In this document: one piece after another, positions 1 to 64,000 of the stretch
Layout: each line of letters starts with the position of its first letter
How positions within the stretch are numbered: position 1 is the first letter of the stretch
Origin: a virus
Lineage: Duplodnaviria; Caudoviricetes
Strand: one strand, 5' to 3'
Length of the DNA stretch: 64,000 nt
IMG/VR virus record: IMGVR_UViG_3300044633_001982
Made by a program: the position numbers and the translations under genes
The notes under the pieces: generated by a model
Told to the model about the DNA's origin: nothing
Seen by the model: only the letters and a program-made list of their open reading frames with translations
Databases searched by the model: none

Positions 1-1116
1 AAATGGTAAAGCAATAAAATCATTTGTTATTGACGGTAAATTATTATTATTGTATTCCAAATTTTTCCATACATCATTATATGTACAAGGACTATTAATT
101 GTAATAGGAGGAATTTCAACTTTGTATATCCCTTTAGTAACTAAACAAGTTGATAAATCTTGGAATAAAACCGACCCATTGTTACTAATTATATCAACTA
201 AAGGAGTTGTATCTAAATTTGTGAAATCACCATTAATATAAGAATATAAATATAAATTATTTGTTGTGTTACCATAAAAAGAATTTCTATCATCATCAAT
301 TAAATCATTATAATTAGTTTCTAAATATGGTTCATAAAAAGTTTGAGTATGTCTTGTAAAAAAACCAACAACATAGTTTTCGGTTAAACCTGTTAACGTT
401 TCTAAGTCAGGTAAAAATGCAATTCCCCAACCCGCAACTTCCGCACCATTTAAAATTGCATTTACCTCTGAGGTCATATTGAATTCAATATCTTCATTAC
501 CAAATTCAAAATGTTGGGTATCAACAATTGTTATTGCGGAGTAATTTATACCATTACCTGTAGCTGAGTTAGTATTGTCGTATATACCTGGTGTTCTCCA
601 AGTGGTTGTTGTAGTTAAATTATACCAATTTGATGGTCTTTCTGAAAAAGATTTATCATTAATTTCTTCACTCGGTGTTAAAACTCCTGTTGGGGTATTA
701 GAAGTTTTATTAGTTGGATAAAAGTCGTACCCAACACCTTCATCCCAAGTTACAAAATTGTTATTTTGATTATAAGTTGGGGGTATTCTAAATAATATTA
801 AATCAAAAGAAGTTGCTCTTTTTACCCCTTCGGAATCTTTGGTGTTTAATAACTCTTCATCAAAAGATGAAGTATTTGTCATTCTTAATGTATGAGTTAT
901 TTGACCATTACAGTCAGTTGAAATTACTCCATTATTATATTTTTGTATTAAATCACTTAAATCTAAATTAAAAATAAATCTTGAATAAGATGTATTTGTG
1001 AATGAATCCGAGGTCGGTCCAAAATAAAGTTGGGTAACAGGATTCCTACCTGTGTTAGTATAACTATTATATAATAATGTATTATTCTTGCTAAAATAAG
1101 ATTTATGAACTGACAT
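1..1116 (-). CDS. Hypothetical, probably virion structural, protein; partial, runs off the window start; not in ORF track
   Basis: Hand translation from ATG at 1116: MSVHKSYFSKNNTLLYNSYTNTGRNPVTQLYFG...WDEGVGYDF...QHFEFGNEDIEF. No stop in the stretches I translated (1-60 and 481-1116). TATTTATA motif at 1133-1140 upstream. Confidence 0.75.
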   Translation of the reverse strand, partial: MSVHKSYFSKNNTLLYNSYTNTGRNPVTQLYFGPTSDSFTNTSYSRFIFNLDLSDLIQKYNNGVISTDCNGQITHTLRMTNTSSFDEELLNTKDSEGVKRATSFDLILFRIPPTYNQNNNFVTWDEGVGYDFYPTNKTSNTPTGVLTPSEEINDKSFSERPSNWYNLTTTTTWRTPGIYDNTNSATGNGINYSAITIVDTQHFEFGNEDIEFNMTSEVNAILNGAEVAGWGIAFLPDLETLTGLTENYVVGFFTRHTQTFYEPYLETNYNDLIDDDRNSFYGNTTNNLYLYSYINGDFTNLDTTPLVDIISNNGSVLFQDLSTCLVTKGIYKVEIPPITINSPCTYNDVWKNLEYNNNNLPSITNDFIALPF

Positions 1117-1132
1117 TTATAAATGGTTTATT

Positions 1133-1140
1133 TATAAATA
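1133..1140 (-). promoter_or_regulatory. Putative late promoter TATTTATA
   Basis: Motif 16 nt upstream of the ATG at 1116; same motif precedes most structural genes. Confidence 0.6.
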
Positions 1141-2676
1141 TCAATTAATACGAATATTTTGGTTTAAAACAGTATTTCTAGCATCTGCTAAGGCATCTCT
1201 TAACTTTTGTTTAGTTAATTTTCTAACACCGTATGGACCTTCATCGGGGGCTTCGTTTGGGTTGTGTATATGGTCAGTAACAAAATCAACTATTAAATCT
1301 AATAAATCTAATAATTTTTCTCCCCTAACTGAAGAATTAGTCTTATCAACAAAAGATTCTAAATCTTCAATACCTAATGTATCAATACTTTTTGATAAAT
1401 TTACCTGCTCAGTACCGATTGACTGTAAATGACTTAATAAAAATATTGTGTCGGCACCTATGGTTGTATAAGTTTCATCTATTTTTTCAACTTCTTTTTC
1501 ATAAACTTCTTCTTTTTTGGGTTTTGGTGGTTGTACAAGTAAATTTTTACCATAAACAATTGACGATTCTGAAGATGTAAAATATTTTACAAAATTTTTA
1601 AAATCATTTGAATTTTTACTTATAATCGCATTTGAATTTCTTAACCCATCTGAAATATTTGGACCAAAACAGAAGAAAGATGGATATCTTGGCTCTTTTA
1701 TTTGGTAATTTGGCATTGGTGGTATATTAATCAATCCCAAATCACCAAACGATTTTTCTAAAAATGTATTAATTAATGTGGTTGCAGATATTAATGTCAA
1801 CGAGTTAAAATCGTACTCAAATAATGTGCGACCTATACAGTCTGAAAAATCAGTATCTTGATTAATATTATTAGATAAAGTTTTTTCATTTTCTAATAAT
1901 TCATAAATTTTAATACTACCCGTAAAAGTACCGTTAACTGGAGGATTTGGGTTACTTTCTAAATTATCAACATCGTAAATTATTAATTTTTTAACAGGTA
2001 TAGAATCTGTTTGGTTATATAAAAAAATTGTAGGTTCGGGATTTGTAGTGATTTTTTCTTTAAAATGTGATAAATTTACAAATGCTCTATTAAAATTTCT
2101 TTTTGGGATTTGATTAGGTACAAATTCATAAACTTTACCTGCTCTTAATAATAAACTATCGTCACCTAAAACCATATCTGAGGTACCTCTTCCCATAACC
2201 GCAACTTCTGAATTTTTAGGAAAAACTCCTTCGATGTTTTGGTTAATTAATTTTGGAGACCCGTAATTAAACGGTTTACCCTTTGTATTTGATGATGGAC
2301 CAACTAAAGATTTTGGTTGAGATATATTATCTCCCTGTCCTGTATTTGCTAAAGTTTGTTCATATGTCTCACCTCCAATATTTAAAATGTTTGACGGAGA
2401 AAATTGTATCCAATATTGGTCCTGAAAAGTACTCTCAAATGGATTTGCGTAAAACAATAAAACAGTCTCACCTTCTTGAGGTGCTTGATTAAAAAAAATA
2501 GGTAATAATGAAACAAAAACGTATGGGTCATTATCCGACCATTTTGTAAATGATGTTTTATTTAATGCCGTCTCATCAATTCCTTGCGGGTATGCCCTTA
2601 TTTTAAGAGTACCCGGTTGAGATGCTCCATCAACGTCTAATACCTTACCTAATTTTATTATTTTTTTATTTACCAT
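1141..2676 (-). CDS. Putative baseplate hub/central spike protein (gp5/gpV-like)
   Basis: N-terminal OB-fold-like segment (GKVLDVD...KIRA...LLPIFFNQAPQEGETVLLFY) and C-terminal VTDHIHN His motif resemble spike proteins. Confidence 0.45.
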   Translation of the reverse strand: MVNKKIIKLGKVLDVDGASQPGTLKIRAYPQGIDETALNKTSFTKWSDNDPYVFVSLLPIFFNQAPQEGETVLLFYANPFESTFQDQYWIQFSPSNILNIGGETYEQTLANTGQGDNISQPKSLVGPSSNTKGKPFNYGSPKLINQNIEGVFPKNSEVAVMGRGTSDMVLGDDSLLLRAGKVYEFVPNQIPKRNFNRAFVNLSHFKEKITTNPEPTIFLYNQTDSIPVKKLIIYDVDNLESNPNPPVNGTFTGSIKIYELLENEKTLSNNINQDTDFSDCIGRTLFEYDFNSLTLISATTLINTFLEKSFGDLGLINIPPMPNYQIKEPRYPSFFCFGPNISDGLRNSNAIISKNSNDFKNFVKYFTSSESSIVYGKNLLVQPPKPKKEEVYEKEVEKIDETYTTIGADTIFLLSHLQSIGTEQVNLSKSIDTLGIEDLESFVDKTNSSVRGEKLLDLLDLIVDFVTDHIHNPNEAPDEGPYGVRKLTKQKLRDALADARNTVLNQNIRIN

Positions 2677-2881
2677 TTCTATTTTGATATTCTTCTAAAA
2701 TTCTATTGTATAAAGATTCAACTTCGTCAAAATGAGTTGTCATTTTTAAAATAATTTGTTTTGTAGTTTCAAAATTATCTTTTAAAAAATCCATCGCAGT
2801 TTCTAACTCTTTATTACTCTTATTTTTATAATCTTTGATTATATCTAAAATTTTTTCTGTGCTTTTATCTGTCTGTATCAT
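2666..2881 (-). CDS. Hypothetical small helical protein
   Basis: 71-aa ORF coupled to both neighbours. Confidence 0.6.
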   Translation of the reverse strand: MIQTDKSTEKILDIIKDYKNKSNKELETAMDFLKDNFETTKQIILKMTTHFDEVESLYNRILEEYQNRNGK

Positions 2882-2883
2882 AT

Positions 2884-4845
2884 TTAAAACTTTTTACCGT
2901 ATGCTGAAGATGGGATAGTAGTTCCTCCACCAAATGCCGCTACAGCGAGTGCTGGTATCGCAATCTGTACTTTACCATTTGCGGCCTCTTCTTCCGCCAT
3001 AGATTTCATTTGTGCCAATTTTGCTAATACAAATTTATTTGGAGCACCACTTGGTAAAGAACCTGTGGGTATACCTAATTTTTGTAACTCTTCTAATGTA
3101 TTTAAAAAGGCTCTAGTGTAAGAATACCCGTCTAAAGCTTGAGATGCAAAAAGTAATGGTAATGGTATTGCATTACCTAAACCAGTTGTCGCAATTCTAA
3201 ATAGTTTTAATAGTTCATCTATCACTGATTTACATTGTCGGTAATCAGATATAAAACTTGCTACAACAATTAGTAATTGAACTAATTTAGTTATCATTAT
3301 AATTTTCATAGACGCCTTTTCTTTAGCTAAATCTTTTACAATGACTTGTAGTAATTCAAAAATATCTTTTTTAATTTGTTCAAATAATTCTTTTATAAAA
3401 ATCGAAATAATTTTTGAAATTAAATTAACCACCAATTTTTTAAATTTTTTGAAAAAATCACTAACATTATCAATTAAATAATCAATATTTTCACCAGCCC
3501 CTTGAGTTAGTGATTTAATCATTATCATTAATGGTAATATTACTTTAGGTGATAAAATAGACATCACCAAACCAATTGGTAAATTTTTTAAAAAATCAGT
3601 ATTCAAACTTAATTGGTACGCGGGTAAATTTGCGGATAAATTAACGTATTTATCTTTTTCAAGATTACTTAATATTGAATCTGTTAAATTTTGAACTAAC
3701 TCAAGTTCATCATTTTTAGTTGTACCACTTAAAATTTCTTCTAATCCTTGAAATATTAATTCACTATCAATTGGTAATTGAACATTATCACAATCAGTTA
3801 ATTCAATAATACCGTTTAAAAATTTAGTTCTTTCTTCCTCAATCTGACGTATATTCAAAGAAGTTAACTCAAAAAAATCTTCTTCAATCCCATCCAACTC
3901 TGGTATTTTTGATGAGCCCTGAACGTCAATTTCAGTTGCTGAGTCAAAACACAATCCTAAAATTCTTGTAATAAATTTATTCATTTTAAGACTCGCGTCC
4001 AAAGTATTTGTACCCGCTTGTACTGATAATGCTCCGGTAAGTAAATCTGTTATTTTACCAGCGTATAGATGAGTTTCAACAATATCTATACTTTGATAAT
4101 AATCGACAATAAAACTAGATACTTTGTTTGCAACAGGACCTGAATTGTCTAACATCCTATTTGATAACTCAACTTTGAAAAATTGACCACTGTTACCTTG
4201 TCCGTCAGTTTGAACAAAAGTAATATTAAATAAATCTTGACCTGATGCTCCTTTATATAATAACCCTTGGTTATCTGGTGAACTTTGATAAGACTCGTCA
4301 GGATTTTGAGTTCTTTTAAATAACTCTTTATTTAAACTTTTTTTTGTATCTGATGCGTTAAATGATTTTTTTTCGTAATAAATTTTACCCCTTTTAGTTG
4401 ATGGGTCTATTTGAAGTTGTTTAAAAAAATCAATTGAATTTATATTAATATAAATAGGTTGGTTTGAAATGAACTCTTGTTCTGAATCACAATTAATTGC
4501 ATTTATAATTTCCTGTACAATTAAATTACGAATTTCAGGTTTTTTCTTTTCAATAGTTTGAATAAATTTATTTTTCAAATAATTGATTGTATTTTTACCT
4601 TTACCTTTAGTTAAAGTATTAATATCAAATAACTGTGAAAACTGACTTTTAGTGTCTTGTCTAATTTTTTCAGCATTTTTTTTAAGTTCCTCTAAACCTA
4701 CTTGACCTTTAGATAATAATGATTCTAAATTATCTCCTTGGTTTTTTAAAACTTCTTGTAACGAAGTTTTCGCCTCAGTGTACGATTTAACGGAACTAAT
4801 TTCCGACTTTAAATTTTCATAACTATCATCTAAATCTATTACCAT
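2884..4845 (-). CDS. Hypothetical protein (653 aa)
   Basis: Long ORF in an operon with the putative spike gene; no recognisable motif. Confidence 0.7.
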   Translation of the reverse strand: MVIDLDDSYENLKSEISSVKSYTEAKTSLQEVLKNQGDNLESLLSKGQVGLEELKKNAEKIRQDTKSQFSQLFDINTLTKGKGKNTINYLKNKFIQTIEKKKPEIRNLIVQEIINAINCDSEQEFISNQPIYININSIDFFKQLQIDPSTKRGKIYYEKKSFNASDTKKSLNKELFKRTQNPDESYQSSPDNQGLLYKGASGQDLFNITFVQTDGQGNSGQFFKVELSNRMLDNSGPVANKVSSFIVDYYQSIDIVETHLYAGKITDLLTGALSVQAGTNTLDASLKMNKFITRILGLCFDSATEIDVQGSSKIPELDGIEEDFFELTSLNIRQIEEERTKFLNGIIELTDCDNVQLPIDSELIFQGLEEILSGTTKNDELELVQNLTDSILSNLEKDKYVNLSANLPAYQLSLNTDFLKNLPIGLVMSILSPKVILPLMIMIKSLTQGAGENIDYLIDNVSDFFKKFKKLVVNLISKIISIFIKELFEQIKKDIFELLQVIVKDLAKEKASMKIIMITKLVQLLIVVASFISDYRQCKSVIDELLKLFRIATTGLGNAIPLPLLFASQALDGYSYTRAFLNTLEELQKLGIPTGSLPSGAPNKFVLAKLAQMKSMAEEEAANGKVQIAIPALAVAAFGGGTTIPSSAYGKKF

Positions 4846-5207
4846 TATAATGTTAGATTAATATTTGTGTCAGAGTCAACATCTTTTTCTATTAATCCTT
4901 TTAAAACCTCATCATCAAATTCTAATAAACTAAAAGATTCAGTTTGAGAATTTTTTTCCCAAATATTTGCTTGTAATTTTGAAAGACTTAATTTTTTCTC
5001 GACACACTCGTTAATTATTTTTTGTTGTTTTTCGATAACTGGACCAATTAAAGTCATGTCTTCAGGTTCTTTCATCATAGAAATCATCTTATTTTGAATC
5101 CTGAGAGCTGTTGACCTTTGTTCAACTAACTCATTATAGATTTCCTGCATCAGTGCTTGTAACGATTCTTTAGTGAAATTAATTTCTTTTTTTCTTGGCT
5201 TAGTCAT
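4845..5207 (-). CDS. Hypothetical coiled-coil protein
   Basis: 120-aa ORF preceded by TATTTATT (5211-5218). Confidence 0.7.
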   Translation of the reverse strand: MTKPRKKEINFTKESLQALMQEIYNELVEQRSTALRIQNKMISMMKEPEDMTLIGPVIEKQQKIINECVEKKLSLSKLQANIWEKNSQTESFSLLEFDDEVLKGLIEKDVDSDTNINLTL

Positions 5208-5232
5208 ATTAATAAATATAAAATTAAGAGTT

Positions 5233-5982
5233 TTATGATTCTTGCTCCGTTTTGATTATGTTATCATAAAGTATTTTATATTTTTTCATACTTGTTCTTA
5301 TTTCTTTTGTTGACAGATTTGTCATCTCTCTTAATGATAATAAAATTAAATTTTTGTTAAATTTATTATTATCGGATGTTTGAAAAATTTGTTTATAGTT
5401 TTCCAAAATATCACATAACGCAACCCCAAGTTTGTATTCATTTGTACCCTCGTCAAATTCATTAGATTTTTCTTTAACATTTTGTAACAATTTAATTAAA
5501 ATGTTTTCTTTATCATCTTCCTCATCATCTATATAATATGACATATTTGGGTTATTTTCTAAATCACTTGATATATCTTCATACGAAATTTTTCTATTTT
5601 GTTCTTTTTGGTCTTTTAAAATTTGACCCATTAAATAGTTTTTACAAATAGTTCCAAAATATGAATATGCCTTTTTTTCTTTTGACGGACTAAATTTTTC
5701 AATTTTAGTCATTAAAAAAGAATGAGTGTCGGTATGGATTTCATAAAAATCCATGTCTTTTCGATATAATTTATATCTTCTAATAATGGAAGATATCATT
5801 TTATCTAAAGGATGTCTTAAATAATCATTATATATCTTATTCTTTTCATCAAAAGTAGAAGCAGTTAGGAACATCCTAACTGCTAATTCTTCTCTTTGGT
5901 CAAAATAGTTTTCATTTTCAGATTTACTTTTTTTACCCTTTTGAATGATTATTGTTGTTTGTCCTGAATAATCATTGACCAT
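5233..5982 (-). CDS. T4 gp55-like late-transcription sigma factor
   Basis: KKAYSYFGTICKNYLMGQILKDQKE resembles the gp55/sigma region-2 motif (AY.Y.T..C.N.F...I.KE); size fits. Confidence 0.65.
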   Translation of the reverse strand: MVNDYSGQTTIIIQKGKKSKSENENYFDQREELAVRMFLTASTFDEKNKIYNDYLRHPLDKMISSIIRRYKLYRKDMDFYEIHTDTHSFLMTKIEKFSPSKEKKAYSYFGTICKNYLMGQILKDQKEQNRKISYEDISSDLENNPNMSYYIDDEEDDKENILIKLLQNVKEKSNEFDEGTNEYKLGVALCDILENYKQIFQTSDNNKFNKNLILLSLREMTNLSTKEIRTSMKKYKILYDNIIKTEQES

Positions 5983-6788
5983 TAAACTTCTTGTGGTTCG
6001 TATTTTATTTGTCTGTCATCATTGAAAAAATATTCTTTTTTCGCAGAATTAATCCAAAATTTAACCTCATCTTCAGATAAAACATTGTCACCATTTTTGT
6101 AATTCCAAAAAATACCTCCATGTCTTAAATTAATATGTTTGTAACCTAATTTTGGGATTGTCATAATTTTTGAAGAATTATATGTTAAACGTAAGAATAA
6201 CTCATAAACAAATGTTAATTTTATTGAAGGCTTAAACCCTCCAAAATCAAGAAATGTACTTTTCTTAATCACCATTCCTGATGTTTGGAAATTTTGATAT
6301 GAGTGTAAGGTATCATTAGTTAGATACCCCATTTCTTGACTAAAATTAGATGCAAAAGTTGCCTCATTTGTGAATCCGGCAAACACACCCTTATCGTCAA
6401 CGTCAACTACGATTGGTAAAAAACAATCAACATCGTCATAAATTTCAGAATATTTTTTAACATTTTTAAACCAAATTTTAGAATACTCGTCATCAAACTC
6501 AAGAATTGATACCCATTTTGTTTTAGATTCTTTAATACCTAAATTAACTTGACTACAAAAATTAGGTTCTTCTGTGTACTCAATAAGTCTGATATTTAAA
6601 TCACCAAAGTCAAATGAGTTTAAATATTTAACTAAATTGTCTTCAAGTGTGTGAACTATAATTAGTTCAGATGGTTTAACTTCTTGGTTTTGTACAGATT
6701 GTATTGATTTTTCAAAAAAATCAGTAAAAAAAGATGCGATTGCGGATTTAATTGGTAATACTACCGTTAAGTCAAAATTGTTCTCCAT
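5982..6788 (-). CDS. Glycosyltransferase, GT2/GT-A fold
   Basis: TVVLPI start, SIQSVQNQ...ELIIV, EFDDE acidic motif. Confidence 0.75.
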   Translation of the reverse strand: MENNFDLTVVLPIKSAIASFFTDFFEKSIQSVQNQEVKPSELIIVHTLEDNLVKYLNSFDFGDLNIRLIEYTEEPNFCSQVNLGIKESKTKWVSILEFDDEYSKIWFKNVKKYSEIYDDVDCFLPIVVDVDDKGVFAGFTNEATFASNFSQEMGYLTNDTLHSYQNFQTSGMVIKKSTFLDFGGFKPSIKLTFVYELFLRLTYNSSKIMTIPKLGYKHINLRHGGIFWNYKNGDNVLSEDEVKFWINSAKKEYFFNDDRQIKYEPQEV

Positions 6789-6789
6789 A

Positions 6790-7848
6790 TTATGCTTCTA
6801 CTTTAAATTTATTAATTTGTTGTGAAAAATATTCTTCTCTTGAAGACAAATATTTTTTAAATAAGTCAACTATTGAATTATTGAACTTTTCAGTTGAACT
6901 ATATTTTTCTGCGGTAATAGTACCATTCTCATATAATTTTTCAGATATATTATCTTCTATCCAATTTTGGATAAAGTCAGCTACATAATCAACCAACTTA
7001 TCACTTTCTTTCACCCAAATACCATTATCTTGATTTAACCAATCAGGTACAATGTTAGGTACTATACCAATAACTGGACAATTTGAAGACATAGATTCGA
7101 TAGGATATGTTCCAAAAGAACTTTGAGGGTCTATCCATACTGATAAACAAGATTCTTTTAATGTGTTTGAAAATTCTTCTTCAGACAATGCTCTCATATC
7201 TCTAAACGATACCCATCTAAATTGAGGAAATTTCAAATAAAATTTCTTAATAAAATTAATTCCATCTCTTTGTTCTCTAGAATGTACCGCAACAATTGGT
7301 TTAGAAGGATATTTTGATGGACTAAATTTTTCAGATATAACTGGTTCAATAATATCGTATGACACATTTTTCATTATTGGTGCCACATAATTTTTTAACC
7401 ACTCACTTGTGATAATACATTTAGGAAACCCTAATGATGACCAAGATTGACCAGGCGATAAAGTTTCTGTAATCCAATCAGCCGATTGACATAATACAAT
7501 TTTAGCACATGGTAATTTTGTAATTTGAGGCATAACGTACCCAAAAATTTCAGGTATAATAATAAAATCTTCAGGAGAAATTTCAAGTTGTTGACCCTCA
7601 ACAGATGTGTGTGGAAGTTCCATAAACTCAGGACCTAACCATTCTGACACTCCAATGTAATCATTTTGTTCATGCAAGATAATTGGGTTAAATCCATTAT
7701 TTTTTAAAGTCATTGCCATTCTGTAAGTGTGGGCAACAGACGCTTTAGCATTACCTTTAGTGTCTTGAACAAAAAAATAAATTCTTGCGGTTTTATTTTT
7801 TAAATTTTCAACAGAGGTTTGTAATTTTTGTAAATTTGTTTGTTCCAT
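6790..7848 (-). CDS. Glycosyltransferase, GT-B (GT4-like)
   Basis: IIIPEIF segment; C-terminal SFGTYPIESMSSNCPVIG resembles the GT4 E-x7-E region. Confidence 0.65.
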   Translation of the reverse strand: MEQTNLQKLQTSVENLKNKTARIYFFVQDTKGNAKASVAHTYRMAMTLKNNGFNPIILHEQNDYIGVSEWLGPEFMELPHTSVEGQQLEISPEDFIIIPEIFGYVMPQITKLPCAKIVLCQSADWITETLSPGQSWSSLGFPKCIITSEWLKNYVAPIMKNVSYDIIEPVISEKFSPSKYPSKPIVAVHSREQRDGINFIKKFYLKFPQFRWVSFRDMRALSEEEFSNTLKESCLSVWIDPQSSFGTYPIESMSSNCPVIGIVPNIVPDWLNQDNGIWVKESDKLVDYVADFIQNWIEDNISEKLYENGTITAEKYSSTEKFNNSIVDLFKKYLSSREEYFSQQINKFKVEA

Positions 7849-7860
7849 ATTTGTTTATTA

Positions 7861-8127
7861 TTAATATTTTTTTAATACTCCGATGTTAAGTAGAGTATTC
7901 CATGCAAGTTTATAAGGTAGACTAACTGCGCTTTTAGGACCAAGGGCCTCATCCGCGTCTTCTCTTTCGGTGATTAATACATCAATCATTGTTTTAATCA
8001 TTTCATATTTTACAACAGAAATATGTTGTTCAGTTTTACCCGACTCATCAATAGTCGGAGATAAATTTACTTGTGACTCAATCGTAGTGATGTCCAAGTA
8101 ATAGTGTTCATTAAATAAGGTCAACAT
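7861..8127 (-). CDS. Hypothetical protein
   Basis: 88-aa ORF within the operon. Confidence 0.6.
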   Translation of the reverse strand: MLTLFNEHYYLDITTIESQVNLSPTIDESGKTEQHISVVKYEMIKTMIDVLITEREDADEALGPKSAVSLPYKLAWNTLLNIGVLKKY

Positions 8128-8779
8128 ATTTTATTTTTTCAATTTTTTTAATTAAATCTTTTATTGTGTCAATTTCACAGTTCGCAATTACATCTTTATT
8201 ATATGAAGTTTTAAATTTTATACATTTTTCAGGATATAATTTAATTAATTCAGGGTTTGAAGTAATAATTACATCATAATTAGAAAGTTTTTTTTGTAAA
8301 TTGTTGTTATTATAAAAAATAACAGAATCAATTAAACATCCAAATTTAGATATAAAAAATAAAGATGCGGGTTTAGATTTACCCACGCATTTTGAAAATA
8401 TTGAAAAATCATATTTATTTTTTGTCGATTCAATTATTTCGTTTAAAGACACGAAAGTATCCATTTCAGTTGATGGTGAGTGACCAAAAATTTGCATTAC
8501 AAAATCTTCGTAAATAAAATTATAATAATCTTCTTCACTTGGAAATTTAAAATGATTTTCTAAATCCAAAGAGTTAACTGGTAAAATCATTTCATAAATA
8601 AATGAATCTTGATGTTCGTTAAGAACTGTATTCCCCGATTCATCTAAAGTGTACGTTTTAATTGGTTCCGAGAATTCGTCAGTTTGAGTTTCTAAATAAT
8701 TTTTTTCATATAATTGACTAATTTTTAAAATATTATCTCTTAAAACTCCGTCTAAATCAATACCAATTTTAGTTATCAT
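8111..8779 (-). CDS. HAD-superfamily 5'(3')-nucleotidase-like protein
   Basis: N-terminal IGIDLDGVLRD HAD motif I. Confidence 0.6.
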   Translation of the reverse strand: MITKIGIDLDGVLRDNILKISQLYEKNYLETQTDEFSEPIKTYTLDESGNTVLNEHQDSFIYEMILPVNSLDLENHFKFPSEEDYYNFIYEDFVMQIFGHSPSTEMDTFVSLNEIIESTKNKYDFSIFSKCVGKSKPASLFFISKFGCLIDSVIFYNNNNLQKKLSNYDVIITSNPELIKLYPEKCIKFKTSYNKDVIANCEIDTIKDLIKKIEKIKYVDLI

Positions 8780-9506
8780 ATTTTTTTAAAATTTTAGAAA
8801 TTATTGGGTTACGGACAATATCTTCGTCTCCAAAAACATGGATTGCAATGTCATTAACATCTTTAAATTTATCTAAAGCGTCAAATAACCCCGAATGTTT
8901 CTTATCTTTATATCTATCAGTTTGCTCAATGTCACCTGAAATAAAAAACTTACTATTAAACCCTATACGAGTTAATAATAATTTCATTTGACCTGGAGAA
9001 GAATTTTGAGCCTCCTCAAAAATTAATATAGAATTATCTATATTCATTCCTCTCATATATGCCAATGCAAATACTTCAATTACCTCAATTTGTTTTAATT
9101 TTTCTCTATTTTCTTTACCAATAATTTTATTTAATAAATAAAAAGATGGAAAAATATAAGGGTCCAATTTTTCTTCTAAATTTCCAGGTAACGAACCTAA
9201 TTTTTCCTCAGCTTCAACAGCAGGTCTTACTATGATTATTTTTTCATATGGTGTCTTTGGGTCTTGTAATAAATCAACCGCACATTTCATTGCAATAAAA
9301 CTTTTACCAACACCAGCAGGACCTGAACAAATTGTAATTTGATTGTTAACTAATTTATCATAGTACTCTTCTTGTCCTTGTGACAAAAATTTATTTTTAG
9401 TCTTACCTTTAATGATTTGACTAATTTGTTCTTTCTTACTAATCTTTGATTTTACCTCTGTTTGAAAAGTTTGAGGTTCTTTAGTGGGTGTTTTTTTTCT
9501 AGTCAT
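8769..9506 (-). CDS. phoH: PhoH-family ATPase
   Basis: GPAGVGKS Walker A, RPAVEAEEKLGSLPG, YMRGMNI, EEAQN, GDIEQTD. Confidence 0.95.
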   Translation of the reverse strand: MTRKKTPTKEPQTFQTEVKSKISKKEQISQIIKGKTKNKFLSQGQEEYYDKLVNNQITICSGPAGVGKSFIAMKCAVDLLQDPKTPYEKIIIVRPAVEAEEKLGSLPGNLEEKLDPYIFPSFYLLNKIIGKENREKLKQIEVIEVFALAYMRGMNIDNSILIFEEAQNSSPGQMKLLLTRIGFNSKFFISGDIEQTDRYKDKKHSGLFDALDKFKDVNDIAIHVFGDEDIVRNPIISKILKKYDN

Positions 9507-9521
9507 ATTTTTAATTTTAAA

Positions 9522-10520
9522 TTAATGGTTAACATTACCATCACTGTAATAAACAAACCAATAATTAATCATTTCATCTAACATTGTCTCAAATGTGTAA
9601 TCGTGAGACCATCCTGTTGATTTAATTAATTTAGATGAGTCTCCTTTTAAATCGTGTAGTTCTTCAGGCCTTAAAAATTTTTCGTCTTGTGCCACATATT
9701 CTTTATAGTCTAAACCTAATGATGTGAAAACATAATCACAAAGTTCTCTAACTGAATGTGAGATACCTGTGGCACAAACAAAATCATCAGGTTTGTCTAA
9801 TTGTAAAATTTCCCACATTGCTTTAACATAATCTTTGGCGTGTCCCCAATCTCGTGTTGCATCAAGATTACCCAATTTTAACTCATTAGATAGTCCTAAT
9901 TTAATCTTAACAGCTTCTTTACATACTTTATTGGTAACAAAGTTTGTTCCTCTTCTCGGTGATTCATGATTAAATAAAATTCCGTTTGAAATAAACATTC
10001 CGTAAGAATTTCTATAATTACGACAAATATTATAACTAAATACTTTGGAACAACCGTATGGTGATACAGGATTTAAAGGAGTAGTTTCTCTTTGAAACCC
10101 ATCTGAATCTATAGTGTTACCAAACATCTCAGATGATGACGCTTGATATATTTTGGTATTTGGTTTAATTAATTTAACCGCTTCTAATAAATTTAAAGTA
10201 CCTATACCTGTAACATTAGCGGTGTAAATTGGTTGGTCAAAAGATATTCTTACGTGGGATTGTGCTGCAAGATTGTAAATTTCATCCGGCATTACTTTTT
10301 GGATAATACTAATTAATGATGAAAGGTCAGTCATATCGGCGTAATGTAAAATTATTTTATCATATACGTTTTGTAATCTTGATGTTTGATTTTCGGAAAC
10401 TGAATTACGTTTAAGTGTTCCATGTACCTCATACCCCTTTTCTAATAAAAGTTCAGAAAGATATGACCCATCTTGACCATTAATACCTGTAATTAATGCA
10501 ATTTTTTTATCCATTTTCAT
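9522..10520 (-). CDS. gmd: GDP-mannose 4,6-dehydratase
   Basis: ALITGINGQDGSYL, YNLAAQSHV, QASSSEMFG, SPYGCSK, FNHESPRRG, RDWGHAKDYV. Confidence 0.97.
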   Translation of the reverse strand: MKMDKKIALITGINGQDGSYLSELLLEKGYEVHGTLKRNSVSENQTSRLQNVYDKIILHYADMTDLSSLISIIQKVMPDEIYNLAAQSHVRISFDQPIYTANVTGIGTLNLLEAVKLIKPNTKIYQASSSEMFGNTIDSDGFQRETTPLNPVSPYGCSKVFSYNICRNYRNSYGMFISNGILFNHESPRRGTNFVTNKVCKEAVKIKLGLSNELKLGNLDATRDWGHAKDYVKAMWEILQLDKPDDFVCATGISHSVRELCDYVFTSLGLDYKEYVAQDEKFLRPEELHDLKGDSSKLIKSTGWSHDYTFETMLDEMINYWFVYYSDGNVNH

Positions 10521-11661
10521 TTATAATTTTACTTATTTTTTGAATTTCATTAATCGTTAAATCTTGATGATTTGGAATGTAAAATCCGTATTTATCAATT
10601 AATTCGCAATTTTTTAAATCAATTTTTCCGTAGTTTTCATACCACATTGGTTTATTTGACATGTTACCTGCAATAAGTGGTCTAACTTCAATATTATTTT
10701 TAATTAATTCATTAACAATTTTTTCTTTATTTTTGTTAACAATTGGTAACGCAAAATTTGATATAAAATTATTATCATCAATTTTTATATTTAAATCATT
10801 CACATTAATTAAATCTAAATAATTTTTAAAATTTTGATTTCTAATTAAACAATATTTGTCTAATTTATCAATAGCTCTAAGACCAATAAACGCTTGTAAA
10901 TCTGTAGACCGTAGATTGAACCCAGGTACGTAAAAGTTATATAAAGACGTGAAGTCATCTACAGAATATTTTTCACGTAATGATTTTTGTTTTTCTAACG
11001 GTAAATCTCTATCCCAACCGTGACTTCTCATCATTAATAATAAATGATAAAAATCTTCATCATTAGTATTAATAAACCCGCCTTCAATTGTACTTAAATG
11101 GTGTCCAAAATACATTGAAAAAAATGACGCAAACCCAAAAGAACCTAAATAATCGTTTTTATATTTTGACCCCATACTCTCACACACATCTTCAAATAGT
11201 ACAACGTCATATTTTTCACATAAACTTATAATTTTTTCCATGTCAGGAACTAAACCTAATGGAGATACTAAAATAAATGATGATGGGGACTCGGTTTTAA
11301 AAATATGTTCTAAGTGTTCTAAGTCACAAGACAAATCTTCTAAATTACAATCACACATAATTGGTTCCATACCAAGTAATATTGGAGAACTAACGTCTGT
11401 TGCCCAACTTAATGATGGAATTACTATTTTTTTATTTTTAATTTTTTTTGAATATAAAAAAGCGGCTAATGAAAGTAATATTGACGAGGACCCTGAATTA
11501 ACAAAAACCGAATATTTTGTCCCAATTTTTTTCGCCCATTTTTTTTCTAATTCAATAGTTAAATCACCTTTAGTTAACCTAGGTATCTCATCTTGAGATA
11601 ACCATTCTACAAGATACTTAATATCTTCTTTATTTATCGTATCACTTACTAATTTTATCAT
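10507..11661 (-). CDS. colD: ColD-like GDP-4-keto-6-deoxymannose 3-dehydratase (DegT/DnrJ family)
   Basis: FVNSGSSS, EDVCES, YFGHHLSTIEGG with His where aminotransferases have the Schiff-base Lys, RSHGWDRDLP, PGFNLR; lies between gmd and an fcl-like gene. Confidence 0.8.
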   Translation of the reverse strand: MIKLVSDTINKEDIKYLVEWLSQDEIPRLTKGDLTIELEKKWAKKIGTKYSVFVNSGSSSILLSLAAFLYSKKIKNKKIVIPSLSWATDVSSPILLGMEPIMCDCNLEDLSCDLEHLEHIFKTESPSSFILVSPLGLVPDMEKIISLCEKYDVVLFEDVCESMGSKYKNDYLGSFGFASFFSMYFGHHLSTIEGGFINTNDEDFYHLLLMMRSHGWDRDLPLEKQKSLREKYSVDDFTSLYNFYVPGFNLRSTDLQAFIGLRAIDKLDKYCLIRNQNFKNYLDLINVNDLNIKIDDNNFISNFALPIVNKNKEKIVNELIKNNIEVRPLIAGNMSNKPMWYENYGKIDLKNCELIDKYGFYIPNHQDLTINEIQKISKIINENG

Positions 11662-12550
11662 AAACTTGTTTTATACCTTTTTCAAAAGGTAATGGACTAA
11701 AATTGGGAAGTAAATTATTTAACTTGTCTATTGACACATCTTTTCGGTATTGTCCATCAGGTTTTGTAGAATCAAAATTAATTTTAATATGTCCTAAGTT
11801 TAAAGAGTTTAACGAAATTTCAGCAATTTCTCTGATTGATAAATTTTCTTTATTTGCCACATTAAAACTTTCATATATATTCTTTGTTAAACATTCATTA
11901 ATAACCCAAGCTAAATCATCGGAATGCATAAATTGTCTTAATGGATTTCCTGAACCAAATAAAGTGATTTCACTTTGTGATAGTTTATTGGCTTGAATAA
12001 TCTTTTCAAGTAAGGCTGCGACAAAATGACTGTTTTCTCCCATTTTATCATTTTCACCGTATAAATTACAAGGTATTAAATATTGATAATTAGTACCATA
12101 TTGTTTGTTTAAAGAATCTATTTGGACTGCCAAACATCTTTTTGAATAACCGTAGGAAAAGTTAGTAATTGTTGGGGGACCTAAATGTAAATCAGTTTCA
12201 TTCATTGGATATTTTTCTACTGAATCAGGATAAATACACGTTGATAAAATTCCAATAAATTGAGTAACCCCAAATTTATATGAATACTCGACCATGTAAG
12301 TATTCATCTTAATATTTTCAATAAAATAATCGTATGGTTTTTTTATGTTGTCAATAATGCCCCCAACCTTAGCTGCTAAATGAACTATTTTGGTTGGTTT
12401 ATGTGTTTCAAACATACGTTTAACATCGTCTTCTTTAGTTAAATCATAATCTTTTGATGAAACGTATATTGAATGAGGTAGTAATTTTAAAAGTGATTTT
12501 CCTACCATTCCTGAACCACCAGTTATTAAAATTATTTCCTTATCTTTCAT
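11642..12550 (-). CDS. fcl: GDP-L-fucose/colitose synthase (Fcl/ColC-like reductase)
   Basis: LITGGSGMVG, HLAAKVGGI, STCIYP, YGYSKR, PCNLYG, GSGNPLRQF, DGQYRK. Confidence 0.9.
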   Translation of the reverse strand: MKDKEIILITGGSGMVGKSLLKLLPHSIYVSSKDYDLTKEDDVKRMFETHKPTKIVHLAAKVGGIIDNIKKPYDYFIENIKMNTYMVEYSYKFGVTQFIGILSTCIYPDSVEKYPMNETDLHLGPPTITNFSYGYSKRCLAVQIDSLNKQYGTNYQYLIPCNLYGENDKMGENSHFVAALLEKIIQANKLSQSEITLFGSGNPLRQFMHSDDLAWVINECLTKNIYESFNVANKENLSIREIAEISLNSLNLGHIKINFDSTKPDGQYRKDVSIDKLNNLLPNFSPLPFEKGIKQVYDKISK

Positions 12551-13211
12551 TTAAATAATCTATAATTTTATGCCTATCAATATCCATTAATCCCCTTTTG
12601 GTGTCAAATTCCCACTCAGTCTCCTCAAATCGTTTTAAAGTTTCTAATTTGTCCGATGTTAATTCATCATGTAATCTTATGTGATTAATAGATAAATCTA
12701 TTTGTTTAAATAAACTTAAACCATCTAACATAAAATATAAATAACCGTCATAAAAAACTGATTTAGATACACACCCAATAATGTCTAAAATACTTTTCGA
12801 TATTATTGGGAAATACCAAGTCTCGTTATGTGGGAATGCCGGATTATGATGTAAACAAATGAATTCACCCGAATACGGTTTAACTAAAGTATCCCATTTA
12901 TCAGTAATTATTGTCATATCGTCATTGGCACAAAATATAAATTCCCCTGAAGATTTTTCATAAAGTTCATTATAGAATTCATTAAGAGATGCGTACCCAT
13001 TTTTTCGCCCCGAAACAACTATAGTTATAAAATTAAATTTATCATATGATTTTAAACCATTAATTGTTTCAGTATCATCGTCGTCTACTTTAACTAATAT
13101 TTCAATATTATTTATATCATCACATTTATCAATTAAAGAATTTAATGTTTGTAATAAAAATTCGATTCTACCCCTACTTGGTAGAATTACACTAATTAAT
13201 TTTTTATTCAT
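12540..13211 (-). CDS. Glycosyltransferase, GT2-like
   Basis: SVILPSRGR, VKVDDDD, CANDDM. Confidence 0.7.
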   Translation of the reverse strand: MNKKLISVILPSRGRIEFLLQTLNSLIDKCDDINNIEILVKVDDDDTETINGLKSYDKFNFITIVVSGRKNGYASLNEFYNELYEKSSGEFIFCANDDMTIITDKWDTLVKPYSGEFICLHHNPAFPHNETWYFPIISKSILDIIGCVSKSVFYDGYLYFMLDGLSLFKQIDLSINHIRLHDELTSDKLETLKRFEETEWEFDTKRGLMDIDRHKIIDYLNER

Positions 13212-13510
13212 TTTTTATCAAAAAAAATATTGTCGTTTATTGCTTTATCGTCAATAAAAATATCGGCATTTAATTTAATTCCAACTCTTAATTTATGATA
13301 GTTAACTCCCCAATCTTTTAATTGGGAAGATGTAATATCCTCCCAATTAATTCCGGTTGTTGAACCTCTTGCAGTGTCTATAAGAATGGTATTTCCATCA
13401 TTATAAAGTTTATTTACTAAATTAATTCTTTCATGAAATGGTTTTGCGTTTAAATAATCACCGTCTGTATTGGTACAAAGAGTACCATCTAAATCAAAAC
13501 AATAAATCAT
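13208..13510 (-). CDS. Minimal capless HAD-family phosphatase
   Basis: FDLDGTLC motif I, TARG motif II, FIDDKA motif IV. Confidence 0.75.
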   Translation of the reverse strand: MIYCFDLDGTLCTNTDGDYLNAKPFHERINLVNKLYNDGNTILIDTARGSTTGINWEDITSSQLKDWGVNYHKLRVGIKLNADIFIDDKAINDNIFFDKK

Positions 13511-14347
13511 TTATTTTAAAATATTATTAACTTTTCTTAGTTTTTTTGCAATTGGTTTTTCAGTTTCGTATACCACTTTAACACCATCTCCCATAATTGA
13601 CTCAATTTTTCTAATTCCTGAAACTAATTCCTCAGAGTGTTCAATTGACGCCGCTTGGTCTGAACCATACATAGTTCTATCTTTTGTAATATGATACTCA
13701 ATACATTCAGAGCCTATTGATACTGCCGCAAAACAAGGAATTAATCCACTTGCGTGATTTGAAAAACCTATTTTATAATTTGGGTATTTTTGTTTTAAAG
13801 TTTTAATATAGTTAATATTAAGTTCTTCATCTTTAGTTGGATAGGTACTTGTACACGCCAATACGTACTCAACATTTTTTAAAATGGAAAGTGCCATATT
13901 AATTTCTTCTTCAGTTGACATCCCTGTTGAAACAATTACAGGTTTTCCTGTCTCATTAATACCATTTAAAAATTCTCTGTCGGTTAATAAGGCGGACGCT
14001 ATTTTATGGTACTTAACGTTACAATTTTCATTTATCAATTTTAAACTATTTAAATCCCAACATGAGACAATAAAATCCAAACCTAAATTATTAGAAAACG
14101 ATTCTAAAATTTTGTATTGTTCAATACTAAATTCTAAACCCATTTTTTGTTCACGATTAGTTGTCCCCCAAGGAGATTCTCTATATGCATCTAATTCTTC
14201 TTTAGTATATACTGAGTCAATATCTCTTTTTTGAAATTTGACTGCATCACATCCTGATGATTGTGCTTTAATAATTAATTCTTTGGCCAAATCTAAATCA
14301 CCATTATGATTAATTCCGATTTCTGCAATAATGTACGTTTTTTTCAT
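13511..14347 (-). CDS. neuB: N-acetylneuraminate synthase-family (NeuB-like) ulosonate synthase
   Basis: IIAEIGINHNGD, DAVKFQKR, KIASA, STGMS, CTSTYP, GFSNH, IEYHIT, DQAASIE. Start reassigned to MKKTY at 14347. Confidence 0.92.
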   Translation of the reverse strand: MKKTYIIAEIGINHNGDLDLAKELIIKAQSSGCDAVKFQKRDIDSVYTKEELDAYRESPWGTTNREQKMGLEFSIEQYKILESFSNNLGLDFIVSCWDLNSLKLINENCNVKYHKIASALLTDREFLNGINETGKPVIVSTGMSTEEEINMALSILKNVEYVLACTSTYPTKDEELNINYIKTLKQKYPNYKIGFSNHASGLIPCFAAVSIGSECIEYHITKDRTMYGSDQAASIEHSEELVSGIRKIESIMGDGVKVVYETEKPIAKKLRKVNNILK

Positions 14348-14370
14348 TTTATTTGTTTTTTTTATTTTTA

Positions 14371-14949
14371 TTATTTTTTGAAAATTTGAGATTCGACTAA
14401 TTCTAATATTGTATGACCTAAAATCATATGACACTCTTGTATTCTTGCGGTATCATTTGAAGGAATGATAATTGATATATCTGAAATATCTTTAATTTCT
14501 CCCCCATCATTACCCAAAAAAGAAATAACGTGACCAAGTTCATTTTCAATAGATTTAATTGCCTTTATTACATTTTTAGATTTACCTGAAGTTGAGAATG
14601 ATATTAACACATCACCTTCATTAAAAGATGATTTAATCTCTCTTGAAAAGATTTCATCATATGAGTAGTCATTTGCTACTGCAGTTAAATATGAAAAATT
14701 AGAACCTAATAAAACAACTTCTAAAGGGTTCCTATCAAAATAGAATCGACCACTTAATTCCGCAGATAAATGTTGTGCATCTGAAAAACTACCACCATTA
14801 CCACAAAAATAAACTTTGTTACCTCTACCGTAACATTCGATTATTTTATTTGCAACTAACTCAATATTTTTTAACATGTTAACATCGTTTAAAATATTTT
14901 GTTTAAGTTCAATAGATTTTTTAATATTTTTAATAATTTTTTCTACCAT
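14371..14949 (-). CDS. gmhA: GmhA-type phosphoheptose isomerase (SIS domain)
   Basis: CGNGGSFSDAQHLSAEL, TAVANDY, GDVLISFSTSGKS, RIQECH. Confidence 0.88.
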   Translation of the reverse strand: MVEKIIKNIKKSIELKQNILNDVNMLKNIELVANKIIECYGRGNKVYFCGNGGSFSDAQHLSAELSGRFYFDRNPLEVVLLGSNFSYLTAVANDYSYDEIFSREIKSSFNEGDVLISFSTSGKSKNVIKAIKSIENELGHVISFLGNDGGEIKDISDISIIIPSNDTARIQECHMILGHTILELVESQIFKK

Positions 14950-14953
14950 TTTT

Positions 14954-15841
14954 TTATTTTTGACAAATTGAAATTATTGTATCTGTTAAATTATTTTTAT
15001 TTAAAATTTTAAAATACTCTCGGTCAATTGACCCCCCATTAATCTCTTTAAAAATATTTTGACCACCTGGTTTACCGTCCTTTAACCAATATAAATGATT
15101 TGATAACCCATATCTTTGTAAACCATTTATTTTTATATTTTTAAATCCTGAGATTTTTAAATATTTTTTTAAACTGTTCTTTGTGTGAAGAATTAAATGT
15201 TCACTCCAAAAAGTATATTCTTTAAATGATTCCAAATTATACAATGTAATCAAAGCGTCATTTGCATTTGGTACTTCAATTATCAAATACCCATCAGGAT
15301 TAAGTATTGTATGTATTTTTTCTAAAATTTCAAGTGGGTTAGGAACATGTTCAAAAACATGAAATAAAGTAATTACGTCAAATTTTATATTATTATTAAT
15401 AATTTCTTCAATTGATTCAAATATGGTATAATTTAATTTTCTTAAATTATCTGCGATATTTTTTTGTGGCTCTAAACCACTAACATTGGTTGTCACTTGT
15501 TTTGCCATATCTAATACTCCACCTAAACCACACCCAAAATCTAAATAAGATTTATTTTCAATAAGATGGGATATTGATTTAAATCTTCTAATATCATCTC
15601 CGTATGTCAGTTCTAAAGCTTCATCTCTAGTTTTAGATTCCCAATATGAAAAATTTTCCATTTCTGTATAATGCTCATTTGATACGTGGTCTAAATTTTT
15701 AAGAAAAATAACTCCTGATTTTTTACACCTCATTACAGGTATGTTTTTGTTATCCCTTACATATGGATAAAATTCCTCAATCTTATTTTTATCGATTATT
15801 TTAAGGTCTATTAATTCTAAATATAAATTATTGTTTACCAT
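14954..15841 (-). CDS. Class I SAM-dependent methyltransferase
   Basis: LDFGCGLGG, FDVITLFHVFEHV, IIEVPN. Confidence 0.88.
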   Translation of the reverse strand: MVNNNLYLELIDLKIIDKNKIEEFYPYVRDNKNIPVMRCKKSGVIFLKNLDHVSNEHYTEMENFSYWESKTRDEALELTYGDDIRRFKSISHLIENKSYLDFGCGLGGVLDMAKQVTTNVSGLEPQKNIADNLRKLNYTIFESIEEIINNNIKFDVITLFHVFEHVPNPLEILEKIHTILNPDGYLIIEVPNANDALITLYNLESFKEYTFWSEHLILHTKNSLKKYLKISGFKNIKINGLQRYGLSNHLYWLKDGKPGGQNIFKEINGGSIDREYFKILNKNNLTDTIISICQK

Positions 15842-16653
15842 ACTGTTTTACCTCCATCAATTATTAAATTAGTTCCTGTCATATAAGAACTCGCGTCAGA
15901 ACACATAAAAACAATTGCCCCTTTGTATTCGTCAATATGGGCCATTCTTCCCATTGGGATAATATTACTTAGTTTATTTACAAAATCAATAGGATGGTCA
16001 TTATACACACCTGTTGGGCTTAAACAATTGACTCTTATATTGTTTTTTGCGAAATAAGTTGATAAGTATTTTGTCATCCCGACTACCGCCCATTTAGCTG
16101 CGGAATATGTTATTGGTTTAACGTTCTGTTCTTCTTCTTTTTTTGACTCATCACGATATATTCTTTGGTCAGGAGCAATTACACCTAAATCTGATGAAAT
16201 ATTTAAAACAACTCCCCCTCCTGTTTTTAACATCTTATTACAAATAACTTGAGAAGTCATAAACGTTCCATTTATAATTGCATCAATCCCTTCTTTAAAG
16301 TAAGATTCACTCATAACCTCAAATCTTGTTTCAGGAGTTAAACTATTATCATCTTTTGTTACCTTTGGGTCTTTAGCCGCATTATTAATTAATATGTCAA
16401 TTCTATCATATTTTTCACTAACAACTTCAATAGTGTCTTTTTTAGTGACATCCATATATTCTATACTGATATTTTCTATACCATATTTTTCTGAAAGATA
16501 CTGATACTTTTCTTTTAAATTATCCATATTAACATCTGTCAAAATTACTTTTGCTCCATACTCTAAGAGAGCTTCGGCGTGTTTTGGACCCAATAAACCA
16601 CCAGCACCTGTTATAAGTGCAATTTTACCATCTAAATCAAATAAGTTTCTCAT
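15835..16653 (-). CDS. Short-chain dehydrogenase/reductase (PtmA-like)
   Basis: ITGAGGLLG, LINNAA, YSAAK, IRVNCLSP, GTNLIIDGG. Confidence 0.9.
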   Translation of the reverse strand: MRNLFDLDGKIALITGAGGLLGPKHAEALLEYGAKVILTDVNMDNLKEKYQYLSEKYGIENISIEYMDVTKKDTIEVVSEKYDRIDILINNAAKDPKVTKDDNSLTPETRFEVMSESYFKEGIDAIINGTFMTSQVICNKMLKTGGGVVLNISSDLGVIAPDQRIYRDESKKEEEQNVKPITYSAAKWAVVGMTKYLSTYFAKNNIRVNCLSPTGVYNDHPIDFVNKLSNIIPMGRMAHIDEYKGAIVFMCSDASSYMTGTNLIIDGGKTVW

Positions 16654-17420
16654 ATAATTTTATTAATTTTTTTTAACGTTTCGGATATGTAATTTACTTC
16701 GTTACATTCAACTTCTCTCGCGAGTTGTAAAATTACATTTTCATTATAGTTAATTTTTTTTAATATTTCAAATATTACTTTAAAATTTGTATCCCCAAAT
16801 CCAAACAATTTTGTTTCTCCTTGATAATTTCTATCTTTAATGTGAATATTTTTAATTTTATTACCAAAATACTGTATTAATTCTTGGTGATTAATATTTT
16901 CTTTATAAAAAGATGTAAAATTACCAGTGTCGTAGGTAATAAAAAAATTATCCATTCTATTCACAATTTTCATAACAATTTCTTTTTTACATTCAAATTC
17001 AAAACAAAAATCTATGTTTGGATATTTTACTGAAATAGGTACAAAATTCTTTAAAAATTTATATCTAATTGATATATCAGTAACTGAACTATCCTCAAGT
17101 AAAGGAATGACAACTTTTTTAATTTTTAATTCAGTCATTCTATTTAAAACAGGAATTAAATTTTTATTTAAAAATTTTTTTTTATAAAAATTTGTGTTAA
17201 CCATAGTGTCGACACATACGGATAAAATATTTTTAGGAAGATTATTATTAGTAAAAAATGGATTGGTTAAATTATCTTTTGGGGTAATTAACCACTCAAT
17301 ACCTGATATACCAATATGTTTAATATGATTAAATTCATTTTCCCAAGTATCTATTGGAAACTCTTGCATTTTATTATCGATAGGTTTACTTAACCTACCC
17401 TGTAATATCCCAATTTTCAT
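16650..17420 (-). CDS. Sugar-phosphate isomerase/epimerase (xylose-isomerase-like TIM barrel)
   Basis: IGILQGRLS, FEFE, YDTGN, HIKDR, GDTNF. Confidence 0.75.
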   Translation of the reverse strand: MKIGILQGRLSKPIDNKMQEFPIDTWENEFNHIKHIGISGIEWLITPKDNLTNPFFTNNNLPKNILSVCVDTMVNTNFYKKKFLNKNLIPVLNRMTELKIKKVVIPLLEDSSVTDISIRYKFLKNFVPISVKYPNIDFCFEFECKKEIVMKIVNRMDNFFITYDTGNFTSFYKENINHQELIQYFGNKIKNIHIKDRNYQGETKLFGFGDTNFKVIFEILKKINYNENVILQLAREVECNEVNYISETLKKINKII

Positions 17421-17830
17421 AATAACTCAACAAATTCAATTATATTATTTTCAGGGTCTTTTGCGAAAAAAACTTTAACGGTTTTTTCATCTGAAATTAT
17501 TGGATTATTTATCACTGATAAACCATTGTCTATCATTATTTTGTGTAAATTTTCAGAATCTTTTACTGTTAGTGCGAAATGAGTATACCCATTAGAAAAC
17601 AAATTTTTTTCAATTAACTCACAATTTTTAAAAAATAAAAGTTCAACAATTGTAGAGTTATCTTTACCTAACTTAATAATTCTTGGGGACAATTCTTTAG
17701 AATTTAATATATGGTTTAAAAAGTGTCCACTTTCAATTTTATCATACATTATATCTAATCCTAAAATTTTATGATAGAACCAAATCATTCTATCGATATC
17801 ATTTACTACAATTCCAACGTGTCTAAACAT
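17417..17830 (-). CDS. VOC/glyoxalase-family protein
   Basis: HVGIVVND...FYHKILG, THFALTV, DPENNIIEFVE. Confidence 0.85.
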   Translation of the reverse strand: MFRHVGIVVNDIDRMIWFYHKILGLDIMYDKIESGHFLNHILNSKELSPRIIKLGKDNSTIVELLFFKNCELIEKNLFSNGYTHFALTVKDSENLHKIMIDNGLSVINNPIISDEKTVKVFFAKDPENNIIEFVELL

Positions 17831-19143
17831 TCTATTAAACTTTCTTTTAATACGTTAATACCTTCAATTAGTGCGTCATCTGAAATAGTAAGTGGGGGAC
17901 CTATTTTTAATGTCCCTGATTGAGTTCTAATTGATAACAATCCTTTTCTCATTGCAATTTCAATTAGTCTATCAACAAAATCAATATTATTACCGTCAGG
18001 TGATTCTATAAAAACTCCAGCTAACAAACCTTGGCAATTTACTTTCTTAACGTATTTTGACATTTGATGTTTCCATTCTAATAACTCAGACTCCATTAAT
18101 TTGCCCTTCCTCATTGATTCATTAATTAAATCATTTTCAATAAGGAATTTAACAGAGGCCTCAGACGCCGCAACCGCAACTGGATTCCCACCGTGAGTAC
18201 TATTATAAGACATATCAGTATTAATAATTTTATTGTTTGTTATGACACAAGATAGTGGTAATGACGATGAAATGCCTTTAGCACAAACAATAATATCAGG
18301 AATAATTTCAAAATGTTCATATGCAAAAAGTTTACCAGTTCTACCAAATCCTGATTGAATTTCATCTATGATTAATAAAACTTCATTTTTGGTACACCAT
18401 TCTCTTAGTAATTGTATGTATTCTTTAGACGCAAATTCCGCGGACCATCCTTGATATGGTTCCATTATGACTGCGGAATACTCATTAGGGTTGAGGTCTT
18501 TAAAATATTTTTCAAATAATTCTTTAGGAGATAAATTTTCATTTTTTATTGTGATTGAGTCAGGGTATGGTAAATGTGTTACGTAAGTTTTAACAGGTAT
18601 CCATTCTTGTGATTTGAATTTTCCCCCAACCATTGCGGAACCCATTGTTTTACCGTGATAACCATTATTAAATGAAATAACTTTGTTCTTATGGTTATAC
18701 TTAATTGACATCTTAATTGCACATTCAACTGATTCAGAGCCAGTTGATAAAAATAAAACCTTATCAAATTTTTCAGGGGTTATTTCAACAAGTAGTTTTG
18801 AAAACTCAGACCTTTCTTTTGTTGGGTAGTAGTAGGCGTTCAATAAGTTCCTATTTGTTTTTGAGATAATCGCCTCTTTTACTTTAGGGTTTGAGTGACC
18901 AACATTTGTAACAAATATTGAAGATGTAAAATCAATCCATTTATTACCTGAAACATCATAAACCGAATAATCAAGTGCCGAATCCCAAACAATTGGTAAT
19001 TGGTCATTCATTGAATTAGGTTCGTAATTAATACAATCCTGTATTATTTTGATAGTTTCCGGTGATGGAATTTTAGTTTGAATACATCTATTTTTTGTTT
19101 TTATTTTTACACATTCTATTGGGGTTTTTGAAAACTCATACAT
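17806..19143 (-). CDS. Class III PLP aminotransferase
   Basis: DVSGNKWIDF, NVGHSNP, STGSESVE, YHGKT, DEIQSGFGRTG, PDIIVCAKGIS, STHGGNP. Confidence 0.93.
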   Translation of the reverse strand: MYEFSKTPIECVKIKTKNRCIQTKIPSPETIKIIQDCINYEPNSMNDQLPIVWDSALDYSVYDVSGNKWIDFTSSIFVTNVGHSNPKVKEAIISKTNRNLLNAYYYPTKERSEFSKLLVEITPEKFDKVLFLSTGSESVECAIKMSIKYNHKNKVISFNNGYHGKTMGSAMVGGKFKSQEWIPVKTYVTHLPYPDSITIKNENLSPKELFEKYFKDLNPNEYSAVIMEPYQGWSAEFASKEYIQLLREWCTKNEVLLIIDEIQSGFGRTGKLFAYEHFEIIPDIIVCAKGISSSLPLSCVITNNKIINTDMSYNSTHGGNPVAVAASEASVKFLIENDLINESMRKGKLMESELLEWKHQMSKYVKKVNCQGLLAGVFIESPDGNNIDFVDRLIEIAMRKGLLSIRTQSGTLKIGPPLTISDDALIEGINVLKESLIECLDTLEL

Positions 19144-19807
19144 ATTTTTTATTTTTAATTAGATATTCAATATACTCAAAATCTTCTATTGTGTCAATTT
19201 CTTGAGTTAAATTTGTTACATAAGAATATATTTTTTTCCCGTATAAGTTATCCCCTTTCATAAAAATTTCTGGTTTTACAATATCAATATAACCATTAGG
19301 GACATATGTTTTTGGATACGATTGTCTAGGATTATTTTGGTCCATATTTTCTACTATTGGATACCATAGTCCTCTTTTTTTAATAAAAAATTTATACGCG
19401 GATTCAGACATTTCATGTCCTGACCTAAGACTTGTAACCAAATGTTTATTTTTTTCAAATTCAAAAATTGCATCATCTAAAATATGTGGTTTTATAAGAG
19501 GGGTTGTGGCTCTTAAATGAACAATTGGGGAATTTATATTGGTAACATTACAAAAATGTTTAAATGCATCAATATCTAAAGAATTATCTTGACATAGTTC
19601 TAAAGGTCTATCAATAATTTTTACTCCATATGATAAAGAAATTTTTTTAATATCCTGACAATCTGTTGAGACATAAATTTCATTAATGTTACTTGTTTTT
19701 TTGGCGGCTTCAATTACGTAACCAATTAGTGGAACTCCATTTAATTCTTTAATATTTTTTTGAGGGACACCCTTACTTCCGCCCCGAGCTAAAATTAAAC
19801 AAACCAT
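19136..19807 (-). CDS. neuA: CMP-ulosonate (acylneuraminate) cytidylyltransferase
   Basis: ILARGGSKGVPQKNIKELNGVPLI, VSTD, RATTP, PNGYID, EIDTIEDF. Start taken as MVCL at 19807. Confidence 0.92.
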   Translation of the reverse strand: MVCLILARGGSKGVPQKNIKELNGVPLIGYVIEAAKKTSNINEIYVSTDCQDIKKISLSYGVKIIDRPLELCQDNSLDIDAFKHFCNVTNINSPIVHLRATTPLIKPHILDDAIFEFEKNKHLVTSLRSGHEMSESAYKFFIKKRGLWYPIVENMDQNNPRQSYPKTYVPNGYIDIVKPEIFMKGDNLYGKKIYSYVTNLTQEIDTIEDFEYIEYLIKNKKYV

Positions 19808-19808
19808 A

Positions 19809-20603
19809 TTATTTTTCCGCAATTATAATAAATTCAGTACCATCACAATTAAATTCACCTAACTCCCAATCTTGAAAAAAGATAATATTTTTAAAACCAA
19901 CCGACAACAACAAATTTTTTATTTGTTCTTTATTATAAATTTTTAAAATTACCGACGAATTACTCTTTTTATTTTCATCCCTTGAAATAAATGTTTTATC
20001 CCACGTTAAAAAATTATTTGAGTCGTCAAATTTACAATCCCAAAGAGAATATTGCCATGGGTCAGGATAATCAAACTCATCCCAAATTTTACCACCCATT
20101 TTAATAGAATCTAAAATTTTTTTACACCCATCGAGTTCAATTATTATCTTACCATTTTTTTTCAAAGTTTCATAAACATCCTTTAATAATTTAATTTCAA
20201 AACCTTCGGATATTGGTTCACAAAACTGAAAAGATAAATCTGACATATAACATAAATCAATATTAGAAAAATTATATTTTTTTAAATTTAAAAAATTATC
20301 ACATATATTTTTAACATTTTCTATGTTTAAATCACGTCTCCAATTTTCCGCAAAATTAAATCTGTCTTCACTTATTTCAAATCCGTACCCAAAATTGAGT
20401 AAATTTTTTAAATTCAAATTATATAATAATTTTGAATTACCTGAACCCAATTCTAAAATATTAATTTTTTCTTTAAAAAAAGAATTTATAAATTTTAAAT
20501 TTTTTTCACAATCGTTTAATTTATTTTGACGATATTTTTCCATTTCGTTTTTATCGTAAAATATTTCATACCCATTATAAGCTGTTAAATTTTTGTGTGA
20601 CAT
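19809..20603 (-). CDS. Class I SAM-dependent methyltransferase
   Basis: ILELGSGNS motif I; LKKNGKIIIE. Confidence 0.75.
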   Translation of the reverse strand: MSHKNLTAYNGYEIFYDKNEMEKYRQNKLNDCEKNLKFINSFFKEKINILELGSGNSKLLYNLNLKNLLNFGYGFEISEDRFNFAENWRRDLNIENVKNICDNFLNLKKYNFSNIDLCYMSDLSFQFCEPISEGFEIKLLKDVYETLKKNGKIIIELDGCKKILDSIKMGGKIWDEFDYPDPWQYSLWDCKFDDSNNFLTWDKTFISRDENKKSNSSVILKIYNKEQIKNLLLSVGFKNIIFFQDWELGEFNCDGTEFIIIAEK

Positions 20604-20606
20604 TTT

Positions 20607-21344
20607 TTATAAGATATTAGAAGTATTAAAAATTTTCTTTAAATGAGACATATCACTTAGATTTTGAATCTCGACATTTATTTTTTCGGCACTTTGTTTA
20701 ATTATTTCAAAATCGGTTAATATCTCATCAAGATGAGGATTAAAACTTGAGTAGTTGGTAAAGTCTGGTGAAACATACCCTAATGAGTAGTTTAACTCAA
20801 CTCCACAAATATATATTTTTTTACACCCAAGTAATATCGCTAAAGCCAACATGTGTACCGCAACTGTACTACCTGTACTATATATTTTTTCGTAATTTGT
20901 ATAATTTTTTAATAATTCTTGTATTGTTAAAAATTTTGGATTTAAATTATGACATTTATTTGGACAATTAGTACAAGTTTCTCCATTAAAATGTCTTTGG
21001 TCATATCTAAAGTAGTTCGTGTCTACATTTTCAACTATCCATTCCCAAGGGGTGGTGTCAACAGAATCGGCATGTACAACAGTAGTATTTGGAAATTTTT
21101 TAAAAGTTTCTACCATTGAATGTATAGTTTGGTGGGAATTTGCAAAAACCCAATAATTAGGGACTATTTTTGTCATAATGTTAATTTCATTACAACAAAT
21201 TTTAATGTAATCATTATTACTTTCTAAAATGTTTAAATAATTCCCCAAAGAAGGTCCTGTACCACAGATTATTGCCGTTTTACCAACTTCTTTATTAATT
21301 AATTTTGAAATATCTTGATTAGTCATTGTAGTATAATAATCCAT
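20607..21344 (-). CDS. Maf/DUF115- or GT42 (Cst)-like ulosonate transferase
   Basis: AIICGTGPSL, CCNE, STGSTVAVHMLALAILLGCKKIYICGVE; adjacent to the NeuA/NeuB cassette. Confidence 0.65.
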   Translation of the reverse strand: MDYYTTMTNQDISKLINKEVGKTAIICGTGPSLGNYLNILESNNDYIKICCNEINIMTKIVPNYWVFANSHQTIHSMVETFKKFPNTTVVHADSVDTTPWEWIVENVDTNYFRYDQRHFNGETCTNCPNKCHNLNPKFLTIQELLKNYTNYEKIYSTGSTVAVHMLALAILLGCKKIYICGVELNYSLGYVSPDFTNYSSFNPHLDEILTDFEIIKQSAEKINVEIQNLSDMSHLKKIFNTSNIL

Positions 21345-22149
21345 TATTAAATTTTACATTTATTTTTTTCCACTCATTTTCATACACATTATTAAATTCT
21401 TTTTCACCTCTTGGGCCAAACCAAATATTAGGGACAAAAACTTTGTTATCTTTATTTTGGTTTAAAAAAGACCCCCACCAAGAAAAAGATGAGTTTGACA
21501 TTATATTATTTTTACAAAGACTAATCATCCATAGGTCTTCATAATCGTCATTATCTTCAACAAATATAACTTTATCAGATTTAATATTATTTTTTACCCA
21601 AGTAAAATCATCTGAAAAAATAAAAAATGTTTCAGTTTCAGGTAAAAGACTCATACAGTGTTTAATATATGAAATATCTATAACTGGTAGTATATCAGAT
21701 ATTGTTAGATAATCACCTCTTCTAATATGAATTGATGTCGTATTATTAGATAATAATTGAGGGTATTTTTTAAATATTTTTTCTTTAAATTCTTCAGAAG
21801 GTAAGAATAAATCAATTATTTCTTTGTCATACCCTAAAAAATTTTTACTACTTTGAAAATACCCATTAAACCCAACTGACTCGTCCCAATTAAAATTCAA
21901 GTTAGGTTCATTCCAACTATACTCACTAACTATTTTTTTAACATTTATATTATTAACAAAATTAATTTTTTTAAAAATATTATTAATATAATGTGTGGGT
22001 TGTTTTGCTTTACCCATTGGGGTGTATGCTTGTGGTAAAAAAACCGATGGTATTTTATTTTTTAACCCCTGAGAATACGAATGTGCAATTTGAAACATTT
22101 GGTTACCTAAACCTCCTTGTAACAATGCGGTAGATATTATATTATCCAT
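21319..22149 (-). CDS. GT11 alpha-1,2-fucosyl/colitosyltransferase
   Basis: GGLGNQMFQ, SIHIRRGDY, IFSDD, SNSSFSWWGSFL. Confidence 0.93.
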   Translation of the reverse strand: MDNIISTALLQGGLGNQMFQIAHSYSQGLKNKIPSVFLPQAYTPMGKAKQPTHYINNIFKKINFVNNINVKKIVSEYSWNEPNLNFNWDESVGFNGYFQSSKNFLGYDKEIIDLFLPSEEFKEKIFKKYPQLLSNNTTSIHIRRGDYLTISDILPVIDISYIKHCMSLLPETETFFIFSDDFTWVKNNIKSDKVIFVEDNDDYEDLWMISLCKNNIMSNSSFSWWGSFLNQNKDNKVFVPNIWFGPRGEKEFNNVYENEWKKINVKFNNGLLYYND

Positions 22150-22957
22150 TAGTTTTTAATTTATTATAAATTATTGAGTCAGGTAAAATGTAAGATTTAG
22201 ATTTTTCGTAATTTTCAATTACAAAAGGTAACATTTTTTCATATAAATCTTTATTACAACTTGTTAAAATATCTTCTATTTCTTCTATTTTGTCAAAACA
22301 AATCATTCCTTTAGTGTTAAAAAAATCACCAATCGATGGACACCCCCAATAAATCGGGATAGTCCCAGTTGTAAAACAGTCTATTAATTTTTCAGTAAAC
22401 CAGTAATCTCTTTTACAGTTTTCAATTACTATTGAAAATCTATAATCTTTTAAACCTTCTATTTTTCTATCAATTGGTGAATAACCTCTACCATAAACAT
22501 CCATTTTATCTTTATATCTATCTATAACCAAATGACGTAATTGATGTCCGTCAGTTTGTCTTTTATTTGAAGATATAATTGATATGTCTTTTGATTTTTT
22601 ATAAACTTTTTGTTGTTCAGGGTCAATCCAACAACATCCAAAAGGTACTAATTCAAAATTCTTATTTAAATCAAGTAATGATTTTTCATGTGTAAAAACT
22701 TTATTAAAATTTTGGTGATTATTTAAAATATAGTTGTAGGTATTTGAGTTAATACACATTGGTTCAATTAACCAAGCATAGTTTTTTTCATAATTATCTA
22801 TTTTTTCATGTCCTAACATGAAATCTGTATATACACATGGAATACTTGAGTCTAAATTTGACCTATCCCAAAAAAACCTATTGTCTTTTTGAAAATCGCT
22901 ACAATAACCCAATACGCTATGTGAAAAAGTAATATCTTTTAAATTTATTTTATCCAT
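22142..22957 (-). CDS. GT10-like alpha-1,3/4-fucosyltransferase
   Basis: YRFSIVIEN...YWFTEKLIDCFTTGTIPIYWG. Confidence 0.8.
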   Translation of the reverse strand: MDKINLKDITFSHSVLGYCSDFQKDNRFFWDRSNLDSSIPCVYTDFMLGHEKIDNYEKNYAWLIEPMCINSNTYNYILNNHQNFNKVFTHEKSLLDLNKNFELVPFGCCWIDPEQQKVYKKSKDISIISSNKRQTDGHQLRHLVIDRYKDKMDVYGRGYSPIDRKIEGLKDYRFSIVIENCKRDYWFTEKLIDCFTTGTIPIYWGCPSIGDFFNTKGMICFDKIEEIEDILTSCNKDLYEKMLPFVIENYEKSKSYILPDSIIYNKLKTNG

Positions 22958-22959
22958 AA

Positions 22960-23607
22960 TTATTTTTTTAACAAATAGTCATAATTTACAATGTGTTCTT
23001 GTATGTCAGAATAATCTTGAATTTGCCAAGTTAAATGAGGTCTAATACAATAACAATTTAATTTTGGTTGTAATAAAGATAAATAAAAATCGGCAGCTAC
23101 TGATGGTTTAAAAGATACTTTTTTATCTAATACCTTATTAACTTTATCTTCTAAAAAATCTATAATTGTGTCGTATGATTTTGAATTAACTGCATACATT
23201 TGTAATGCATAAGTGTGAGACAATTTAAAAATGTTTTCGGAAATTTGTTTAATTGGACCTTGGTGGTTTCCACCAAAATATATAAGGTCCCAATCTTCAG
23301 GAATCTGAGGAATAATTGATTCAAATTTTTCAGAAATATTTGAATCAAATTCAACGTCATCTTCGTATATTAAAACGTTCTTTAAATTTAACTCTTTCGC
23401 CATTTTAATCACATTTAAATGAGATATGGTACCCCCTAATTCAGATGAATGAGGATATGGTAATGTTAAAGTTTTACCATCAAATGCGGAATACCTTTCA
23501 GCAACAATTCCAAAATCATTAAATTTTTTAGTAATAGTCGTCCATCTGTCTTGTCTTCTGTCTAAATTTATACAAAAGGATTTGGAAAAAAAATTGTTTA
23601 AAATCAT
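22960..23607 (-). CDS. GT25-family glycosyltransferase
   Basis: CINLDRRQDRW, SHLNV, LIYEDDV. Confidence 0.85.
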   Translation of the reverse strand: MILNNFFSKSFCINLDRRQDRWTTITKKFNDFGIVAERYSAFDGKTLTLPYPHSSELGGTISHLNVIKMAKELNLKNVLIYEDDVEFDSNISEKFESIIPQIPEDWDLIYFGGNHQGPIKQISENIFKLSHTYALQMYAVNSKSYDTIIDFLEDKVNKVLDKKVSFKPSVAADFYLSLLQPKLNCYCIRPHLTWQIQDYSDIQEHIVNYDYLLKK

Positions 23608-25241
23608 AAATTAATTATGTCTATATAATTTTGTTTTATTTTTTTAGTAACATTTAATGAATCAAATCTTTCCACATCTAAAGGTGGCTCATGTAATTTT
23701 TTATCGATTATGTTACCTAAATTATCAATGTTGTATATCCAACCACTTTTACCGCACATCCAACCTTCAATTGTAGTTCTACCTAATAAAATACCAGCAG
23801 TTTCGGAACAATCTTTAACATATTTTTGTACATCAATCGTACTGTCAAAATATTTTACATGAGACTCATTTAAAATTGAATTTAAATAGTTTGATTGATT
23901 TTTACCTACAATATATAATGTTTTATTATTTTCTTTAGTGGTTTTAATTAAATCAAAAATGGTTTGTTTTCGTATCTCGTCAATTGTCCCAACAAATAAA
24001 GTGTAACCTAAATCTTTTGTATTTTTAATATTAAATTTTTCAGAATTAATTGGGTTGTAAATAACTTCAACAAGGTTTTCGGGTACGTTAAAATTTTTAA
24101 CAATACACTCTTTAATCTCAGGTCGAATTGCTATGTATTTTTTAACACTCTCATTAATTATTGGATTTTCTAAAGAAATGACTTCAGAATGTATAGTATA
24201 TATTTTTTTAATATCGGGATATAAATTATTTAACGTATTTACAACAGGTTGGTGTTGGTAATGAATAATATCAAACGTTTCATTTGAGATTCTATAATAT
24301 TTGTTTTTTTCAGTTGTTATTATCCCATTTGGTGTAGACATCCTCCAAATTCCGTCCCCCATTTTAAACCCTGGAGGTTCTGTAATATTATAAACTTTAA
24401 TCCCTTCTTTTTTAGCAATTTCAGATAATCTACCGACAGTTTCATAAGCAACAATAGAAACATCTACATTCATTTTTAGTAAATTTTTGGATAGTTCGTA
24501 AACGTACATTTCAGAACCTGTAAATTCTCTAAAAAATAAACAACCAATTAAAACTTTTAATTTGTCATTTTCGGTTACTTTTATTTTTGAAGGTAAGTTG
24601 TTTTTATACTTTTCAGAAAAAATTTTCCTATTTTCTTCCCATTTTTCATTTGTCATTCCTATTGACTTATGGGTGATTCTAATATTTGTAATTACTCCAA
24701 TCTTACACCCACTTAAATAATTTTTAAAACAAAAATTGACATCATAAAAATGGAATCCATCAACTGATTCATCAAAAGAGTCTTTAATTTTTTGTTTATT
24801 TAAACACATAAACAAACCGTCAACAAGTACAACTTCTTTAACATTGTTTTGTAAAGAATCCGAATACCTTGATTCCCATTTTTTACCATCATGTTCATGA
24901 TTCACAATACCAAACATTTTAGACCTATCTTCCCACCACATACCACTAATAGGTAAACTTGTTGTTCCTGCAACTCCTAAAATTGAAAACTCATTATTTC
25001 TATCAAAAACTTTTTTAAGTTTTTCCCCCCAATTTTTTGTATCAAAATAAATGTCATCATGACACAATACTACAATATCATTAGTTGACTCAGATAATAT
25101 TTCGTTATAAACAACTGAAAGATTTTTTTCACCATTGTTAACTTTTTCAATAATCTGTATTTTTGGGTTACCACATGATTTTTTTAAATATTCCTGAAAT
25201 TCAGGATTTGATTTTCTTGTACTATATCCAATTGTTATCAT
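23604..25241 (-). CDS. Two-domain glycosyltransferase (GT-A N-terminus plus GT-B/GT4-like C-terminus)
   Basis: VYNEIL...VLCHDDIYF...VDGLFM...FHFYDV in the N-terminal half; FTGSEMYVYEL...YNPIN...GRTTIEG in the C-terminal half. Confidence 0.8.
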   Translation of the reverse strand: MITIGYSTRKSNPEFQEYLKKSCGNPKIQIIEKVNNGEKNLSVVYNEILSESTNDIVVLCHDDIYFDTKNWGEKLKKVFDRNNEFSILGVAGTTSLPISGMWWEDRSKMFGIVNHEHDGKKWESRYSDSLQNNVKEVVLVDGLFMCLNKQKIKDSFDESVDGFHFYDVNFCFKNYLSGCKIGVITNIRITHKSIGMTNEKWEENRKIFSEKYKNNLPSKIKVTENDKLKVLIGCLFFREFTGSEMYVYELSKNLLKMNVDVSIVAYETVGRLSEIAKKEGIKVYNITEPPGFKMGDGIWRMSTPNGIITTEKNKYYRISNETFDIIHYQHQPVVNTLNNLYPDIKKIYTIHSEVISLENPIINESVKKYIAIRPEIKECIVKNFNVPENLVEVIYNPINSEKFNIKNTKDLGYTLFVGTIDEIRKQTIFDLIKTTKENNKTLYIVGKNQSNYLNSILNESHVKYFDSTIDVQKYVKDCSETAGILLGRTTIEGWMCGKSGWIYNIDNLGNIIDKKLHEPPLDVERFDSLNVTKKIKQNYIDIINL

Positions 25242-25837
25242 ATTCCTGTACTTCCAAATCCGTTTTCACCACGGTCTTTATTTTCAACTTTACTTACTTT
25301 AACCAAATTAACATTTCTACCGGGATAACATTTGGATAAAACCGCTTGAGCAATTTTCATACCTTTAGTAATTTTAAATGATTCTTTATTTGTATTAAAC
25401 ACTATTACTTGTACCTCACCAGTGTACCCCTCATCAACAGTACCTGGACTATTAAGAACCATTAACCCTTGTTTAAGAGCTAATCCACTTTTTGACCTAA
25501 CCTGAATTTCAAAACCTTCAGGTATCTCAAATCTAATGCCCGTAGGTATTAAAGCTCTTCCAAAAGCTTCAATTGAAATTTCCTCTGTTGAGTATAAATC
25601 AAACCCACTGTCGGATACGTAATTATACTTTAAATCTAAATCAGTTTCCGATGAATAAGGTAAGTCAAGTTTTTTCATAGACTCTATCATTTTGTCTTCA
25701 AAGTCTTTTAAATCAATACCATAATCATCCGAAATTTGTTTATATAAATTCAAATTAGATTCTTTATCTAAAGATTCTTGAATTTTTTTCATTTCCTCAT
25801 ATAAATCAAAATCCTCGTCGTTAATATCTAAATTCAT
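25238..25837 (-). CDS. dut: dUTPase with acidic N-terminal extension
   Basis: DSGFDL, IPTG, QVRSKSGLA, PGTVDEGYTGE, KIAQ, RGENGFGSTG. Confidence 0.96.
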   Translation of the reverse strand: MNLDINDEDFDLYEEMKKIQESLDKESNLNLYKQISDDYGIDLKDFEDKMIESMKKLDLPYSSETDLDLKYNYVSDSGFDLYSTEEISIEAFGRALIPTGIRFEIPEGFEIQVRSKSGLALKQGLMVLNSPGTVDEGYTGEVQVIVFNTNKESFKITKGMKIAQAVLSKCYPGRNVNLVKVSKVENKDRGENGFGSTGI

Positions 25838-26535
25838 TTTAAATTTTTAATTTTTTTAACAACATTTATTAAAACCTCAACGTCTTTTTCACAGTAATCT
25901 TGTATCTCTTGGTATTTGTTTTCATTCCAAAAATAATAGTGTACTTTATTACCCGTAACTTCCATATTTTTAGATGATTCAATTCCTAAAGATATACACA
26001 TCAATTCTAAAGAACTGATTGCTCCAAATTGACCAAATTGCCAAATATCTTTAGTGTCAACCGCTTTAACTTCCCAAGGTTTTGTGTCGGGAGTTGGTAA
26101 AATTGATGATGGTAATATACCATTAATTATCATTCTTTTTCCTAACACAGGAATATCAAAATTCTTAATATTATGTCCACAAAGCACAAACCCTAATTTA
26201 TCAACACGATTTAATAGTGTGTTGACATCTTTTAATAATTGAGTTTCATCTGAATTAAAAAAAGTTTGTTTTTTAACTGTATTATCAGGTCCAATAAACC
26301 CTACTGAGACACAAATTATTTTACAAAATTCAGGTACTAAAGCGGCTCGGTTAACAAATATATCTTCTTTTGATTTATCTGAATCTTCAGTAAATCTTTT
26401 TTGAAACCAATCTAAATAATTATCAAATTGATAACAAAGAGACGGGTAGTCTCTTTTGAAAGTATCGTAATTACTTGAAACCCCAACAGTCTCAATATCT
26501 ATAAATAATAGTTTGTTTAATGGGTACTGTATCAT
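25834..26535 (-). CDS. Stand-alone PolB-like 3'-5' exonuclease (DEDD)
   Basis: FIDIETV, GHNIKNFDIP, YCEKDV. Confidence 0.85.
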   Translation of the reverse strand: MIQYPLNKLLFIDIETVGVSSNYDTFKRDYPSLCYQFDNYLDWFQKRFTEDSDKSKEDIFVNRAALVPEFCKIICVSVGFIGPDNTVKKQTFFNSDETQLLKDVNTLLNRVDKLGFVLCGHNIKNFDIPVLGKRMIINGILPSSILPTPDTKPWEVKAVDTKDIWQFGQFGAISSLELMCISLGIESSKNMEVTGNKVHYYFWNENKYQEIQDYCEKDVEVLINVVKKIKNLK

Positions 26536-26538
26536 AAA

Positions 26539-27756
26539 TTATTTTAATAAACTGAAATAAAGTTCTTTTCTATCTTTGGTTACGTTATTTAAATCGTATT
26601 TTTTTGAGACTGTTTCATACAATCTTTCACCTAAATCAACAATCATATTTGGATTATTGACTAATTTTTTAATGTTTTTTGACCAATCGGAGTGATTACG
26701 AGTTTCCTCAATTAATAAAGCGTTTCCGTCAACAAACTCACCATGATTAAGAGCGTGTTTTAAATCAACAGTGTAAGGTCCAACATTAGATGCAATTAAC
26801 GCTCTTTTGTAAAACCCCGCTTCAATAACTTTTAACTGTGATTTAACTTTATTAAAAATATGGTTTTTAATTGGGGCTAATGATATATCAAATTTTGAAT
26901 AATTTTTGGCGTAAGATGTTGTAGGTAATGTCCAAACTCTTCGGTACCCTTCATTTAATTCATTAAAGTAAGGTTCATCTTTAAATTTCATTAAATGTGA
27001 TTTATACTCAGGACTAATAATTTTATAATTATTTGTGAATATTTCTTCGTACTTTACCCATACTGTTTCTTCAGGTTTAATTGGTCGAACTTTCTTTTCA
27101 CCAGTCTCTTTGTTATACTCAGTCATTGACCCTCTAGTGTCAAATCCACATAAAACATATTGTAGTTTATCATTTAAAGAACCTAACTTATTTATCATCC
27201 CATCAAGTAAATTAAGGTCATGTAAATGTGAAGAACCCCCTAACCACCCAACTCTAATTCTGTCAGACTCAATTGATGGTTCCTTAAATTGAGGTTCATT
27301 AGGGTCAATTGCATTTGGTAATACTGACACATTTTTATTTATTTTAGACACCTCGTGTGCAAATATTGGGGTTGTAGTAGTGACATGTGACGCCACCTTT
27401 ATTTGTGCAATAATTCTCTCATTTATTTTTTCTTCAACAATGATTGAATGTAATGGATGTTCTTTGGTAGGTAACCAATAGTCATCTATGTCACAAATTG
27501 TAACCACCCCATCAGAATTTAGTTTATTAATTAATTCTAATGATTTATCATAATCAGTTCCTATTAATCTGTGAAAATGAACAATATCGTATTTTTTCCA
27601 AAATCTATCGTCATTGTAATCCACATCAAATTCAATGTCAACGTGTACTTCGTTTGGATATAATTTTTGTAAACATACGTGTGGGTCAACCGACCTAAAT
27701 TTACCAACACCACTTCTATCTGAAGGTAAAACTAAAATATTAATTTTTTTACTCAT
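26539..27756 (-). CDS. Glycosyltransferase, GT-B (GT4-like)
   Basis: DIDDYW, IGWLGGSSH-like RVGWLGGSSH, DISLAP, KSQLKVIEAG, ASNVGPY. Start reassigned to MSKK at 27756. Confidence 0.8.
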   Translation of the reverse strand: MSKKINILVLPSDRSGVGKFRSVDPHVCLQKLYPNEVHVDIEFDVDYNDDRFWKKYDIVHFHRLIGTDYDKSLELINKLNSDGVVTICDIDDYWLPTKEHPLHSIIVEEKINERIIAQIKVASHVTTTTPIFAHEVSKINKNVSVLPNAIDPNEPQFKEPSIESDRIRVGWLGGSSHLHDLNLLDGMINKLGSLNDKLQYVLCGFDTRGSMTEYNKETGEKKVRPIKPEETVWVKYEEIFTNNYKIISPEYKSHLMKFKDEPYFNELNEGYRRVWTLPTTSYAKNYSKFDISLAPIKNHIFNKVKSQLKVIEAGFYKRALIASNVGPYTVDLKHALNHGEFVDGNALLIEETRNHSDWSKNIKKLVNNPNMIVDLGERLYETVSKKYDLNNVTKDRKELYFSLLK

Positions 27757-27763
27757 AGAAATA

Positions 27764-27792
27764 ATTATAGTACTTAATCTACAATATTTCAA
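27764..27792 (-). promoter_or_regulatory. Sigma70-type promoter TTGAAA-N17-TATAAT
   Basis: Near-consensus -35 and perfect -10 with 17-nt spacing, just downstream of a terminator and 7 nt before the ATG at 27756. Confidence 0.75.
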
Positions 27793-27803
27793 CACATATG
27801 AAT

Positions 27804-27826
27804 AAAAAACCCCCTAAGTGGGGGTT
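27804..27826 (-). terminator. Rho-independent terminator
   Basis: AACCCCC-TAAGT-GGGGGTT hairpin with a T-tract on the minus strand, right after the stop of 27830..28408. Confidence 0.8.
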
Positions 27827-27829
27827 CAT

Positions 27830-28408
27830 TTATTTTAATTTTTTTATTTTAGTTATTTTACCTTCAAAAATGTGGTCGCCAACTTTAATTTGGACTACTT
27901 GTTGTGACTTTTGTTCTGATTCGTGTATTATTCCTTTTTCTGTCAAAACTTCGGTAACTACTTCTTTAAGCATTTTTCGTAAATCAGAATTGTTTGAAGT
28001 TTGAGGAACTGTGGATTTTTTGTTAGTAGATGTCTCAACAATAGACTCTTTATTTTGATTCATTAATCTGGCAGCTCTTTCAATAATGTCGTCTGAAATT
28101 GTAGGTGATGATGGTTGTGGTGATTGTATTGGGTGTTCAATCATTAATTGTTTAATTGCGTCAGGTAATTTAGAACTTAAAATTCTATCTTTTGTATTTG
28201 TAAATTGTTTTGATTGTACGGGTTTAGACTCAGTCATAAATTCCTGTGGAATATTATAACTAGCCTGGGGAATATTAAAATCTTGAATTTCAGGACTACT
28301 ATTAAAATTTGATTCTGAAATATTTCTAACATCTCCTCTTTTGATGTTATCACTTTTATCCATGATTTTTTTTGAAATCATGAGTTTTTGTATTAAATCT
28401 TCTGTCAT
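27830..28408 (-). CDS. Hypothetical protein
   Basis: 192-aa ORF followed by a terminator. Confidence 0.7.
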   Translation of the reverse strand: MTEDLIQKLMISKKIMDKSDNIKRGDVRNISESNFNSSPEIQDFNIPQASYNIPQEFMTESKPVQSKQFTNTKDRILSSKLPDAIKQLMIEHPIQSPQPSSPTISDDIIERAARLMNQNKESIVETSTNKKSTVPQTSNNSDLRKMLKEVVTEVLTEKGIIHESEQKSQQVVQIKVGDHIFEGKITKIKKLK

Positions 28409-28418
28409 ATTCTTTATA

Positions 28419-28802
28419 TTAAATAAACTTTGCTAAAATGTCAATTGATATCATTCTTTTGTCTCCATTTGGATTAAAACCTGGTCTGACTTCAGAAAAC
28501 TCGATATCTGTTGGAGTCACACTTAAAATGTCTCTAACTTTAAAATATCTCCATCCTGGCATAGGACGTTGTCTTAAATATCCTCTATGAGACGCTCCTT
28601 CTCTTTCCCACGCACACAATACTTGATTACCTTTTTTATTAACTCCTAAGCACACTGGCTCAATAACACGAATACCTTTACCTCCGGGTTCATCACCATT
28701 ATATGTTATATAAATAACTTTGCGTTGGGATATGGCATCTCGTATATCACGAAAAGTAACAGTCTCAACCAATAGTGATTTTAATGAGTTTATTAATTTC
28801 AT
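28419..28802 (-). CDS. Stand-alone WYL-domain-like protein
   Basis: VIYITY...IRVIEPVCLG...VLCAW...GWRYFKVRDI matches the WYL Sm-fold pattern (R.iEP..l; wR.F+l.rI). Confidence 0.6.
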   Translation of the reverse strand: MKLINSLKSLLVETVTFRDIRDAISQRKVIYITYNGDEPGGKGIRVIEPVCLGVNKKGNQVLCAWEREGASHRGYLRQRPMPGWRYFKVRDILSVTPTDIEFSEVRPGFNPNGDKRMISIDILAKFI

Positions 28803-29104
28803 TATACTGATGGGGTAGTGTAAGGTACTTGAGCTTTATAGTAATTAATTGCAACTTCTGACGCTCTTTCTTGTACGTCTCTATTGTTACCTGCAACAAA
28901 ATCATAAGCGTTTAATAAACCATCGTTTCCTGTACCCTTACCTTGAGCATCGCCAGTTGCTAATGCGTCAGGATTTGTTGCACTGTATTGATTCGTTTGA
29001 AAATAATCATTAGTTGGAATTAATGTTCCTCTTTGTTGAACACCAATTTGACCTAGTTGGTTTAATTGTTGTTGCTCAAAATTAATTGGAATGTAACTTG
29101 GCAT
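28802..29104 (-). CDS. Hypothetical protein
   Basis: 100-aa ORF overlapping the next start by 1 nt. Confidence 0.65.
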   Translation of the reverse strand: MPSYIPINFEQQQLNQLGQIGVQQRGTLIPTNDYFQTNQYSATNPDALATGDAQGKGTGNDGLLNAYDFVAGNNRDVQERASEVAINYYKAQVPYTTPSV

Positions 29105-29108
29105 AATT

Positions 29109-29573
29109 TTAAATTATTATTTTTATTATTTCGTTTATTCTTTCTATATCTTCAAATATAGAAGATGCGTGTCTAAAGCTTGTTTTTTTGTGACTCAAAG
29201 ATGGTCTAACACCATTCAATGGGTTTTTAGTATGAGTTTTTATAAAAGAATTTGACAAACCTGAATCCATTCTATGTTTTTTAGAAGTTTTAAGTGTTTG
29301 TCTATCTTGGTTTAATAACATATTAACCCAATTTTTCATCCTATCTCCACCCATTAATTCATATCTTTCTTTACTTAAATTTCCACTTTCAAATTTGTTT
29401 TTATAATTTTTTAAAAGTTGATATGATATTTTTTTATTATCTCTTAAATTTATATTTTTTTTATAACCTGAAGTATTATAAAACCTAGTACTATGTTCAT
29501 CAAACCCTTTTTGTAAAGATTCAATAACATCACTTGGGATATCGTACTCTTTATTATATAAATCTTTATTCAT
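29109..29573 (-). CDS. Hypothetical basic protein
   Basis: 154-aa ORF in the operon. Confidence 0.65.
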   Translation of the reverse strand: MNKDLYNKEYDIPSDVIESLQKGFDEHSTRFYNTSGYKKNINLRDNKKISYQLLKNYKNKFESGNLSKERYELMGGDRMKNWVNMLLNQDRQTLKTSKKHRMDSGLSNSFIKTHTKNPLNGVRPSLSHKKTSFRHASSIFEDIERINEIIKIII

Positions 29574-30426
29574 CCTTTTTTATCATTTTAACTAACTCAC
29601 CTAAACTAATACCTTCTTTGTCAGCCATCTTTTTTAAAGATTTTAGATTATTTAAAAAAGTTTTAGAAATTTTAGTTTCTTTTTTTGTGATATCTGAATC
29701 TTTTTTATTTTTTTGTACCAAAATATCCTCAATTAATTTCCTAGCGTCCTCATTCTTTTTTTCTTCAATTTTCCTTTTTTCAAAAAGATTAAAAGTCCCA
29801 ATAAAAGATTTTTTATTTTTAATTTTTTTGGGAGTATTTTTTTCTTTTTTATCTTTTATATCTTTACCAAATTTTTCAGTCCTGTCTTTTGCATCTTCAG
29901 GTTCCATCCCCATGTTTTTTACAAGATATTTGAATGTTTTTTTACCATCCATATTTTTGGTTTCATCCCAACCAAACGCACCATCCATATCAATTTCAAG
30001 TACAGGACCGTCCTCAATAGATTCTCCATAATAAACTCGATAACCTCTTGTTACGGGATTATTGGTTTGTCTTGTTGCAACAACTTCTTGGTCAGTAGTT
30101 TTAATTGGTGAAAGTTTTGGATTAATAATTGGTATTTTTGAACTTAAAAATGTTCCATCGTAATCAACTAATTCTCCAATCTCTCCTTTAAAATTTTTTA
30201 AATGAGATTTCATCTCATCAGTATTTTTTATTTTTTTTACTTTTTGTATTTTTTTAATTTCTTGTTTTACTTTTGGTAAATTTTTCTTTTCAAACAATAT
30301 AACTTTATCGTTTTTTCGTGCTTCACTTAAAGTATTTGAAACTGAATAATATAACGCAATATCATCTTCTCTTTCTTTTAAAAAGAAATAATAATTGTTA
30401 GAAAAAGTTTCAATTTTATTATTCAT
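29566..30426 (-). CDS. Hypothetical Lys-rich protein
   Basis: Start reassigned to MNNK at 30426; TATTTATA at 30439-30446 upstream. Confidence 0.7.
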   Translation of the reverse strand: MNNKIETFSNNYYFFLKEREDDIALYYSVSNTLSEARKNDKVILFEKKNLPKVKQEIKKIQKVKKIKNTDEMKSHLKNFKGEIGELVDYDGTFLSSKIPIINPKLSPIKTTDQEVVATRQTNNPVTRGYRVYYGESIEDGPVLEIDMDGAFGWDETKNMDGKKTFKYLVKNMGMEPEDAKDRTEKFGKDIKDKKEKNTPKKIKNKKSFIGTFNLFEKRKIEEKKNEDARKLIEDILVQKNKKDSDITKKETKISKTFLNNLKSLKKMADKEGISLGELVKMIKKDE

Positions 30427-30438
30427 AATGTTTTTACC

Positions 30439-30466
30439 TATAAATACTTTGATTATTGTATTTATT
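30439..30466. promoter_or_regulatory. Back-to-back divergent putative late promoters
   Basis: TATTTATA on the minus strand (30439-30446) and TATTTATT on the plus strand (30459-30466), at the strand switch. Confidence 0.65.
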
Positions 30467-30471
30467 AAAAG

Positions 30472-32031
30472 ATGAGTCAACAGAATATTAATCAATATGT
30501 CTTTAATAAGTGGAAATTAAATCCAAGTTGGAACAATTTGGACATGTCCTTAGCTTCTGATGAAAGAGATTTTAATGAAGAAGTTGTTTTTTCAACTCAA
30601 TTAATTGGAATAAACGATGGTAATAGATTACCAATTTATTTCGATTTAAATAACCCTAATTCTTCACAACAACCAACTTTAAATTATGGGGATTTCATGT
30701 CCGGAAATACTTTGGTTTCATTAAATTATTATAACCCAAATAATGAAAATATATCTTGTTTTACAGGTGATAGTTTATGTGATATTGGATTAGTTGGTAC
30801 CGATAATGGGTTAGTCCCTGAAATGTCAGGTGAAACAATATATTTTAGTATGGGATTATATAGTGGAACTACAAAATGGGATAGATATCATTTTGATAGA
30901 AGAACTAAATTAATTCCAATTACTGCATATACAACTGAAGATATTACTATAACACTTGAATCTATTATAGAACCAGGTTCTATTGTTGCGATATATAATT
31001 TAATATCTGAAGAAAATTTAGTTAATGATGTCACAATTAATTTTACAAATGTTTTAGGATATACTGGTGGGACTATTTTAGTTCAAACAGGTGTAACAAT
31101 ATCTTTAGGTAACTCTAGCGGGCAAACAATAGTAACTATTAATGAAAATTTCGATTCTTTAAATAGGACTTCATTGATAACAGGCGTGACCTCATCAGAA
31201 TCAGGAGGTGCGTACCAAATACAAGTAACCCCAAATCAAACGTTCGCCCCTGTCACTCCAACACCATTAATTACCCCAACAATTACTCCAACACCTAGCC
31301 AAACCCCAACACAAACTCCTAGTCAAACTGAAACCCCAACACAAACCCCAACACAAACTCCTAGTCAAACTGAAACTCCAACACAAACTCCAACACAAAC
31401 TCCTACACAAACCTCAACTCAGACTCCCACACAAACCTCAACTCAGACTCCCACACAAACTCCAACACAAACCTCAACTCAGACTCCTACACAAACCTCA
31501 ACTCAGACTCCTACACAGACACCAACACAAACTGAGACACCAACACAGACTCCTACACAGACACCAACACCTACACAGACACCAACACCTAGTATTACAC
31601 CAAGTATTACGCCTACAACTTATATAACTTATCATCTATTGGCACAAGATGGTTCAACAATCAGTATTCAAAACGGGGACAATATTACTTTATATAATTC
31701 GGCAATTACCCCAACACCGACTCAGACTCCAACTCAAACTCCAAGTCAAACTGCAACTCAAACTCAGACCCCAACTCAAACTCCAAGTCAAACTGCAACT
31801 CAAACTGCAACTCAAACCCCTACACAGACACAAACTCCTAGTCAAACTGCAACTCAAACCCCTACACAGACACAAACATCTACACCTACACAAACATTAG
31901 ACCTGTCTTCGACTCCAACACAAACTCCAACAACTACCCCAACTCCTACACCTGTTTATAATCGTATTTTGGTACAGGATGGGTCAACGTTAGCCGCACA
32001 AAACGGTGATTTAATTAATAAACAACCTTAA
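30472..32031 (+). CDS. Putative virion protein with mucin-like Thr/Pro/Gln repeats
   Basis: Globular N-terminus followed by two TPTQ/TPSQ repeat tracts; late motif upstream. Confidence 0.75.
   Translation: MSQQNINQYVFNKWKLNPSWNNLDMSLASDERDFNEEVVFSTQLIGINDGNRLPIYFDLNNPNSSQQPTLNYGDFMSGNTLVSLNYYNPNNENISCFTGDSLCDIGLVGTDNGLVPEMSGETIYFSMGLYSGTTKWDRYHFDRRTKLIPITAYTTEDITITLESIIEPGSIVAIYNLISEENLVNDVTINFTNVLGYTGGTILVQTGVTISLGNSSGQTIVTINENFDSLNRTSLITGVTSSESGGAYQIQVTPNQTFAPVTPTPLITPTITPTPSQTPTQTPSQTETPTQTPTQTPSQTETPTQTPTQTPTQTSTQTPTQTSTQTPTQTPTQTSTQTPTQTSTQTPTQTPTQTETPTQTPTQTPTPTQTPTPSITPSITPTTYITYHLLAQDGSTISIQNGDNITLYNSAITPTPTQTPTQTPSQTATQTQTPTQTPSQTATQTATQTPTQTQTPSQTATQTPTQTQTSTPTQTLDLSSTPTQTPTTTPTPTPVYNRILVQDGSTLAAQNGDLINKQP
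31250..31620 (+). repeat. Coding tandem repeat (TPTQ/TSTQ units, about 12 nt)
   Basis: Imperfect acacaaactcca-type units; boundaries approximate. Confidence 0.9.
31705..31955 (+). repeat. Coding tandem repeat (TPTQ/TPSQTATQ)
   Basis: Second Thr/Pro/Gln tract; boundaries approximate. Confidence 0.9.
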
Positions 32032-32036
32032 TAATA

Positions 32037-32044
32037 TATTTATA
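32037..32044 (+). promoter_or_regulatory. Putative late promoter TATTTATA
   Basis: 11 nt before the ATG at 32056. Confidence 0.6.
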
Positions 32045-32055
32045 AATAAAAAATT

Positions 32056-32643
32056 ATGGCAGATATTTTAATTTCTAATTTACCCCTTTACACAGGGGAT
32101 ACTAATGGTTCGTATTTAATTATGAACAACAGTGCTCAAACTATAACATATAAAGTTACAAAACAAACTTTTATTGATACTGGAGTGGCATCATATTCAT
32201 GGACAACAAACTATGCTAACTTAACAAATGGGGCGGAAAATTACCCAAGATGGGATACCGAAGTATTCAACTCTAACACAAATATTTTTGAGTTAGTTAA
32301 CTCAAGCGGGGCTGGTAATACAGGTGCAAGAATTTTTTTAAAAGAGTCTGGTTATTATGAATTAATAAGTCAGGTTCACCTTTTTGACGCATTTGGTAAC
32401 CAAGACCTTTTGGTAAAATATAACTCAGCGACTGGTTCAACTGATGCAATGTCTGTAGGTACATTAATTAGTGATGAAAAATTTGTGGAAACAACTGGTG
32501 ACAGATTAATTAACGGTACTATTTGTTTTTTCATATCTACCCCAACGTATATAACTATTTCAATAAATCCAAGTAATAATTCACCATTCCCTTCTAACGC
32601 AAACTCAACACCGACTAGAATTTTTGTTAAAAAATTACCATAA
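32056..32643 (+). CDS. Putative minor virion/fibre protein with a C1q/BclA-like C-terminal domain
   Basis: MADILISNLP...TYKVTK start typical of fibre-type proteins; IFLKESGYYELISQVHL beta pattern. Confidence 0.45.
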   Translation: MADILISNLPLYTGDTNGSYLIMNNSAQTITYKVTKQTFIDTGVASYSWTTNYANLTNGAENYPRWDTEVFNSNTNIFELVNSSGAGNTGARIFLKESGYYELISQVHLFDAFGNQDLLVKYNSATGSTDAMSVGTLISDEKFVETTGDRLINGTICFFISTPTYITISINPSNNSPFPSNANSTPTRIFVKKLP

Positions 32644-32687
32644 ATTTACTTTAATGGTTTTAAAAATTATTACTATATAAGTTAAAA

Positions 32688-34343
32688 ATGGCAATTAGAT
32701 TTTCAGGAAATACAAAAGAGACAGTTTACAACATAGTTAGTAAAACTTCCGATAATGTTGGATACTATAACCAATTGTATGGTGGATTTTATCAAGGATT
32801 TTTTAAATTATTTGGTTATGATTATGAAACTTTTCCAAACCGATGTAACAAAGGTTGGTCTGTTGAGATGTTGTTGAGAGCGAGACAAGAAGACCAATTT
32901 TTTCATACTTCGGGTCAAACAACTTTAAATGAGGTTTACCCAAACAACGACAATACTTTTTTTTATTTTGGTACAAGAGCTGAAAATAAATATTATCATC
33001 ATGCGTCGGGGTCTCCTGAATCTGATTCAGGGTACACAAGAGTTACAGAAGTATTGAGTGGGTGTCTAAAAACATGTGCATGTTCAGATACCGGAGTAAC
33101 AATTTCAAGATGTTTAGAAGATGTTTATGAACCATTAAATTATACAAGTCAACATAATGTTGAGTGTAATTGTGGGTGTTCTGAAACCTCAGTCGCAAAT
33201 CCGGATAAAGACCCGTTATTTGACTCAATGTCAAACACTTTATCGCTAAGACTTTTAGGTGACCCAAAAAATCCTAAAGTTTGTGTTAGAGTTCTTAAAT
33301 TTACGGGAGGATGTGAAACAACAGGAAGTTGTGAGACAACAGGAATTACTTACACAACAGGTTACACTATAACTGATTATTGTTCAAGTAAAACTATTTT
33401 TGATTACTGTTCATCAAGTCAAACTTATTTAAATAAAGAACATTGGTTTTTAATCGATTGTGTTTGGGAACGTAATTCTTATTATGATGAATGTGATTTA
33501 TTATACAGAGGAGGATTAGATTCTATTACCAATTTATATTATGTAAATTCATTGGCAGGAAATGCGGTTAGCTTAATTACAATACCGTACACACATTCAG
33601 GAGAGACTCCTGCAGACCAAATTGAAGTAGTTAATCTAAATGAGGAATGGTTGATTGAAAAGGACCAAAGATTAGGTTCTTTGAAGATATACATAAATGG
33701 TAGATTATTCTACGTTATTAACGGATTTGAAGAAGTAATCCCAAGAGGATTAAATACTGAAAAAGAAAAACAAATAGGGGTTCCCTTCAATATCGGATGG
33801 GGTGGAGGTACACAAGGATTAAGAGAAAGTTTAACTTTTAGAGAATGTCCGACTTCATTGTCTGGATTAACGTATCAACAAGACCCTGAATGTATGCCAA
33901 ACGAAACATTATCGGGGACATCCTTATCAGCGTTAACCACAAATATTTTTATTGAACCTAATTTTGCAGGTTCATTTGACGGAGCAATTTCACAATTTAG
34001 AATGTATACCGAACCTTTAACATACCCCGAAGTTGTTCATAATTTTGATATACTGAAAGGTAATTTTGAGTTGTTTGATTACAAATGCCCAAGTTGTTCT
34101 GATGGTGTAATAAATGATATAATTGGAGTTAGTTCAGGTACTGATATTATATTTTCATCTGATGAGTTTTCAGGAATGACATTTAATCTTTACTATTATA
34201 AAGATTCAGGAGAACCAAGATATGTGGTTGTTGAAAATGAAACTTTCCCATACATCATGAATACTTTGTCAGTACCTAATTGTTGTGGTAATAATTTTTA
34301 TTTTTATATTATTGAATTAGACCAAACATTCCTTTACACCTAA
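32688..34343 (+). CDS. Putative virion protein with LamG/ConA-like fold and Cys-rich segments
   Basis: LKIYINGRL...PFNIGWGGG...FDGAISQFRMYTEPLTYPEVVHNF; CLKTCAC and ECNCGC clusters. Confidence 0.55.
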   Translation: MAIRFSGNTKETVYNIVSKTSDNVGYYNQLYGGFYQGFFKLFGYDYETFPNRCNKGWSVEMLLRARQEDQFFHTSGQTTLNEVYPNNDNTFFYFGTRAENKYYHHASGSPESDSGYTRVTEVLSGCLKTCACSDTGVTISRCLEDVYEPLNYTSQHNVECNCGCSETSVANPDKDPLFDSMSNTLSLRLLGDPKNPKVCVRVLKFTGGCETTGSCETTGITYTTGYTITDYCSSKTIFDYCSSSQTYLNKEHWFLIDCVWERNSYYDECDLLYRGGLDSITNLYYVNSLAGNAVSLITIPYTHSGETPADQIEVVNLNEEWLIEKDQRLGSLKIYINGRLFYVINGFEEVIPRGLNTEKEKQIGVPFNIGWGGGTQGLRESLTFRECPTSLSGLTYQQDPECMPNETLSGTSLSALTTNIFIEPNFAGSFDGAISQFRMYTEPLTYPEVVHNFDILKGNFELFDYKCPSCSDGVINDIIGVSSGTDIIFSSDEFSGMTFNLYYYKDSGEPRYVVVENETFPYIMNTLSVPNCCGNNFYFYIIELDQTFLYT

Positions 34344-34379
34344 TTTTATTTTTATATTTTTTGGTTAAAAATACTAATA

Positions 34380-35624
34380 ATGAAAATTTTTATCCAAGTC
34401 GCGTCTTATAGAGACCCACAATTAATACCAACTATTAAATCCGCATTAGATAATGCCAAACATCCTGAAAATTTAATATTCGGAATTGCCAGACAATTTC
34501 ATATTGAAGATGGATTTGATAATTTGGATGAATATAGAGGTGATGACAGATTTAGAATTTTAGATATTCCATGTGAAGAATCTAAAGGGGCTTGTTGGGC
34601 TAGAAATCAAATACAACAACTTTATCAAAAAGAAGAATACACATTACAAATTGATTCTCACATGAGATTCGCTGAAAATTGGGATGTTGAAATGATTGAT
34701 ATCATTAAAAAGTTACAGAAAAAAGGACATAAAAAACCTTTATTAACAGGATATGTTCCATCTTTTGACCCTGACGATGACCCAAACTCTAGAGTTATGG
34801 AACCTTGGAGAATGGTTTTTGATAGATTCATACCTGAAGGGGCGGTATTTTTCCTACCTGAAGTAATCCCTGGATGGCAAAGTATGACAGAACCAGTTCC
34901 TGCAAGATTTTACTCAGCACATTATTGTTTCACATTAGGTAAATTTTCCAAAGAAGTACAACATGACCCTGAATTTTATTTTCATGGTGAGGAGATATCA
35001 ATTGCAGCTAGAGCGTACACACATGGTTATGATTTATTTCATATACATAAAATTCTTATTTGGCACGAATATACCAGAAAGGGAAGAACTAAACAATGGG
35101 ATGATGATAAAGATTGGGTAAGTAAAAATGATTATTGTCACAAAAAAAATAGAAGTCTATTTGGAATGGATGGTGAAGAACCAATGAACCATGGAAAATA
35201 TGGATTTGGTAAACAAAGGACATTAAAAGACTATGAAAAATATTCAGGGTTACTTTTTTCCAAAAGAGCAATCCAACAATGGACAATAGATAAACATTAC
35301 CCACCAAATCCTTATAATTTTAATTCTGAAGAAGAATGGATGAATTCATTCTCATCGATTTTTAAACATTGTATTGATTTACAATATTCTCAAGTACCTG
35401 AAAAAGATTATGAATTTTGGGTTGTTGCATTTCATGATGAAACAGATGAAACACTTTTTAGAAAAGATGCCGATAAATCTGAAATTGCAAGAATGATGGA
35501 TGACCCTGATGGTTATATAAAAATTTGGAGAGAATTTAATATGACTAAAAAACCAACATATTGGGTTGTTTGGCCATATTCAGAATCAAAAGGATGGGGT
35601 GAAAGAATAACAGGTAATTTATAA
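34380..35624 (+). CDS. GT60-like UDP-GlcNAc:polypeptide GlcNAc-transferase (PF11397-type)
   Basis: IFIQVASYRDPQL..T, SKGACWAR, LQIDSHMRF...WD, FHGEEISIAARAYTHGYD. Confidence 0.8.
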   Translation: MKIFIQVASYRDPQLIPTIKSALDNAKHPENLIFGIARQFHIEDGFDNLDEYRGDDRFRILDIPCEESKGACWARNQIQQLYQKEEYTLQIDSHMRFAENWDVEMIDIIKKLQKKGHKKPLLTGYVPSFDPDDDPNSRVMEPWRMVFDRFIPEGAVFFLPEVIPGWQSMTEPVPARFYSAHYCFTLGKFSKEVQHDPEFYFHGEEISIAARAYTHGYDLFHIHKILIWHEYTRKGRTKQWDDDKDWVSKNDYCHKKNRSLFGMDGEEPMNHGKYGFGKQRTLKDYEKYSGLLFSKRAIQQWTIDKHYPPNPYNFNSEEEWMNSFSSIFKHCIDLQYSQVPEKDYEFWVVAFHDETDETLFRKDADKSEIARMMDDPDGYIKIWREFNMTKKPTYWVVWPYSESKGWGERITGNL

Positions 35625-35626
35625 TT

Positions 35627-36469
35627 ATGGTTGAAATTTTTGATGGTTACTGTGAAGGATTGAAAGGAGGTCACTTTTCTAGTTACAGAAAAAACTTAGG
35701 AAATAAATTATTTATTTATTCTGTTAGTAGACTTATTGCCGATGAATTAAATTATGATTTAATTGTTCCTGATAATTCATTAATACGTAGAGAAGAATTA
35801 AGTGTTGGTCAATATGTTGAGCAAGTATTCCCATTTAAATCCATTACCGGAAAAGAGTCAATTGAAGGTCCAGTCATCTCAATTGGGGACACTGATGTAT
35901 TAACATTGAATACTGTCGAAAAAATGGTAGACCATTGTCGGGGACATAAAATTATTTCCGCCTCCTATTTTTCTAAGTACGATTATATTAAACCGTACAA
36001 AGAAAAAGTTAGAAATTTTCTTTCAGAAATAGTATTACCAAAAAGAAATGATGACGATTTGGTTTTGATGTTAAGAAATAGTAGAGACGATGGTAGATTT
36101 GTATTGCCTGATGAATATTACCTTAACATTTTGGAAAAAGAAAATTTTAAAAATTTATACGTTTCTTTTGACCATGTCTATAACCATAAAAGTATTTTAG
36201 ATAAATTACAAATTTATAATCCAAAATATATTGAGGGTTCAATTTTAGATGTGTTTAAAGAACTAACATCATTTAATAAAATAATTGCTTGTCAAGGTAC
36301 ATTTTCATTTTGGGTATGTTTCTTATCAAATGCGAGTAAAATATATTGGCCGGTCACTAACGATGGGCCAAATTCAAACAATAAAAATTTTGGAACTCAT
36401 GTTAATTTAAAAGTTGATGATGAAGACCGATATGTTCACATTAAAATTGATGACATTTATAAAAAATGA
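35627..36469 (+). CDS. Divergent GT11-like transferase
   Basis: NLGNKLFIY, LMLRNS in place of HxRRGD, IIACQGTFSFWVCFLS. Confidence 0.55.
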   Translation: MVEIFDGYCEGLKGGHFSSYRKNLGNKLFIYSVSRLIADELNYDLIVPDNSLIRREELSVGQYVEQVFPFKSITGKESIEGPVISIGDTDVLTLNTVEKMVDHCRGHKIISASYFSKYDYIKPYKEKVRNFLSEIVLPKRNDDDLVLMLRNSRDDGRFVLPDEYYLNILEKENFKNLYVSFDHVYNHKSILDKLQIYNPKYIEGSILDVFKELTSFNKIIACQGTFSFWVCFLSNASKIYWPVTNDGPNSNNKNFGTHVNLKVDDEDRYVHIKIDDIYKK

Positions 36470-37455
36470 AGACTATAAGAATAAGTAGAGCTAATTTTCC
36501 AGGTGTGGGGAATTTTTCATGGATGAATTTCTTTTATGAAATATTATCCAAAAAATATAATGTAATAATAGATTCTAAAAATCCTGATTTGGTTATTTAT
36601 ACTAACCAATTTTACAGAGAAAACGAATTAGATTTTTACACTAACGAAATTGTTAAAGGTATTCATGAATACAATGATAACGTAAAAAAAATATTCATAA
36701 GTGGTGAGGCAAGACCTGATTTCTTATCTCATTTAAATAAAGGGGAAAACTATTACGCTTTAGGATATGAACACCATGACCATGACAGATATTTAAGGTT
36801 CCCAACATATGTTTTAGACGCGCATGTACTCCATAATGAAGGAGGTCTATTTGAAAGTAATTTTGGTTGGTTAACCAAACCAAAAAAATACGAAGATATT
36901 AAACTAATAAAAAAACATTTTTGTAGTTTAGTTCAAGCAAGTTTTAATCCCGATAGAGACCAATTTTTTAATATTGTGGAAAAGTATCATTATATTAAAA
37001 GTTCAGGTCCGTATCGACAAACAATACCTGATTCAGAAACCTTAAATCCTCACAAATATCATAACTATTCCAATAAAGATTATATGGGAAAAATTGACGG
37101 GTTAACCTATAGGGATAAAATTAATTTTTTCTCAGACTGTACATTCAACATGGCTTTTCAATATACTAATACGGATTATCTAACTCAAGAAAAAATAATA
37201 CATGCATTCGCTTCTAATTCAATTCCAATATTTTATGGTAACCAATACATTGAAGAAGAAGGATTTAATCCTGAGTCATTTATCAATGCTCACAAATTTA
37301 AAAATTTTGATGAATTAGTCGATGAATTAAATACAATATATTCTGATAATAATAAATTAAAATCTTATTTTGAATCTCCTATTTTTAATGAAAATAAATT
37401 ACCAATTTATTTCGATGAGGATTACATTTTAGATTTTTTTAGTAAAATTATTTAA
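36466..37455 (+). CDS. GT10 alpha-1,3/4-fucosyltransferase (FutA-like)
   Basis: NPDLVI, ISGEARPDF, YLRFP, FCSLV, YLTQEKIIHAFASNSIPIFYG, FNPESFIN. Confidence 0.85.
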   Translation: MKTIRISRANFPGVGNFSWMNFFYEILSKKYNVIIDSKNPDLVIYTNQFYRENELDFYTNEIVKGIHEYNDNVKKIFISGEARPDFLSHLNKGENYYALGYEHHDHDRYLRFPTYVLDAHVLHNEGGLFESNFGWLTKPKKYEDIKLIKKHFCSLVQASFNPDRDQFFNIVEKYHYIKSSGPYRQTIPDSETLNPHKYHNYSNKDYMGKIDGLTYRDKINFFSDCTFNMAFQYTNTDYLTQEKIIHAFASNSIPIFYGNQYIEEEGFNPESFINAHKFKNFDELVDELNTIYSDNNKLKSYFESPIFNENKLPIYFDEDYILDFFSKII

Positions 37456-37456
37456 T

Positions 37457-38134
37457 ATGAAATCAATTTCTTACAGTTTATTTGGATTAGACTACAAATA
37501 TTACACAGGTGCTGAGAAAAATATTTTAATCAATCAAAAGTTATTACCTGATTGGGAAACGGTGATTTATTACCATCCTGAAATGATTCGTAACGAATAT
37601 ATTGATAAATTATCAAATATGGGGGCAAAAATGATTGACGTGTCGTCTTTTTCATTTGGTAATCGTCCTCCAAAAGATTACCCATTTTTTTGGAGATTTA
37701 TTTCTTTTTTTGATGACGGGATTACAATATCTAGAGATTTAGATAGTAGACTTTCTGAACGAGAAGTGGAATATATCAATAGATGGGTACAATCTAATAA
37801 AGATTATTTTATAATAAGAGACCACCCGTGGCATTCTCCAGTACCTAGTGGTTTATTTGGTATAATACGAAAAATTACTGATTTTGAGGACCATTTTAAT
37901 AGTTTTATTAGTAGTTCTGATTTGAGATGGGGGACTGACCAAGAAATTTTACATGAATATATGTCAAAAATTTCAGATGATAATATTTTTTACTGTGGGT
38001 ATGACAAACCTGAGACCTATATACGTAGAGATAATAAAAATTTTTTTATTGGAATTCAGTTAGATGAATACGATAACCCAACTAAACCAAGCGGGGAGCA
38101 ATGCCTGCAATATTTAAATGATTTAAATTTATAA
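37457..38134 (+). CDS. Hypothetical protein, possible glycan-modifying enzyme
   Basis: ISYSLFG, FWRF, SRDLDSR DxD motif, IIRDHPWH, GTDQ; lies in the GT operon. Confidence 0.55.
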   Translation: MKSISYSLFGLDYKYYTGAEKNILINQKLLPDWETVIYYHPEMIRNEYIDKLSNMGAKMIDVSSFSFGNRPPKDYPFFWRFISFFDDGITISRDLDSRLSEREVEYINRWVQSNKDYFIIRDHPWHSPVPSGLFGIIRKITDFEDHFNSFISSSDLRWGTDQEILHEYMSKISDDNIFYCGYDKPETYIRRDNKNFFIGIQLDEYDNPTKPSGEQCLQYLNDLNL

Positions 38135-38136
38135 AT

Positions 38137-38877
38137 ATGAGATACTGTTTTACAACACTAGCAATCAACGAACCTTATGAAACTATCACTCCTGAGTTTT
38201 ATAAAGAGTTACGTGAAAAAACTAAAGAATGTGAGTTTTTTATCACAACAAATAATGAACAATTAAGAAATCAAGGTGACAGAATTCACACAAAAATTGT
38301 TAACCCACCATTATATGATTCAAGGGGAGGATTTAATTTTAATTTAAATTTAAAAGTTTTATCTTTAAAACATATACTAGAACATCAGAAAGAAACTGGA
38401 AATAGTCCCGATTATATTATTTTTACTGATGGTGATTGGAGAATGCATGATGGATTTGATGAACAAAAAATATTAAACATGCTTGACCATATGGAACAAA
38501 ATAATGTTGATTTTTTGTTTGAAAGACCCGCACCAATTGGTCCTCACAAGTTAAATCCAAATGAAAGTTTTTTTAGAGATAAACTTTTTGATTACGATGT
38601 TTTTGACCATAATAAATGGGATGAGGCTCATGTGGTTAACGAACAATTTTTAGTTTTTAGGAACAATTCAAAATTTAAATTTTTTGTACAAAGATGGGAA
38701 CAATTTTTATGGTATAGTATCGCTAATGACATTAGAAATTATCCTGATGGTTTTGAAATTGGAATTTCAGCATTAGAAGCTGACATGAAATACCAATATG
38801 AAGGAGTTTTAAATCACTTCATTCAAAATTGTTTTTCGTTCTACACTAAACTTGGAGATTTTCACGTTAGATTCTAA
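38137..38877 (+). CDS. Putative GT-A glycosyltransferase
   Basis: LK...LK...DYIIFTDGDW DxD motif; operon context. Confidence 0.5.
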   Translation: MRYCFTTLAINEPYETITPEFYKELREKTKECEFFITTNNEQLRNQGDRIHTKIVNPPLYDSRGGFNFNLNLKVLSLKHILEHQKETGNSPDYIIFTDGDWRMHDGFDEQKILNMLDHMEQNNVDFLFERPAPIGPHKLNPNESFFRDKLFDYDVFDHNKWDEAHVVNEQFLVFRNNSKFKFFVQRWEQFLWYSIANDIRNYPDGFEIGISALEADMKYQYEGVLNHFIQNCFSFYTKLGDFHVRF

Positions 38878-39797
38878 TGAAAACTAAAATAGTAACCGCC
38901 TTATGGCTAGATGTCGCTGGGTACCCTTTCCAAGGGGCTAGCTCAGTTAGAAAAGATAGATATTATGGGTCTTTAATTAGTCATTGCCGTGGTATTAATT
39001 TTCCAGTTGTTTGTTACACTCACGAAAAAAATAAATCCGAAATTGAAAAACTTAAATTAGATTATAATTTATCTAATCTTGAAATTAAAATATTGGAATT
39101 ATCTGACATGAAGTATCATAAAAAAATAAAAGATGTTAGAGATAAAAATTTTGATACTGACTTAGATGGTAGAGGACCTGAAATAATGTGGGGAAAATTC
39201 CAAGTTCTTGAACAAGAGTTAGAAGGTTTTGATAGGGTCTATTGGGTTGACGGAGGATTACAACATCCAGGGATATTCCCGTGGATGTACTGTGTTCCAT
39301 ATGGGGATAAAAAATTTCATAATCCAAATGAAGTACCTGTGTGGAATAATAATCAAATATCTCAATATGATTTTACAAAATTATTCAATACTGAACTTTT
39401 CATAAAAATGAATGAGATTAGTGAGAATAAAGTTTTAAATTTAACCGCAACAAATCCTCAATCAGGATATGTTTTTAAAACTAAAGGAATAATTGATTAT
39501 GATATTAGACCATATTATCCTATTGCAGGTATGATTGGAGGAGATACTAAACAGTTAAAAAATTATATAAATGAGTATTGGAATTTTTGTGATAAAATTA
39601 TTGATAAAGAATTTTTATGTACAGAAGAATCAATAATGAAATTAGTTTATGATAAATTAAAAGACATTGTTCATCCTTTAATTTTTGACGTTCACCAAAC
39701 TGATGAACATGACCAATATCATTTTGAACTTTGGGACCCATCTTGGGGTAAACCTAAACCATTATACATGGTTTGGATAGACATTTTAAATAGTTAA
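38877..39797 (+). CDS. HtrL/YibB-like putative glycosyltransferase
   Basis: IVTALW, KFQVL...YWVDGG, AGMIGG, TEESIM; similar to the N-terminal half of 40661..42343. Confidence 0.6.
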   Translation: MKTKIVTALWLDVAGYPFQGASSVRKDRYYGSLISHCRGINFPVVCYTHEKNKSEIEKLKLDYNLSNLEIKILELSDMKYHKKIKDVRDKNFDTDLDGRGPEIMWGKFQVLEQELEGFDRVYWVDGGLQHPGIFPWMYCVPYGDKKFHNPNEVPVWNNNQISQYDFTKLFNTELFIKMNEISENKVLNLTATNPQSGYVFKTKGIIDYDIRPYYPIAGMIGGDTKQLKNYINEYWNFCDKIIDKEFLCTEESIMKLVYDKLKDIVHPLIFDVHQTDEHDQYHFELWDPSWGKPKPLYMVWIDILNS

Positions 39798-39801
39798 AAA
39801 T

Positions 39802-40674
39802 ATGAATGCGTATATTACTACCGGTATGAATTCAGGTTTGGGGGATATGTATTCAACAATCTATTCAGTATATCTAACACAAGAAAAATTAAAAGAGATG
39901 GGATATAAGGTTAAAACTTATGTTGATTTTGGCCTAAATCCTTATAAAATGAATAATGAAAATAGAGATGTTTTTTTTAAAATTTTTAAATTAGACAAGT
40001 TAGATAATTTTACATTTTTTACTAGTGGATTTAGTCCTCATGAAGGAAATTTTCCTGAAAGAAATGAAACTAAATTAGTTATTGATAATTCAAAAATATA
40101 TTATGTTTATGTTGATGAGATTATTGAGGGAGTGGAAGATTTAAATAATTTTCCTCATATTGAAAATTATAGAAAATGGATAATGTACGATGAGTGGCCA
40201 AAATTAAGTTTTTTAACTGACGAAGTGGTGTCATTCTGCGAAGAAAAACTAAAATCATTTCCTGAAAATTTTTATTGTGTACATTACAGACCTTTTGAAT
40301 TAAATAACCAAACTGAAGAATTATCAAATTCAATACAGTCAATTAAAAATTTTATTGAAAAAAATCAAGATAGACCAATATTTGTGTTTACACAATTTGA
40401 AATTTTAAAAAATGAACTTAAGCAATGTAATTATAAAAATTTATATTACAATGATTATGTTTATAAAGGTGATTTAAGTACAACAAGAAGTTTAGGATTA
40501 AGTGATGATGAATTAATGTATTTTTTTAAATCTACTTTATTTGAGATGTATGCAATGTCTAAATCTGAAAAAATATTTAGAATATGTAATTGGTGGTCTG
40601 TTTTTTTATTTTTTGCGGCATCGTACAATCAAACTAAATTAAGTAATAACATTAGATTTTTTGATTATGAGTAA
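39802..40674 (+). CDS. Putative O-fucosyltransferase-like (GT-B) protein
   Basis: SGLGDM at the N-terminus, CVHYR, IFVFT, EMYAMSKS pattern of NodZ/GT23/GT11-like enzymes. Confidence 0.45.
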   Translation: MNAYITTGMNSGLGDMYSTIYSVYLTQEKLKEMGYKVKTYVDFGLNPYKMNNENRDVFFKIFKLDKLDNFTFFTSGFSPHEGNFPERNETKLVIDNSKIYYVYVDEIIEGVEDLNNFPHIENYRKWIMYDEWPKLSFLTDEVVSFCEEKLKSFPENFYCVHYRPFELNNQTEELSNSIQSIKNFIEKNQDRPIFVFTQFEILKNELKQCNYKNLYYNDYVYKGDLSTTRSLGLSDDELMYFFKSTLFEMYAMSKSEKIFRICNWWSVFLFFAASYNQTKLSNNIRFFDYE

Positions 40675-42343
40675 GATAACTTTAGTTACAGGGCTTTGGG
40701 ATTTAAAAAGAGATGGGTTAAATGAAGGATGGGCGAGACCATTTAAAGAACACTATTTAGAAAAATTTAAACAACTTCTAACAATTGAGGAAAATTTAAT
40801 AATATTTGGAGACTCTGAGCTTGAAAAATTTGTTTGGGAAAACCGAAAATCTGAGAACACTCAATTTGTATTAAGAGAATTATCGTGGTTTAAAAATGAG
40901 TTTTTTGGCAAAATTCAAGGTATTAGAAATGACGAAAAATGGTATAATCAATCTTCATGGTTACCTGAGTCTACACAGTCAAAATTAGAATTTTACAACC
41001 CATTAGTGATGTCTAAAATGTTTCTTCTTCACGATGCAAAAATTTTAGATAAATTTAATTCTGATAAATTATTTTGGATAGATGCTGGTATAACAAATAC
41101 AGTTCACGTAGGGTATTTTACACATGATAATGTATTAAAAAAAATAGATAGTAAAATTACTAAATTTTCTTTCATTTGTTTTCCATACGATGCAAACAAT
41201 GAAATTCACGGGTTTTCATATCCTAAAATTAATGATTGGGCGAATGATGATGTAAGATTAGTTGGACGAGGAGGGTTTTTTGGAGGAACAAAAGAATCTA
41301 TTGCGGAAGTAAATTCCCTTTATTATGGGTTGTTAAATGAAACTCTATCTCAAGGTTATATGGGTACTGAAGAATCAATATTTTCAATAATGGTTTATAA
41401 GTACCCAAAAATTATAAATTATTTCGAAATAAATTATGATGGATTATTAGGTACATTTTTTGAAAATGCTAAAAATGAAATTTTAGAAGTAAAAAATAAA
41501 TTACCAATTAATTTGTATAATGGTTTAGATATCGATAAAACGTCTTTATATGTTATTGGTTTTAACAGTCCTAAACAACTTGAAACTTTAATTACTTCTA
41601 TGATATCGTATGACAAGGATTTCATAGAAAAACCAAAAAAATATCTTTTAAATAATTCTACTGATAGAACTACTGATGAACAATATATAAAAATATGTGA
41701 GTTACATAATTTTGAAATAATTTGGTCTGAAGAAAATTTAGGAATTTGTGGTGGTCGACAATTTATAGCTGAACATTTTGAAAAAAGTGATAGTGACTTT
41801 ATGTTTTTTTTCGAAGACGATATGTTTTTTTATCCTGAAGAAGGACAAGTATGTAAAAATGGATTTAATAGATATGTAAAAAATTTATATAACAAATCAT
41901 TAAACATTATTAAAAATTATAATTTTGATTTTTTAAAATTAAATTATACCGAATTTTTTGGTAATAATGGGACCCAATGGAGTTGGTATAATGTACCTCA
42001 GTCATTTAGAGAAAAACATTGGCCTGAAAATCCAAAATTACCTGAAATGGGATTGGACCCAAATTCTCCAAAAACTAAGTTTACATCAATAACATCGTAT
42101 GAAGATATACCTGTTGCTACAGGTGAAATATTTTATTGTAATTGGCCTCAAATAGTTTCCAAATCAGGAAATCAAAAAATGTTTTTAGAAACAAAATGGA
42201 ATCATCCGTATGAACAAACATGGATGAGTCACATGTTTCAAGAAACAGTCATTGGTAATCTAAATCCAGGATTATTGTTAATTACACCTACTGAACATAA
42301 CCGTTTTGAACATTATGATTCAAAATTAAGGAAAGAAAGTTAA
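40661..42343 (+). CDS. HtrL/YibB-like domain fused to a GT-A domain
   Basis: TLVTGLWDL, SKMFLL...FWIDAG, GGFFGG, TEESIF; C-terminal NLGICGGR...FFFEDD. Confidence 0.7.
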   Translation: MIMSKITLVTGLWDLKRDGLNEGWARPFKEHYLEKFKQLLTIEENLIIFGDSELEKFVWENRKSENTQFVLRELSWFKNEFFGKIQGIRNDEKWYNQSSWLPESTQSKLEFYNPLVMSKMFLLHDAKILDKFNSDKLFWIDAGITNTVHVGYFTHDNVLKKIDSKITKFSFICFPYDANNEIHGFSYPKINDWANDDVRLVGRGGFFGGTKESIAEVNSLYYGLLNETLSQGYMGTEESIFSIMVYKYPKIINYFEINYDGLLGTFFENAKNEILEVKNKLPINLYNGLDIDKTSLYVIGFNSPKQLETLITSMISYDKDFIEKPKKYLLNNSTDRTTDEQYIKICELHNFEIIWSEENLGICGGRQFIAEHFEKSDSDFMFFFEDDMFFYPEEGQVCKNGFNRYVKNLYNKSLNIIKNYNFDFLKLNYTEFFGNNGTQWSWYNVPQSFREKHWPENPKLPEMGLDPNSPKTKFTSITSYEDIPVATGEIFYCNWPQIVSKSGNQKMFLETKWNHPYEQTWMSHMFQETVIGNLNPGLLLITPTEHNRFEHYDSKLRKES

Positions 42344-42349
42344 TCTGTA

Positions 42350-42357
42350 TATTTATT
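42350..42357 (+). promoter_or_regulatory. Putative late promoter TATTTATT
   Basis: 13 nt before the ATG at 42371. Confidence 0.55.
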
Positions 42358-42370
42358 GTAAAAACAATAA

Positions 42371-42739
42371 ATGGAATTCTATATTGGTCAAAATACCACT
42401 TTACCTATATTAAAGATGCAAGTTGTTAAAGACGGTAAACACGATATTGACACTATGTTACAAATTATTGAGGAATCTGTATTATACTTTTCAATGAAAG
42501 ACATTAATAATGGAAGTTATAAAATATTAAATTCTTCTGCCGGTTTTGTTGAAAAAATATTTTTAGAACCAAACTCTGATGTTGAATATTATATTTACTA
42601 TAAATTTTCAAAAAATGACACGTCTAAATCAGGAAGATTTGAAGGTGAGTTTTTGTTAAAATCTGAAAATGGAACTCTTTTATTACCAATAAGAGATAAA
42701 TTATTCATAAACGTTACCGAATCAACAATAACCACTTAA
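42371..42739 (+). CDS. BppU-N-like single-domain structural protein
   Basis: F.I..N.TLP.LK start and [18 protein letters not shown]...[11 protein letters not shown] end. Confidence 0.5.
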
Positions 42740-44484
42740 TGGAATTTTTTATAAAAAAGAATGCGACGTTACCTTTATTGAAATTTGAAATATTTCAAGA
42801 TGGTAGGAGCGATTTTAATAACATACAAAATTTAAGCGGCGTAACCTCAAGTTATATAACATTAATTGACCCTGTAAATTCGGAAATAAAATTCGCAAGT
42901 AGACCATGTTCAATTGTTACAGGACAATCTGAGTATGATGACACAAAAATACTTTATTTTGTTGAGTATCAATTTAAAAACGAAGAAACAAAAAAATTAG
43001 GTAGATATGTGGTAGAATTATCAATAGTTGATACAAACGGTTCAGTTGTTTTTAAAATAAGAGATAGAGTTTTTGTTAATATAATTGATAGTTTTTCAAT
43101 AGATGGATACTCATTTGCAAATAGTTATGAGGTAGAGTATCCTTGTTGTGACCAAGTATTACCAATACCAATACCTGTAACCCCTCCAAACACACCTTCT
43201 AGCACTGCGACCCCAACAAGTACGGTAACAGTTACTCCAACTGTAACACCAACAACGACCTCAACTCCAACACCTACTCCAGATAATACTAAAACCCCAA
43301 CACCTACTTCTACTCCAACAATGTCCGCAACACTAACCCAAACACCAACTAACACAACTACTCCGACTAATACACCAACAATGACCTCAACATTAACTCA
43401 AACACCAACTAATACACCAACTAATACTCAAACTCCGACAACGACTACAACTCCTACAAATACAAAAACACCGACTAAAACACAAACTCCAACAAATACT
43501 ACTACCCCTACCCCTACTCCAACTGTAACTGTAACTCCTACAAATACTTCAACGCCAGCCATGACCCCGTCCGTAACTAATACGTCAACAGTTACACCTA
43601 CTAACTCAATTACGCCAACAAATACCCCTACTAACTCGATTACACCAACAAATACACCAACAAATACAATAACACCTAGTATTACTCCAACAAATACAGT
43701 AACCCCAACAATTACCCCAACAAAATTCCCAGTAACAACTGTGGTTGGTTCTTTTTATACTTTGGTTTATCCAAATGGTTCAATTTATAATACTGTTTGT
43801 CAATATGTTTACCCTGGCAATTATGTTAACAATTTTACAACTACCACACTAATTACGACAACCCCAACTTCTTGGTATTCAAAAGGATTTTCAACAACCA
43901 CAGGTGAAATTAGACATTTCTATTTTAACGGATATCAGACTATACGATATAATTCAAGTCCTAATTCATCAAATATAAGTTTATTAACTTTATCTGGAAA
44001 TTTTGACAGGTCATTTGTTGCTTTATCAACCACATCTCTTATTGTTTCTAAAAACAATTTTTCAGCAGGAAATGGAAATGAAATAAGACAAATATCTACA
44101 GAAAATTCTAGCTTTACATCACTTGCGGTATTACCATATGGAAGATTTACTACTGGTGGTATAATTAAAACAACAACAAATAGACTTATTGTTATTACGT
44201 CTAATGTTACTAATAACGACTTTTTATTAACTCAATATAATTTAAATTTACCATTGTCAAATCCATCTACAGTTGAAGTACAAATTAATTTAACAAATAA
44301 TATAAGTAACCCTTCAGGTATTTTTGTTTCAAATTCAGAGTTTTATGTATCGTCAGGGACTGGTCAAATTTATAATATATCTAAAACACCTCCGTACACA
44401 ATAACAAATGTTGCGTCATCTAATACACCGTTTAAAGGGTTTGGTCAAAATAGTGATATTTGGAATGTTCATTTTAGTGTGTAA
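42739..44484 (+). CDS. Putative virion fibre/appendage: BppU-N-like domain, Thr/Pro mucin-like stalk, C-terminal beta domain
   Basis: N-terminus paralogous to 42371..42739; about 190-aa TPT/TNTPT tract; beta-rich C-terminus. Confidence 0.7.
43160..43730 (+). repeat. Coding low-complexity repeat (TPT/TNTPT/TVTPT)
   Basis: Degenerate Thr/Pro repeats; boundaries approximate. Confidence 0.9.
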
Positions 44485-44485
44485 T

Positions 44486-44514
44486 TTGACATTTATTTAT
44501 TTTTAAATTAAGTT
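44486..44514 (+). promoter_or_regulatory. Sigma70-type promoter TTGACA-N17-TAAGTT for DNA polymerase
   Basis: Perfect -35, 17-nt spacer, TAnnnT -10. Confidence 0.55.
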
Positions 44515-44530
44515 TAAATCTAAGGTAAAC

Positions 44531-44548
44531 TCCGACCTATAATTCGGA
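44531..44548 (+). promoter_or_regulatory. Leader hairpin (5-bp stem, 8-nt loop), possible translational operator
   Basis: TCCGA-CCTATAAT-TCGGA, 24 nt before the polymerase ATG. Confidence 0.4.
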
Positions 44549-44572
44549 TGCTAATATACCAAAATTTAATTT

Positions 44573-47368
44573 ATGATATCTAACGAAGAAATTGAAAATT
44601 TCCTACAAGGAAATGATGATGAAAAATATATAATCGGTGTTGAATACGATTATGTCAAAGATTGTGTTTGGAAAATTATAGAGCACCCAATTCACGGTAA
44701 ACAAATTAAAAAAGATACTTTTATCCCATTCGCTTGGGTTGGTGACTTACGCGGGTTAAACTTTTACCAATCGTCAAAAGCATTACAAAAAGAGGCAATG
44801 ACAAAACATAAGATTGTCATTGAAAAATTACGTACTGATGGTAATGAAAGATTGGAGAAAGGTTTAACATTTATGGTTAAATCTCTTAATGGTTACCGTT
44901 CCCTTATTCAATTTTTTAGAGATGGGGGAGTTGACCCTTGGGGTGAGAAAACTAAAGGATTAATCCTTATTCTACCACCTGTTGAACAGTTCTTGGTTAC
45001 AAAGGAGAAGCGTCTATTCAAAGGATTTGATGATTACAATAGTATCACGAGGTTTGTATTTGACTTGGAGACGACCGCATTAGAACCAAAAGACGGTCGT
45101 ATTTTTATGATAGGGATGAAAACCAATAAAGGTTTTAGTCAGGTAATTGAATGTTCAACTGAAGACCAAGAGAGGGAAGGTATTATCAAATTCTTTAATA
45201 CCATAGATGAACTTAAACCAAGTATCATCGCATCTTACAACGGATTTAACTTTGACTGGTTTTGGATATTTGAAAGAGCAAAGGCTTTAAAGTTGGACAT
45301 TAAGAAAGTTGCTAAAACTCTTAATCCAATCAACCCAATCAAACAATCTGAAAGTATGTTGAAACTTGCAAATGAGGTTGAAAGATTTAATCAAACATCC
45401 ATGTGGGGTTATAATGTGGTAGATACATTACACGCAGTTAGAAGAGCTCAAGCAATTAACTCATCTATCAAATCCGCGGGTTTGAAGTATATTACCCAAT
45501 ATATTAAAGCCGAAGCTGCTGACCGTGTTTATATTGACCACACAGATATTGGTCCATTTTACGCAAAAAAAGAAGAGTATTGGTTGAATATCCAAAACGG
45601 AAAATATAAGAAAGTGGGAGTTGACCCCACAATTGACGAAGCATGTTCTAAACACTCAAATGTTTATATTAAAACAACAGGTGATGATTTGGTTGAGAGA
45701 TATCTTGACGATGACTTGGAAGAGACTCTAACGGTTGATGAAGAATTTAACCAAGGTTCATTCCTACTTGCGTCTTTGGTTCCCACAACATATGAAAGGG
45801 TTTCTACTATGGGAACTGCGACATTATGGGAAATCCAAATGAGAGCTTGGTCATACAAACACAAATTGGCAATTCCTGCAAAGAATGAGAAAACAGAGTT
45901 TGTTGGTGGATTATCACGACTACTTAAAGTAGGATTTTCTACTGATGTATTAAAACTTGACTTTTCGTCACTTTACCCTTCAATACAACTTGTTCACGAT
46001 GTGTTTCCAACCTGTGACATTACAGGTGCAATGAAAGGTATGTTAAATTATTTCCGTAACACTCGTATCAAGTATAAAAATTTGGCTAAAGAATATGCTG
46101 ATATAGATAAGAAACAATCAACATCTTACGACAGAAAACAATTACCTATTAAGATTTTCATCAACTCAATGTTTGGAGCTCTATCGGCACCACAAGTATA
46201 TCACTGGGGTGATATGTATATGGGTGAACAGATTACCTGTACAGGACGACAATACCTTCGTCAGATGTTACGTTTCTTTATGAAACGAGGATATACCCCT
46301 CTTGTATGTGATACGGATGGTATGAACTTCTCGTTACCTGAAGGTGGTGTGGATGATAGAAGATACATCGGTAAGGGTAATAACTGGTTGGTTAAGGAAG
46401 GTAAAGAATATAAAGGTTATGATGCTGATGTTGCCGAGTTTAACGATATGTTTATGAAAGGTGCAATGGGACTTGATTGTGATGGAACTTGGAAATCCTG
46501 TATGAACATTGCTCGTAAGAACTACGCAACGATGGAACATAACGGTAAGATTAAACTTACAGGTAACTCAATCAAGAGTAAGAAACTACCACTTTATATT
46601 GAGGATTTTTTGGATAAGGGGATTAAGATGTTGTTAGAAGGTGATGGTCAATCATTTGTTGAGTGGTATTACGAATACTTAGAAGTAATTTTTAACCAAC
46701 GAATTCCATTGATGAAAATTGCCCAAAGAGCAAAGGTTAAGTTATCAATTGATGATTATAAAAAACGTTCAAAGGAAAAGACCAAAGCGGGTAATGAGAT
46801 GTCTCGTATGGCACATATGGAACTTGCAATCCGTGATGGTATTGCGGTGAGTTTAGGTGATGTAATATTCTATGTCAATAATGGGGTTAAAGCATCACAC
46901 GGAGATGTTCAAAAGGTTAATAAACCTAAAAAAGGGTGGGCACAATCTGATTTGGATAATATGATGGAAGGATATGGTAAAATACCTCGTGAAATGGTTG
47001 AATCGTATGTAAAACTTAATTGTTATCGTCTTAACCCATCTGAATTGGAGTCAAATCCTAATATGACAGGTGAATATAATGTGTCGAGAGCAATCGTTAC
47101 TTTTAACAAAAGAATTGAGCCATTGTTAATTGTATTTGGTGAAGAAGTTAGAAATAATCTAATAGTTACTGACCCTAAAGACAGAGGTTTGTTTACTAAA
47201 GACCAATGTAAATTGATTAATGGTGTTCCTTTTGAACCCGCTGACCAAGATAGTATTGAGGACTTGTTAACTATTACAGACCAAGAAATGGTATATTGGG
47301 GTAAACGAGGAATTAATCCTGAATACATTTACGAACTTGCTGAAGAAGGGTGGGAAGAAATGGTTTGA
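44573..47368 (+). CDS. polB: Family B DNA polymerase
   Basis: FDLETT, YNGFNFD, LDFSSLYPS, KIFINSMFG, CDTDG, KNYA, KLTG. Confidence 0.95.
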   Translation: MISNEEIENFLQGNDDEKYIIGVEYDYVKDCVWKIIEHPIHGKQIKKDTFIPFAWVGDLRGLNFYQSSKALQKEAMTKHKIVIEKLRTDGNERLEKGLTFMVKSLNGYRSLIQFFRDGGVDPWGEKTKGLILILPPVEQFLVTKEKRLFKGFDDYNSITRFVFDLETTALEPKDGRIFMIGMKTNKGFSQVIECSTEDQEREGIIKFFNTIDELKPSIIASYNGFNFDWFWIFERAKALKLDIKKVAKTLNPINPIKQSESMLKLANEVERFNQTSMWGYNVVDTLHAVRRAQAINSSIKSAGLKYITQYIKAEAADRVYIDHTDIGPFYAKKEEYWLNIQNGKYKKVGVDPTIDEACSKHSNVYIKTTGDDLVERYLDDDLEETLTVDEEFNQGSFLLASLVPTTYERVSTMGTATLWEIQMRAWSYKHKLAIPAKNEKTEFVGGLSRLLKVGFSTDVLKLDFSSLYPSIQLVHDVFPTCDITGAMKGMLNYFRNTRIKYKNLAKEYADIDKKQSTSYDRKQLPIKIFINSMFGALSAPQVYHWGDMYMGEQITCTGRQYLRQMLRFFMKRGYTPLVCDTDGMNFSLPEGGVDDRRYIGKGNNWLVKEGKEYKGYDADVAEFNDMFMKGAMGLDCDGTWKSCMNIARKNYATMEHNGKIKLTGNSIKSKKLPLYIEDFLDKGIKMLLEGDGQSFVEWYYEYLEVIFNQRIPLMKIAQRAKVKLSIDDYKKRSKEKTKAGNEMSRMAHMELAIRDGIAVSLGDVIFYVNNGVKASHGDVQKVNKPKKGWAQSDLDNMMEGYGKIPREMVESYVKLNCYRLNPSELESNPNMTGEYNVSRAIVTFNKRIEPLLIVFGEEVRNNLIVTDPKDRGLFTKDQCKLINGVPFEPADQDSIEDLLTITDQEMVYWGKRGINPEYIYELAEEGWEEMV

Positions 47369-47370
47369 TA

Positions 47371-47703
47371 TTAATCTTTTACACCGTCAGATGAAATAAC
47401 GTACCAAGTGTTGAAGACAAAACACAATTCAACACTGGCACCTTTTCCGATTACCATATCATCGTATTCTCTATCAATTTTAAATTTATCAGGTACAATC
47501 CTTGTTTCAGTTAACGCTTTGATAATTATGTGGTCACATAACTCAGAGTTTAATCTAATTAAAACTTGGTCGGAATCCACGGTAATAACTAAAAACTCAC
47601 CACTAGGTGTGTATTCAGGTTCACTAGTAATTACTTTTGTTGATACTAATTTTTCAATTCCGTTGATTATTCTTTTTTCAGGTTGTGTTTTTAAAGTTGG
47701 CAT
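47371..47703 (-). CDS. Hypothetical beta-rich protein
   Basis: 110-aa ORF downstream of the neck gene, convergent with the polymerase. Confidence 0.65.
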   Translation of the reverse strand: MPTLKTQPEKRIINGIEKLVSTKVITSEPEYTPSGEFLVITVDSDQVLIRLNSELCDHIIIKALTETRIVPDKFKIDREYDDMVIGKGASVELCFVFNTWYVISSDGVKD

Positions 47704-47706
47704 AAA

Positions 47707-48828
47707 TTAAATTACATATATTTGTCTTGGGAATGCTCTAAACTTCATTTGTTTGTTTAAATTTTCAGCAGTTAAAGCTTCCCTTTCCATCACTTTTTCA
47801 GGTTTTAATCTTGTTAAAATACCTTCAGCTCCAATTAATTCCTCAATCAGTTTTAATTTTTCATCCTTACCTTCAGTAGCTAACGAAGTATAATCCATTG
47901 TTAATTCAGAATCAGGGGTTTTTAAATTTCCTGAATATTTACCTCTTACTTTAGATAAAGTTTCTTTACAACTTGCAATAAAATATCTTCTCACCCATTG
48001 TTGTGCGGGATTATTTAAATCAACCCAAGACATAGAATCTTGTGGTACATCAGATGGTAATCGTATTATATCAGGATTTTGTTTTAAACATTTATCTCTA
48101 TCAGCAGGACCGACATCATAATACCAATACCAAACTTTACCTCTCATTAAAGTTGAGTTACCAAAATCAAATCTACCTCCAGGTGTCTGCATTAAATGTA
48201 TACCCTTTTTACCATCAGGTAAAGCCGTAATTCTATAAGTTAAATCACCCGCAATAATTCTTCTTTGGATGTTTATTTCTTGCATCCTTAATAACATATC
48301 AAATGCCGGCATCATGAAATATGAACCTGAGTAACCCATTTGGGAGTAACCTGCGGGACCACCTAAACCTGGACCTCCTAATGCTCCAAAACTCCAAGGG
48401 TCAAATAAAATATTATTTAACTCGGCAGGTGTAAACCAAAGTAATTCATTAATTTCTCTACCTGCGGGAACTTCATAAATTTGTTGACCTGGAGATAATT
48501 GTATATAATCTTTTTTCAAAACCCAATCACCTCCAGCTTGTAATCCTACAATTTTAGAATAGGCGTACGAGTATCTTTGTTCTAAATTAAAATCTTTAGT
48601 TACAAACGCTCTTGATAATGATTGAGTGTCCATATTTAATCCCCATAATTGAGCCCACTGAGACTCAATTAAAAAGTTTTGAACATATTGTGAATAATCA
48701 CCTATTGAAAATTCTAATAAAGTGTCCATTTGTTCGTCCTCAAGTTCTATTGAACGTAGGGGAGCTCCTAATACGTGACGTACTTTAGTATATAAATCAC
48801 TTCTGTATGGTTCTGCAATTACTGACAT
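47707..48828 (-). CDS. Neck/head-completion protein (T4 gp13-like)
   Basis: VRHVLGAPLRSIELEDEQM N-terminus and WVRRYFIASCKETLSKVRGKY...LATEG C-terminus; TATTTATA at 48839-48846. Confidence 0.75.
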   Translation of the reverse strand: MSVIAEPYRSDLYTKVRHVLGAPLRSIELEDEQMDTLLEFSIGDYSQYVQNFLIESQWAQLWGLNMDTQSLSRAFVTKDFNLEQRYSYAYSKIVGLQAGGDWVLKKDYIQLSPGQQIYEVPAGREINELLWFTPAELNNILFDPWSFGALGGPGLGGPAGYSQMGYSGSYFMMPAFDMLLRMQEINIQRRIIAGDLTYRITALPDGKKGIHLMQTPGGRFDFGNSTLMRGKVWYWYYDVGPADRDKCLKQNPDIIRLPSDVPQDSMSWVDLNNPAQQWVRRYFIASCKETLSKVRGKYSGNLKTPDSELTMDYTSLATEGKDEKLKLIEELIGAEGILTRLKPEKVMEREALTAENLNKQMKFRAFPRQIYVI

Positions 48829-48846
48829 AGTTTTTATTTATAAATA

Positions 48847-49557
48847 TCAATTTGACTTTTTAGTTTTAGATAAATAAAGTTCATTTATGAATTTCCAATT
48901 TACCGCATCCCAAAAATTTGTAATATATTCGTCTCTTTTATTTTGATATTTTAAATAATATGCATGTTCCCATAAATCTAACCCTAAAATTGGGAACCCA
49001 CCTCTGTCAAATATATTCATCAATGGATTGTCTTGGTTTTGAGTAGACATCACTTTTAATTTACCACTTTTTGTTATTACTAACCATATCCATCCAGAAC
49101 CAAATCTTTTTTTTGCAACAGACTCAAACCTTTCTTTAAATTCTCTATAAGAACCAAAATCTTTTTTAATTTTTTCTAAAATTTCACCGTATGGTTTTTG
49201 AGGTGTTGGAGATAACATTTTCCAAAAAAGTGCGTGATTAAATGCTCCACCCGCATTATTTCTAATTACGGTATTATATTTTGAAATTTGTTTAACAATA
49301 TTTTCTAACTCAACATCACCGTAATCTCTTTTTCGTAACGCTGAGTTTAATTTTTTTACGTACCCTTTATAATGTTTTTGATAATGAAACTTCATAGTTT
49401 CAGGGTCAATAAACCTACGAAGAGATGCATAACCATACGGTAATTTATCGATACCTATGGTTTTCATTTCATTGATAAAATACTTTGTTTCAGGTAATAC
49501 TATATCACCTGTTATTTTTTTCTGTAAAGATTCTGATAATAAATTTAATGATTTCAT
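48847..49557 (-). CDS. sod: Fe/Mn superoxide dismutase
   Basis: LPYGY, HYQKH, NHALFW, FGSGW, NQDNP, DLWEHAYY. Start reassigned to MKSL at 49557; TATTTATT at 49562-49569. Confidence 0.95.
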   Translation of the reverse strand: MKSLNLLSESLQKKITGDIVLPETKYFINEMKTIGIDKLPYGYASLRRFIDPETMKFHYQKHYKGYVKKLNSALRKRDYGDVELENIVKQISKYNTVIRNNAGGAFNHALFWKMLSPTPQKPYGEILEKIKKDFGSYREFKERFESVAKKRFGSGWIWLVITKSGKLKVMSTQNQDNPLMNIFDRGGFPILGLDLWEHAYYLKYQNKRDEYITNFWDAVNWKFINELYLSKTKKSN

Positions 49558-49570
49558 CAATAATAAATAC

Positions 49571-51328
49571 TTACTTACTATTGATTTCGTTAAGTATTTG
49601 TTCAACAATATCCGAGGACGTTCCGTCGTCACCCATTACAGTTCCTATTATTTTTTTCTTGTTATCTAAAATGTCATAAATTACCCCTTCAATTGTATTT
49701 TCAAAAATTGGGTAATATACGGAAACTGAATTTTTTTGACCATATCGGTACGCTCTATCTTCAGCTTGTGAATGGTCTGCGGGTACGAAAGATAAATCAT
49801 TCATAATACACGCCTCAGCCGCGGTTAATGTTAAACCAACACCTGCGGCTTTAATATTACCACAAAATACTTGAACTTTTTCATCAGTTTGAAATCTGTC
49901 AACAGCATCCTGTCTTGCGGGTTTTGTAGTTGACCCATCTAAATAAACTGATTTTTTACCAAAATGTTCATGTATTTTTTTTAGAGGTTCTGTAAAATTA
50001 CTAAAAATGATTACTTTTTTACCTTGTTCTAAAATATTTTCAGCTAACTCAATTGTTGTTGGTATTTTTTCTTCGGCAATAACTTGTCTTACTTTCATTA
50101 ATTTTGTAAACTGTATTGAAAGTGATTTAGATTCTTCTTGTCTATTATTATACCAATCATAGTACTCACCCATTAATCCTTCATAAAATTTTGATTTTAA
50201 TCTCAAATAAACAGGGGTCATTATTTTTTCAGGTAAATCTAAAACATCTGTTTTTAGTCTTCTTAAAATTTGACGAGAAGTTCTTTCTCTAAGTTCTTCT
50301 AAATTTGATGCACCTGTAACATTCCAAACTTTTTTATTACCAACCCTAAATTGATATCCGTTACAATATCTAATTGCGTACGCCATCCAATTCTGACTAA
50401 CAGGACTATCAATTAATTTTAAAAGATTGTAGTAATTCATTGGTCTTGATGTCATTGGAGTACCTGTTAATAACCAAAGTTTTTTAACATTCTTAGTTAA
50501 GTCCATTATAATTTTGGTTCTTTGTGCCTGAGCGTTAGAAACATAATGTGCTTCATCAATTATGATTAAATCAAAATTTGATTTGAATATTAATGAATTT
50601 TCTTTGTCCTTTGGGTCGTAAAAATTTTTAAGGATATCATAATTTGTAATTACAAAATCACTGTCCTCATATTTTTTACCTTCACAAATAAAAATATTTT
50701 TATCTGTATAATTTTTAATTTCTCTTTCCCAATTGATTTTTAAAGACGCTGGACAAATTATCAATATTTTTTTAGCACCACTTTCTAAACTTGCAATTAC
50801 TGTTGAGGTAGTTTTACCTAATCCCATATCGTCCGCTAAAATGAATTTATCATTTTTTAATAGTTTTTCTATCGCTTCTTTTTGGTGAGATAAGGGGGGT
50901 CGATTTTGATACTTAGAATAATCGACCTCAATTACATTTTCTTTATATTGTTTAACAATCGCGGCTTTAGGTATCCAAAAATCATGAATAGTTTCACCAC
51001 TATGAATCTTACCCCAAATATGATAAGATTTATCTTTTTCTATTAAAATTTTTTCTACATAAATTTTATCAGGCTCTTTTATAAATGGATTATCCTCGAC
51101 AAGTTTTTGTGAAAAATAAGAATCAATATCCACCCATTTTTTGGCAACTTTTGGAGTTGTGGTATAATAAGTTATTATATACTCACATTGAGCTCTAGTT
51201 GGGATGTGTTTTTTGTTTGTCTCACATTGTTTTTTAATTTTAAGTATATAGTTATTTGACCCTTCATAATTTTCTAAAATACTTAGGGCTTTTTGTTCAA
51301 TACTTAAATGTGAAGTTCCTGTTTCCAA
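49571..51328 (-). CDS. SNF2-family helicase/annealing ATPase
   Basis: LADDMGLGKT, ICPASL, IDEAH, LTGTP, QAEDRAYRYGQ; TTG start. Confidence 0.93.
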   Translation of the reverse strand: METGTSHLSIEQKALSILENYEGSNNYILKIKKQCETNKKHIPTRAQCEYIITYYTTTPKVAKKWVDIDSYFSQKLVEDNPFIKEPDKIYVEKILIEKDKSYHIWGKIHSGETIHDFWIPKAAIVKQYKENVIEVDYSKYQNRPPLSHQKEAIEKLLKNDKFILADDMGLGKTTSTVIASLESGAKKILIICPASLKINWEREIKNYTDKNIFICEGKKYEDSDFVITNYDILKNFYDPKDKENSLIFKSNFDLIIIDEAHYVSNAQAQRTKIIMDLTKNVKKLWLLTGTPMTSRPMNYYNLLKLIDSPVSQNWMAYAIRYCNGYQFRVGNKKVWNVTGASNLEELRERTSRQILRRLKTDVLDLPEKIMTPVYLRLKSKFYEGLMGEYYDWYNNRQEESKSLSIQFTKLMKVRQVIAEEKIPTTIELAENILEQGKKVIIFSNFTEPLKKIHEHFGKKSVYLDGSTTKPARQDAVDRFQTDEKVQVFCGNIKAAGVGLTLTAAEACIMNDLSFVPADHSQAEDRAYRYGQKNSVSVYYPIFENTIEGVIYDILDNKKKIIGTVMGDDGTSSDIVEQILNEINSK

Positions 51329-51382
51329 ACTTTCAATATTACATTACTTATAATAATAAGTGAAATAAAGATATTTATCAAT

Positions 51383-51898
51383 ATGTCACAAAGAAATGTA
51401 CCAATTACTCGTTTAGGAAAATTTTTTGGAGCCGAGGACTTCACATTAGATGTGGGTATGGGTAGAGAATGGCTAGAAGGGGATATGAACTTTACTTTGG
51501 TCTTATACAAAATCGATAAACAAAAGACAGATATTGATGATGTTTATGGGGAGGCTTTAGCTAACGGAATTAAATTTCTCACACCTGTCGAGTTTAAGGC
51601 ATATGTTCAAGTATCTGCACCTGAAAATAAAAATATAGGTACTAGTAAAATTAATCAATTTGAACCTGGTAATATTAGAATTTCAGTATATCAGTCACAT
51701 TTGGATGAATTAGGTATTGAAATTGAATATGGTGACTATATAGGGTATTATGAAAAAGAAAACCGTGTAAGATACTATACAGTTAATAATGATGGTAAAG
51801 TTGTTTCAGATAATAAACATACTTACGCAGGATATAAACCATTCTACAGAACAATAAATGCGTCACCTGTAGGACCAAACGAATTTAACGGAATATAA
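51383..51898 (+). CDS. Head-tail adaptor/neck protein (gp14-like)
   Basis: DIDDVYGEA, EIEYGDYI; precedes a gp15-like gene; TATTTATC at 51372-51379. Confidence 0.55.
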   Translation: MSQRNVPITRLGKFFGAEDFTLDVGMGREWLEGDMNFTLVLYKIDKQKTDIDDVYGEALANGIKFLTPVEFKAYVQVSAPENKNIGTSKINQFEPGNIRISVYQSHLDELGIEIEYGDYIGYYEKENRVRYYTVNNDGKVVSDNKHTYAGYKPFYRTINASPVGPNEFNGI

Positions 51899-51899
51899 A

Positions 51900-52937
51900 A
51901 TGGGGTTACCTAAAAAAATAAAAAAAGACATTAGTCTTATCCCTAAAAAAGAAGGATTGTCTCGTAGGATAGAAATGCTTGATATGATTAACGAGCATGG
52001 AACATATCTACCAAAATCTATATTACACGAAGATTTGGATAGAGGGTTTTTAGATTTTGTTAAAAATGATTTAGAGATTAGTACTGATGGTGTTAAAGTA
52101 CCAATTATTGACATTATCATGACAACTCAAAACTGGTCAAATTACGCAAAAACTTGGTCATTTCAAAATTTAGATAAAAATCCTGAACCTCCTTTTGTGA
52201 CAACAATTAGAAATCCTGAAGTTAAATACGGTTCATTACCATCATTAATGTGGACTATTCCAAATAGAAAACAATATTTTTACGCAGCAGTACCAACGTG
52301 GGATGGTGAAAGAAAAGGGTACGATGTTTATACAATACCACAACCAGTACCTGTTGATATTACATACTCAGTAAAAATAGTTTGTAATAGAATGAGAGAG
52401 TTAAATAAGTTTAATAAAAAAGTAATAGAAAAATTTTCATCTCGTCAAGCTTACACAAATGTTAAAGGTCATTACATTCCAATAGTTATGAATGAAATTT
52501 CTGATGAATCAGTAATGGACGTTGAAAAAAGAAGATATTATATCCAAAGTTACGGGTTTACATTAATGGGGTTTTTAATTGATGAAGATGAATTTGAAGT
52601 TAAACCTGCAATTAATAGAGTATTACAATTAATTGAAACAGATACAAAAAAAGTGAAATCTAAAAAAATTAAAAATGAAACCGCTCCATCTTCAAGTTTA
52701 ACTTTAAATTTTGAAGGTGCGACCACAACGATTACACAAGAATTTAAATATACCGCCAACTTAACTGTTGAGTCTAAGGTTAATATTACAAATTATTATA
52801 TATACATTAATGGTCTTTTTTATGGGTCCAATTCATCAACCATTCAAATTAATAATGGTGATACTTTACAAATTGATATACAAAAAGTCACCTCGGAATT
52901 GGATTCTAAAATGTCATTAGGTATTGAGTTAATTTAA
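51900..52937 (+). CDS. Tail terminator/sheath-stabilising protein (gp15-like)
   Basis: PQPVPVDITYSVKI...MNE..ISDES...YIQSYGFTLMG; position before the sheath gene. Confidence 0.6.
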   Translation: MGLPKKIKKDISLIPKKEGLSRRIEMLDMINEHGTYLPKSILHEDLDRGFLDFVKNDLEISTDGVKVPIIDIIMTTQNWSNYAKTWSFQNLDKNPEPPFVTTIRNPEVKYGSLPSLMWTIPNRKQYFYAAVPTWDGERKGYDVYTIPQPVPVDITYSVKIVCNRMRELNKFNKKVIEKFSSRQAYTNVKGHYIPIVMNEISDESVMDVEKRRYYIQSYGFTLMGFLIDEDEFEVKPAINRVLQLIETDTKKVKSKKIKNETAPSSSLTLNFEGATTTITQEFKYTANLTVESKVNITNYYIYINGLFYGSNSSTIQINNGDTLQIDIQKVTSELDSKMSLGIELI

Positions 52938-53084
52938 TTACTCTCCGTAAATATCATTTTTATTTGTACAATTTTTTTTAATTAACATTTCTATAAATTT
53001 ATTTATTTTAAGACCGTGCTTATCGCAATGTTTTTTTAGTAAATCGTGATGATATTCCGATATTTTTAAATTTTTAAATTTCAT
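52938..53084 (-). CDS. Small ribbon-helix-helix-like DNA-binding protein; not in ORF track
   Basis: Hand translation MKFKNLKISEYHHDLLKKHCDKHGLKINKFIEMLIKKNCTNKNDIYGE (48 aa); TATTTATA at 53118-53125. Confidence 0.6.
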   Translation of the reverse strand: MKFKNLKISEYHHDLLKKHCDKHGLKINKFIEMLIKKNCTNKNDIYGE

Positions 53085-53162
53085 AGGATAAAAAAGTAGA
53101 AAAAAATCATACCAAAATATAAATAGATTAAGATATGTAAAGTTTTTTGAAAAACCTGAAAG

Positions 53163-53170
53163 TATTTATA
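53163..53170 (+). promoter_or_regulatory. Putative late promoter TATTTATA (sheath)
   Basis: 31 nt before the sheath ATG. Confidence 0.65.
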
Positions 53171-53201
53171 GAAAAATAAATTATAAAAAAACTTACATTA
53201 A

Positions 53202-56200
53202 ATGGCTAAATCAAACACAGTTTTCGTTTCTCCAGGTGTGTATACATCTGAAAGAGATTTGAGTTTTGTGTCTCAAAATGTGGGTGTAACTACTTTAGGT
53301 ATTGTTGGTGAAACTATTAAGGGACCGGCATTTGAACCTATATTTGTCACTAACTATGACGAATTCCAACTTTACTTTGGAGGTACTTCACCTGAAAAAT
53401 TCATAAACACTCAAATACCTAAGTATGAGGCGGCGTATATCGCCAAATCTTACCTACAACAATCTAATCAACTTTTTGTAACTCGTGTATTAGGGTTATC
53501 CGGTTATGACGCTGGACCATCATGGTCTATCAGTACTGTTGCAAATGTTGATTGTGATACAATAATATTCACAGGGTCAACAAACTATTTACTTACATTT
53601 ACAGGTACATCCGCATCAACATCGTCAATAACATTTGGTTCGGTTCCAACTGCTTTAAATCCGAATATTTTCTCATTACCATACACTACATTTAATGGTG
53701 GGACATCATCAATTTCTGATGATATGAAATCATTGGTATTGAATATTATGAGGTCACAAGCAACTTCTGCATACACAGGTAGTATGTGGGGAACAATTCC
53801 GGCAAGTGCTTATACGTCGTATTCATCAGTTTACTCAGCAATTACAAATGAATACGGAGTTACCAGTTTATCGGCAATTACGTGTGATTCAAAAAACGAC
53901 CCATGGTTTTATTCCACATTTGGTTTAATGTATGGTGATTCATATTCAGGAATTTCATTTAATGCATCGGTAACATCATTATCGGGTACTGCTTATGGAA
54001 ACGCGGGTTCTTTTTCAGGATGTGTATCAGGTACTGTATTCTCATATTCAGGAACAGCATTTTCTGATTACAATGATATTGTTGTCGCAACTTTACGTTC
54101 TAGAGGTTTAGCTGATTACTCAAGTGATAACGGACCTGTTTATCAAGTTTCCGCAACAACTGCGTTGACTATGGTGTGTTCGGGGTCTTATTCAGGAGTA
54201 ACTAAGAATCCTTTATCAACATTCTTATTATCAGGAAATACTATAGATAATACTAATTTCACATATGAAGTTAATTTATTAGAAACTAGTCCTAATTTCA
54301 TTTCTAAAGTTCTTGGTGTATCTAATTTTAGTAAACCTAGAACAACGTTCCCTCTATTTGTTGAAGAAGCGTACACTACTTTAATTAATTACGCATACAA
54401 TAAAGGATATATTAGAGGTCTGAATTGTGGTTTAGACACATCTGCTAAAGCTAGAGATTTGACTACAGATTCTTTAGGATGGTACCTTGAACAATATCAA
54501 AGTGCCGAGTCTCCATGGGTTGTGTCAGAATTGAGAGGTAATAAAATTTATGAATTATTTAAATTTTTCACTATTTCAGATGGTAATAATTCTAATACAC
54601 AAGTTAAAATTACAGTTGCAAATATATCATTCACAAATGGTACTTTTGATGTAATTGTTAGAGATTTTTACGATACTGATAGTAACCCTGTTGTTGTTGA
54701 GAAATTCTCAAATTGTAGCATGGACCCTAACTTGAATAACTATGTTGCTAAGAAAATTGGTACCTCAGATGGTGAATACCAATTAAATTCTAAATATGTT
54801 ATGCTTGAAGTTAATGTTGATGCACCAATAGACGCGTTACCATGTGGATTTGAAGGATATATTAACAGAGAGTATCCTTCATCAAATTCGGCTTTCCCAA
54901 TATATAAGACAAAATATTATATTCCTGGTGAAACAATATATGACCCTCCTTTCGGTAATTCTGCTGGTGTTAATAACGACACTCAAAGTTCAGGAGACAA
55001 CGTTAGAAGAAGTTATTTAGGTTTCTCAAGTCAATTTGGTATTGATGAATCTTTATTAATTTATAAAGGTAAACAAAATCCTGTAAGTGATTTCTGTGAC
55101 GCAGTAACTGGTTCTGATTGGGCATATTTGTCAAGAGGATTCCATATGGATAGTGGGGCTACAGTTGTTACAATAGGTCAATTAAGTCCTAATTATAATG
55201 GTTTAACAACTTCAGGAAACCAAGCGTTTGATTGTGGGGTTGCGTCATTTAATACTGAACCAACTTCTGAAACTAATCCTTACTATAGATTATATTCTCG
55301 TAAATTCACTTTAGCATTACAAGGTGGTTTTGACGGATGGGATATCTACACTGAAAGAAGAACTAATTCTGACAGATTTGTGTTAGGTAGAAGTGGATAC
55401 TTGGCAGGTGCTTGTGTATCGACATCATATCCTTTAGCAACAGGTACAGGTATGTTTAAACAAATTACTGTAGGTGACAATAGTGTTGATTGGGCAAATA
55501 CTGACTATTATGCATATTTGTTAGGTCAAAAAACTTTCTCAAACCCTGAAGCGGTTAATATTAACGTATTTGTTACTCCTGGTATTGATATTGATAATAA
55601 TAGTAATTTAGTTGAGGCGTCTATTGATATGATTGAAAACGACAGAGCGGATTCAATCTATATTACGACAATCCCTGATTTTAATTTATTACAACCATCA
55701 ACTTCAGTTGATAATTTATATTACCCACAAGAGGTTGTAGATATTTTAGAAACTGCGGGTATTGACTCAAACTATACCGCAACTTACTATCCTTGGGTGT
55801 TGACTCGTGATACAGTTAATAATACCCAAATTTACTTACCTGCAACTGCTGAAGTAACAAGAAACTTGGCATTAACTGATAACATTGCGTTCCCATGGTT
55901 CGCAGCCGCTGGTTACACAAGAGGACTAGTAAACGCAATCAAGGCTCGTAAAAAGTTAACTCAAGAAGATAGAGACACATTGTACAAGGGTAGAATTAAT
56001 CCTATCGCAACATTCAATGATGTCGGAACAGTTATTTGGGGTAATAAAACACTTCAAATTAGAGAGTCAGCATTAGATAGAATTAACGTTAGAAGATTGT
56101 TGTTACAAGCACGTAAGTTGATTTCGGCAGTGGCTGTAAGATTATTGTTTGAACAAAACGACGCGGTAGTTAGACAACAATTCTTAGATGCGGTTAATCC

Positions 56201-56387
56201 AATCTTAGATTCTATTCGTAGAGACAGAGGTTTATATGACTTCAGAGTTACAGTTCAAAACACTCCTGAAGATTTAGATAGAAACCAAATGATAGGTAAG
56301 ATTTACATCAAACCAACTAAAGCTCTTGAATTTATTGATATTGAGTTCTTAATTACTCCAACTGGAGCTTCTTTTGAGAACATCTAA
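53202..56387 (+). CDS. Contractile tail sheath protein
   Basis: SPGVYTSERDLS, GETIKGPAFEP, YYPWV, PWFAAAGYTRG, YKGRINPI, WGNKTLQ, RINVRRL, IKPTKALEFI. Confidence 0.97.
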   Translation: MAKSNTVFVSPGVYTSERDLSFVSQNVGVTTLGIVGETIKGPAFEPIFVTNYDEFQLYFGGTSPEKFINTQIPKYEAAYIAKSYLQQSNQLFVTRVLGLSGYDAGPSWSISTVANVDCDTIIFTGSTNYLLTFTGTSASTSSITFGSVPTALNPNIFSLPYTTFNGGTSSISDDMKSLVLNIMRSQATSAYTGSMWGTIPASAYTSYSSVYSAITNEYGVTSLSAITCDSKNDPWFYSTFGLMYGDSYSGISFNASVTSLSGTAYGNAGSFSGCVSGTVFSYSGTAFSDYNDIVVATLRSRGLADYSSDNGPVYQVSATTALTMVCSGSYSGVTKNPLSTFLLSGNTIDNTNFTYEVNLLETSPNFISKVLGVSNFSKPRTTFPLFVEEAYTTLINYAYNKGYIRGLNCGLDTSAKARDLTTDSLGWYLEQYQSAESPWVVSELRGNKIYELFKFFTISDGNNSNTQVKITVANISFTNGTFDVIVRDFYDTDSNPVVVEKFSNCSMDPNLNNYVAKKIGTSDGEYQLNSKYVMLEVNVDAPIDALPCGFEGYINREYPSSNSAFPIYKTKYYIPGETIYDPPFGNSAGVNNDTQSSGDNVRRSYLGFSSQFGIDESLLIYKGKQNPVSDFCDAVTGSDWAYLSRGFHMDSGATVVTIGQLSPNYNGLTTSGNQAFDCGVASFNTEPTSETNPYYRLYSRKFTLALQGGFDGWDIYTERRTNSDRFVLGRSGYLAGACVSTSYPLATGTGMFKQITVGDNSVDWANTDYYAYLLGQKTFSNPEAVNINVFVTPGIDIDNNSNLVEASIDMIENDRADSIYITTIPDFNLLQPSTSVDNLYYPQEVVDILETAGIDSNYTATYYPWVLTRDTVNNTQIYLPATAEVTRNLALTDNIAFPWFAAAGYTRGLVNAIKARKKLTQEDRDTLYKGRINPIATFNDVGTVIWGNKTLQIRESALDRINVRRLLLQARKLISAVAVRLLFEQNDAVVRQQFLDAVNPILDSIRRDRGLYDFRVTVQNTPEDLDRNQMIGKIYIKPTKALEFIDIEFLITPTGASFENI

Positions 56388-56404
56388 TATTAAACAATAA
56401 TTAT

Positions 56405-56430
56405 AAAAACCCCCTTATTGGGGGTTTTTT
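56405..56430 (+). terminator. Rho-independent terminator (possibly bidirectional)
   Basis: AAAAACCCCC-TTATT-GGGGGTTTTTT right after the sheath stop. Confidence 0.85.
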
Positions 56431-56453
56431 ATTTTAAACAATATTTATATAAT

Positions 56454-57296
56454 ATGAAAAGAATTTTTGAAGGTTTCACAGAAGAGGGTACTCCTGATTT
56501 AAAATATTATGCATTTGATTGGGATGATAATATAATGTATATGCCAACTAAAATTATCTTAAAAGAAAAAAATGGTAAAGAGGTTGGTATGGGTACACAT
56601 GATTTTGCAAAATACCGTACATTAATTGGAAAAGAAGAGTTTGAATATAATGGCAATACTATTGTAGGATTTTCAGATGACCCGTTTAGATATTTTGGAG
56701 AAAAAGGTGATGAAGAATTTTTGATTGGTTGTTTGATGGCGAAAAAAGGTCCTGCTTGGAGTGATTTTGTAGAAGCAATAAATGGTGGGTCAATTTTTTC
56801 AATAATTACTGCAAGAGGTCATCACCCAAATACATTAAAAAGAGCGGTAAAACAATTAATTGACGGTGAAATCGACGGTATTTCTAAACAAGAAATTGTT
56901 AAAAATTTAAAAAAATATAGAGATAAAGTTAAAGGACTCCCAACTGAAAAATTAGATGATAATACACTTATAAATTTATATTTAGAAATGTGTCAATTTT
57001 ATCCTGTTACACATGGTGAAGGAAGTGCGACAAATCCTGAAGACGGTAAAGTTAAAGCTATGAGAAAATTTATATCATATGTCAGACAACAGGCGAAACT
57101 TTTACAAAAAGACGTAGAAATGATTGACGATGTATCTAATTCGTTTGTACCACAAATAGGTTTTTCAGATGATGATGAAAGAAATTTACAGGCTATGATT
57201 AATAAATTATCTGATGACGAAGAAAAATCTTTAAAAATGTATACTACTAAGACTGGTGAAAAAAAGAAGTTTCAAGGAAGCAATACTGAAGACTAG
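56454..57296 (+). CDS. HAD-superfamily phosphatase-like protein
   Basis: AFDWDDN motif I, IITARGH motif II, GFSDDD motif IV. Start reassigned to 56454 because the track start lies inside the terminator; TATTTATA at 56442-56449. Confidence 0.65.
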   Translation: MKRIFEGFTEEGTPDLKYYAFDWDDNIMYMPTKIILKEKNGKEVGMGTHDFAKYRTLIGKEEFEYNGNTIVGFSDDPFRYFGEKGDEEFLIGCLMAKKGPAWSDFVEAINGGSIFSIITARGHHPNTLKRAVKQLIDGEIDGISKQEIVKNLKKYRDKVKGLPTEKLDDNTLINLYLEMCQFYPVTHGEGSATNPEDGKVKAMRKFISYVRQQAKLLQKDVEMIDDVSNSFVPQIGFSDDDERNLQAMINKLSDDEEKSLKMYTTKTGEKKKFQGSNTED

Positions 57297-57348
57297 TACA
57301 AATATTTCTAAAAAAAAATAAAAGTAAATAGATTTTTCTTTTGTGATA

Positions 57349-57356
57349 TATTTATA
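57349..57356 (+). promoter_or_regulatory. Putative late promoter TATTTATA (tail tube)
   Basis: 34 nt before the tube ATG. Confidence 0.65.
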
Positions 57357-57390
57357 AGAGAATAAAACAGAAAAAAAACAAAAAGAAACT

Positions 57391-57879
57391 ATGGCTGATT
57401 TGCTGATGAAAATGCCGATTCCTTACGAACCGAAAAGGCAGAATAGATTTATATTAAGATTTGATTCTTCTTTAGGAATCAATGAATGGTTTGTAGAATC
57501 TACAAGTAGACCACACATCACAATCGGTGCTACGGAGATTCAATTCTTAAACACTTCTACATTCGTAGCTGGTAGATTTAACTGGCAGACAATTAACGTT
57601 ACGTTCCGTGACCCAATTGGACCTTCAGCTGCTCAGGCTCTTATGGAGTGGGTTCGTTTACATGCTGAATCTGTAACAGGACGTATGGGTTACGCTGCGG
57701 GTTATAAGAAAAACATTGATTTAGAAATGTTAGACCCGACAGGTGTTGTTGTTGAAAAATGGTTGTTACAAGATACGTTCTTAACTGACGTTAACTTTAA
57801 CCAATTATCTTACTCACAAGATGGATTGGCAACTATCACGGCAACTTTAAGACCTGATAGATGTATCTTAGTTTACTAA
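57391..57879 (+). CDS. Tail tube protein (gp19-like)
   Basis: EPKRQNRF, RP.IT, WQTINVTF.DPI, LDPTG.VVEKW, L.PDRC. Confidence 0.9.
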   Translation: MADLLMKMPIPYEPKRQNRFILRFDSSLGINEWFVESTSRPHITIGATEIQFLNTSTFVAGRFNWQTINVTFRDPIGPSAAQALMEWVRLHAESVTGRMGYAAGYKKNIDLEMLDPTGVVVEKWLLQDTFLTDVNFNQLSYSQDGLATITATLRPDRCILVY

Positions 57880-57897
57880 TATAAAAAAATATTTTTT

Positions 57898-57924
57898 AAA
57901 AACCTCACATATGTGGGGTTTTTT
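57898..57924 (+). terminator. Rho-independent terminator
   Basis: AAAAACCTCAC-ATAT-GTGGGGTTTTTT after the tube stop. Confidence 0.8.
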
Positions 57925-57925
57925 G

Positions 57926-57954
57926 TTTACTATGAAATAATGTTAGATTATTTT
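57926..57954 (+). promoter_or_regulatory. Possible sigma70-type promoter TTTACT-N17-TATTTT
   Basis: Between the terminator and the ATG at 57977, where the late motif is absent. Confidence 0.35.
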
Positions 57955-57976
57955 AATTAATAAAACACAAACAAAT

Positions 57977-58729
57977 ATGGACTCAAGAGAAGCCGGACAA
58001 ATGAATTTTAATTTACCACACGATATAGTGACACTACCAAGTGGGGGTAAATTTTATAAAAATAAAAAGAAAAGTGTTAAAGTTGGATTTTTAACTGCTT
58101 CAGATGAAAATCATTTAGTTAATATTAAAAAAGCTGATTCACAATCTATCATAAATGCAATTGTTAGAAACAAACTTTATGAACCTGATATGAAACCAGA
58201 ACAGATGTTAGATGGGGATATTGAAGCGGTTTTGGTATTTCTTAGAAATACTTCATTTGGTCCTAATTATAGTATACCTGCAATTGACCCTGCAACTGGA
58301 GAGTCATTTATTGCAAATATAGACCTATCTGAGTTAGATATTAAAAAAACTAAAGAAGAACCTGATGGTGAGGGTTTGTTTGTTACAACATTACCTAAAA
58401 GTAATGTATCCGTTAAATTAAAACTTTTAACGTTTGGTGAAGACTTAGAAATTGAAAGACAACTAGAAGGTTACCCACAAGGACTTACTCCACCAAGAAT
58501 TACAAAAAGACTATTAGAACAGATTGTTGAATTAAATGGTACGAGAGATAAAGGTGAAATATCCAAGTCAATTGAAAAAATGCCAATTACTGACTCAAAA
58601 TATATTCGTAATTTTTTGAGTGAAAACGAGCCAAGATACGATTTAACAAAAGAAGTTATCGCCCCGTCCGGAAAAAAGGTATCCTTGAGGATAGCCTTTG
58701 GGGTGGAGTTTTTTCGGCCTTTCTTCTGA
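57977..58729 (+). CDS. Tail assembly chaperone / baseplate hub (gp26-like) protein
   Basis: VTLPSGGKFY, LTASDE, DIEAVLVFLR..SFG; located between tube and tape measure genes. Confidence 0.75.
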   Translation: MDSREAGQMNFNLPHDIVTLPSGGKFYKNKKKSVKVGFLTASDENHLVNIKKADSQSIINAIVRNKLYEPDMKPEQMLDGDIEAVLVFLRNTSFGPNYSIPAIDPATGESFIANIDLSELDIKKTKEEPDGEGLFVTTLPKSNVSVKLKLLTFGEDLEIERQLEGYPQGLTPPRITKRLLEQIVELNGTRDKGEISKSIEKMPITDSKYIRNFLSENEPRYDLTKEVIAPSGKKVSLRIAFGVEFFRPFF

Positions 58730-58745
58730 TTACTACGAAGTACAA

Positions 58746-58871
58746 ATGAATGAGTTTCTTTTATTATCAATGAAACTCAATATGTCCTACGAAGATTTCT
58801 TACTTATACCGGTATTCCAAAGAAGGTATTTAATTAATAAATTAGTTGAAATGAATACTCCTAAGGAATAA
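58746..58871 (+). CDS. Small gp51/gpE'-like ORF, probably the +1 frameshift extension of the upstream gene; not in ORF track
   Basis: The +1 frame is open from 58695 and reads ...FFGLSSDYYEVQMNEFLLLSMKLNMSYEDFLLIPVFQRRYLINKLVEMNTPKE. Confidence 0.7.
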   Translation: MNEFLLLSMKLNMSYEDFLLIPVFQRRYLINKLVEMNTPKE

Positions 58872-58886
58872 AAATTTTTTTTTAGT

Positions 58887-58894
58887 TATTTATA
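58887..58894 (+). promoter_or_regulatory. Putative late promoter TATTTATA (tape measure)
   Basis: 3 nt before the ATG at 58898. Confidence 0.55.
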
Positions 58895-58897
58895 TGT

Positions 58898-60916
58898 ATG
58901 GGATTTTTAGAAGATTTAGGTTCGGGTCTTAAAGATGTATTAGATGCATTTGTTGGCTCATTAGGTAGCTCTCTTAAAGAAAGTATAAGTACTGATGTTA
59001 TATTAGACAACTTAGATAGAGTTGACGTAGGTATGACTCAGATTATCGGAGGGATGGGCGCTGGTCGAGAATTATCCCATTTAATAAAGTCAAATATTGC
59101 CGGTGCGTACACCAACGTCAAACTTTTAGGTGGTGATTTAGAAAACATTGTACAACAACAACAAAATCTAAATGACAGTACTGGTAGACAATTAATATTA
59201 CAAAGAGAATATCACGACGATTTATTTGCGACAACTAAAGTAACTGAACAATCCGCTCACGAATTGATTACAGCATTTGATAATGCTGGTAAGTCAGTTT
59301 ATGACATTAAAAATACAATGGAAGGTGTTGTAAATCAGTCAAGGTCATTAGGATTAAATGCTACCGAAGTATCAACACGAATGGTTGCTAATCTTGAAAA
59401 GATGAACATGTACGGATTTGAAAGAGGTGTTGAAGGTTTGAGTAGGATGGCCGCCAAATCCGCAATGTTTAAACTTGACATGAGTTCAACATTTAATTTA
59501 GCGGATAAATTGATAAGTCCTGAACAAGCTGTTGAGTTTTCTGCAAGATTACAATCTTTAGGTATACAAAGTGAACTTATTGACCCATTTAGAGCTATGG
59601 ATTTAGCGACGAATGATATGGAAGAGTTACAAAACCAAATGATTGAGTTAGGTAAGGGAATGACTTACTATAACGAACAAACAGGTAAAGTAGAAATATT
59701 CAAAGAAAAAAGAGGGGTTATTAAAGAGTTAGCTGCCGCAGCTGGAATGACTTCTACAGAATTTAGTCGAATGATAGTTCAGAGTGAAACTTTGAACAGG
59801 AAAATGGCGGAAATTAAAATGCCTAATTTAAATATTACTGAAGACCAAAAAACTATGATTGCTAATTTAGCGGCAATGAAGGACGGTCCACAAGGTAAGG
59901 GATATTATGTACAAATAAAAAAAGACGATGGTACGACTACGGAAAAACTTGTATCTTCACTGGATGAAAAAGACATACTAAAATTAGCCGACCAAGTTGC
60001 AAATCCAAAAACTATGGAAGAATTGGCTCAAGACCAAGTAGATTTCTTGTCAAGAATGGCAAATAGTTTAGACGCCATTAAAAACGGACCAAGTATGGGT
60101 ATTGCAGGTTCTAAATTAGGTGAAGGTGTGGTTGATTTAACAATTGCCGCAGACGCTTTAGTTTATAAACCTTTGGCTAAAGCAATGGATTCAGGTAAAA
60201 TTGCTGACATTATTGATAAATCAGGTGACGATTTAAAAAAAATATATGAAAGTATAACTACTTCAGCGAGCGGATTTGATGGTACTCTTGCAGGATTTAA
60301 ATCGTTACTAAACACAGGTCTTGATGGTATTACTGACGCAACACTTGATGCCGCACTTGAATTCCAAAACAATTTAAAACAAGTTAAAAGATTAGGTACT
60401 TTTGCAAATTATGGGGAGGTTTTAGATAAGGCGAATGTTAATGAATATAAAGTTGGTGAAGTTAATGACGGGTTTGTATATGGTCAGGGAAATAATAAAC
60501 AAATAGTGCAAACACATCCTGATGATAATGCGTTTTTTGCTCAAAGACAAGGTATGGTCGCTGCGATGGGGGGTATGGACATTCTTCAAAAAGTTAAAGA
60601 AACTATTATAAGTGCTAACGCGCCTACAAACAACAATAACAATTATTTTGAACAATTCCAAAATATGGCGATGAACCAAAATAATACTAAAGAAGTTAAC
60701 CATAAAATGGACCCTATAAAACATGAGGGTGAATTAAAATTTTCTATTGACATAAACGCACCTGCTGGTGTAGATACAAGAGCGTTAAATGAAATATTTA
60801 AAAATAATAGAGGTTTTATGGAAAATTTAGTTGTTCAATTTAATAAACAAATGGCTAACAATTATTTCACAAACGCACCTACTGATGTTAATAGAACTTA
60901 TATTAATGCGGGATAA
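58898..60916 (+). CDS. Tape measure protein
   Basis: Ala/Gly/Gln-rich helical 672-aa protein directly after the tube and chaperone genes. Confidence 0.8.
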   Translation: MGFLEDLGSGLKDVLDAFVGSLGSSLKESISTDVILDNLDRVDVGMTQIIGGMGAGRELSHLIKSNIAGAYTNVKLLGGDLENIVQQQQNLNDSTGRQLILQREYHDDLFATTKVTEQSAHELITAFDNAGKSVYDIKNTMEGVVNQSRSLGLNATEVSTRMVANLEKMNMYGFERGVEGLSRMAAKSAMFKLDMSSTFNLADKLISPEQAVEFSARLQSLGIQSELIDPFRAMDLATNDMEELQNQMIELGKGMTYYNEQTGKVEIFKEKRGVIKELAAAAGMTSTEFSRMIVQSETLNRKMAEIKMPNLNITEDQKTMIANLAAMKDGPQGKGYYVQIKKDDGTTTEKLVSSLDEKDILKLADQVANPKTMEELAQDQVDFLSRMANSLDAIKNGPSMGIAGSKLGEGVVDLTIAADALVYKPLAKAMDSGKIADIIDKSGDDLKKIYESITTSASGFDGTLAGFKSLLNTGLDGITDATLDAALEFQNNLKQVKRLGTFANYGEVLDKANVNEYKVGEVNDGFVYGQGNNKQIVQTHPDDNAFFAQRQGMVAAMGGMDILQKVKETIISANAPTNNNNNYFEQFQNMAMNQNNTKEVNHKMDPIKHEGELKFSIDINAPAGVDTRALNEIFKNNRGFMENLVVQFNKQMANNYFTNAPTDVNRTYINAG

Positions 60917-60955
60917 AATTTCTTTTCAATCTATTTATTAAAAAAATAGATATAA

Positions 60956-63900
60956 ATGCCAGAAGTACCATTATCATATTTAAGTACTCAAACTTTAAGG
61001 GATTCATTACTGTCAAGAAACTTACAACCCTATGCGGTTCAAGGTAATTTTAATCCAAACGTACAAAATCAAACCCCTGAATACATTCAGTCAAACTCAA
61101 GTGTGGTTGATTCACCGTCAATAACAACAAATATTGACTCCCCAATGTATCAGTCAAGATTGTTAGGTGCGTTAAATGAATATGGACCTGTAAACACCCA
61201 AGATGGTGCCGAATTAATTAGTACTTTACAAACATACAATGTTACTCAAACTACAGATGACCAAGGTAACCCTATTAGCGTAATTGGTAATTTTAATGAA
61301 TATGATTTAAGTGACGAAAAATTACCATCAATAACTTCTGATTTTTATAGATTATCAGTTGGGGTTAATAAATTTAAAAGTACGGGAGATGGGTTATTAT
61401 ATTTTGTAACTACGGTTATTTTACCATCTTTAGGTCAACCTTACTATACCAATATTGTTGGAGGAGTTTCTTCATATTCTTTATATTCAATTTTAACTGA
61501 AGATAATCCTACAGGTAGTATTGGACCAATGTCTAATGATACCGTATTGGTTAAGATAGGTGCTCAAAAATTAAAAGATTATTTTACAGAAAGAATAAGT
61601 AGAGAAATTTCTGATTCTTTAAATCCAATTAATCAAGACGCGTTAAATAATCCTTTTGCGTTATTGACGGGTGTTGAACCATTGATTGACAGAGATTATC
61701 GAATAACAGTTGGACCATTAAGAATAATTTCGACCTTAGAAAGAATCTCAGGTACATATTTTCCGGCATCAATAATACCTGGGAATTATTTAACTAACCC
61801 TGATAGTCAACAAGCTTTTTTTGGACAATTAGTAAATGCGTTTAATCAAACTGGACTTGGAAAAATTGCTGCAAAATTATTTAGAACAAATCAAGACACT
61901 CCTTCTGAGTTATTTTTAGAAAGTACAGGTGGTGCTCAAAAATCTTTTTTATTTAAAAATTTAGATTATAACACATACAAACCTTATTATAAAAGACCTA
62001 TTTTAAGTAGAATATTAGATGCTATAAATCCTTTTGATAATGAGTCAAGTGTTGGATACTATTACGTTGGTTCTAAAGATGTTAATGTAAGTACCTTAAC
62101 ATCACCATCAGGGGAATTACCTGAAGATGCTCAAGGTAACGAATTATCTGCTATTGTTTACGGTCAAGATATTGTCTCTGAAACTTTTGAAGGTAAAAGA
62201 ATATCAAGTATTAATTTTGGATTAAAAGGTAAATCAACCTATGACTCAACTGCAAATGTTGACGGAGGATTTTTATGGTCATCAACAAAATCACTAAAAG
62301 ATGCCGGTAAAAGAGCGGGATTATCAGGAGGAACTAGAACTGAAGACCCTGAGTATAGAATTATTGAAAATGTTATCCAGGGACACGCGTCTCAGAATTT
62401 ATTAGTATCAACAAATTCTGATTTTGTTAGAGACAATAGTCTTTTAGTTAAGACACAACAATTAATTGATTCTGCGGATAAAGTTGAGGGTGAAAGAAGA
62501 CTTAAACATGCGGGTAACGCTATGAACCAAATAAGTAAAGTATTTCACGATGGTTATAAAATTATGACAAAAGGTTCTCAAGTGATGACATATACAGATT
62601 CTAATATTAATCCAATTGGTATTGAATACTGTAGAGTTTTTACTAAAGATACACCATATTATACATTTAATGATTTACAGAAAACCACTTCAAGAATTGA
62701 CGGTTCGGAAATTAATGGTAATATAAGGAAATCAACGTACTCAGTTTTAGATTCAACGTTTAATTTAAATATTGCACCATGGAGAGGGGATAGTGCGACA
62801 AATATAGTTAATCCAGGACGTGATAACGCTTATGTGAAAAAATATATGTTCTCAATTGAAAATTTGGCATGGGCGGGTTCAAAAAGAAAGGGATTTACTT
62901 ATAATGATTTACCTGTGTGTGAAAGAGGTCCAAATGGGGGTAGAGTTATGTGGTTCCCACCATACGGATTAACTTTTACTGATTCATCTACTGCAAATTT
63001 CCATTCAAACAGTTTTTTAGGTAGACCCGAACCAATATATACTTATAAAGACACATCAAGAAGTGGAACTTTGACTTGGAAAATAATTGTTGACCATCCA
63101 TCAATAACTAATCTTTTAGTTGATAAAGTATATAAAAGTTTAGACGATAAGGTGTTAAATAAAGTAATGGATTCATTTTTTTCAGGATGTAAAAAATATG
63201 ATTTATACGATTTAGCAAGTAGTTATAACTTTTTCCCAATAGATTTCTTTTTTGAGGTACAGACTGTTTTAGAAGGAGGGGGTGTTGAAGTTCACGAAAT
63301 AGAACGAATTGTACAAGAACAAATACCAACAGTTGTACCAAATCCTATTCCACCACCAGGACCCGCATTTGATAGTTCTAAATACGAAGGTAAATATGGT
63401 TTTTATTATGAAAATGATTATCCTGACCCTGAAACTACTCAAACAACAACTACGACTAATTATCAAAATTTATATGACACATATATACAACAAAAAGATT
63501 TATATCTTGGATATGCTAATGAAGACAAGAGAGAAGGTGTAGAAAAAATGTTTAGTGTTATTGAATGGAATTGGACTAAAGTTAAGGAAATGATGACTGA
63601 ACTTTATCAGGATATGACTGATGGAAAAATTACACAATGTATCATATATCTTGACGGAACAACATCGGCTTCTGCAAGTGTGTCGTATAATAAAAAATTG
63701 GCGGAAAGAAGGGTTAGTAATGTGAAAAATATGTTTAGTACTTTTTCATTTGATGGTACTAATACATTCGCTCAATTAATAAACGACAATAAATTGTTAA
63801 TTGAAACAAAAGCTTTGGGAGAAGTTGCGACAGTTAATGTTGTAGGACCTGATTATAACTCTACGTTTGTTTGTAATGATGTTACGTTACAACAACCACC

Positions 63901-64000
63901 AACAGACAGTTGGTACTCTGCAAACGCTATGGGATGTAGAAGAGTAGGTATTAGAGAAATAAAAGTAACTCCGGCTGAAAATGTACCTCAACCTGATAAC
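60956..64000 (+). CDS. Large baseplate protein with a tube-initiator-like domain and an OmpA-like domain; partial, runs off the window end; not in ORF track
   Basis: Hand translation is open for 1015 codons from ATG 60956. WFPPYGLTF.D...FLGRPEPIYTY..TSRSG at about 62948-63100; LDGTTSAS...YNKKLAERRV...ALGE...CRRV at about 63640-63950; TATTTATT at 60932-60939. Confidence 0.8.
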   Translation, partial: MPEVPLSYLSTQTLRDSLLSRNLQPYAVQGNFNPNVQNQTPEYIQSNSSVVDSPSITTNIDSPMYQSRLLGALNEYGPVNTQDGAELISTLQTYNVTQTTDDQGNPISVIGNFNEYDLSDEKLPSITSDFYRLSVGVNKFKSTGDGLLYFVTTVILPSLGQPYYTNIVGGVSSYSLYSILTEDNPTGSIGPMSNDTVLVKIGAQKLKDYFTERISREISDSLNPINQDALNNPFALLTGVEPLIDRDYRITVGPLRIISTLERISGTYFPASIIPGNYLTNPDSQQAFFGQLVNAFNQTGLGKIAAKLFRTNQDTPSELFLESTGGAQKSFLFKNLDYNTYKPYYKRPILSRILDAINPFDNESSVGYYYVGSKDVNVSTLTSPSGELPEDAQGNELSAIVYGQDIVSETFEGKRISSINFGLKGKSTYDSTANVDGGFLWSSTKSLKDAGKRAGLSGGTRTEDPEYRIIENVIQGHASQNLLVSTNSDFVRDNSLLVKTQQLIDSADKVEGERRLKHAGNAMNQISKVFHDGYKIMTKGSQVMTYTDSNINPIGIEYCRVFTKDTPYYTFNDLQKTTSRIDGSEINGNIRKSTYSVLDSTFNLNIAPWRGDSATNIVNPGRDNAYVKKYMFSIENLAWAGSKRKGFTYNDLPVCERGPNGGRVMWFPPYGLTFTDSSTANFHSNSFLGRPEPIYTYKDTSRSGTLTWKIIVDHPSITNLLVDKVYKSLDDKVLNKVMDSFFSGCKKYDLYDLASSYNFFPIDFFFEVQTVLEGGGVEVHEIERIVQEQIPTVVPNPIPPPGPAFDSSKYEGKYGFYYENDYPDPETTQTTTTTNYQNLYDTYIQQKDLYLGYANEDKREGVEKMFSVIEWNWTKVKEMMTELYQDMTDGKITQCIIYLDGTTSASASVSYNKKLAERRVSNVKNMFSTFSFDGTNTFAQLINDNKLLIETKALGEVATVNVVGPDYNSTFVCNDVTLQQPPTDSWYSANAMGCRRVGIREIKVTPAENVPQPDN

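Follow-up and report, generated by a model that had tools for sequence, protein, structure and literature searches.

A modular, hypervariable glycosylation gene system in a freshwater jumbo myovirus and its relatives, with virion appendages as its probable target

Organization of the locus

The window analysed here is the whole 64,000-nt stretch of IMG/VR record IMGVR_UViG_3300044633_001982, to which all positions refer. Its source is an uncultured freshwater (lake) jumbo myovirus. Throughout its 64 kb the window is collinear with an IMG/VR phage genome that is complete at 293.8 kb, which identifies the contig as phage and not a chimera. Two hypervariable islands, island 1 (9.5–23.6 kb) and island 2 (34.4–42.3 kb), are enclosed by a conserved frame common to hundreds of IMG/VR jumbo-phage contigs; the glycosylation system is lineage-wide, modular and hypervariable and is not peculiar to this record. 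The contigs that share the frame are probably 'moraphages', and the relatives of the window (294–321 kb) carry DnaK, GlnA-like genes and the conserved frame glycosyltransferases (GTs). An earlier note, made from the sequence alone, had described the glycan genes as interleaved with structural genes and a gp55-like sigma factor. The unambiguous structural genes (sheath, tube and baseplate hub) lie instead at 53–59 kb, beyond 5982–44484, and searches of Pfam, PHROG and PDB returned no match for the sigma candidate (probably 5233–5982).

Island 1 and its frame genes are as follows.

5982..7848, minus strand: GT2 (5982–6788; PF00535, E 1.2e-7) and GT1/GT4-like (6790–7848; PF00534, E 6.9e-4, below cut-off) transferases, both conserved frame GTs
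7861..9506, minus strand: 88-aa ORF, HAD/NT5C-like protein (NT5C weak) and PhoH (PF02562, E 1.5e-62), conserved frame by synteny
9522..12550, minus strand: GDP-6-deoxyhexose pathway with Gmd, a ColD-signature 3-dehydratase and an Fcl/ColC-like reductase (Pfam/NCBIfam; motif SMYFGHHLSTIEGG)
12540..13211, minus strand: GT2 glycosyltransferase (PF00535, E 3e-8)
13208..20603, minus strand: ulosonic-acid cassette (Pfam; NCBIfam)
20607..23607, minus strand: MptE/Maf/CST-I-like (PF01973, E 2.7e-16), GT11 (PF01531, E 2e-26), GT10 (PF00852, E 1.5e-6) and GT25 (PF01755, E 3.7e-13) transferases
23604..25241, minus strand: conserved two-domain GT, GT2_5 (PF13712, E 2.5e-27) plus GT4 N-domain (PF13439, E 8.6e-12)
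26539..27795, minus strand: conserved frame glycosyltransferase after the dUTPase and exonuclease genes (phrog_7162, E 2.8e-44)

The frame genes at 7861..9506 form the left edge of island 1 and the two-domain GT, conserved among relatives, its right edge. Both frame GTs at 5982 and 6790 were found in 80 of 80 PhoH loci, and the frame GT at 26539 is 64–81% identical among relatives. The nucleotide-sugar pathways previously read from these roughly 30 kb were confirmed by Pfam and NCBIfam. Gmd (9522–10520) scores 396 bits, the DegT-fold enzyme at 10507–11661 bears the His-for-Lys 'FGHH' signature of a 3-dehydratase, and the reductase follows at 11642–12550; a colitose-type product would result. 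The ulosonic-acid cassette contains a 100-aa ORF, NeuB (13511–14434), a GmhA-like SIS protein, a methyltransferase, an SDR, a TIM barrel, a VOC/glyoxalase protein, a class-III aminotransferase, a PseF-like CMP-transferase (19136–19822) and a second methyltransferase. The NCBIfam scores of NeuB_NnaB (228 bits), GmhA (171) and PseF (102) are each under the equivalog cut-off.

The count of about 17 GT-like ORFs was reproduced in full, at unequal strength. Eleven are solid HMM matches, starting at 5982 (GT2), 12540 (GT2), 20607 (MptE/Maf-like), 21319 (GT11), 22142 (GT10), 22960 (GT25), 23604 (GT2_5 + GT4), 26539 (PHROG GT), 34380 (PF11397/GT60), 36466 (GT10) and 40661 (HtrL + GT2). One, ORF 38877, is HtrL-like by profile–profile comparison (hhalign, probability 99.2). 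The other five are weak matches (6790, GT1 under cut-off; 35627, GT11/PHROG) or leads (37457, 38137 and 39802, language-model look-alikes only).

Export and polymerization genes are missing from the window, as had been noticed earlier: profile searches matched no such family in 5982–44484, and no ORF there has a convincing transmembrane helix. Wzx, Wzy/WaaL, Bac_transf, WecA/MraY and ABC-2 permease are likewise absent from five relatives (one complete, 294 kb), in searches that included positive controls.

The GT60 module and the adjacent Thr/Pro-rich proteins

Island 2 and its neighbours are encoded on the opposite strand.

30472..32031, plus strand: Thr/Pro-repeat protein of 519 aa with two PTQT-type blocks (S+T+P 0.43 of the translation), candidate glycan acceptor
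32056..34343, plus strand: 195-aa fibre-like ORF with late-type motif, and a 551-aa conserved protein (V551) with weak LamG and virion-structural matches
34380..35624, plus strand: GT60-type polypeptide GlcNAc-transferase-like enzyme (PF11397, 218.9 bits, E 1.7e-64)
35627..40674, plus strand: variable middle with weak GT11-like, GT10 FucT, two GT-A-like leads, HtrL-like and NodZ/FUT8-like lead (profile and look-alike searches)
40661..42343, plus strand: HtrL_YibB + GT2-like fusion (PF09612, E 9.5e-16)
42371..42739, plus strand: 's122', a 122-aa protein with an Ig-like, BppU-N-like domain (AF2; fold comparison) and a late-type motif upstream
42739..44484, plus strand: s122 paralogue extended by a Thr/Pro stalk (TPTNT-type, ~180 aa) and a domain at the C-terminus (translation; domain comparison)

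The GT60 gene always opens island 2 and the HtrL + GT2 fusion always closes it. Among 74 GT60 homologues the DxH motif (D92-S93-H94) is invariant, as are W139-x-D141-x-G143 and E385-D386-D387 among 71 homologues of the fusion. The GT60 gene is present once in each of five large relatives, 5–9 kb upstream of s122, and PF11397/GT60 matched none of 14 control prokaryote genomes. The genes between are swapped wholesale among relatives with polB at least 95% identical. They comprise at least 63 families, all glycan-related, including GT2/10/11/25/34/7C, FkbM and other methyltransferases, and carbamoyl- and pyruvyl-transferases. GT families are common to both islands and move between them, and in L058–L060 DegT, Gmd and NeuB are located within the GT60 cassette; the sugar pathways are on these grounds tied to the GT60 route.

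Both Thr/Pro-repeat proteins noted earlier are real (30472–32031 and 42739–44484; 42–43% S+T+P), and the V551 homologues of relatives bear T/P-rich extensions. The s122 domain is N-terminal in 83 of 84 cases, in many proteins precedes a Ser/Thr/Pro-rich stalk, and is closest to BppU-N, baseplate/neck domains and minor tail proteins. Its AF2 model (pLDDT 83.7) gives a VIA Z of 8.3 to the TP901-1 baseplate, a marginal value given that generic Ig domains score ~7; BFVD matches are to minor tail, BppU-N and tail fibre proteins. This marginal resemblance, together with the promoter motif described below, suggests a virion location for the PT proteins and s122. The s122-stalk protein at 42739..44484 is the most likely candidate for both acceptor and virion appendage. 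PT linkers are nevertheless frequent in phage fibres that are not known to be glycosylated.

Linkage, relocation and a shared promoter-like motif

In 68 distinct cassettes, an s122-domain gene comes directly next in 44 and within three ORFs in eight more; in 10 of the remaining 16 the next ORF is S/T/P-rich. An S/T/P-rich neighbour was found in 32 of 37 cassettes against a baseline of 10 in 639 ORFs, and in 19 of 23 clusters at <70% HtrL identity. Shared ancestry inflates all these co-occurrence counts. In one relative (G002) the GT60...HtrL-s122-s122::PT module has moved intact, 55 kb off polB.

A promoter-like motif, TATTTATA[AG], is enriched 13-fold in upstream intergenic DNA and precedes the sheath, tube, adaptor-like and 195-aa genes. 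Its occurrence at 30439 (TATAAATA) lies 26 nt upstream of the Thr/Pro-repeat gene 30472..32031. Its conservation among relatives is 78% (45/58) before s122, 82% before V551, 72% before sheath and 97% before the adaptor-like gene, but only 2–7% before HtrL, SNF2 and o51383. It stands directly before GT60 in only 32% of relatives; a search for a terminator between V551 and the cassette found none. The stalk genes share the motif with the sheath and tube genes.

Discussion

Characterized GT60 enzymes are all polypeptide α-GlcNAc-transferases, which initiate O-glycans of the mucin type on domains rich in Ser/Thr (PMC8724618). The protist enzymes (Dictyostelium, T. cruzi; PMC8724618) share the Pfam/CAZy family and DxH motif with the phage enzyme, and mucin-type Thr/Pro-rich repeat acceptors would be expected; they are, however, Golgi type-II membrane proteins, whereas the phage GT60 is predicted to be soluble and has a conserved ~120-aa C-terminal extension.

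The closest cultured parallel is the Xanthomonas jumbo phage XacN1 (AP018399), with a 48% identical GT60 and a 40% identical HtrL. As in the window, its first gene is GT60-type and its last HtrL + GT2, with a carbamoyltransferase and an HtrL-like gene between them, and the module adjoins baseplate-wedge and giant-protein genes. Unlike the window, it has three middle genes only, no nucleotide-sugar island, no s122 domain and no strongly S/T/P-rich neighbour; the phage lineage and the phylum of the host are different as well. The same ORF334...ORF330-type module occurs in Xoo-sp13 and in Stenotrophomonas phages CM1 and RAS14. At least two XacN1 virion proteins are Schiff-positive, and the only ORFs that its authors annotated as GTs are ORF328 and ORF334 (PMC5852040).

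The gene content points to a cytoplasmic, lipid-carrier-independent, mucin-type O-glycosylation of the phage's own virion appendages, which we regard as the probable function. That the glycan is built on virion proteins rather than on host LPS, as the earlier note proposed, is favoured by all the indirect tests run, with the acceptor itself being the part that we infer. These comprise the polypeptide-type initiator, the soluble enzymes, the lack of carrier and export genes, the S/T/P linkage, the late-type motif and the XacN1 glycoproteins. In such a scheme, island 1 would supply a GDP-3,6-dideoxy/6-deoxyhexose (colitose/fucose type), a CMP-ulosonic acid and extra transferases. The GT60-type enzyme would place the first HexNAc on Thr/Ser of Thr/Pro-rich stalks, carried by the tail-associated proteins encoded alongside (s122-domain proteins, the 519-aa PT protein and, in relatives, the V551 extensions). 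The variable middle enzymes would extend and decorate the chain (fucosyl- and other transferases; in relatives methyl-, carbamoyl- and pyruvyl-transferases), and the HtrL + GT2 fusion would carry out a step common to all. If so, these phages bear mucin-like glycosylated appendages whose glycan type varies among otherwise near-identical phages; a role as shield or adhesin is speculation.

Virus-encoded glycosylation is established for the fibrils of Megavirinae (Mimivirus/Megavirus) and the capsid of chlorovirus PBCV-1. Like the window, these eukaryotic giant viruses have their own rare bacterial-type sugar pathways with soluble GTs and methyltransferases, and like the proposed system theirs is cytoplasmic and independent of lipid carrier, ER and Golgi, with clade-specific glycan gene sets. 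To our knowledge, a GT60 initiator next to genes for mucin-like acceptors has not been described in them, and the window clade differs in varying cassette-wise among near-identical phages with first and last genes fixed. PBCV-1 capsid glycosylation is also cited in the XacN1 report (PMC5852040). According to the moraphage paper (PMC12619734), mycobacteriophage GTs modify the phages' own structural proteins, with a shielding role proposed (Freeman et al. 2023); one to few GTs lie beside capsid/tail-tube genes, and the glycans are on capsid and tube subunit C-termini. Unlike the window, these phages have no sugar-nucleotide pathways, GT60 or hypervariable islands. The moraphages themselves (Perez-Hernandez et al. 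2025) are aquatic jumbo phages that reach 307 kb and encode polB, DnaK and glutamine synthetase, as well as four core orthogroups of GTs, for which DNA glucosylation is among the possible roles named (PMC12619734). Their described gene content resembles that of the window's relatives in DnaK, GlnA-like genes and conserved GTs; the islands, GT60 module and acceptor candidates are not described there.

Remodelling of the host surface is an unlikely alternative. Soluble phage enzymes would add sugars to host glycoproteins or to host intermediates on Und-P or lipid A-core, for export by host flippases and ligases, and the altered O-antigen or capsule would block superinfection or progeny adsorption to debris. 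Such roles have been proposed for the 'LPS/cell-wall' clusters of T4-like cyanophages, for example P-SSM2, which hold big Gmd-type sugar and GT blocks. As in the window, these belong to aquatic myoviruses, lack flippase and polymerase genes and have an equally inferred target, but we know of no polypeptide GT or coupling to S/T/P-rich tail-like proteins in them. Gmd, the ColD-type enzyme, NeuB, GT2, GT25, GT11, GT10 and HtrL are O-antigen/capsule-type families, and that GT25, GT2, HtrL, Gmd/colitose and NeuB are typical of LPS/capsule also counts against virion glycosylation. Hypervariability recalls bacterial O-antigen loci, and PhoH, dUTPase and exonuclease, not virion genes, flank island 1. 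The initiating phosphoglycosyltransferase, flippase, polymerase/ligase and ABC exporter are nevertheless absent from the window and the five relatives, although the phage could borrow host Und-P, flippase and ligase, so that this absence is not decisive. Further arguments against a host target are that the first conserved enzyme is from a polypeptide-specific family, that S/T/P-rich genes resembling those of tail proteins are closely linked to the cassette and accompany it on relocation, and that XacN1 virions contain glycoproteins.

The flanks of island 1 also mean that its target could differ from that of island 2. Island 2 alone would then act on virion appendages, with island 1 and the four frame GTs serving another acceptor (capsid, other virion protein, free/secreted oligosaccharide or host surface), an arrangement we consider quite improbable. 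The islands, separated by ~10 kb, are encoded on opposite strands and have unlike flanks, some phages have a near-empty island 1 yet retain island 2, whose position varies, and conservation of the frame GTs depends on neither island. A division of targets is countered by the shuttling of GT families between islands, by the DegT, Gmd and NeuB genes inside the L058–L060 GT60 cassette, and by the fucosyltransferase-type enzymes of island 2, which in the window lacks its own pathway to a GDP-sugar.

Glycosylated DNA is found in T4 and in phages with arabinosylated or multi-sugar hydroxymethyl-pyrimidines. Modification of phage bases to evade restriction is very improbable here: the islands adjoin dUTPase, exonuclease and polB, but the complete relative encodes a canonical ThyA as its thymidylate-synthase homologue (true thymidylate synthases are its best PDB matches, at ~260 bits; no dCMP hydroxymethylase among the best 60), we know of no fucosyl-, sialyl/Maf-like or polypeptide-type transferase that acts on DNA, 17 GTs with methyl-, carbamoyl- and pyruvyl-transferases are far more than the known DNA glycans would need, and the linkage to S/T/P-rich proteins would be left unexplained.

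A jumbo myovirus lineage from lake water

The window is densely coding, with a GC content of 26–34%, and its genes lie on the minus strand over 1–30495 and on the plus strand over 30472–47368. It carries phage hallmarks (family-B DNA polymerase (polB), SNF2 helicase, PhoH, dUTPase and exonuclease) together with genes for the tail sheath, tail tube and baseplate hub. Comparison of polB revealed no close cultured phage, the best cultured matches being Salinibacter phages at 22% identity. In IMG/VR there are hundreds of related contigs, up to 215–321 kb long, with polB 72–99% identical to that of the window. The whole 64 kb is collinear with 74.7–133 kb of one relative, G001, a 293,850-bp record that is 100% complete by CheckV and has its first ~100 bases repeated close to the end. 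The collinearity and the hallmark genes therefore establish a jumbo myovirus, neither a bacterial chromosome nor a chimera, the two origins that the earlier note had regarded as fatal to its reading.

Moraphages are aquatic jumbo phages of ~200–307 kb that encode polB, DnaK/DnaJ and glutamine synthetase and share about four core glycosyltransferase (GT) orthogroups; their predicted hosts are Bacteroidota, and the four GT orthogroups are mentioned without analysis (PMC12619734). G001 encodes DnaK and a glutamine-synthetase-like protein, and GlnA-like genes are present in three of five large relatives (G001–G005). By DnaK, glutamine synthetase, the 215–321 kb range, polB and the conserved frame GTs, the relatives fit the moraphages, a likeness of gene content and size only. 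A 653-aa protein encoded at 2884–4845 (−) contains two hydrophobic segments and evolves much faster than its neighbours (33–36% versus 60–75% identity); it may be a tape-measure-like protein, which the moraphage paper could not find.

Two hypervariable islands in a conserved frame

Comparison of 236 related loci revealed that the glycan system is two hypervariable islands within a conserved frame. The features concerned are the following.

5982 (−), GT2 gene of the frame
6790 (−), GT1-like gene of the frame
~9.5–23.6 kb (−), island 1, sugar pathways and GTs
23604–25241 (−), conserved two-domain GT
25238–25837 (−), dUTPase extended by ~70 aa at its N terminus, in the frame between the islands
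26539 (−), GT gene of the frame
28419–28802 (−), conserved small WYL-domain protein, in the frame between the islands
30472–32031 (+), 519-aa Thr/Pro-rich protein
32056–34343 (+), region encoding V551, a 551-aa conserved protein, beside a 195-aa ORF
34.4–42.3 kb (+), island 2
34380–35624 (+), GT60-type ORF
40661–42343 (+), HtrL_YibB+GT2 fusion
42371–42739 (+), s122, a 122-aa predicted Ig-like domain
42739–44484 (+), s122::PT, an s122 paralogue with a Thr/Pro stalk

Island 1 extends from PhoH to the conserved two-domain GT. Its left flank, from A372 to GT2, GT1-like, an 88-aa ORF, HAD-like and PhoH, is kept in 80/80 loci, and its right flank (GT2_5+GT4, dUTPase, exonuclease and GT) is likewise conserved. 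Between them lie anywhere from no genes to the 15 of the window; the 159 proteins from 20 fully captured configurations fall into 77 BLAST families. Island 2 opens with a PF11397/GT60-type enzyme, 50–91% identical among relatives, and closes with the HtrL_YibB+GT2 fusion, with 1–9 genes in between. These middles comprise at least 63 families in 73 complete cassettes, and all Pfam families that the 63 representatives matched relate to glycans. They include GTs (GT2, GT25, GT10, GT34, GT11, GT7C and DUF273) as well as seven FkbM-type and other methyltransferases, a carbamoyltransferase, a pyruvyl transferase, Gmd, an epimerase and HAD. The window's exact cassette was found again in at least 20 lake-water metagenome runs.

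Phages with polB at least 95% identical carry island-2 middles wholly different from the window's, and their GT60, HtrL and s122 are only 74–91%, 62–82% and 50–89% identical to those of the window. The module therefore behaves like a tail-fibre island, evolving and recombining in the same way. In other phages, GT families of the window's island 1 are found in island 2 and vice versa, and distant relatives (L058–L060, ~10000–21000) carry a tandem pair of GT60 paralogues with DegT, Gmd, NeuB and SDR behind them in one cassette. This argues that the islands draw on one gene pool, and they probably serve one pathway. The absence of a cassette beside polB was also considered as a sign of no cassette at all; this reading was rejected, the module being found elsewhere in the genome.

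A GT60-type enzyme opens the cassette

The first ORF of island 2 matches PF11397 with 218.9 bits (cut-off 21, E = 1.7e-64), and a single copy scoring 189–207 bits is present in each of the five relatives. The family is absent from 14/14 control prokaryote genomes, and a PDB sequence search returned no match for the ORF. Residues D92-S93-H94 and H229 do not vary across 74 homologues, XacN1 included; by analogy with GT27/GT60, the D-S-H motif would be the metal site of a GT-A fold. All characterised GT60 members are polypeptide α-GlcNAc-transferases that start mucin-type O-glycans on Ser/Thr-rich domains (PMC8724618). The genomic linkage of the predicted GT60 to S/T/P-rich proteins suggests that it, too, may transfer HexNAc to a polypeptide.

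Candidate acceptors beside the cassette

Appendage proteins of the phage itself are the likely target of the glycan on five grounds: the family of the first enzyme, the genes beside the cassette, their joint relocation, the position and fold of s122, and the promoter-like motif described below. The module is linked to s122 and S/T/P-rich genes and has relocated with them. The ORF next after HtrL starts with an s122 domain in 44/68 distinct cassettes, and such an ORF lies within three ORFs in 8 more; in 10 of the 16 remaining cassettes, a strongly S/T/P-rich protein takes that place. An S/T/P-rich protein occurs among the two genes on either side in 32/37 cassettes, or 19/23 clusters at <70% HtrL identity, against a baseline of 10/639 ORFs in two relatives' genomes; this association spans very divergent cassettes, and its nominal P-value is inflated by shared ancestry. 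In G002, the GT60 gene, two middle genes, HtrL, s122 and s122::PT form one block 55 kb from polB, and in 5/5 relatives s122 is located 5–9 kb downstream of the single GT60 gene. The enzymes and their putative acceptor therefore move together. Directly after the relocated module of G002 (the record of locus L124), a 4766-aa ORF with an S/T/P-rich segment occupies 168785–183085.

In 83 of 84 proteins, which range from 119 to 1644 aa, the s122 domain forms the N terminus, and 39 of the 84 bear S/T/P-rich stalks. The single-sequence AlphaFold model of s122 was unusable (pLDDT 36); the alignment-based model (pLDDT 83.7) is predicted to be an Ig-like sandwich. Its best fold match is the TP901-1 baseplate (4v96 residues 18–126, the BppU N-domain region; VIA Z 8.3, versus ~7 for generic Ig), with further matches to the 80alpha and NF5 baseplates and the Sf14 and Bas63 necks. 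The 50 BFVD matches at E ≤ 1e-3 all belong to phages; those with names are minor tail, BppU-N-domain and tail fibre proteins. By sequence, s122 has no Pfam match to BppU-N, and its profile matched none of the PDB sequences. PDB sequence searches were also empty for V551, the 195-aa ORF, the N-terminal domain of the 519-aa Thr/Pro-rich protein, the C-terminal domain of a 581-aa Thr/Pro-rich protein and three sigma candidates. None of the Thr/Pro-rich proteins carries a signal peptide. In the 519-aa protein (30472–32031), a short repeated motif of the 'QDGS....QNGD.I' type follows each Thr/Pro block (31600–32031; ~31650–31720).

Sugar pathways and transferases

The nucleotide-sugar genes read from the sequence in the earlier note are real, being matched by Pfam and NCBIfam models. 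Gmd scores 396 bits (cut-off 415). The DegT-fold enzyme next to it, closest to the RfbH model (161 bits), has His in place of the Schiff-base Lys ('...FGHH...'), a replacement that marks ColD/E1-type 3-dehydratases. It is followed by an Fcl/ColC-like reductase (Fcl model 189 bits, cut-off 500). From these three enzymes, a product of the GDP-colitose/fucose type is a reasonable inference.

A second pathway comprises NeuB (PF03102, E = 1e-59) and a PseF-like cytidylyltransferase (102 bits) with unusual partners: a GmhA-like isomerase, SDR, TIM-barrel and VOC proteins, an aminotransferase of class III and two methyltransferases. A candidate transferase for its product is an MptE/Maf-domain ORF (PF01973, 60 bits, above cut-off; weak PseD match, E = 4e-6). 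The upstream ulosonate enzymes (the GmhA-like isomerase and class-III aminotransferase) are non-canonical, and all sugar-pathway enzymes score under the NCBIfam equivalog cut-offs; the ulosonic acid made is therefore probably non-canonical as well. The NeuB ORF at 13511–14434 (−) is listed with a GTG start that reaches 64 nt into the SIS gene upstream of it, and similarity to the family sets in at residue 33–53; the real start is probably further downstream.

The count of 17 GT-like ORFs was reproduced with graded support. Eleven have solid Pfam or PHROG matches, and the ORF at 38877 is HtrL-like by profile–profile comparison (probability 99.2%, E = 1.6e-19). The other five are weak or look-alikes: 6790 (GT1, below cut-off), 35627 (weak GT11/PHROG), and 37457, 38137 and 39802, whose GT8/GT6/Nucleotid_trans-type and NodZ/FUT8-type likeness comes from language-model look-alikes alone. 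Pfam gave no match at E ≤ 5 for 37457, 38137, 38877 or 39802. A gp55-like sigma among these genes was not borne out, as ORF 5233–5982 and other small conserved ORFs lack Pfam, PHROG or PDB (7D7C-type) matches. ORF 5233–5982 (−), conserved and 249 aa long, closes the row of GT genes on the minus strand and is probably the one taken for a sigma.

Export machinery and alternative targets

No sugar or GT ORF has a credible TM helix, and 5982–44484 contains no polytopic membrane ORF. As the earlier note had stated, export and polymerisation genes are missing from the window, with no Wzx, Wzy/WaaL, Bac_transf, WecA/MraY or ABC-2 permease. PF01943, PF04932, PF01061, Bac_transf and WecA/MraY are also absent from G001–G005, the complete genome included; all five export/initiation families match in most of the 14 control genomes. 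The virus thus encodes soluble GTs and nucleotide-sugar enzymes without lipid-carrier or export machinery. The only conserved 3–4-TM protein of the complete relative (G001 192400–193338; locus L246 12400–13338) is 312 aa long and lineage-specific, with 2798 database homologues and no Pfam domain; it may or may not be a transporter.

Phage genomes that lack export genes could use the machinery of the host, and remodelling of the host surface is therefore a real rival to glycosylation of the virion; we consider it doubtful, given that neither the window nor the five relatives supply a phage flippase, ligase, initiator or exporter. Glycosylation of DNA is unlikely because the thymidylate-synthase homologue of G001 is a canonical ThyA, not a dCMP hydroxymethylase, and the enzyme repertoire does not fit.

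A cultured relative of the module and known systems

In a tblastn search of 50,697 phage records, GT60 and HtrL genes were found together in only four isolates, the Xanthomonas phages XacN1 and Xoo-sp13 and the Stenotrophomonas phages CM1 and RAS14. The XacN1 block consists of ORF334 (GT60-type, 48%), ORF333 (carbamoyltransferase), ORF332 (HtrL-like, 28% to the window's 38877), ORF331 and ORF330 (HtrL+GT2, 40%), and converges with genes for two baseplate-wedge proteins, a 3313-aa protein and a GT9. Within XacN1 203370–216456 (locus L264), this giant protein is followed by small ORFs and then the GT9 gene. At least two XacN1 virion proteins are Schiff-positive, which was credited to the phage-encoded GTs ORF328 and ORF334 (PMC5852040). 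This stain, the sole experimental result that touches on the module, speaks for glycoproteins in the XacN1 virion, seen as stained bands.

Virion glycosylation by virus-encoded enzymes is already known from PBCV-1, Megavirinae, mycobacteriophages and the XacN1 stain. The fibrils of Megavirinae are glycosylated with clade-specific sugar clusters. Virus-encoded glycosylation of the PBCV-1 virion is mentioned in PMC5852040, and glycans on the capsid and tail tube of mycobacteriophages are cited in PMC12619734. The design that these viruses and, by its gene content, the present one have in common is virus-encoded and independent of a lipid carrier. Our literature searches, on phage GT60 enzymes and on glycosylation in jumbo phages, turned up no account of such a module. 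New are a putative GT60-initiated mucin-type module in phages; its build as a cassette whose first and last enzymes are fixed; its physical coupling to Ig-anchored S/T/P-rich candidate acceptors; and a second island of predicted rare-sugar pathways, in an abundant freshwater jumbo-phage lineage.

A proposed route of virion glycosylation

In the mechanism that we consider most likely, GT60 would add HexNAc to Thr of the Thr/Pro stalks in the cytoplasm. Activated sugars from island 1 would feed the variable enzymes, which extend, fucosylate or colitosylate the chain; the Maf/CST-like ORF may add an ulosonic-acid cap, and in relatives the chain could be methylated, carbamoylated or pyruvylated. 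HtrL+GT2 would perform a common step, and the BppU-N-like domain would mount the stalk proteins on the tail. Candidate roles of the glycan are linker stiffening and protease protection, adhesion, shielding and receptor engagement.

A more speculative and rather improbable extension is that the glycan itself determines host range. The GT islands would then be a 'receptor-binding module' written in sugars instead of protein, the glycosylated, mucin-like stalks would act as bait for SusD/TonB-type glycan-capturing outer-membrane proteins of the presumed Bacteroidota hosts, and a few GT swaps would retarget the phage. This would explain the tail-fibre-like evolution (GT60, HtrL and s122 at 50–91% versus polB at ≥95%).

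If the proposed virion glycosylation is correct, the trait would be more than an oddity of eukaryotic giant viruses and a handful of actinophages, and would be a major fast-evolving feature of abundant lake jumbo phages with >10% of the genome devoted to it. Among bacterial viruses, this would moreover be the first protein O-glycosylation system of the mucin type, initiated by a GT60. Since the genes for enzyme and probable substrate are adjacent, the system is directly testable in E. coli and in cultured XacN1-type phages. A fixed initiator, a swappable middle and a fixed last enzyme would amount to a natural glyco-engineering toolbox. The cassette architecture implies phage 'glycotypes', comparable to bacterial serotypes, which would bear on host recognition, particle adhesion, resistance to proteases and grazers, and immune recognition of therapeutic phages.

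A promoter-like motif shared with structural genes

Only the position-restricted, sense-oriented intergenic test and the cross-phage footprint were informative for promoter motifs; neither ATATTTATW nor TATAAATA is enriched across the window. In 1205 nt of upstream intergenic DNA, TATTTATA[AG] has 5 sense-oriented occurrences versus 0.38 expected. It precedes the sheath, tube, adaptor-like and 195-aa ORF genes and is kept across relatives before the adaptor-like gene (97%), V551 (82%), s122 (78%) and sheath (72%), against only 2–7% of HtrL, SNF2, o51383 and o51900 starts. The V551–GT60 and HtrL–s122 gaps contain no terminator-like hairpin, and two weak plus-strand terminator candidates fall within coding sequence.

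The motif often takes the form of the palindrome TATTTATAAATA, which contains the T4-late-like TATAAATA. The palindrome is found at 1129–1140, 32037–32048 and 48835–48846, 14–24 nt before start codons, and in it the motif can be read from either strand. A Fe/Mn superoxide dismutase with a ~60-aa N-terminal extension is encoded at 48847–49632 (−); its homologues in relatives are 224–734 aa long, and 74% of them have the late-type motif just upstream.

Follow-up and report, generated by a model that had tools for sequence, protein, structure and literature searches.

We found that a viral DNA window of 64,000 nucleotides contains a full and compact set of genes for building a sialic-acid-like sugar out of a phosphorylated precursor and attaching it. 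Eleven ORFs on the minus strand span positions 13208-21344, and an ORF check recovered each of them at the coordinates given below. Neighboring genes overlapped by 4-26 nt or were separated by gaps of 0-23 nt, which is the spacing expected of one operon. Our preferred reading, with a probability of about 0.5, is a phosphate-route CMP-ulosonic-acid pathway that would condense heptose-7-P with PEP into a C10 ulosonate. The cassette may make an acidic sugar of ten carbons that has not been described before.

The carrier of the cassette is a giant lake phage. Seven related phage contigs shared this gene content and order, with 45-88% identity between the proteins (tblastn), so the block is conserved and not a chance arrangement. 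Together with the ORFs, their spacing and their domains (called with Pfam and NCBIfam profiles), this conserved order confirmed the single coupled eleven-gene block described in the first-pass annotation. The same set was also present in Syntrophorhabdus, Mariprofundaceae, Spirochaetes and Methanoperedens. Cellular loci encoded NeuB, SIS, TIM-barrel, NeuA, class III aminotransferase, VOC, methyltransferase and SDR proteins (L022, L052, L015, L042 and L046). The cassette is not peculiar to the phage, as had been supposed, nor was it invented there; what the phage carries is its copy of a cassette that is widespread in bacteria and archaea.

The synthase gene (13511..14347, minus strand) encodes a NeuB-family protein (PF03102, 202 bits). 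Its ORF extends to a GTG at 14434, and translation probably begins at the ATG at 14347, for a product of 278 aa. A domain profile search detected no SAF domain in this protein. It scored below the equivalog cut-offs of both the NeuB model (228 versus 399 bits) and the PseI model (158 versus 340 bits), and its best PDB match was the Leptospira-type 6ncs (290 aa). The catalytic motifs AEIG.NH, KFQ, KIAS, STG, TSTYP, SNH, E.H and SDQ were all retained. A NeuB phylogeny, which the first-pass annotation had proposed as a check, placed the phage protein inside a clade of 33 (support 99) together with cassettes of the NeuA/class III aminotransferase/VOC type. The SAF-less NeuB of Streptomyces belongs to the same family and formed a separate clade. 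About half of the phage NeuB clade had no nearby SIS gene, which counts against a C10 reading linked to the isomerase.

The phosphatase gene (13208..13510, minus strand) lies directly after NeuB, as it does in seven related phages, and encodes a 100-aa mini-HAD protein with a DxDGT motif and a weak TIGR01689 match. D6, D8, R48, G49, K79 and D88 were invariant in eight homologues from phages, a Thermoplasmatales archaeon and an Omnitrophota bacterium. The best PDB match of the predicted structure (pLDDT 90) was AfhF of phage HY126 (32% identity, TM 0.73), a phosphatase that depends on Mg and cleaves the terminal phosphate from a sugar (PMC13326640).

We observed that the synthase is coupled to a phosphatase and an isomerase in cells as well. 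A phosphatase of the KdsC/Kdn-9-P type (165 aa) followed the SAF-less NeuB in 46 of 80 cellular loci, and the short-NeuB family shares a conserved basic loop, RESPWGTTNREQK. We matched this loop by position only to the human NANS alpha2-beta2 loop, a region said to favor the phosphorylated substrate (PMC8208679). These data suggest a route via a phosphorylated intermediate. In 27 of the 80 loci a SIS gene lay no more than 10 kb from NeuB, and in seven loci a KdsC-type HAD and GmhA were fused in a single ORF adjoining NeuB (GmhA-model scores of 62-186 bits, above 160 in four of six). The minimal set HAD-SIS-NeuB-NeuA also occurred (L062). The fusions suggest joint action of the isomerase, the synthase and the phosphatase, comparable to that of KdsD, KdsA and KdsC in making Kdo. 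The Kdn/Kdo-like sugar-phosphate route from SIS isomerase through NeuB and HAD phosphatase to NeuA, as first proposed, is supported by these loci and fusions, and we consider a phosphate-route pathway with the isomerase coupled to the synthase very probable.

In each of the seven close phage relatives, the isomerase gene (14371..14949, minus strand; TIGR00441, 171.5 bits) keeps its position between the genes for the SDR and NeuB. Its product matched Burkholderia pseudomallei GmhA (2xbl) at 157 bits and, in the alignment with it, retained the GNGGS, NDY and STSGKS motifs. Its H, E, Q and H residues occupy what we take to be the Zn-ligand positions. With its catalytic and phosphate-binding motifs kept, the protein is, judged by sequence, a genuine GmhA. 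Its closest kin are the GmhAs of GDP-heptose operons: it was 51-58% identical to 80 Bacteroidota GmhAs from HddA-GmhA-HddC-GmhB operons (neighbors HddC in 68 of 80, GmhB in 63 of 80, and also HddA), and joined them in trees (support 99/95). Its identity to cassette SIS proteins was lower, at 36-41% for the GmhA-like and 25-30% for the divergent members. The phage gene thus appears to have been taken from the likely host phylum, Bacteroidota. Of 65 columns conserved in Bacteroidota GmhAs, the phage protein retained 54; its departures at the other 11, including A55F and T85V/F near the motifs, and the long stem of the phage GmhA clade (1.15 substitutions per site) count against the C10 reading. 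A tree uniting the phage SIS with cassette SIS proteins was not rejected (P = 0.167, AU test). The SIS of the minimal L062 set joined Firmicutes GmhAs of canonical operons (support 98). The kinship and the retained catalytic residues strengthen the heptose/C10 option raised in the first-pass annotation, short of proof from sequence alone.

The remaining genes of the block, all on the minus strand, encode tailoring, activation and transfer functions. The class III (omega-type) aminotransferase (17806..19143) matched PF00202 over its full length (295 bits); its nearest solved structures were GABA, acetylornithine and ornithine transaminases, and it was 36-44% identical to the cellular-cassette enzyme, which always occurred alongside an SDR or a radical-SAM/SPASM enzyme. 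It was accompanied in phage and cellular cassettes by the VOC metalloprotein (17417..17830; glyoxalase I/methylmalonyl-CoA-epimerase-like; PF00903, 35.6 bits), in which, read by eye, H4, E63, H84 and E132 presumably fill the four metal-ligand positions. The SDR (15835..16653; adh_short_C2, 126 bits) is of the sugar-acid dehydrogenase type; its best NCBIfam models were PRK09186 (163 bits), gluconate 5-dehydrogenase, mannonate oxidoreductase and KduD. We take PRK09186 to be the PtmA flagellin-modification type (CDD); the SDR reached 100 bits on the PtmA equivalog NF050062 (cut-off 350). The SDR gene was paired in many cellular loci with that of the TIM-barrel keto-sugar epimerase-like protein (16650..17420; AP_endonuc_2, 38 bits). 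The predicted structure of the latter (pLDDT 94) most resembled the UlaE/SgbU L-xylulose/ribulose-5-P 3-epimerases, the 5-keto-L-gluconate epimerase TM0416, psicose 3-epimerases and YcjR (TM 0.7-0.79). This ketose-3-epimerase-like fold supports its earlier designation as an epimerase. E141, D164 and H193 were invariant, and Q232 may be the fourth metal-ligand position.

Two SAM methyltransferases complete the tailoring enzymes. For methyltransferase 1 (14954..15841; Methyltransf_23, 93 bits), tblastn gave no match in L001-L006 and L012, which are close phage relatives, and its homologues in bacterial cassettes were 25-41% identical. Methyltransferase 2 (19809..20603; Methyltransf_31, 32 bits) was common to only L001 (78%) and L007 (45%); a different methyltransferase occupied its position in L002-L004 and L006. 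The NeuA/PseF/KdsB-family CMP-ulosonate synthetase (19136..19822; CTP_transf_3 PF02348, 83 bits) carries a LARGGSKG motif and scored 102 bits on the PseF model (cut-off 205). The last gene encodes an MptE/Maf-like protein (20607..21344; PF01973, 60 bits, above the 34.6 cut-off), whose place next to NeuA was kept in the phage relatives. It showed weak matches to CST-I, PseD and the WaaZ Kdo transferase. The GT42 resemblance in the Maf/GT42-like label given initially was weak (CST-I, 20.8 bits, below the cut-off of 25). By its domain, this protein is a candidate CMP-ulosonate transferase.

We propose that GmhA would convert sedoheptulose-7-P to D-glycero-D-manno-heptose-7-P, which the SAF-less NeuB would condense with PEP to a 3-deoxy-dec-2-ulosonate 10-phosphate. 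The substrate, and hence the C10 backbone, is what we infer here. The mini-HAD would remove the terminal phosphate. The SDR (hydroxyl to ketone) and the TIM-barrel epimerase would then oxidize and epimerize the sugar acid, the class III aminotransferase, assisted by the VOC protein, would place an amino group at a carbonyl of the ulosonate, and the two methyltransferases would decorate the sugar, in a presumed order and at presumed positions. NeuA would form the CMP-sugar, from which the MptE/Maf-like enzyme would transfer the ulosonate; the acceptor is probably a glycan or a protein that the flanking glycosyltransferases help to make. Mass spectrometry of Magnetospirillum has revealed a CMP-activated ulosonic acid whose backbone is elongated (bioRxiv 10.64898/2026.04.20.719630), so C10 ulosonates are not implausible.

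No NeuC, PseB/C, LegB/C, GmhB, HddA/HldE or HddC was found among the scanned window ORFs of at least 90 aa (~50 of ~65; Pfam or PHROGs) or in five related phage records, one of them 219 kb long and 75% complete. The lack of these genes reported initially thus holds across this wider set. The four closest of the five records had no HddA-type GHMP kinase, PfkB, GmhB or NTP-transferase, which leaves no other visible use for heptose-7-P; the distant record G005 had one PfkB-like fragment. Among genomes with a cassette SIS, GmhB and HddA were not found in Roseburia (G006), Syntrophomonadaceae (G008) or Methanoperedens (G010); positive controls in this search (G007 and G009) scored 288-296 bits.

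We favor C10 formation from heptose-7-P and PEP over a C9 sugar of the Kdn type, which is possible but less likely. There, NeuB would make Kdn-9-P from Man-6-P and PEP, the HAD would dephosphorylate it, tailoring would yield an aminated, methylated Kdn for activation by NeuA, and the GmhA-type isomerase would make Man-6-P from fructose-6-P or be only loosely connected. Characterized phosphate-route synthases use only Man-6-P (B. thetaiotaomicron, P. parvum) or ManNAc-6-P, and assayed homologues yield only Kdn-9-P or Neu5Ac-9-P (PMC6200933). The phosphatases adjoining cellular NeuB homologues scored 84-98 bits on the Kdn-9-P phosphatase model NF058599. In Hungatella (G007) and D16-56 (G009), a divergent cassette SIS coexists with a canonical GmhA-GmhB-HddA operon, so the cassette SIS could have a different substrate. 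Streptomyces, which produces a Kdn teichulosonic acid (PMC11481543), has NeuB family members, but the phage NeuB clade stands apart from theirs. Also against Kdn, the isomerases of the phage and of several cassettes match the GmhA type as well as canonical GmhAs do, retain every catalytic motif and fall together with operon GmhAs. The phage has a GMD, and no ManC-type gene was found in the scanned window ORFs or related phage records; it would thus depend on host GDP-mannose, and Man-6-P should already be available. Roseburia G006 has its own ManA, which makes a second Man-6-P route redundant there.

It is unlikely that GmhA is an independent auxiliary gene that boosts the host GDP-heptose pathway and sits in the block through sugar-gene clustering, with NeuB using a host-made C6 precursor. 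Its kinship fits this idea, since HddA, GmhB and HddC would come from a Bacteroidota host, whose GDP-heptose synthesis the phage GmhA could simply feed. However, its position between SDR and NeuB is constant in the close phage relatives, and GmhA adjacent to NeuB, like the HAD-GmhA fusion, is seen repeatedly in unrelated bacteria and archaea, some of whose genomes have no HddA or GmhB. Least probable is an animal- or Leptospira-like Neu5Ac route, in which NeuB would convert host ManNAc-6-P to Neu5Ac-9-P with the HAD as NANP: the L. interrogans NeuB-phosphatase fusion has been read in such a way (PMC3438082), but no ManNAc-6-P supply gene was found in the scanned window ORFs or related phage records, no NeuC-type PF02350 epimerase in those records and no acetyltransferase in the cassette, and GmhA, the aminotransferase, SDR, TIM barrel and VOC would be left without a role.

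Compared with known systems, the cassette shares with the CMP-Kdn pathway (B. thetaiotaomicron Kdn-9-P synthase BT1714; Prymnesium parvum; PMC6200933) a NeuB-family synthase acting on a sugar phosphate, a dedicated HAD phosphatase, which in its cellular relatives matches the Kdn-9-P phosphatase model, and a CTP_transf_3 synthetase. It differs in its distinct SAF-less synthase clade, in a GmhA that is wired in and in some bacteria fused to the phosphatase, in a phage phosphatase that is an AfhF-like mini-HAD and not KdsC-type, in the added SDR, TIM epimerase, VOC, class III aminotransferase and methyltransferases, and possibly in a heptose phosphate substrate. The Kdo pathway (KdsD arabinose-5-P isomerase, KdsA, KdsC, KdsB) likewise combines a SIS isomerase from ketose-P to aldose-P, PEP condensation, HAD dephosphorylation and CMP activation, and L062 has exactly this minimal four-step set. 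The cassette, however, has a NeuB-type and not a KdsA-type condensing enzyme and a GmhA-type isomerase in place of KdsD (SIS plus CBS), and its expected product is C9 or C10 rather than C8. GDP-heptose operons share the closely related GmhA with its catalytic motifs, whereas the cassette has no kinase, bisphosphate phosphatase or nucleotidyltransferase and places gmhA beside NeuB instead.

Shewanella Kdo8N synthesis (KdnB and KdnA) shares the concept of oxidizing a hydroxyl of the finished ulosonic acid and then transaminating it. KdnA had initially been called a class III aminotransferase, which is wrong: its structure (PDB 5k8b) matched a DegT-type query, in contrast to the class III enzyme of the cassette. 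KdnB is an Fe-dependent alcohol dehydrogenase, and the cassette dehydrogenase is an SDR. The cassette lies outside the Kdo8N system. The Campylobacter Maf and MptE-like flagellin nonulosonate transferases have the same PF01973 domain encoded beside a CMP-ulosonate synthetase; the phage-encoded protein is much shorter (245 aa) and its PseD match is weak. The Magnetospirillum compound, di-N-acetylated, O-acetylated and without assigned genes, is of the same class as the proposed product, namely CMP-linked alpha-keto acid sugars whose backbone extends beyond C9.

The phage is a large myovirus of low GC content (~28%), and the window encodes a tail sheath, a family B DNA polymerase, PhoH and a dUTPase. 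It also encodes an Fe/Mn superoxide dismutase (48847-49632, minus strand) that is extended by ~60 residues at its N terminus; the gene adjoins an SNF2-type helicase gene (49571-51328). At 13208-21344 we observed eleven minus-strand ORFs that overlap by 4-26 nt or are separated by 0-23 nt. Assignments from Pfam and NCBIfam gave, in coordinate order, a 100-aa HAD protein (from 13208), a 278-aa NeuB-family synthase without a SAF domain (probable start 14347), a GmhA-type SIS isomerase, a methyltransferase (MT1; 14954-15841), an SDR with PRK09186 as its top model, a xylose-isomerase-like TIM barrel (16650-17420), a VOC protein, a class III aminotransferase, a NeuA/PseF-type cytidylyltransferase, a second methyltransferase (MT2; 19809-20603) and an MptE/Maf-like protein (to 21344). 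The first-pass annotation had listed the same genes, and only its "GT42" label for the transferase proved weak: CST-I, the GT42 model, scored 20.8 against a threshold of 25, placing the gene outside GT42, and the score for PF01973 (MptE-like), 60.2 bits, exceeded its cut-off of 34.6. Gene content and order of the block were kept in seven related IMG/VR phage contigs, and megablast against GenBank phages gave no match. A close phage relative, L012 (IMGVR_UViG_3300033073_001332), carries the cassette as MptE-NeuA-TIM-SDR-GmhA-NeuB-HAD; genes for the class III aminotransferase and the VOC protein are absent, making it a natural variant without amination.

Several canonical genes had been reported missing, and our searches agreed. 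We found no hydrolysing 2-epimerase of the NeuC/LegG/PseG type (PF02350) in five related, incomplete phage records or among the scanned window ORFs (about 50 of roughly 65 ORFs of at least 90 aa). No PseB/C or LegB/C genes (NDP-HexNAc 4,6-dehydratase and DegT aminotransferase) lie inside 13208-21344. For HddA/HldE, GmhB and HddC, the five records gave no PF00483, TIGR00213 or PF00288 match, and PF00294 (PfkB) matched only a fragment, in the distant record G005. No heptose kinase, GmhB or nucleotidyltransferase was present among the scanned window ORFs.

The phage NeuB matched PF03102 at 202 bits with its catalytic motifs present. It scored below the equivalog cut-offs for NeuB (228 vs 399) and PseI (158 vs 340), and the match stopped at model position 277 of 329, with no C-terminal SAF domain. 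Synthases of this SAF-less type, about 278 aa long, were very frequent in metagenomes; in the literature they appear only as an "environmental" group without assigned function (PMC8208679). We fetched 80 bacterial and archaeal loci with the phage NeuB, clustered the neighbouring ORFs and annotated representatives. In a NeuB tree, which left out the characterised Kdn-9-P synthase BT1714, the phage enzymes fell within a clade of 33 (SH-aLRT 99) composed of cassettes of the NeuA/AT3/VOC type (AT3, class III aminotransferase), distinct from Streptomyces, Melainabacteria and Acidobacteria clades. The phage-type architecture in cells is SIS-NeuB-(HAD)-TIM-NeuA-AT3-VOC-methyltransferase-(radical SAM)-SDR, with examples in Syntrophorhabdus (L022), Mariprofundaceae (L052), Spirochaetes (L015), Methanoperedens (L042) and bacterium D16-56 (L046). 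The phage block has every feature of a GmhA-coupled SAF-less NeuB cassette, joining a NeuB of the NeuA/AT3/VOC clade to an adjacent GmhA-type isomerase, an HAD and a CMP-synthetase. The cassette is thus cellular in origin and widespread.

Other lineages place the SAF-less NeuB in different surroundings. Melainabacteria/Gastranaerophilales loci (L014, L018-L020, L023, L028, L032, L043, L061, L082, L088 and others) have the fixed order FliO-NeuB-HAD-TPR protein-aspartokinase, which suggests a flagellar link. The acidobacterial architecture comprises an NTP-transferase, epimerase, DegT, epimerase, SIS, NeuB, HAD, ThDP enzyme, methyltransferase and GT2. Here the synthase and a KdsC-type HAD are coupled to a ThDP enzyme resembling acetolactate synthase and to an FkbM methyltransferase (L016, L017, L027, L030, L035-L037, L040, L049, L055, L058, L059, L064-L066, L069, L070, L077); we found no NeuA near these genes, and CMP activation may not precede use of the ulosonate here. 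In three phage contigs (L008, L010, L011) and four cellular loci (L025, L029, L033, L042), a radical-SAM/SPASM protein takes the place of the SDR and an extra 480-aa radical-SAM enzyme is present. These variants may represent an anaerobic dehydrogenase and a C-methylase.

An SIS gene lay at most 10 kb from NeuB in 27 of the 80 loci. In seven (L013, L022, L031, L041, L045, L046, L056), a single ORF directly beside NeuB joins an N-terminal HAD of the KdsC/Kdn-9-P-phosphatase type to a C-terminal GmhA domain; six of these ORFs (354-364 aa) were confirmed with NCBIfam, and the longer 552-aa ORF of L056 by BLAST only. The phage isomerase is itself a predicted GmhA sedoheptulose-7-P isomerase, a feature of the NDP-heptose pathway. 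It scored 171.5 bits, below a strict GmhA cut-off of 209 that only one of 14 control genomes passed.

A 165-aa HAD that matches KdsC and Kdn-9-P-phosphatase models follows NeuB in 46 of the 80 cellular loci. In the phages it is replaced by the 100-aa mini-HAD, which abuts the NeuB gene of the window and those of seven phage relatives and conserves all four HAD motifs. The only profile match of the mini-HAD was a weak one to TIGR01689, outside the KdsC/BT1713 C0 HAD family (NF058599/TIGR01670), whereas the HADs of the cellular relatives do belong to that family. A dedicated phosphatase encoded with the synthase implies a phosphorylated intermediate. Members of the short-NeuB family also share a conserved basic loop, RESPWGTTNREQK, that follows the KFQKR motif; by position rather than by structural alignment, it would correspond to the alpha2-beta2 region of human NANS, which is said to favour a phosphorylated substrate (PMC8208679). 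Precedents for a phosphate route are the Kdn pathway, in which Man-6-P and PEP give Kdn-9-P, then Kdn and CMP-Kdn (PMC6200933), and a NeuB-phosphatase fusion in Leptospira (PMC3438082).

The crux is which sugar phosphate enters this route. We put the chances at about even that the NeuB substrate is heptose-7-P and the product a C10 acid. The linkage to GmhA argues, indirectly, for a heptose phosphate over mannose-6-phosphate. The phage SIS matched B. pseudomallei GmhA at 157 bits with the GNGGS, NDY and STSGKS motifs intact, and its H, E, Q and H occupy what we take to be the GmhA zinc-ligand positions. Among cellular proteins, its 80 nearest homologues (51-58% identity) come almost entirely from Bacteroidota and are encoded in canonical GDP-heptose operons that include HddC (68/80), GmhB (63/80) and HddA; a NeuB lies close to just one of them. 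An SIS tree joined the phage clade to these operon GmhAs (support 99; 95 in a second analysis), and the phage protein keeps 54 of the 65 columns conserved in them, including all catalytic and phosphate-binding motifs. With the SIS proteins of the cassettes, identity was only 36-41% for the GmhA-like ones and 25-30% for the divergent ones. It therefore seems that a genuine host-type GmhA filled the isomerase slot of the phage lineage. The SIS of the Syntrophomonadaceae locus L062 likewise grouped with Firmicutes GmhAs of canonical operons (support 98). Three genomes with a cassette SIS (Roseburia, Syntrophomonadaceae and Methanoperedens) gave no GmhB or HddA in searches whose positive controls scored 288-296 bits. 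Roseburia has its own ManA. The phage GMD needs host GDP-mannose, so Man-6-P should already be present in the infected cell.

A Kdn-type product is a less probable outcome, and several observations count against heptose-7-P. The only assayed NeuB relatives use Man-6-P or ManNAc-6-P (PMC6200933 for Man-6-P), and about half of the members of the NeuB clade lack an SIS gene in their vicinity. Hungatella and D16-56 keep a canonical GmhA-GmhB-HddA operon and a separate, divergent cassette SIS. The phage GmhA lies on a long branch with 11 changes at conserved columns, and descent from cassette SIS proteins was not rejected (P = 0.167, AU test). In a Bacteroidota host, heptose-7-P from the phage enzyme could also go into GDP-heptose. 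It is improbable that the phage GmhA is an auxiliary gene unconnected with the cassette. In the literature on GmhA we found no residue-level list of contacts with substrate C5-C7 that would show chain-length specificity.

For the tailoring genes, the positions and order of the steps are inferred. The TIM-barrel model (pLDDT 94) had UlaE/SgbU, the 5-keto-L-gluconate epimerase TM0416, psicose 3-epimerases and YcjR as its nearest structures, so the predicted fold is closest to ketose and keto-acid epimerases. E141, D164 and H193 are invariant in the family alignment. The fourth metal-binding/catalytic position, Glu in ketose 3-epimerases, seems to be a nearly invariant Gln (Q232), and the chemistry may therefore differ from that of a two-base epimerase. 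The SDR resembles gluconate-5- and KDG-5-dehydrogenases (NCBIfam), and we take PRK09186 to be a PtmA-type model. SDR and TIM genes are paired in many loci with or without the aminotransferase (for example L012), which suggests an oxidise-and-epimerise module. Our first guess, that the pair is Campylobacter PtmA and PtmF, failed for the TIM barrel, since PtmF is a 326-aa "oxidoreductase" (PMC4481668). The class III aminotransferase is always accompanied by an SDR or a radical-SAM/SPASM protein, suggesting oxidation followed by transamination, and usually by a VOC protein, which appears, from reading its sequence by eye, to keep four metal ligands. MT1 is confined to the window among close phage relatives. 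MT2 is shared with L001; L002-L004 and L006 have an unrelated Methyltransf_23/11 gene instead (L002-L004:4755-5453). This variation fits a diversified final decoration.

Flanking genes of the block encode GMD, a ColD-like dehydratase, an Fcl/ColC-like reductase and GT2, GT11, GT10, GT25 and GT2/GT4 transferases, so the ulosonate is probably one component of a larger glycan. At 9522-12550 (minus strand), GMD (396 bits) lies with a DegT-family protein, whose top PDB matches were ColD GDP-4-keto-6-deoxymannose 3-dehydratases (202 bits), and the reductase. This trio, which adjoins the cassette in all close phage relatives, looks like a route to GDP-colitose (3,6-dideoxyhexose) and not to fucose or perosamine; GMD and the ColD-like protein form part of a GDP-deoxyhexose route. 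One GT11 and two GT10 fucosyltransferase-like genes in the window (36466-37455, plus strand; 21319-22957, minus strand) are consistent with deoxyhexose-rich glycans. The nearest structure to the mini-HAD model (pLDDT 90) was phage HY126 AfhF, a phosphatase that takes the terminal phosphate off arabinose-1,5-bisphosphate (PMC13326640). We considered DNA hypermodification on account of this resemblance and judged it very unlikely, given that the transferase resembles Maf and that glycan glycosyltransferase genes flank the block.

Kdo and the sialic, legionaminic and pseudaminic acids, all ulosonic acids, are surface sugars with key roles in recognition, immunity and phage adsorption. The known ulosonic acids all have C8 or C9 backbones. 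In Magnetospirillum, mass spectrometry has given evidence of a CMP-activated ulosonic acid longer than C9, with no genes linked (bioRxiv 10.64898/2026.04.20.719630), which makes ulosonates of such length plausible. A more far-reaching reading, with a probability of about 40% for the whole, is that a Bacteroidota jumbo phage would start from sedoheptulose-7-P with a GmhA captured from the GDP-heptose operon of its host phylum; that the product would be a ten-carbon, aminated and methylated 3-deoxy-deculosonic acid activated with CMP; that, with colitose/fucose-type sugars, it would cap glycans on the phage's own Thr/Pro-rich fibres; and that the same chemistry would then be widespread and unrecognised in bacteria and archaea. 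The first-pass annotation had proposed a KDN-like or ten-carbon sugar; its observation of the block was confirmed and its interpretation was borne out in part.

The cassette is a new variant of ulosonic-acid biosynthesis, widespread and conserved, in which a heptose isomerase and a sialic-acid-type synthase are tied together. If the ten-carbon homologue is made, it would be a new natural sugar class with new enzymes, of which the synthase, CMP-synthetase and transferase would serve glycoengineering. From the phage copy it is clear that an entire pathway of this type can be carried by viruses, probably for coating their own particles or remodelling the host surface. The copy also adds the argument from host-type GmhA capture and a compact test system: the gene set is self-contained and ready for heterologous expression, so the substrate question is directly testable. 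We found nothing in the literature on deculosonic acids, class III aminotransferases in nonulosonate clusters or phage-encoded nonulosonate pathways.

Compared with known systems, the cassette lacks the SAF domain, equivalog score and NeuC-type epimerase of the canonical Neu5Ac/Leg/Pse pathways. With the NDP-heptose pathway it shares GmhA, but, apart from the PfkB fragment of G005, an HddA/HldE kinase, GmhB and HddC were not found in the five related records or the scanned window ORFs. In the Kdo8N system, KdnB is an iron-dependent alcohol dehydrogenase, and the cassette has no such enzyme. KdnA had been described as class III, which is incorrect: its structure (PDB 5k8b) matched a DegT-type query, unlike the class III enzyme of the cassette. 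The Kdo8N analogy is therefore functional only. The MptE-like domain beside a CMP-ulosonate synthetase is common to the cassette and the Maf/MptE-like ulosonate transferases. The Kdn pathway of the B. thetaiotaomicron type shares a PF03102 synthase and a dedicated phosphatase, but not the KdsC/BT1713 type of phosphatase. The minimal set HAD-SIS-NeuB-NeuA of L062 follows the same logic as the Kdo pathway (KdsD, KdsA, KdsC, KdsB) with other protein families, and the product of the isomerase is thus most likely the substrate of NeuB.

Follow-up and report, generated by a model that had tools for sequence, protein, structure and literature searches.

Glycosyltransferases (GTs) of CAZy family GT60 start mucin-type O-glycans in protists (PMC8724618; PMC3188802); the family includes Gnt1, which acts on hydroxyproline of Skp1 in Dictyostelium, and the Golgi pp-alpha-GlcNAc-T enzymes of Dictyostelium and T. 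cruzi. Family GT27 comprises initiating enzymes of animals and apicomplexans with dense Ser/Thr/Pro domains as substrates, and the characterised GT60/GT27 enzymes modify Ser/Thr/Pro-rich unstructured segments (PMC8724618). Phage-encoded virion glycosylation in general is already known: according to Freeman et al. 2023, as cited in PMC12619734, mycobacteriophage virions bear O-glycans on the C-termini of capsid and tail-tube subunits, the transferases being phage encoded and the targets the phage's own structural proteins. The virions of the cultured Xanthomonas jumbo phage XacN1 (AP018399.1) displayed at least two periodate-Schiff-positive glycoprotein bands, which its authors attributed to ORF328/ORF334; these bands were neither assigned to proteins nor tied to ORF334, and the GT60 family and Thr/Pro acceptors were not recognised (PMC5852040).

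The DNA analysed here (the window, 64 kb) came from a large, uncultured freshwater phage, and all ORFs named in a preliminary description of it were present where they had been placed. It harbored a GT block of eight plus-strand genes, GT60 first, at the boundary between structural and replication genes, adjoining PolB and having the same orientation as the surrounding appendage-like genes. All eight products were soluble, with transmembrane segments found in none of them.

The first gene (34380..35624; 414 aa) encoded a genuine PF11397/GT60 family member: it matched PF11397 (E 1.7e-64; 218.9 bits, the cut-off being 21) and phrog_24687 (2.4e-171), and the previously listed motifs ASYRDP, GACWAR, QIDSHMRF, and FHGEE were each found in its translation. 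The structure model (pLDDT 87) contained a GT-A catalytic domain (aa 1–324) and, C-terminal to it, a beta-rich domain of some 90 aa (aa 325–414). Its best match was Dictyostelium Gnt1 (E 6e-24, TM 0.63, aligned residues 2–324), followed among PDB structures by ppGalNAc-T enzymes, which made up all of the best 29 entries (Z 19–23, ca. 270 residues at ca. 3.5 Å), and D92-S93-H94 plus H229 were invariant in 14 sequences with identity down to 45%. The assignment to GT60 by sequence and fold and the kinship to GT27 were thereby borne out. The phage enzyme and the protist GT60 enzymes shared PF11397, the GT-A fold with DxH, and unstructured Thr/Pro-rich tracts as candidate acceptors, and a soluble, cytoplasmic state as in Gnt1 was predicted, but the phage enzyme had its extra C-terminal domain unaligned to Gnt1 and, being of bacteriophage origin, a fixed partner (see below). 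It likewise resembled GT27 in the DxH metal site and in its putative role as an initiating enzyme for Ser/Thr/Pro-dense domains, but with 10–17% identity it lay outside GT27 by sequence, was no Golgi membrane protein, and displayed no detectable ricin-type lectin domain.

The conserved partner of GT60 was the last gene of the block (40661..42343, plus strand; 560 aa), encoding a two-domain HtrL_YibB plus GT-A (GT2-like) fusion with matches to PF09612 (9.5e-16), PF00535 (0.0078), and TIGR02192 (3.2e-15, far below cut-off: 56.6 against 264.9 bits). GT60 and the HtrL+GT-A fusion were jointly found in 65/76 phage loci, in XacN1, and in many bacteria, in many of which the fusion was directly downstream of GT60. 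The cassette between the two genes displayed turnover across relatives, including that of sugar-modifying enzymes, and in the window it contained six plus-strand ORFs: (i) a weak GT11-like/phage glycosyltransferase-like ORF (35627..36469; 280 aa) matching PF01531 under the cut-off (E 0.018) and the glycosyltransferase family phrog_2644 (2.4e-4); (ii) a GT10 fucosyltransferase-like enzyme (36466..37455; 329 aa; PF00852 8.6e-11, FucT_N 4.3e-5) with a paralogue at 22142–22957; (iii) two ORFs (37457..38877, the second from 38137; 225 and 246 aa) having homologues in 5/76 and 8/76 loci and no match in Pfam, PHROGs, or NCBIfam; (iv) an HtrL/YibB-like ORF (38877..39797; 306 aa), so placed only through Atlas features (match 0.97 to a cluster with PF09612 in 51% of members) and homology to XacN1 ORF332; and (v) an ORF (39802..40674; 290 aa) with a homologue in 1/76 loci and no significant match in the same three databases. 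Of the eight ORFs in the claimed GT operon, four had GT support at the level of sequence (GT60, GT10, the HtrL_YibB+GT2 fusion, and the weak GT11/phrog_2644 ORF), and in the three without assignable family (37457, 38137, and 39802) no recognisable transferase signature was found. The XacN1 operon ORF334 to ORF330 was homologous to the block, with ORF334 48–49% identical to the window GT60, ORF330 40% identical to the fusion, and ORF332 28% identical to 38877–39797; it adjoined baseplate genes and a gene whose 3313-aa product contained a Pro/Thr linker, but it contained a carbamoyltransferase and lacked the GT10/GT11-like genes.

The block lay between two genes whose products carried long Thr/Pro tracts, as had been described; at a fixed threshold these were the sole Thr/Pro-tract ORFs in the 64 kb, the ORF mean of the window being just 6.7% Thr and 4.1% Pro. 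Thr/Pro protein 1 (30472..32031, plus strand; 519 aa; phrog_15511) was composed of an anchor-like N-domain of ca. 150–250 aa and two T/P/Q tracts at aa 250–393 (144 residues, nt 31219–31650; 59 Thr, 29 Pro) and aa 405–501 (97 residues, nt 31684–31974; 38 Thr, 15 Pro), each followed by a short LxxQDGS-type motif, and its DNA contained tandem repeats with a period of 12–60. Its N-domain was common to 338 proteins with varied C-termini (beta-propeller, DUF285, and Laminin_G_3). Downstream, on the same strand, were a small ORF (32056..32643; 195 aa) of the same transcription unit, without match in family searches, and a Cys-rich lectin-like fibre module (32688..34343; 551 aa; weak Laminin_G_3, phrog_8510 'virion structural protein'); in close relatives, such as L081 with its single 979-aa ORF, the protein 1 N-domain, the lectin-like module, and a Thr/Pro tract were combined. 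Thr/Pro protein 2 (42739..44484, plus strand; 581 aa) consisted of a BppU_N-like Ig N-domain (aa 1–120; model pLDDT 74, top PDB/BFVD matches being phage baseplate, tail-fibre, and BppU proteins), a 207-residue tract (aa 135–341, nt 43141–43761; 90 Thr, 41 Pro), and a near-unique C-domain (aa 342–581; 3 homologues among 5.8 billion proteins). The gene before it (42371..42739, plus strand; 122 aa; present in 41/76 loci) encoded a small Ig-like protein, a paralogue of the protein 2 N-domain, with 29% identity to aa 1–118 of protein 2 and an Atlas lead to BppU_N. From their domain architecture, both Thr/Pro proteins are candidate virion proteins, and the conserved N-anchors, variable or unique C-termini, BppU-like Ig fold, fusion ORF, and TATTTAT element shared with the tail sheath gene (see below) suggest appendage-like acceptors. 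Pro/Thr linkers are frequent in proteins without glycosylation.

The late motif attributed to these transcription units was upheld for TATTTAT, which occurred upstream of starts 13 times against 4.8 expected (matched by 3/1000 shuffles), and not for the T4-type TATAAATA, which was not enriched (20 against 17.4 expected in total; 5 against 2.9 upstream of starts). TATTTAT preceded 30472 (13 nt upstream, with TATAAATA 33 nt upstream), 32056 (TATAAATA/TATTTAT directly upstream), 42371 (21 nt upstream), and the tail sheath gene, and it was absent upstream of GT60 (34380).

The occurrence of GT60 and HtrL+GT-A beside Thr/Pro-rich proteins recurred in phages and had an independent counterpart in several bacterial phyla. 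Among 40 dereplicated phage loci, the gene immediately 5′ of GT60 was Thr/Pro-rich in 16/38, compared to 12.8% of all neighbours (p 7e-6); these loci were not independent, because the adjacency was largely inherited synteny of a single lineage. In bacteria, 15 Thr/Pro-rich genes lay within 2.5 kb upstream of GT60 against 1.6 expected (about tenfold, Poisson P 1.7e-10), covering at least nine family-level lineages with related loci counted (5/15 from Gemmatimonadaceae). The resulting triad (Thr/Pro-tailed protein, GT60, and HtrL+GT-A) was found in Gemmatimonadaceae, Jiulongibacter/Arcticibacterium, Vicinamibacterales, and others, with the enzyme pair in the same order right after the Thr/Pro-tract gene as in phages; unlike the phage proteins, the acceptor-like proteins were non-phage, some combining a PqqD domain with a hydrophobic segment and some bearing either Tat-like leaders or the Por tail for secretion, and no published characterisation of them was found in the literature searched. 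Thr/Pro genes also lay far from GT60: complete or near-complete relatives carried them at two to six scattered loci, and one had none within 70 kb of GT60. Since complete relatives have Thr/Pro genes tens of kb from GT60, bracketing of the block was no rule. GT60 was core to the phage lineage (4/5 records), and a presence/absence contrast was therefore impossible.

A nucleotide-sugar and transferase island (5982..25241, minus strand; Pfam matches) lay to the left, encoding (i) GDP-mannose 4,6-dehydratase, DegT aminotransferase, epimerase, NeuB, SIS, and CMP-type cytidylyltransferase, (ii) GT11, GT10, GT25, two GT2, a GT2-like+GT4 fusion, and a weak GT1-type match, and (iii) Maf/MptE-like PF01973 and methyltransferases. 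Its products could be a source of donors and caps for the GT block. Wzx/Wzy-type and other lipid-carrier families were absent from the Pfam matches of 30 ORFs in or beside this island (5/30 being matchless), and no membrane-anchored transferase, flippase, or polymerase was found in the Pfam scans of the island or among the block proteins checked for transmembrane segments. Because the block proteins were all soluble and lipid-carrier machinery was absent, a protein would be the natural acceptor.

Which protein, and where, was weighed against these observations. Glycosylation elsewhere on the virion (on capsid, sheath, or tube proteins or on folded fibre domains), with the Thr/Pro tracts as plain flexible linkers in the same fibre module, would agree with the Thr/Pro genes distant from GT60 in relatives, with the fibre genes expected anyway at the boundary holding the block, and with the capsid and tail-tube C-termini modified in mycobacteriophages (as cited in PMC12619734); it was judged rather unlikely, since unrelated bacteria, having no fibre module, carry the enzyme pair right after Thr/Pro-tailed genes and since unstructured Ser/Thr/Pro-rich segments are what characterised GT60/GT27 enzymes modify. 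A cluster acting off the virion while infection proceeds (host takeover, superinfection exclusion), whether on host proteins or envelope or by assembling a free glycan, was considered unlikely as well: the block is co-oriented and set among appendage-like genes, membrane and lipid-carrier families were not found, and XacN1 virions contain glycoproteins, although the PHROGs category of the GT60 family is 'moron, auxiliary metabolic gene and host takeover', the name HtrL/YibB comes from an LPS-core locus (Pfam/NCBIfam names), and GT60 has no TATTTAT element of the kind preceding structural genes.

The chemical identity of the acceptor raised two further alternatives. Hydroxyproline, as used by Gnt1 on Skp1, would demand prior hydroxylation of the tract prolines; the tracts offer 29+15 and 41 of them and the closest characterised fold relative is that very enzyme, but other GT60 members target Thr/Ser (PMC8724618; PMC3188802) and the prolyl-hydroxylase-type domain PF13640 was absent from a 100%-complete relative, two 76–82% complete relatives, and XacN1, while being found in 2/14 control genomes, which made this acceptor very improbable. 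Hypermodification of phage DNA bases with glycans against restriction was hardly credible: PolB adjoins the block, a dUTPase/dCTP-deaminase-like gene adjoins the left island, and glycosylated phage DNA is well known (cited in PMC12619734), but polypeptides are the substrates of GT60/GT27-fold enzymes, the bacterial homologues adjoin Thr/Pro proteins rather than DNA-metabolism genes, and no base-hydroxymethylase family appeared in Pfam scans of the window ORFs apart from about a dozen short ones.

The preferred reading, a cytoplasmic, phage-encoded, mucin-type protein O-glycosylation module, was considered reasonably probable. The pathway proposed in the preliminary description was in this respect partly sustained, its favourable elements being GT60 identity, GT27 kinship, the recurrent Thr/Pro association, the soluble block, and the XacN1 glycoproteins. 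Late in infection, the metal-dependent GT-A enzyme GT60 (DxH) would transfer a HexNAc, likeliest GlcNAc from host UDP-GlcNAc, to Thr/Ser hydroxyls of the phage's own tail-appendage proteins, in their disordered Thr/Pro tracts, both proteins flanking the block being among these acceptors; the conserved HtrL+GT-A fusion would add the next sugar(s) to give a core, and the fast-changing cassette (GT11-like, GT10, HtrL-like, and three familyless ORFs) would extend the glycan, possibly with deoxyhexose and ulosonic-acid donors from the neighbouring island. Unlike in the mycobacteriophage systems cited in PMC12619734, GT60 would initiate here, and the modification would probably fall on long Thr/Pro stalks inside appendage proteins. 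The outcome would be glycosylated stalks that bear the distal domains and are stiff, resistant to proteases, and variable between strains, and most likely the phage sugar-coats its own fibres.

The ORF at 34380-35624 (414 aa), which heads an eight-gene plus-strand block at 34380-42343, matched PF11397 with 218.9 bits (cut-off 21; E = 1.7e-64), and every GT60 motif quoted for it in the preliminary description was present. The fold comparison proposed there bore out the family assignment: an AlphaFold model built from 14 homologues (pLDDT 87) was closest to Dictyostelium Gnt1, the nearest Swiss-Prot model (E = 6e-24, TM 0.63, residues 2-324), and then to ppGalNAc-transferases, which took all of ranks 1-29 among solved structures (Z 19-23; next families Z 17-18). 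Searches of the solved structures by sequence, with the protein and with the 14-sequence profile, gave nothing meaningful, and fold comparison alone worked. D92, S93, H94, and H229 (DxH metal-binding motif plus downstream His) did not vary among 14 phage sequences (45-77% identity). On the sequence, fold, and DxH features tested, the product could be assigned to CAZy GT60, its activity being a predicted one. The catalytic domain was followed by a conserved domain (aa 325-414, about 90 residues) that was rich in beta structure and lay outside the Gnt1 alignment; GT60 enzymes, compared to those of GT27, are said to be without a C-terminal targeting (ricin-like) domain (PMC8724618), and they start mucin-type O-glycans in protists (PMC8724618; PMC3188802). 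PF11397 comprised 4,435 clusters at 50% identity, and giant homologues of up to 2,461 aa (P0245, P0246, P0249, and others) displayed two to four matched stretches, i.e., tandem GT60 domains in one chain.

The eight ORFs of the block were as previously described, and their designation as a glycosyltransferase (GT) operon held in part: sequence support was found for GT60, GT10, an HtrL_YibB plus GT-A fusion, and a weak GT11-like gene, but three ORFs (37457, 38137, and 39802) were without a family, matching nothing in Pfam, PHROGs, or NCBIfam. Atlas features and homology to ORF332 of Xanthomonas phage XacN1 marked the ORF at 38877-39797 as HtrL-like. The fusion (40661-42343) matched HtrL_YibB (PF09612) with 58.6 bits (threshold 24.1) and lay far under the NCBIfam equivalog cut-offs, and thus it was not YibB itself. 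None of the eight proteins had a transmembrane segment. Across 76 IMG/VR phage loci retrieved with the GT60 enzyme (40 after dereplication), the fusion accompanied GT60 in 65, while the cassette genes between the two were swapped even among close relatives and included methyltransferases, a GT2, and a rhamnosyl-O-methyltransferase-like gene.

The block was flanked by two proteins with the long Thr/Pro tracts that had been reported: protein 1 (30472-32031) with tracts of 144 and 97 residues and protein 2 (42739-44484) with one of 207 residues, at 46-50% Thr+Ser; the tracts were imperfect tandem repeats at the DNA level, and these two were the only such ORFs in the 64-kb window. The protein 1 N-domain gave no usable match in the Atlas search; it recurred in 338 proteins whose C-termini differed, beta-propellers and ConA-like domains among them, and in relatives it was fused to a Thr/Pro tract and a counterpart of the Cys-rich lectin-like fibre module at 32688. 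The protein 2 N-domain was modeled as an Ig-like sandwich with best matches to phage baseplate, tail-fibre, and BppU proteins, and its C-domain was almost unique. Receptor-binding tips are often near-unique. The BppU resemblance comprised BFVD BppU N-domain proteins (about 2e-4), phage baseplate chains (3e-4 to 4e-3), and Atlas (0.95); PF10651 (BppU_N) matched neither 42371-42739 nor the protein 2 N-domain at E up to 0.1, and since the resemblance lay at the level of fold and features, the name BppU_N-like was used and not family membership. From the N-domain architecture, the Ig-like fold and near-unique C-domain of protein 2, and the TATTTAT element shared upstream, we infer that proteins 1 and 2 are virion parts.

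Behind each protein 1 tract lay a short L(L/V)xQDGS...QNGD motif (31651-31683 and 31975-32028), and RILEDGE stood directly after the Pro/Thr linker of XacN1 ORF325 (L163, near aa 3115-3128); this motif may be a conserved stalk-ending element. In close relatives with 96% identical family-B DNA polymerase (PolB), one ORF of 979 aa just before PolB (L081:2649-5585, plus strand) joined the protein 1 N-domain to a Cys-rich module like that at 32688, a Thr/Pro tract of 125 aa, and a new C-domain, with no GT60 within 10 kb; this shows fibre parts shuffled as modules and the transferase block relocated.

The late motif attributed to the two Thr/Pro transcription units held for one sequence only: TATAAATA was dropped as a late promoter mark, being not enriched in the window, but TATTTAT preceded both units and the sheath gene. 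Within 100 nt upstream of starts in the window, TATTTAT occurred 13 times against 4.8 expected, a count matched by 3 of 1000 shuffles, and it lay 11-48 nt (once 79 nt) before starts such as 30472, 32056, 42371, 53202, 58898, and 60956. At three sites (near 1129, 32037, and 48835) it formed the palindrome TATTTATAAATA. It was absent before GT60 and may act as a promoter element for structural genes.

The window was densely coded, had 29% G+C, and came from a large contractile-tailed phage, with a 1061-aa tail sheath (phrog_23, 3.9e-56), a T4-type baseplate protein, and PolB; an Fe/Mn superoxide dismutase gene (48847-49632, minus strand; Sod_Fe_C 1.4e-40, Sod_Fe_N 5.5e-22) lay between a helicase gene and a head-tail adaptor-like gene. 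The block had no megablast match in cultured phages, nor did the window have a near match among them. Relatives were abundant in IMG/VR and other metagenomes, with contigs of up to 293,850 bp rated 100% complete by CheckV. Freshwater "moraphages" are 200-307 kbp, have Bacteroidota hosts, and possess four core transferase families (PMC12619734); the window lineage resembled them in size, habitat, Bacteroidota link, and core transferases, and the two may be the same group. The closest "bacterial" GT60 matches (L164-L172; 64-67% identity), on contigs of 33-39% G+C (one of 230 kb) binned with Saprospiraceae/Bacteroidota MAGs, were probably mis-binned phage contigs, and the binning gives a hint of the host group.

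GT60 was a core gene of the lineage. A small BppU-like gene plus a fused Thr/Pro paralogue, then PolB, lay downstream in 41 of the 76 loci, and some Thr/Pro tracts in these loci exceeded 1,000 residues. Across the 40 dereplicated loci, Thr/Pro-rich genes made up 12.8% of the neighbouring genes versus 42% (16/38) of those directly upstream of GT60 (p = 7e-6), a statistic that overstates independence because the loci share ancestry. By the DNA pattern TPTxTPT, near-complete genomes contained two to six dispersed Thr/Pro loci each, so that GT60 would serve several proteins in trans. Bracketing of the enzyme by Thr/Pro proteins was thus frequent but not obligatory, one near-complete relative having no Thr/Pro locus within 70 kb of GT60. 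A comparison of GT60 presence or absence with Thr/Pro content in the lineage was given up; loci seemingly without GT60 near PolB carried it elsewhere in the record.

The comparison was also applied to bacteria. From one genome per species, a profile search retrieved 80 loci, 66 of which (GT60 identity up to 57%) were kept, leaving out likely mis-binned phage contigs. In the stretches up to 2.5 kb upstream of GT60, which came to 152 kb, Thr/Pro-rich genes numbered 15 versus 1.6 expected (Poisson P = 1.7e-10), and the remaining 961 kb contained 10; lineages included Gemmatimonadaceae, Cytophagales, Saprospiraceae, Vicinamibacterales, Opitutaceae, Sphingomonas, and Chthoniobacter. An HtrL+GT-A gene often lay directly downstream of GT60, and this bacterial triad of Thr/Pro gene, GT60, and HtrL+GT-A is the strongest comparative argument for the tracts as substrate. 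The suggested co-occurrence of GT60 with Thr/Pro repeats was thus seen as enrichment beside GT60 in phages and bacteria, although the phage loci are kin and some Thr/Pro genes are distant. In two Gemmatimonadaceae loci, the gene directly upstream of GT60 and HtrL+GT-A (L188:9212-9952 and L178:8438-9232, both plus strand) encoded a PqqD domain (PF05402; 32 and 26.7 bits, cut-off 23.4), a hydrophobic segment, and a Thr/Pro tail. In RiPP pathways, PqqD domains serve in peptide recognition, and thus the product may be glycosylated and either membrane-anchored or a peptide.

Among cultured phages, GT60 was found at 46-48% identity in Xanthomonas phages XacN1 and Xoo-sp13 and in two Stenotrophomonas jumbo phages. 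The XacN1 operon also carried an HtrL-like gene, an HtrL+GT-A gene, and a carbamoyltransferase, and it adjoined a GT9, baseplate wedge genes, and the gene of a 3313-aa protein with a Pro/Thr linker. The 765-aa carbamoyltransferase (ORF333, L077:13409-15706), between the GT60 and HtrL-like genes, suggests carbamoylated sugars on the XacN1 glycan. XacN1 virions displayed at least two Schiff-stained glycoprotein bands, attributed by the authors to ORF328/ORF334 (ORF334 being its GT60), the band proteins not having been identified (PMC5852040); an operon homologous to that of the window was in this way loosely linked to glycoproteins in 2018.

A minus-strand sugar island (5982-25241) encoded GDP-mannose dehydratase, aminotransferase, epimerase, NeuB, cytidylyltransferase, and a Maf/MptE-like domain, together with eight further transferase-like ORFs, seven of them above the Pfam cut-off. 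The ORFs scanned in it matched no Pfam lipid-carrier, flippase, or polymerase family, and a soluble acceptor is therefore expected. The Maf/MptE-like domain (20607-21344, minus strand; PF01973 2.7e-16, weak CST-I sialyltransferase match) adjoined NeuB and the CMP-type cytidylyltransferase. As a candidate transferase, it may add an ulosonic-acid cap or, in the manner of flagellin glycosylation, O-link a sugar directly to protein. A dUTPase/dCTP-deaminase-like gene (25238-25837) and a PhoH gene (8769-9506), both minus strand, were embedded in or abutted the island.

Phage mucin-type O-glycosylation, as originally proposed, drew partial support from the GT60 family and fold and from the Thr/Pro association, while the glycan itself is one that we infer, the Schiff-stained XacN1 bands being the sole indirect sign of it. 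Mucin-type acceptor domains are Ser/Thr/Pro-rich and encoded with or near the initiating enzyme, and both the tract composition and the enrichment beside GT60 in phages and bacteria agreed with this. It is unlikely that other virion proteins are the acceptors and the tracts plain linkers; known mycobacteriophage glycans sit on C-terminal extensions of capsid and tail-tube subunits, and the candidate acceptors of the window are of a different type. Targets outside the virion are a slightly less probable alternative. The predicted complex of GT60 with 66 residues of a Thr/Pro tract and Mn scored 0.01, evidence neither way. Hydroxyproline as the GT60 acceptor is very improbable: the tracts are Pro-rich, but a domain search found no prolyl hydroxylase in the relatives or XacN1. 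Glycosylation of phage DNA is scarcely plausible.

A bolder reading, held with considerable doubt, is that GT60 and HtrL+GT-A may form a module of great age, widespread in prokaryotes and phages, for cytoplasmic mucin-type O-glycosylation of Thr/Pro tracts; the enzyme family has until now been taken to be confined to protists and to be the sister of the animal mucin initiators. In the jumbo-phage lineage, this module would have been expanded by the fast-exchanging cassette and by phage-made deoxyhexose and ulosonic-acid donors, giving a strain-variable glycocalyx on the tail appendages. Virion glycosylation by phage enzymes is already known; the GT60 initiator, its fixed HtrL+GT-A partner, and the Thr/Pro acceptors were not found in the literature searched.

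Should this be true, tailed phages would build mucin-like glycosylated stalks with the enzyme family that starts protist mucin-type O-glycans, both in a freshwater jumbo lineage that is abundant and in cultured phages of Xanthomonas and Stenotrophomonas, and virion glycosylation would reach well beyond mycobacteriophages. XacN1, cultured and already known to have glycoproteins, offers a direct test system. The very long Thr/Pro tracts of phage fibre genes would be explained, with bearing on phage stability, host recognition, and immune recognition, and GT60 would gain a past in prokaryotes and viruses that bears on how mucin glycosylation arose in eukaryotes.

Follow-up and report, generated by a model that had tools for sequence, protein, structure and literature searches.

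A conserved +1 reading frame at the end of a gp26-like tail chaperone gene points to a putative +1 frameshift on UUU_Y in a lake-water phage and its relatives

The DNA analysed here, a stretch of 64,000 nucleotides referred to below as the window, derives from an uncultured lake-water phage, has a G+C content of 29.6% and was found to be present in 16 lake metagenome runs. A sheath gene (53202-56387) is followed by an ORF of 292 amino acids without Pfam or PHROG match (56418-57296) and by a tail tube gene of 162 amino acids on the plus strand (57391-57879), which resembles T4 gp19 (phrog_4542, E 6.5e-26) and whose PF06841 match is weak, under the Pfam cut-off. The gap between tube gene and chaperone gene contains a terminator-like hairpin on the plus strand with an 11-pair stem and a T-run (57898-57923); an annotated terminator occupies the equivalent place in Bacillus phage SP-15, and the hairpin may set a high expression of the tube relative to a low expression of the chaperone. 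The gp26-like chaperone gene itself occupies 57977-58729 on the plus strand and encodes 250 amino acids in the zero frame (the short form). Downstream of it lies the probable tape measure gene of 672 amino acids (58898-60916, plus strand), which is assigned by position, as Pfam and PHROG searches with this candidate gave no match. The gene after the chaperone gene is annotated as tape measure in phages immuto, SP-15, HSE3 and LIS04, and the identical order of sheath, tube, chaperone gene and tape measure was found in six named phages. Two overlapping ORFs sit between tube and tape measure, as in loci of the lambda G/GT type. A Shine-Dalgarno motif was detected at 1 of the 57 gene starts in the window, versus a background of 10%, and the leaders of its genes are A/T-rich; gene starts of this kind, essentially free of Shine-Dalgarno motifs, suggest a Bacteroidota-like host. 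No tRNA genes were found within the window.

The preliminary description of this DNA had labelled the product of the 57977-58729 gene a tail assembly chaperone, a label now backed by PF12322, synteny and weak fold matches to the HK97 chaperone. The short form scored 38.1 bits against PF12322 (T4_baseplate; cut-off 24.5) and matched phrog_150 with an E of 8.4e-14 over positions 10-233 of 282, as compared with spans of 14-235 for T4 gp26 and 13-280 for T4 gp51; like T4 gp26, it stops at the end of the PF12322 domain. Using the fused form lengthens the phrog_150 match from position 233 to 248 (15 positions, 2.3 bits). The AlphaFold model of the short form has a pLDDT of 90; Foldseek of this model against the PDB gave no match and a profile search against PDB sequences gave nothing. 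The top three of 48,161 chains in VIA-align were 3fgx (Z 6.0), YqbN 3klu (Z 5.8) and the HK97 tail assembly chaperone 2ob9 (Z 5.6, rmsd 3.4 over 84 residues), none of which reaches the Z of 8 below which the tool advises caution. Chaperone-like PDB chains were seen to align to two different regions of the model (8-104, and 65/132-222, in residue numbers); the model hints at two tandem chaperone-like domains. Weak as they are, these model-based matches are in line with the publication that gave gp26 and gp51 the role of tail assembly chaperones in T4-like phages (Vladimirov, Gautam and Davidson, Virology 2022;566:9-15, as cited in PMC10885494 and PMC12846349).

The chaperone gene terminates with GAG (58706) TTT TTT CGG CCT TTC TTC and a TGA stop codon (58727-58729). 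In the +1 frame, a TGA at 58686 and a TAG at 58692 precede an open stretch that extends from 58695 up to a TAA at 58869-58871 and reads WSFFGLSSDY...RRYLINKL, while the −1 frame stops 6 codons past the zero-frame stop. On re-reading the sequence, every detail of the gene end, the +1 frame limits and the short −1 frame came out as first described. A +1 shift on the T-run (proposed site TTT TTT C, 58709-58715, plus strand) leads, by computed translation, to a product of 297 amino acids, in agreement with the extended chaperone of about that size claimed earlier. This long form (57977-58871, plus strand) joins 57977-58714 to 58716-58868, and its +1-frame extension (58716-58871, plus strand) consists of 51 codons plus the TAA. 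Based on base composition, an open frame of 58 codons has a chance of about 0.009, and an empirical null taken from other gene ends in the window is confounded by ordinary overlapping downstream genes. The main support for the +1 frame is comparative, since the arrangement recurs in every readable related locus.

Two protein searches (E <= 0.001) gave 4,248 relatives and 1,451 relatives (representatives at 50% identity), respectively. Among the matches listed, nearly all full-length relatives have their common end 0-6 residues past [FL]F[RWFY]P, and an in-frame fused form was not found among near relatives. The phage's own clade comprised 80 IMG/VR loci with 57-100% protein identity, 79 of them readable, the window included. 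Throughout this clade the string TTT GGG GTN GAR TTT TTT CGN CCT TTC TT is essentially invariant, and in 79 of the 79 readable loci the +1 extension is 48-53 codons long while the −1 frame is always short. The conservation of TTT-CGN and of the +1 ORF, which the preliminary description had proposed as a check, therefore held in the own clade (79 loci). In a second clade (about 35% identical, 78 loci), TTT TTT TGG CCT is kept and the +1 ORF mostly runs for 78-90 codons past the stop. In one second-clade locus (L133) the +1 ORF is just 34 codons long, compared with 86 in near-identical relatives, and this shortness may reflect a mutation or an assembly error.

The arrangement was also followed into seven distant phages, five of which have been cultured: Microcystis phage Mel-JY01, Flavobacterium phage immuto, Bacillus phages SP-15 and HSE3, Listeria phage LIS04, Streptococcus phage GXN1 and one megaphage. 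In all seven, a +1 ORF (74-122 codons) stops just short of the tape measure gene. The single feature common to the own clade, the second clade and these seven phages is an in-frame TTT with T or C as the next base; the +1 ORF extends beyond the own clade (78 loci and 7 distant phages). No frameshift annotation is present in the records of the seven distant phages and of megaphage LR756511, where the extension appears as a small truncated 'hypothetical protein' or as a gap. In a P0214-like third clade (L171-L175), N-terminal extensions of about 400-500 amino acids were observed together with +1 ORFs of 53-80 codons, and several of the short-ORF ends read GTT TTC CTC, ATT TTC TAC or similar, without UUU_Y.

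Position-specific variation was examined by entropy analysis of 45 distinct sequences. Upstream of the site, entropy peaks at zero-frame position 3 (1.00 vs 0.64 and 0.54); downstream of it, entropy peaks at +1-frame position 3 (1.32 vs 0.87 and 0.64). The codon-position variation switches phase exactly at the shift site, which supports translation of the extension as a fusion. Among the 79 loci the extension occurs as 36 distinct peptides with common motifs (GLSSxY, DE[FY], SYxDF, MPxYxR[RK]Y and DKI.E), and its conservation starts at its first codons. A metatranscriptome contig of 151 nt (X18) spans 58669-58819 without an indel, at a depth of 2, too shallow to speak against rare U5 transcripts, and with DNA carry-over possible. 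Complex prediction for the tube protein together with the extension gave a score of 0.00, carrying no verdict either way.

That some recoding event yields the long form is very likely, and a +1 shift made by the ribosome is its probable route. The shift can be localized with the help of six own-clade loci in which a +1-frame TAG stands 3 codons before the extension: together with the zero-frame stop, this TAG leaves E F F R P F F as the codons on which the shift can fall, and of these just the two TTT codons permit re-pairing in the +1 frame. Under this proposal, most ribosomes would stay in the zero frame and stop at 58727, producing the 250-aa short form, while a fraction of ribosomes would shift by +1 with Phe-tRNA positioned at either UUU codon (58709-58714). 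The Phe-tRNA would re-pair with UUU or UUC, C58715 would be skipped with GGC being decoded next, and the shifted ribosomes would continue to 58868 to give the 297-aa long form with its 51-residue C-terminal tail. The slip of Phe-tRNA from UUU to UUC put forward in the preliminary description is supported by these results, with the amendment that either Phe codon may slip and give the same product. The predicted junction of the long form lies in a tryptic peptide beginning IAFGVEFFGLSS, which would contain two Phe if the shift is +1. In bacteria, UUU_Ynn has been described as a sequence on which +1 shifts occur with particular ease, and the PA-X shift site of influenza A virus is UCC_UUU_CGU (PMC5009743). 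What the analysis establishes directly is the layout of the sequence, how well it is conserved, its coding in the +1 phase and the family to which the protein belongs; that the ribosome rather than RNA polymerase shifts, in what ratio the two forms are made and what the tail would bind are inferred.

The zero-frame codon after the slippery Phe codons, CGG (58715-58717, plus strand), was also considered, as the slip had been placed at a slow, presumably rare Arg codon in the preliminary description. Its rarity in this phage was borne out: just one codon in the window is rarer than CGG, which accounts for 4 of 18,433 codons in 53 long ORFs (0.22 per 1000) and for 0.7% of the Arg codons, and the in-frame TTT_CGG at this site is the only one in the 53 long ORFs. 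For this phage, these counts are compatible with slow decoding of the codon. However, relatives have CGT, CGC, TGG, CTA, CAC or AGT at the same position. Because other clades carry ordinary codons there (TGG, CAC and AGT among them), a rare Arg codon is not the general driver of the shift, and the role assigned to CGG does not apply family-wide.

The proposed shift site is embedded in a nearly invariant 30-nt block, TTT GGG GTG GAG TTT TTT CGG CCT TTC TTC (58697-58726, plus strand), in which entropy is close to 0 at 25 of the 30 positions over the 45 distinct sequences, synonymous positions included. In one lake run (X1), many unrelated contigs match the window only over a block of about 37 nt (58694-58733), with a summed depth of 59.5 over the block vs 8.55 in its flanks, indicating that many co-occurring relatives carry an identical block with differing flanks. 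The GGG G stretch (58700-58703) is invariant in all 45 sequences, with GGG representing 16% of the Gly codons in the window, and neither a structural nor a Shine-Dalgarno explanation of it held up. As for downstream structure, RNAalifold returned a weak 7-pair hairpin of invariant bases (−4.5 kcal/mol) without covariation, the RNA fold of the window gave a z of −0.27, and no conserved stimulatory structure was found. A hairpin upstream of the site (58683-58703), picked up in a terminator scan, was paired in 65% of cells, no better than in shuffles, and was rejected as a conserved element.

Frameshifting by +1 of the prfB type combines a stop codon in the A-site with a Shine-Dalgarno-like element that lies 3 nt ahead of the shift codon and acts via the anti-Shine-Dalgarno sequence. 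In this phage GGGGTGGAG stands upstream, and the invariant GGGG recalls that stimulator. The likeness to the prfB type is nevertheless incomplete, as there is no stop codon in the A-site, the second clade lacks the element and the genes of the phage lack Shine-Dalgarno sites; given the last of these, a prfB-like reading of GGGG is doubtful.

The +1 shift by the ribosome was then weighed against other routes to, or readings of, the two overlapping frames. Of these, slippage during transcription fares best, though we consider it improbable. Here the polymerase would drop one U of the U6 run so that a minority of mRNAs encode the 297-aa protein, a possibility to which the invariance of the T6 run in the own clade and of the T7 run in the second clade, together with a hairpin-plus-T-run pattern overlapping the site in this phage, lend some weight. 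Six U's are, however, short for bacterial polymerases to slip on efficiently, the upstream hairpin of that pattern is not conserved, and distant relatives have +1 ORFs at sites with TTT C and no homopolymer (AAC TTT CTA, TTC TTT CGT and TTT CTT TGG).

The preliminary description had also pointed out that its proposal would fall if the small ORF had a start of its own at TTG 58698 or ATG 58746. A separate small gene, using one of these codons or re-initiation and giving no fusion product, would be in line with the small downstream 'hypothetical protein' annotated in several database records and with a TTG standing 6 codons ahead of the extension in 73 of the 79 loci. But this TTG is part of the zero-frame TTT GGG and represents a by-product of the conserved TTT GGG G, and ATG 58746 is retained in just 12 of the 79 loci. 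In the six loci mentioned above, moreover, the TAG comes after the TTG and cuts it off; the earliest start available to them is at extension codon 20-22, and codons 0-19 are still conserved. With the ATG little kept, the TTG a by-product and six loci devoid of an early start, independent initiation is unlikely. Across three clades the small ORF stands at +1 in each locus, TTT_Y always falls within the overlap, and the small CDSs annotated in relatives begin well inside the conserved extension. Taken as a whole, a separate gene is in our judgement very improbable.

A −2 shift by the ribosome on U6 is held to be just as improbable. In such a shift the Phe-tRNA would move back by two bases to give ..EFFFGLSS.., with one Phe more, and perfect re-pairing at −2 is possible on both U6 and U7. 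Frameshifts of this kind are known in phage Mu. They have likewise been described in PRRSV (PMC5009743). Relatives with TTC TTT CGT or AAC TTT CTA cannot re-pair at −2, however, and +1 shifting of a single tRNA on UUU_Y is documented in bacteria (PMC5009743). A −2 shift or the loss of one U would give a nearly identical protein; both keep a small probability for the own clade and are disfavoured because the +1 ORF persists in distant relatives where the site is TTT C without a homopolymer. Finally, a chance overlap, a sequencing error or a decaying gene can practically be discounted, as the same stop position and +1 ORF recur in hundreds of independent assemblies and 16 lake metagenome runs and purifying selection acts in the +1 phase.

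With a +1 shift by the ribosome as the preferred reading, the two predicted products can be set beside those of T4. According to the account of the 2022 study given in the PRFect paper, T4 makes short and long forms from genes 26 and 51. T4 gp26 (208 aa) contains PF12322 alone and ends KEFFELL, while gp51 (249 aa) contains PF12322 and a 48-aa tail. The proteins of the lake phage belong to the same family, with the short form ending just past E-F-F and the long form having about 50 residues more; T4, however, uses two separate and distant genes in place of one gene with a putative +1 shift. The end of T4 gene 26 (L083, 10803-10830) reads GAG TTC TTT GAG TTA CTA TAA, that is, E F F E L L stop, in which E-F-F is kept but the base after TTT is G; gene 25 comes immediately next. 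Scans of phrog_634 and Pfam with the extension and the extensions of six relatives gave nothing, as did BLASTP of the fused form against gp51, while hhalign of 98 fused tails with gp51 tails gave a P of 0.0026 at a probability of 11.6%. In a comparison of the extension with the tail of cyanophage S-CAM22 there was no signal. At the sequence level, the extension and the gp51 tail show at most a suggestive relationship, and the equivalence of the two is drawn from position, size and family.

S-CAM22 (NC_055710.1) itself has a gp26-like gene that ends AGT TTT TTC GCA TAG, and the canonical heptamer T TTT TTC gives access to the tail of its 'truncated gp51' (phrog_634, E 9.5e-33), which is encoded in the −1 frame. 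S-CAM22 shares with the lake phage the protein family, a short form that finishes with S/E-F-F on a T-run, and a downstream ORF that corresponds to the tail of the long form. The phase is different: T TTT TTC with a −1 tail in S-CAM22, and TTT TTT C with a +1 tail in the window phage, indicating that one family uses a U-run in two phases. A more far-reaching idea, which we regard as doubtful but worth stating, is that the U-run of this family would direct −1 shifts in certain clades and +1 shifts in other ones, and that the 30-nt block, with its invariant GGG G, no detectable structure and an apparently non-Shine-Dalgarno host, would act as a new stimulator of +1 shifting.

In systems of the lambda G/GT type, two products are made in a fixed ratio, both are needed for tail assembly, and neither is found in the virion. 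By analogy with lambda G/GT and T4 gp26/gp51, the short and long forms of the lake phage would both act in tail or hub assembly around the tape measure and would both be absent from the virion, with the tail of the long form possibly providing an extra contact. Frameshifting in lambda gpG/gpGT and P2 E/E+E' is a conserved property of tail chaperones (Levin 1993; Xu 2004; reviewed in PMC5009743). Likenesses to lambda and P2 include a locus just before the tape measure, a shared N-terminus and a shift near the end of the short ORF; by contrast, the shift in lambda and P2 is −1 and uses a tandem heptamer, the proteins of lambda are far smaller, and the link by fold is weak. The proposed site resembles bacterial UUU_Y sites and that of PA-X in having a P-site UUU followed by a pyrimidine, with CGN in this phage, and no obvious stimulatory structure, but the bacterial cases are a low-level phenomenon and PA-X belongs to a eukaryotic virus, whereas here the site lies in a phage assembly gene within an invariant block of 30 nt. 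A 'very likely +1' shift has been described for the tail chaperone of the archaeal myovirus HSTV-2 (PMC5009743). The likeness to HSTV-2 is in the proposed +1 direction, by description, and the difference is in the host domain.

Frameshifting in tail chaperone genes is textbook recoding, and to our knowledge nearly all of the tail chaperone frameshifts described are −1. The two-form principle is already published, and the case in the window is very probably a well-supported forward-slipping variant of it, as judged from sequence. Across a very large group of myoviruses, from lakes, from the sea and from culture, the long form appears to be made via +1 shifting on UUU_Y, and annotating it properly would supply these genomes with a further real protein. 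The group offers a natural series of +1 sites with varied next codons (CGG, CGT, CGC, TGG, CTA, CAC and AGT), and the prediction is directly testable in cultured relatives. It also ties T4 genes 26 and 51 to a general two-form principle of tail chaperones.
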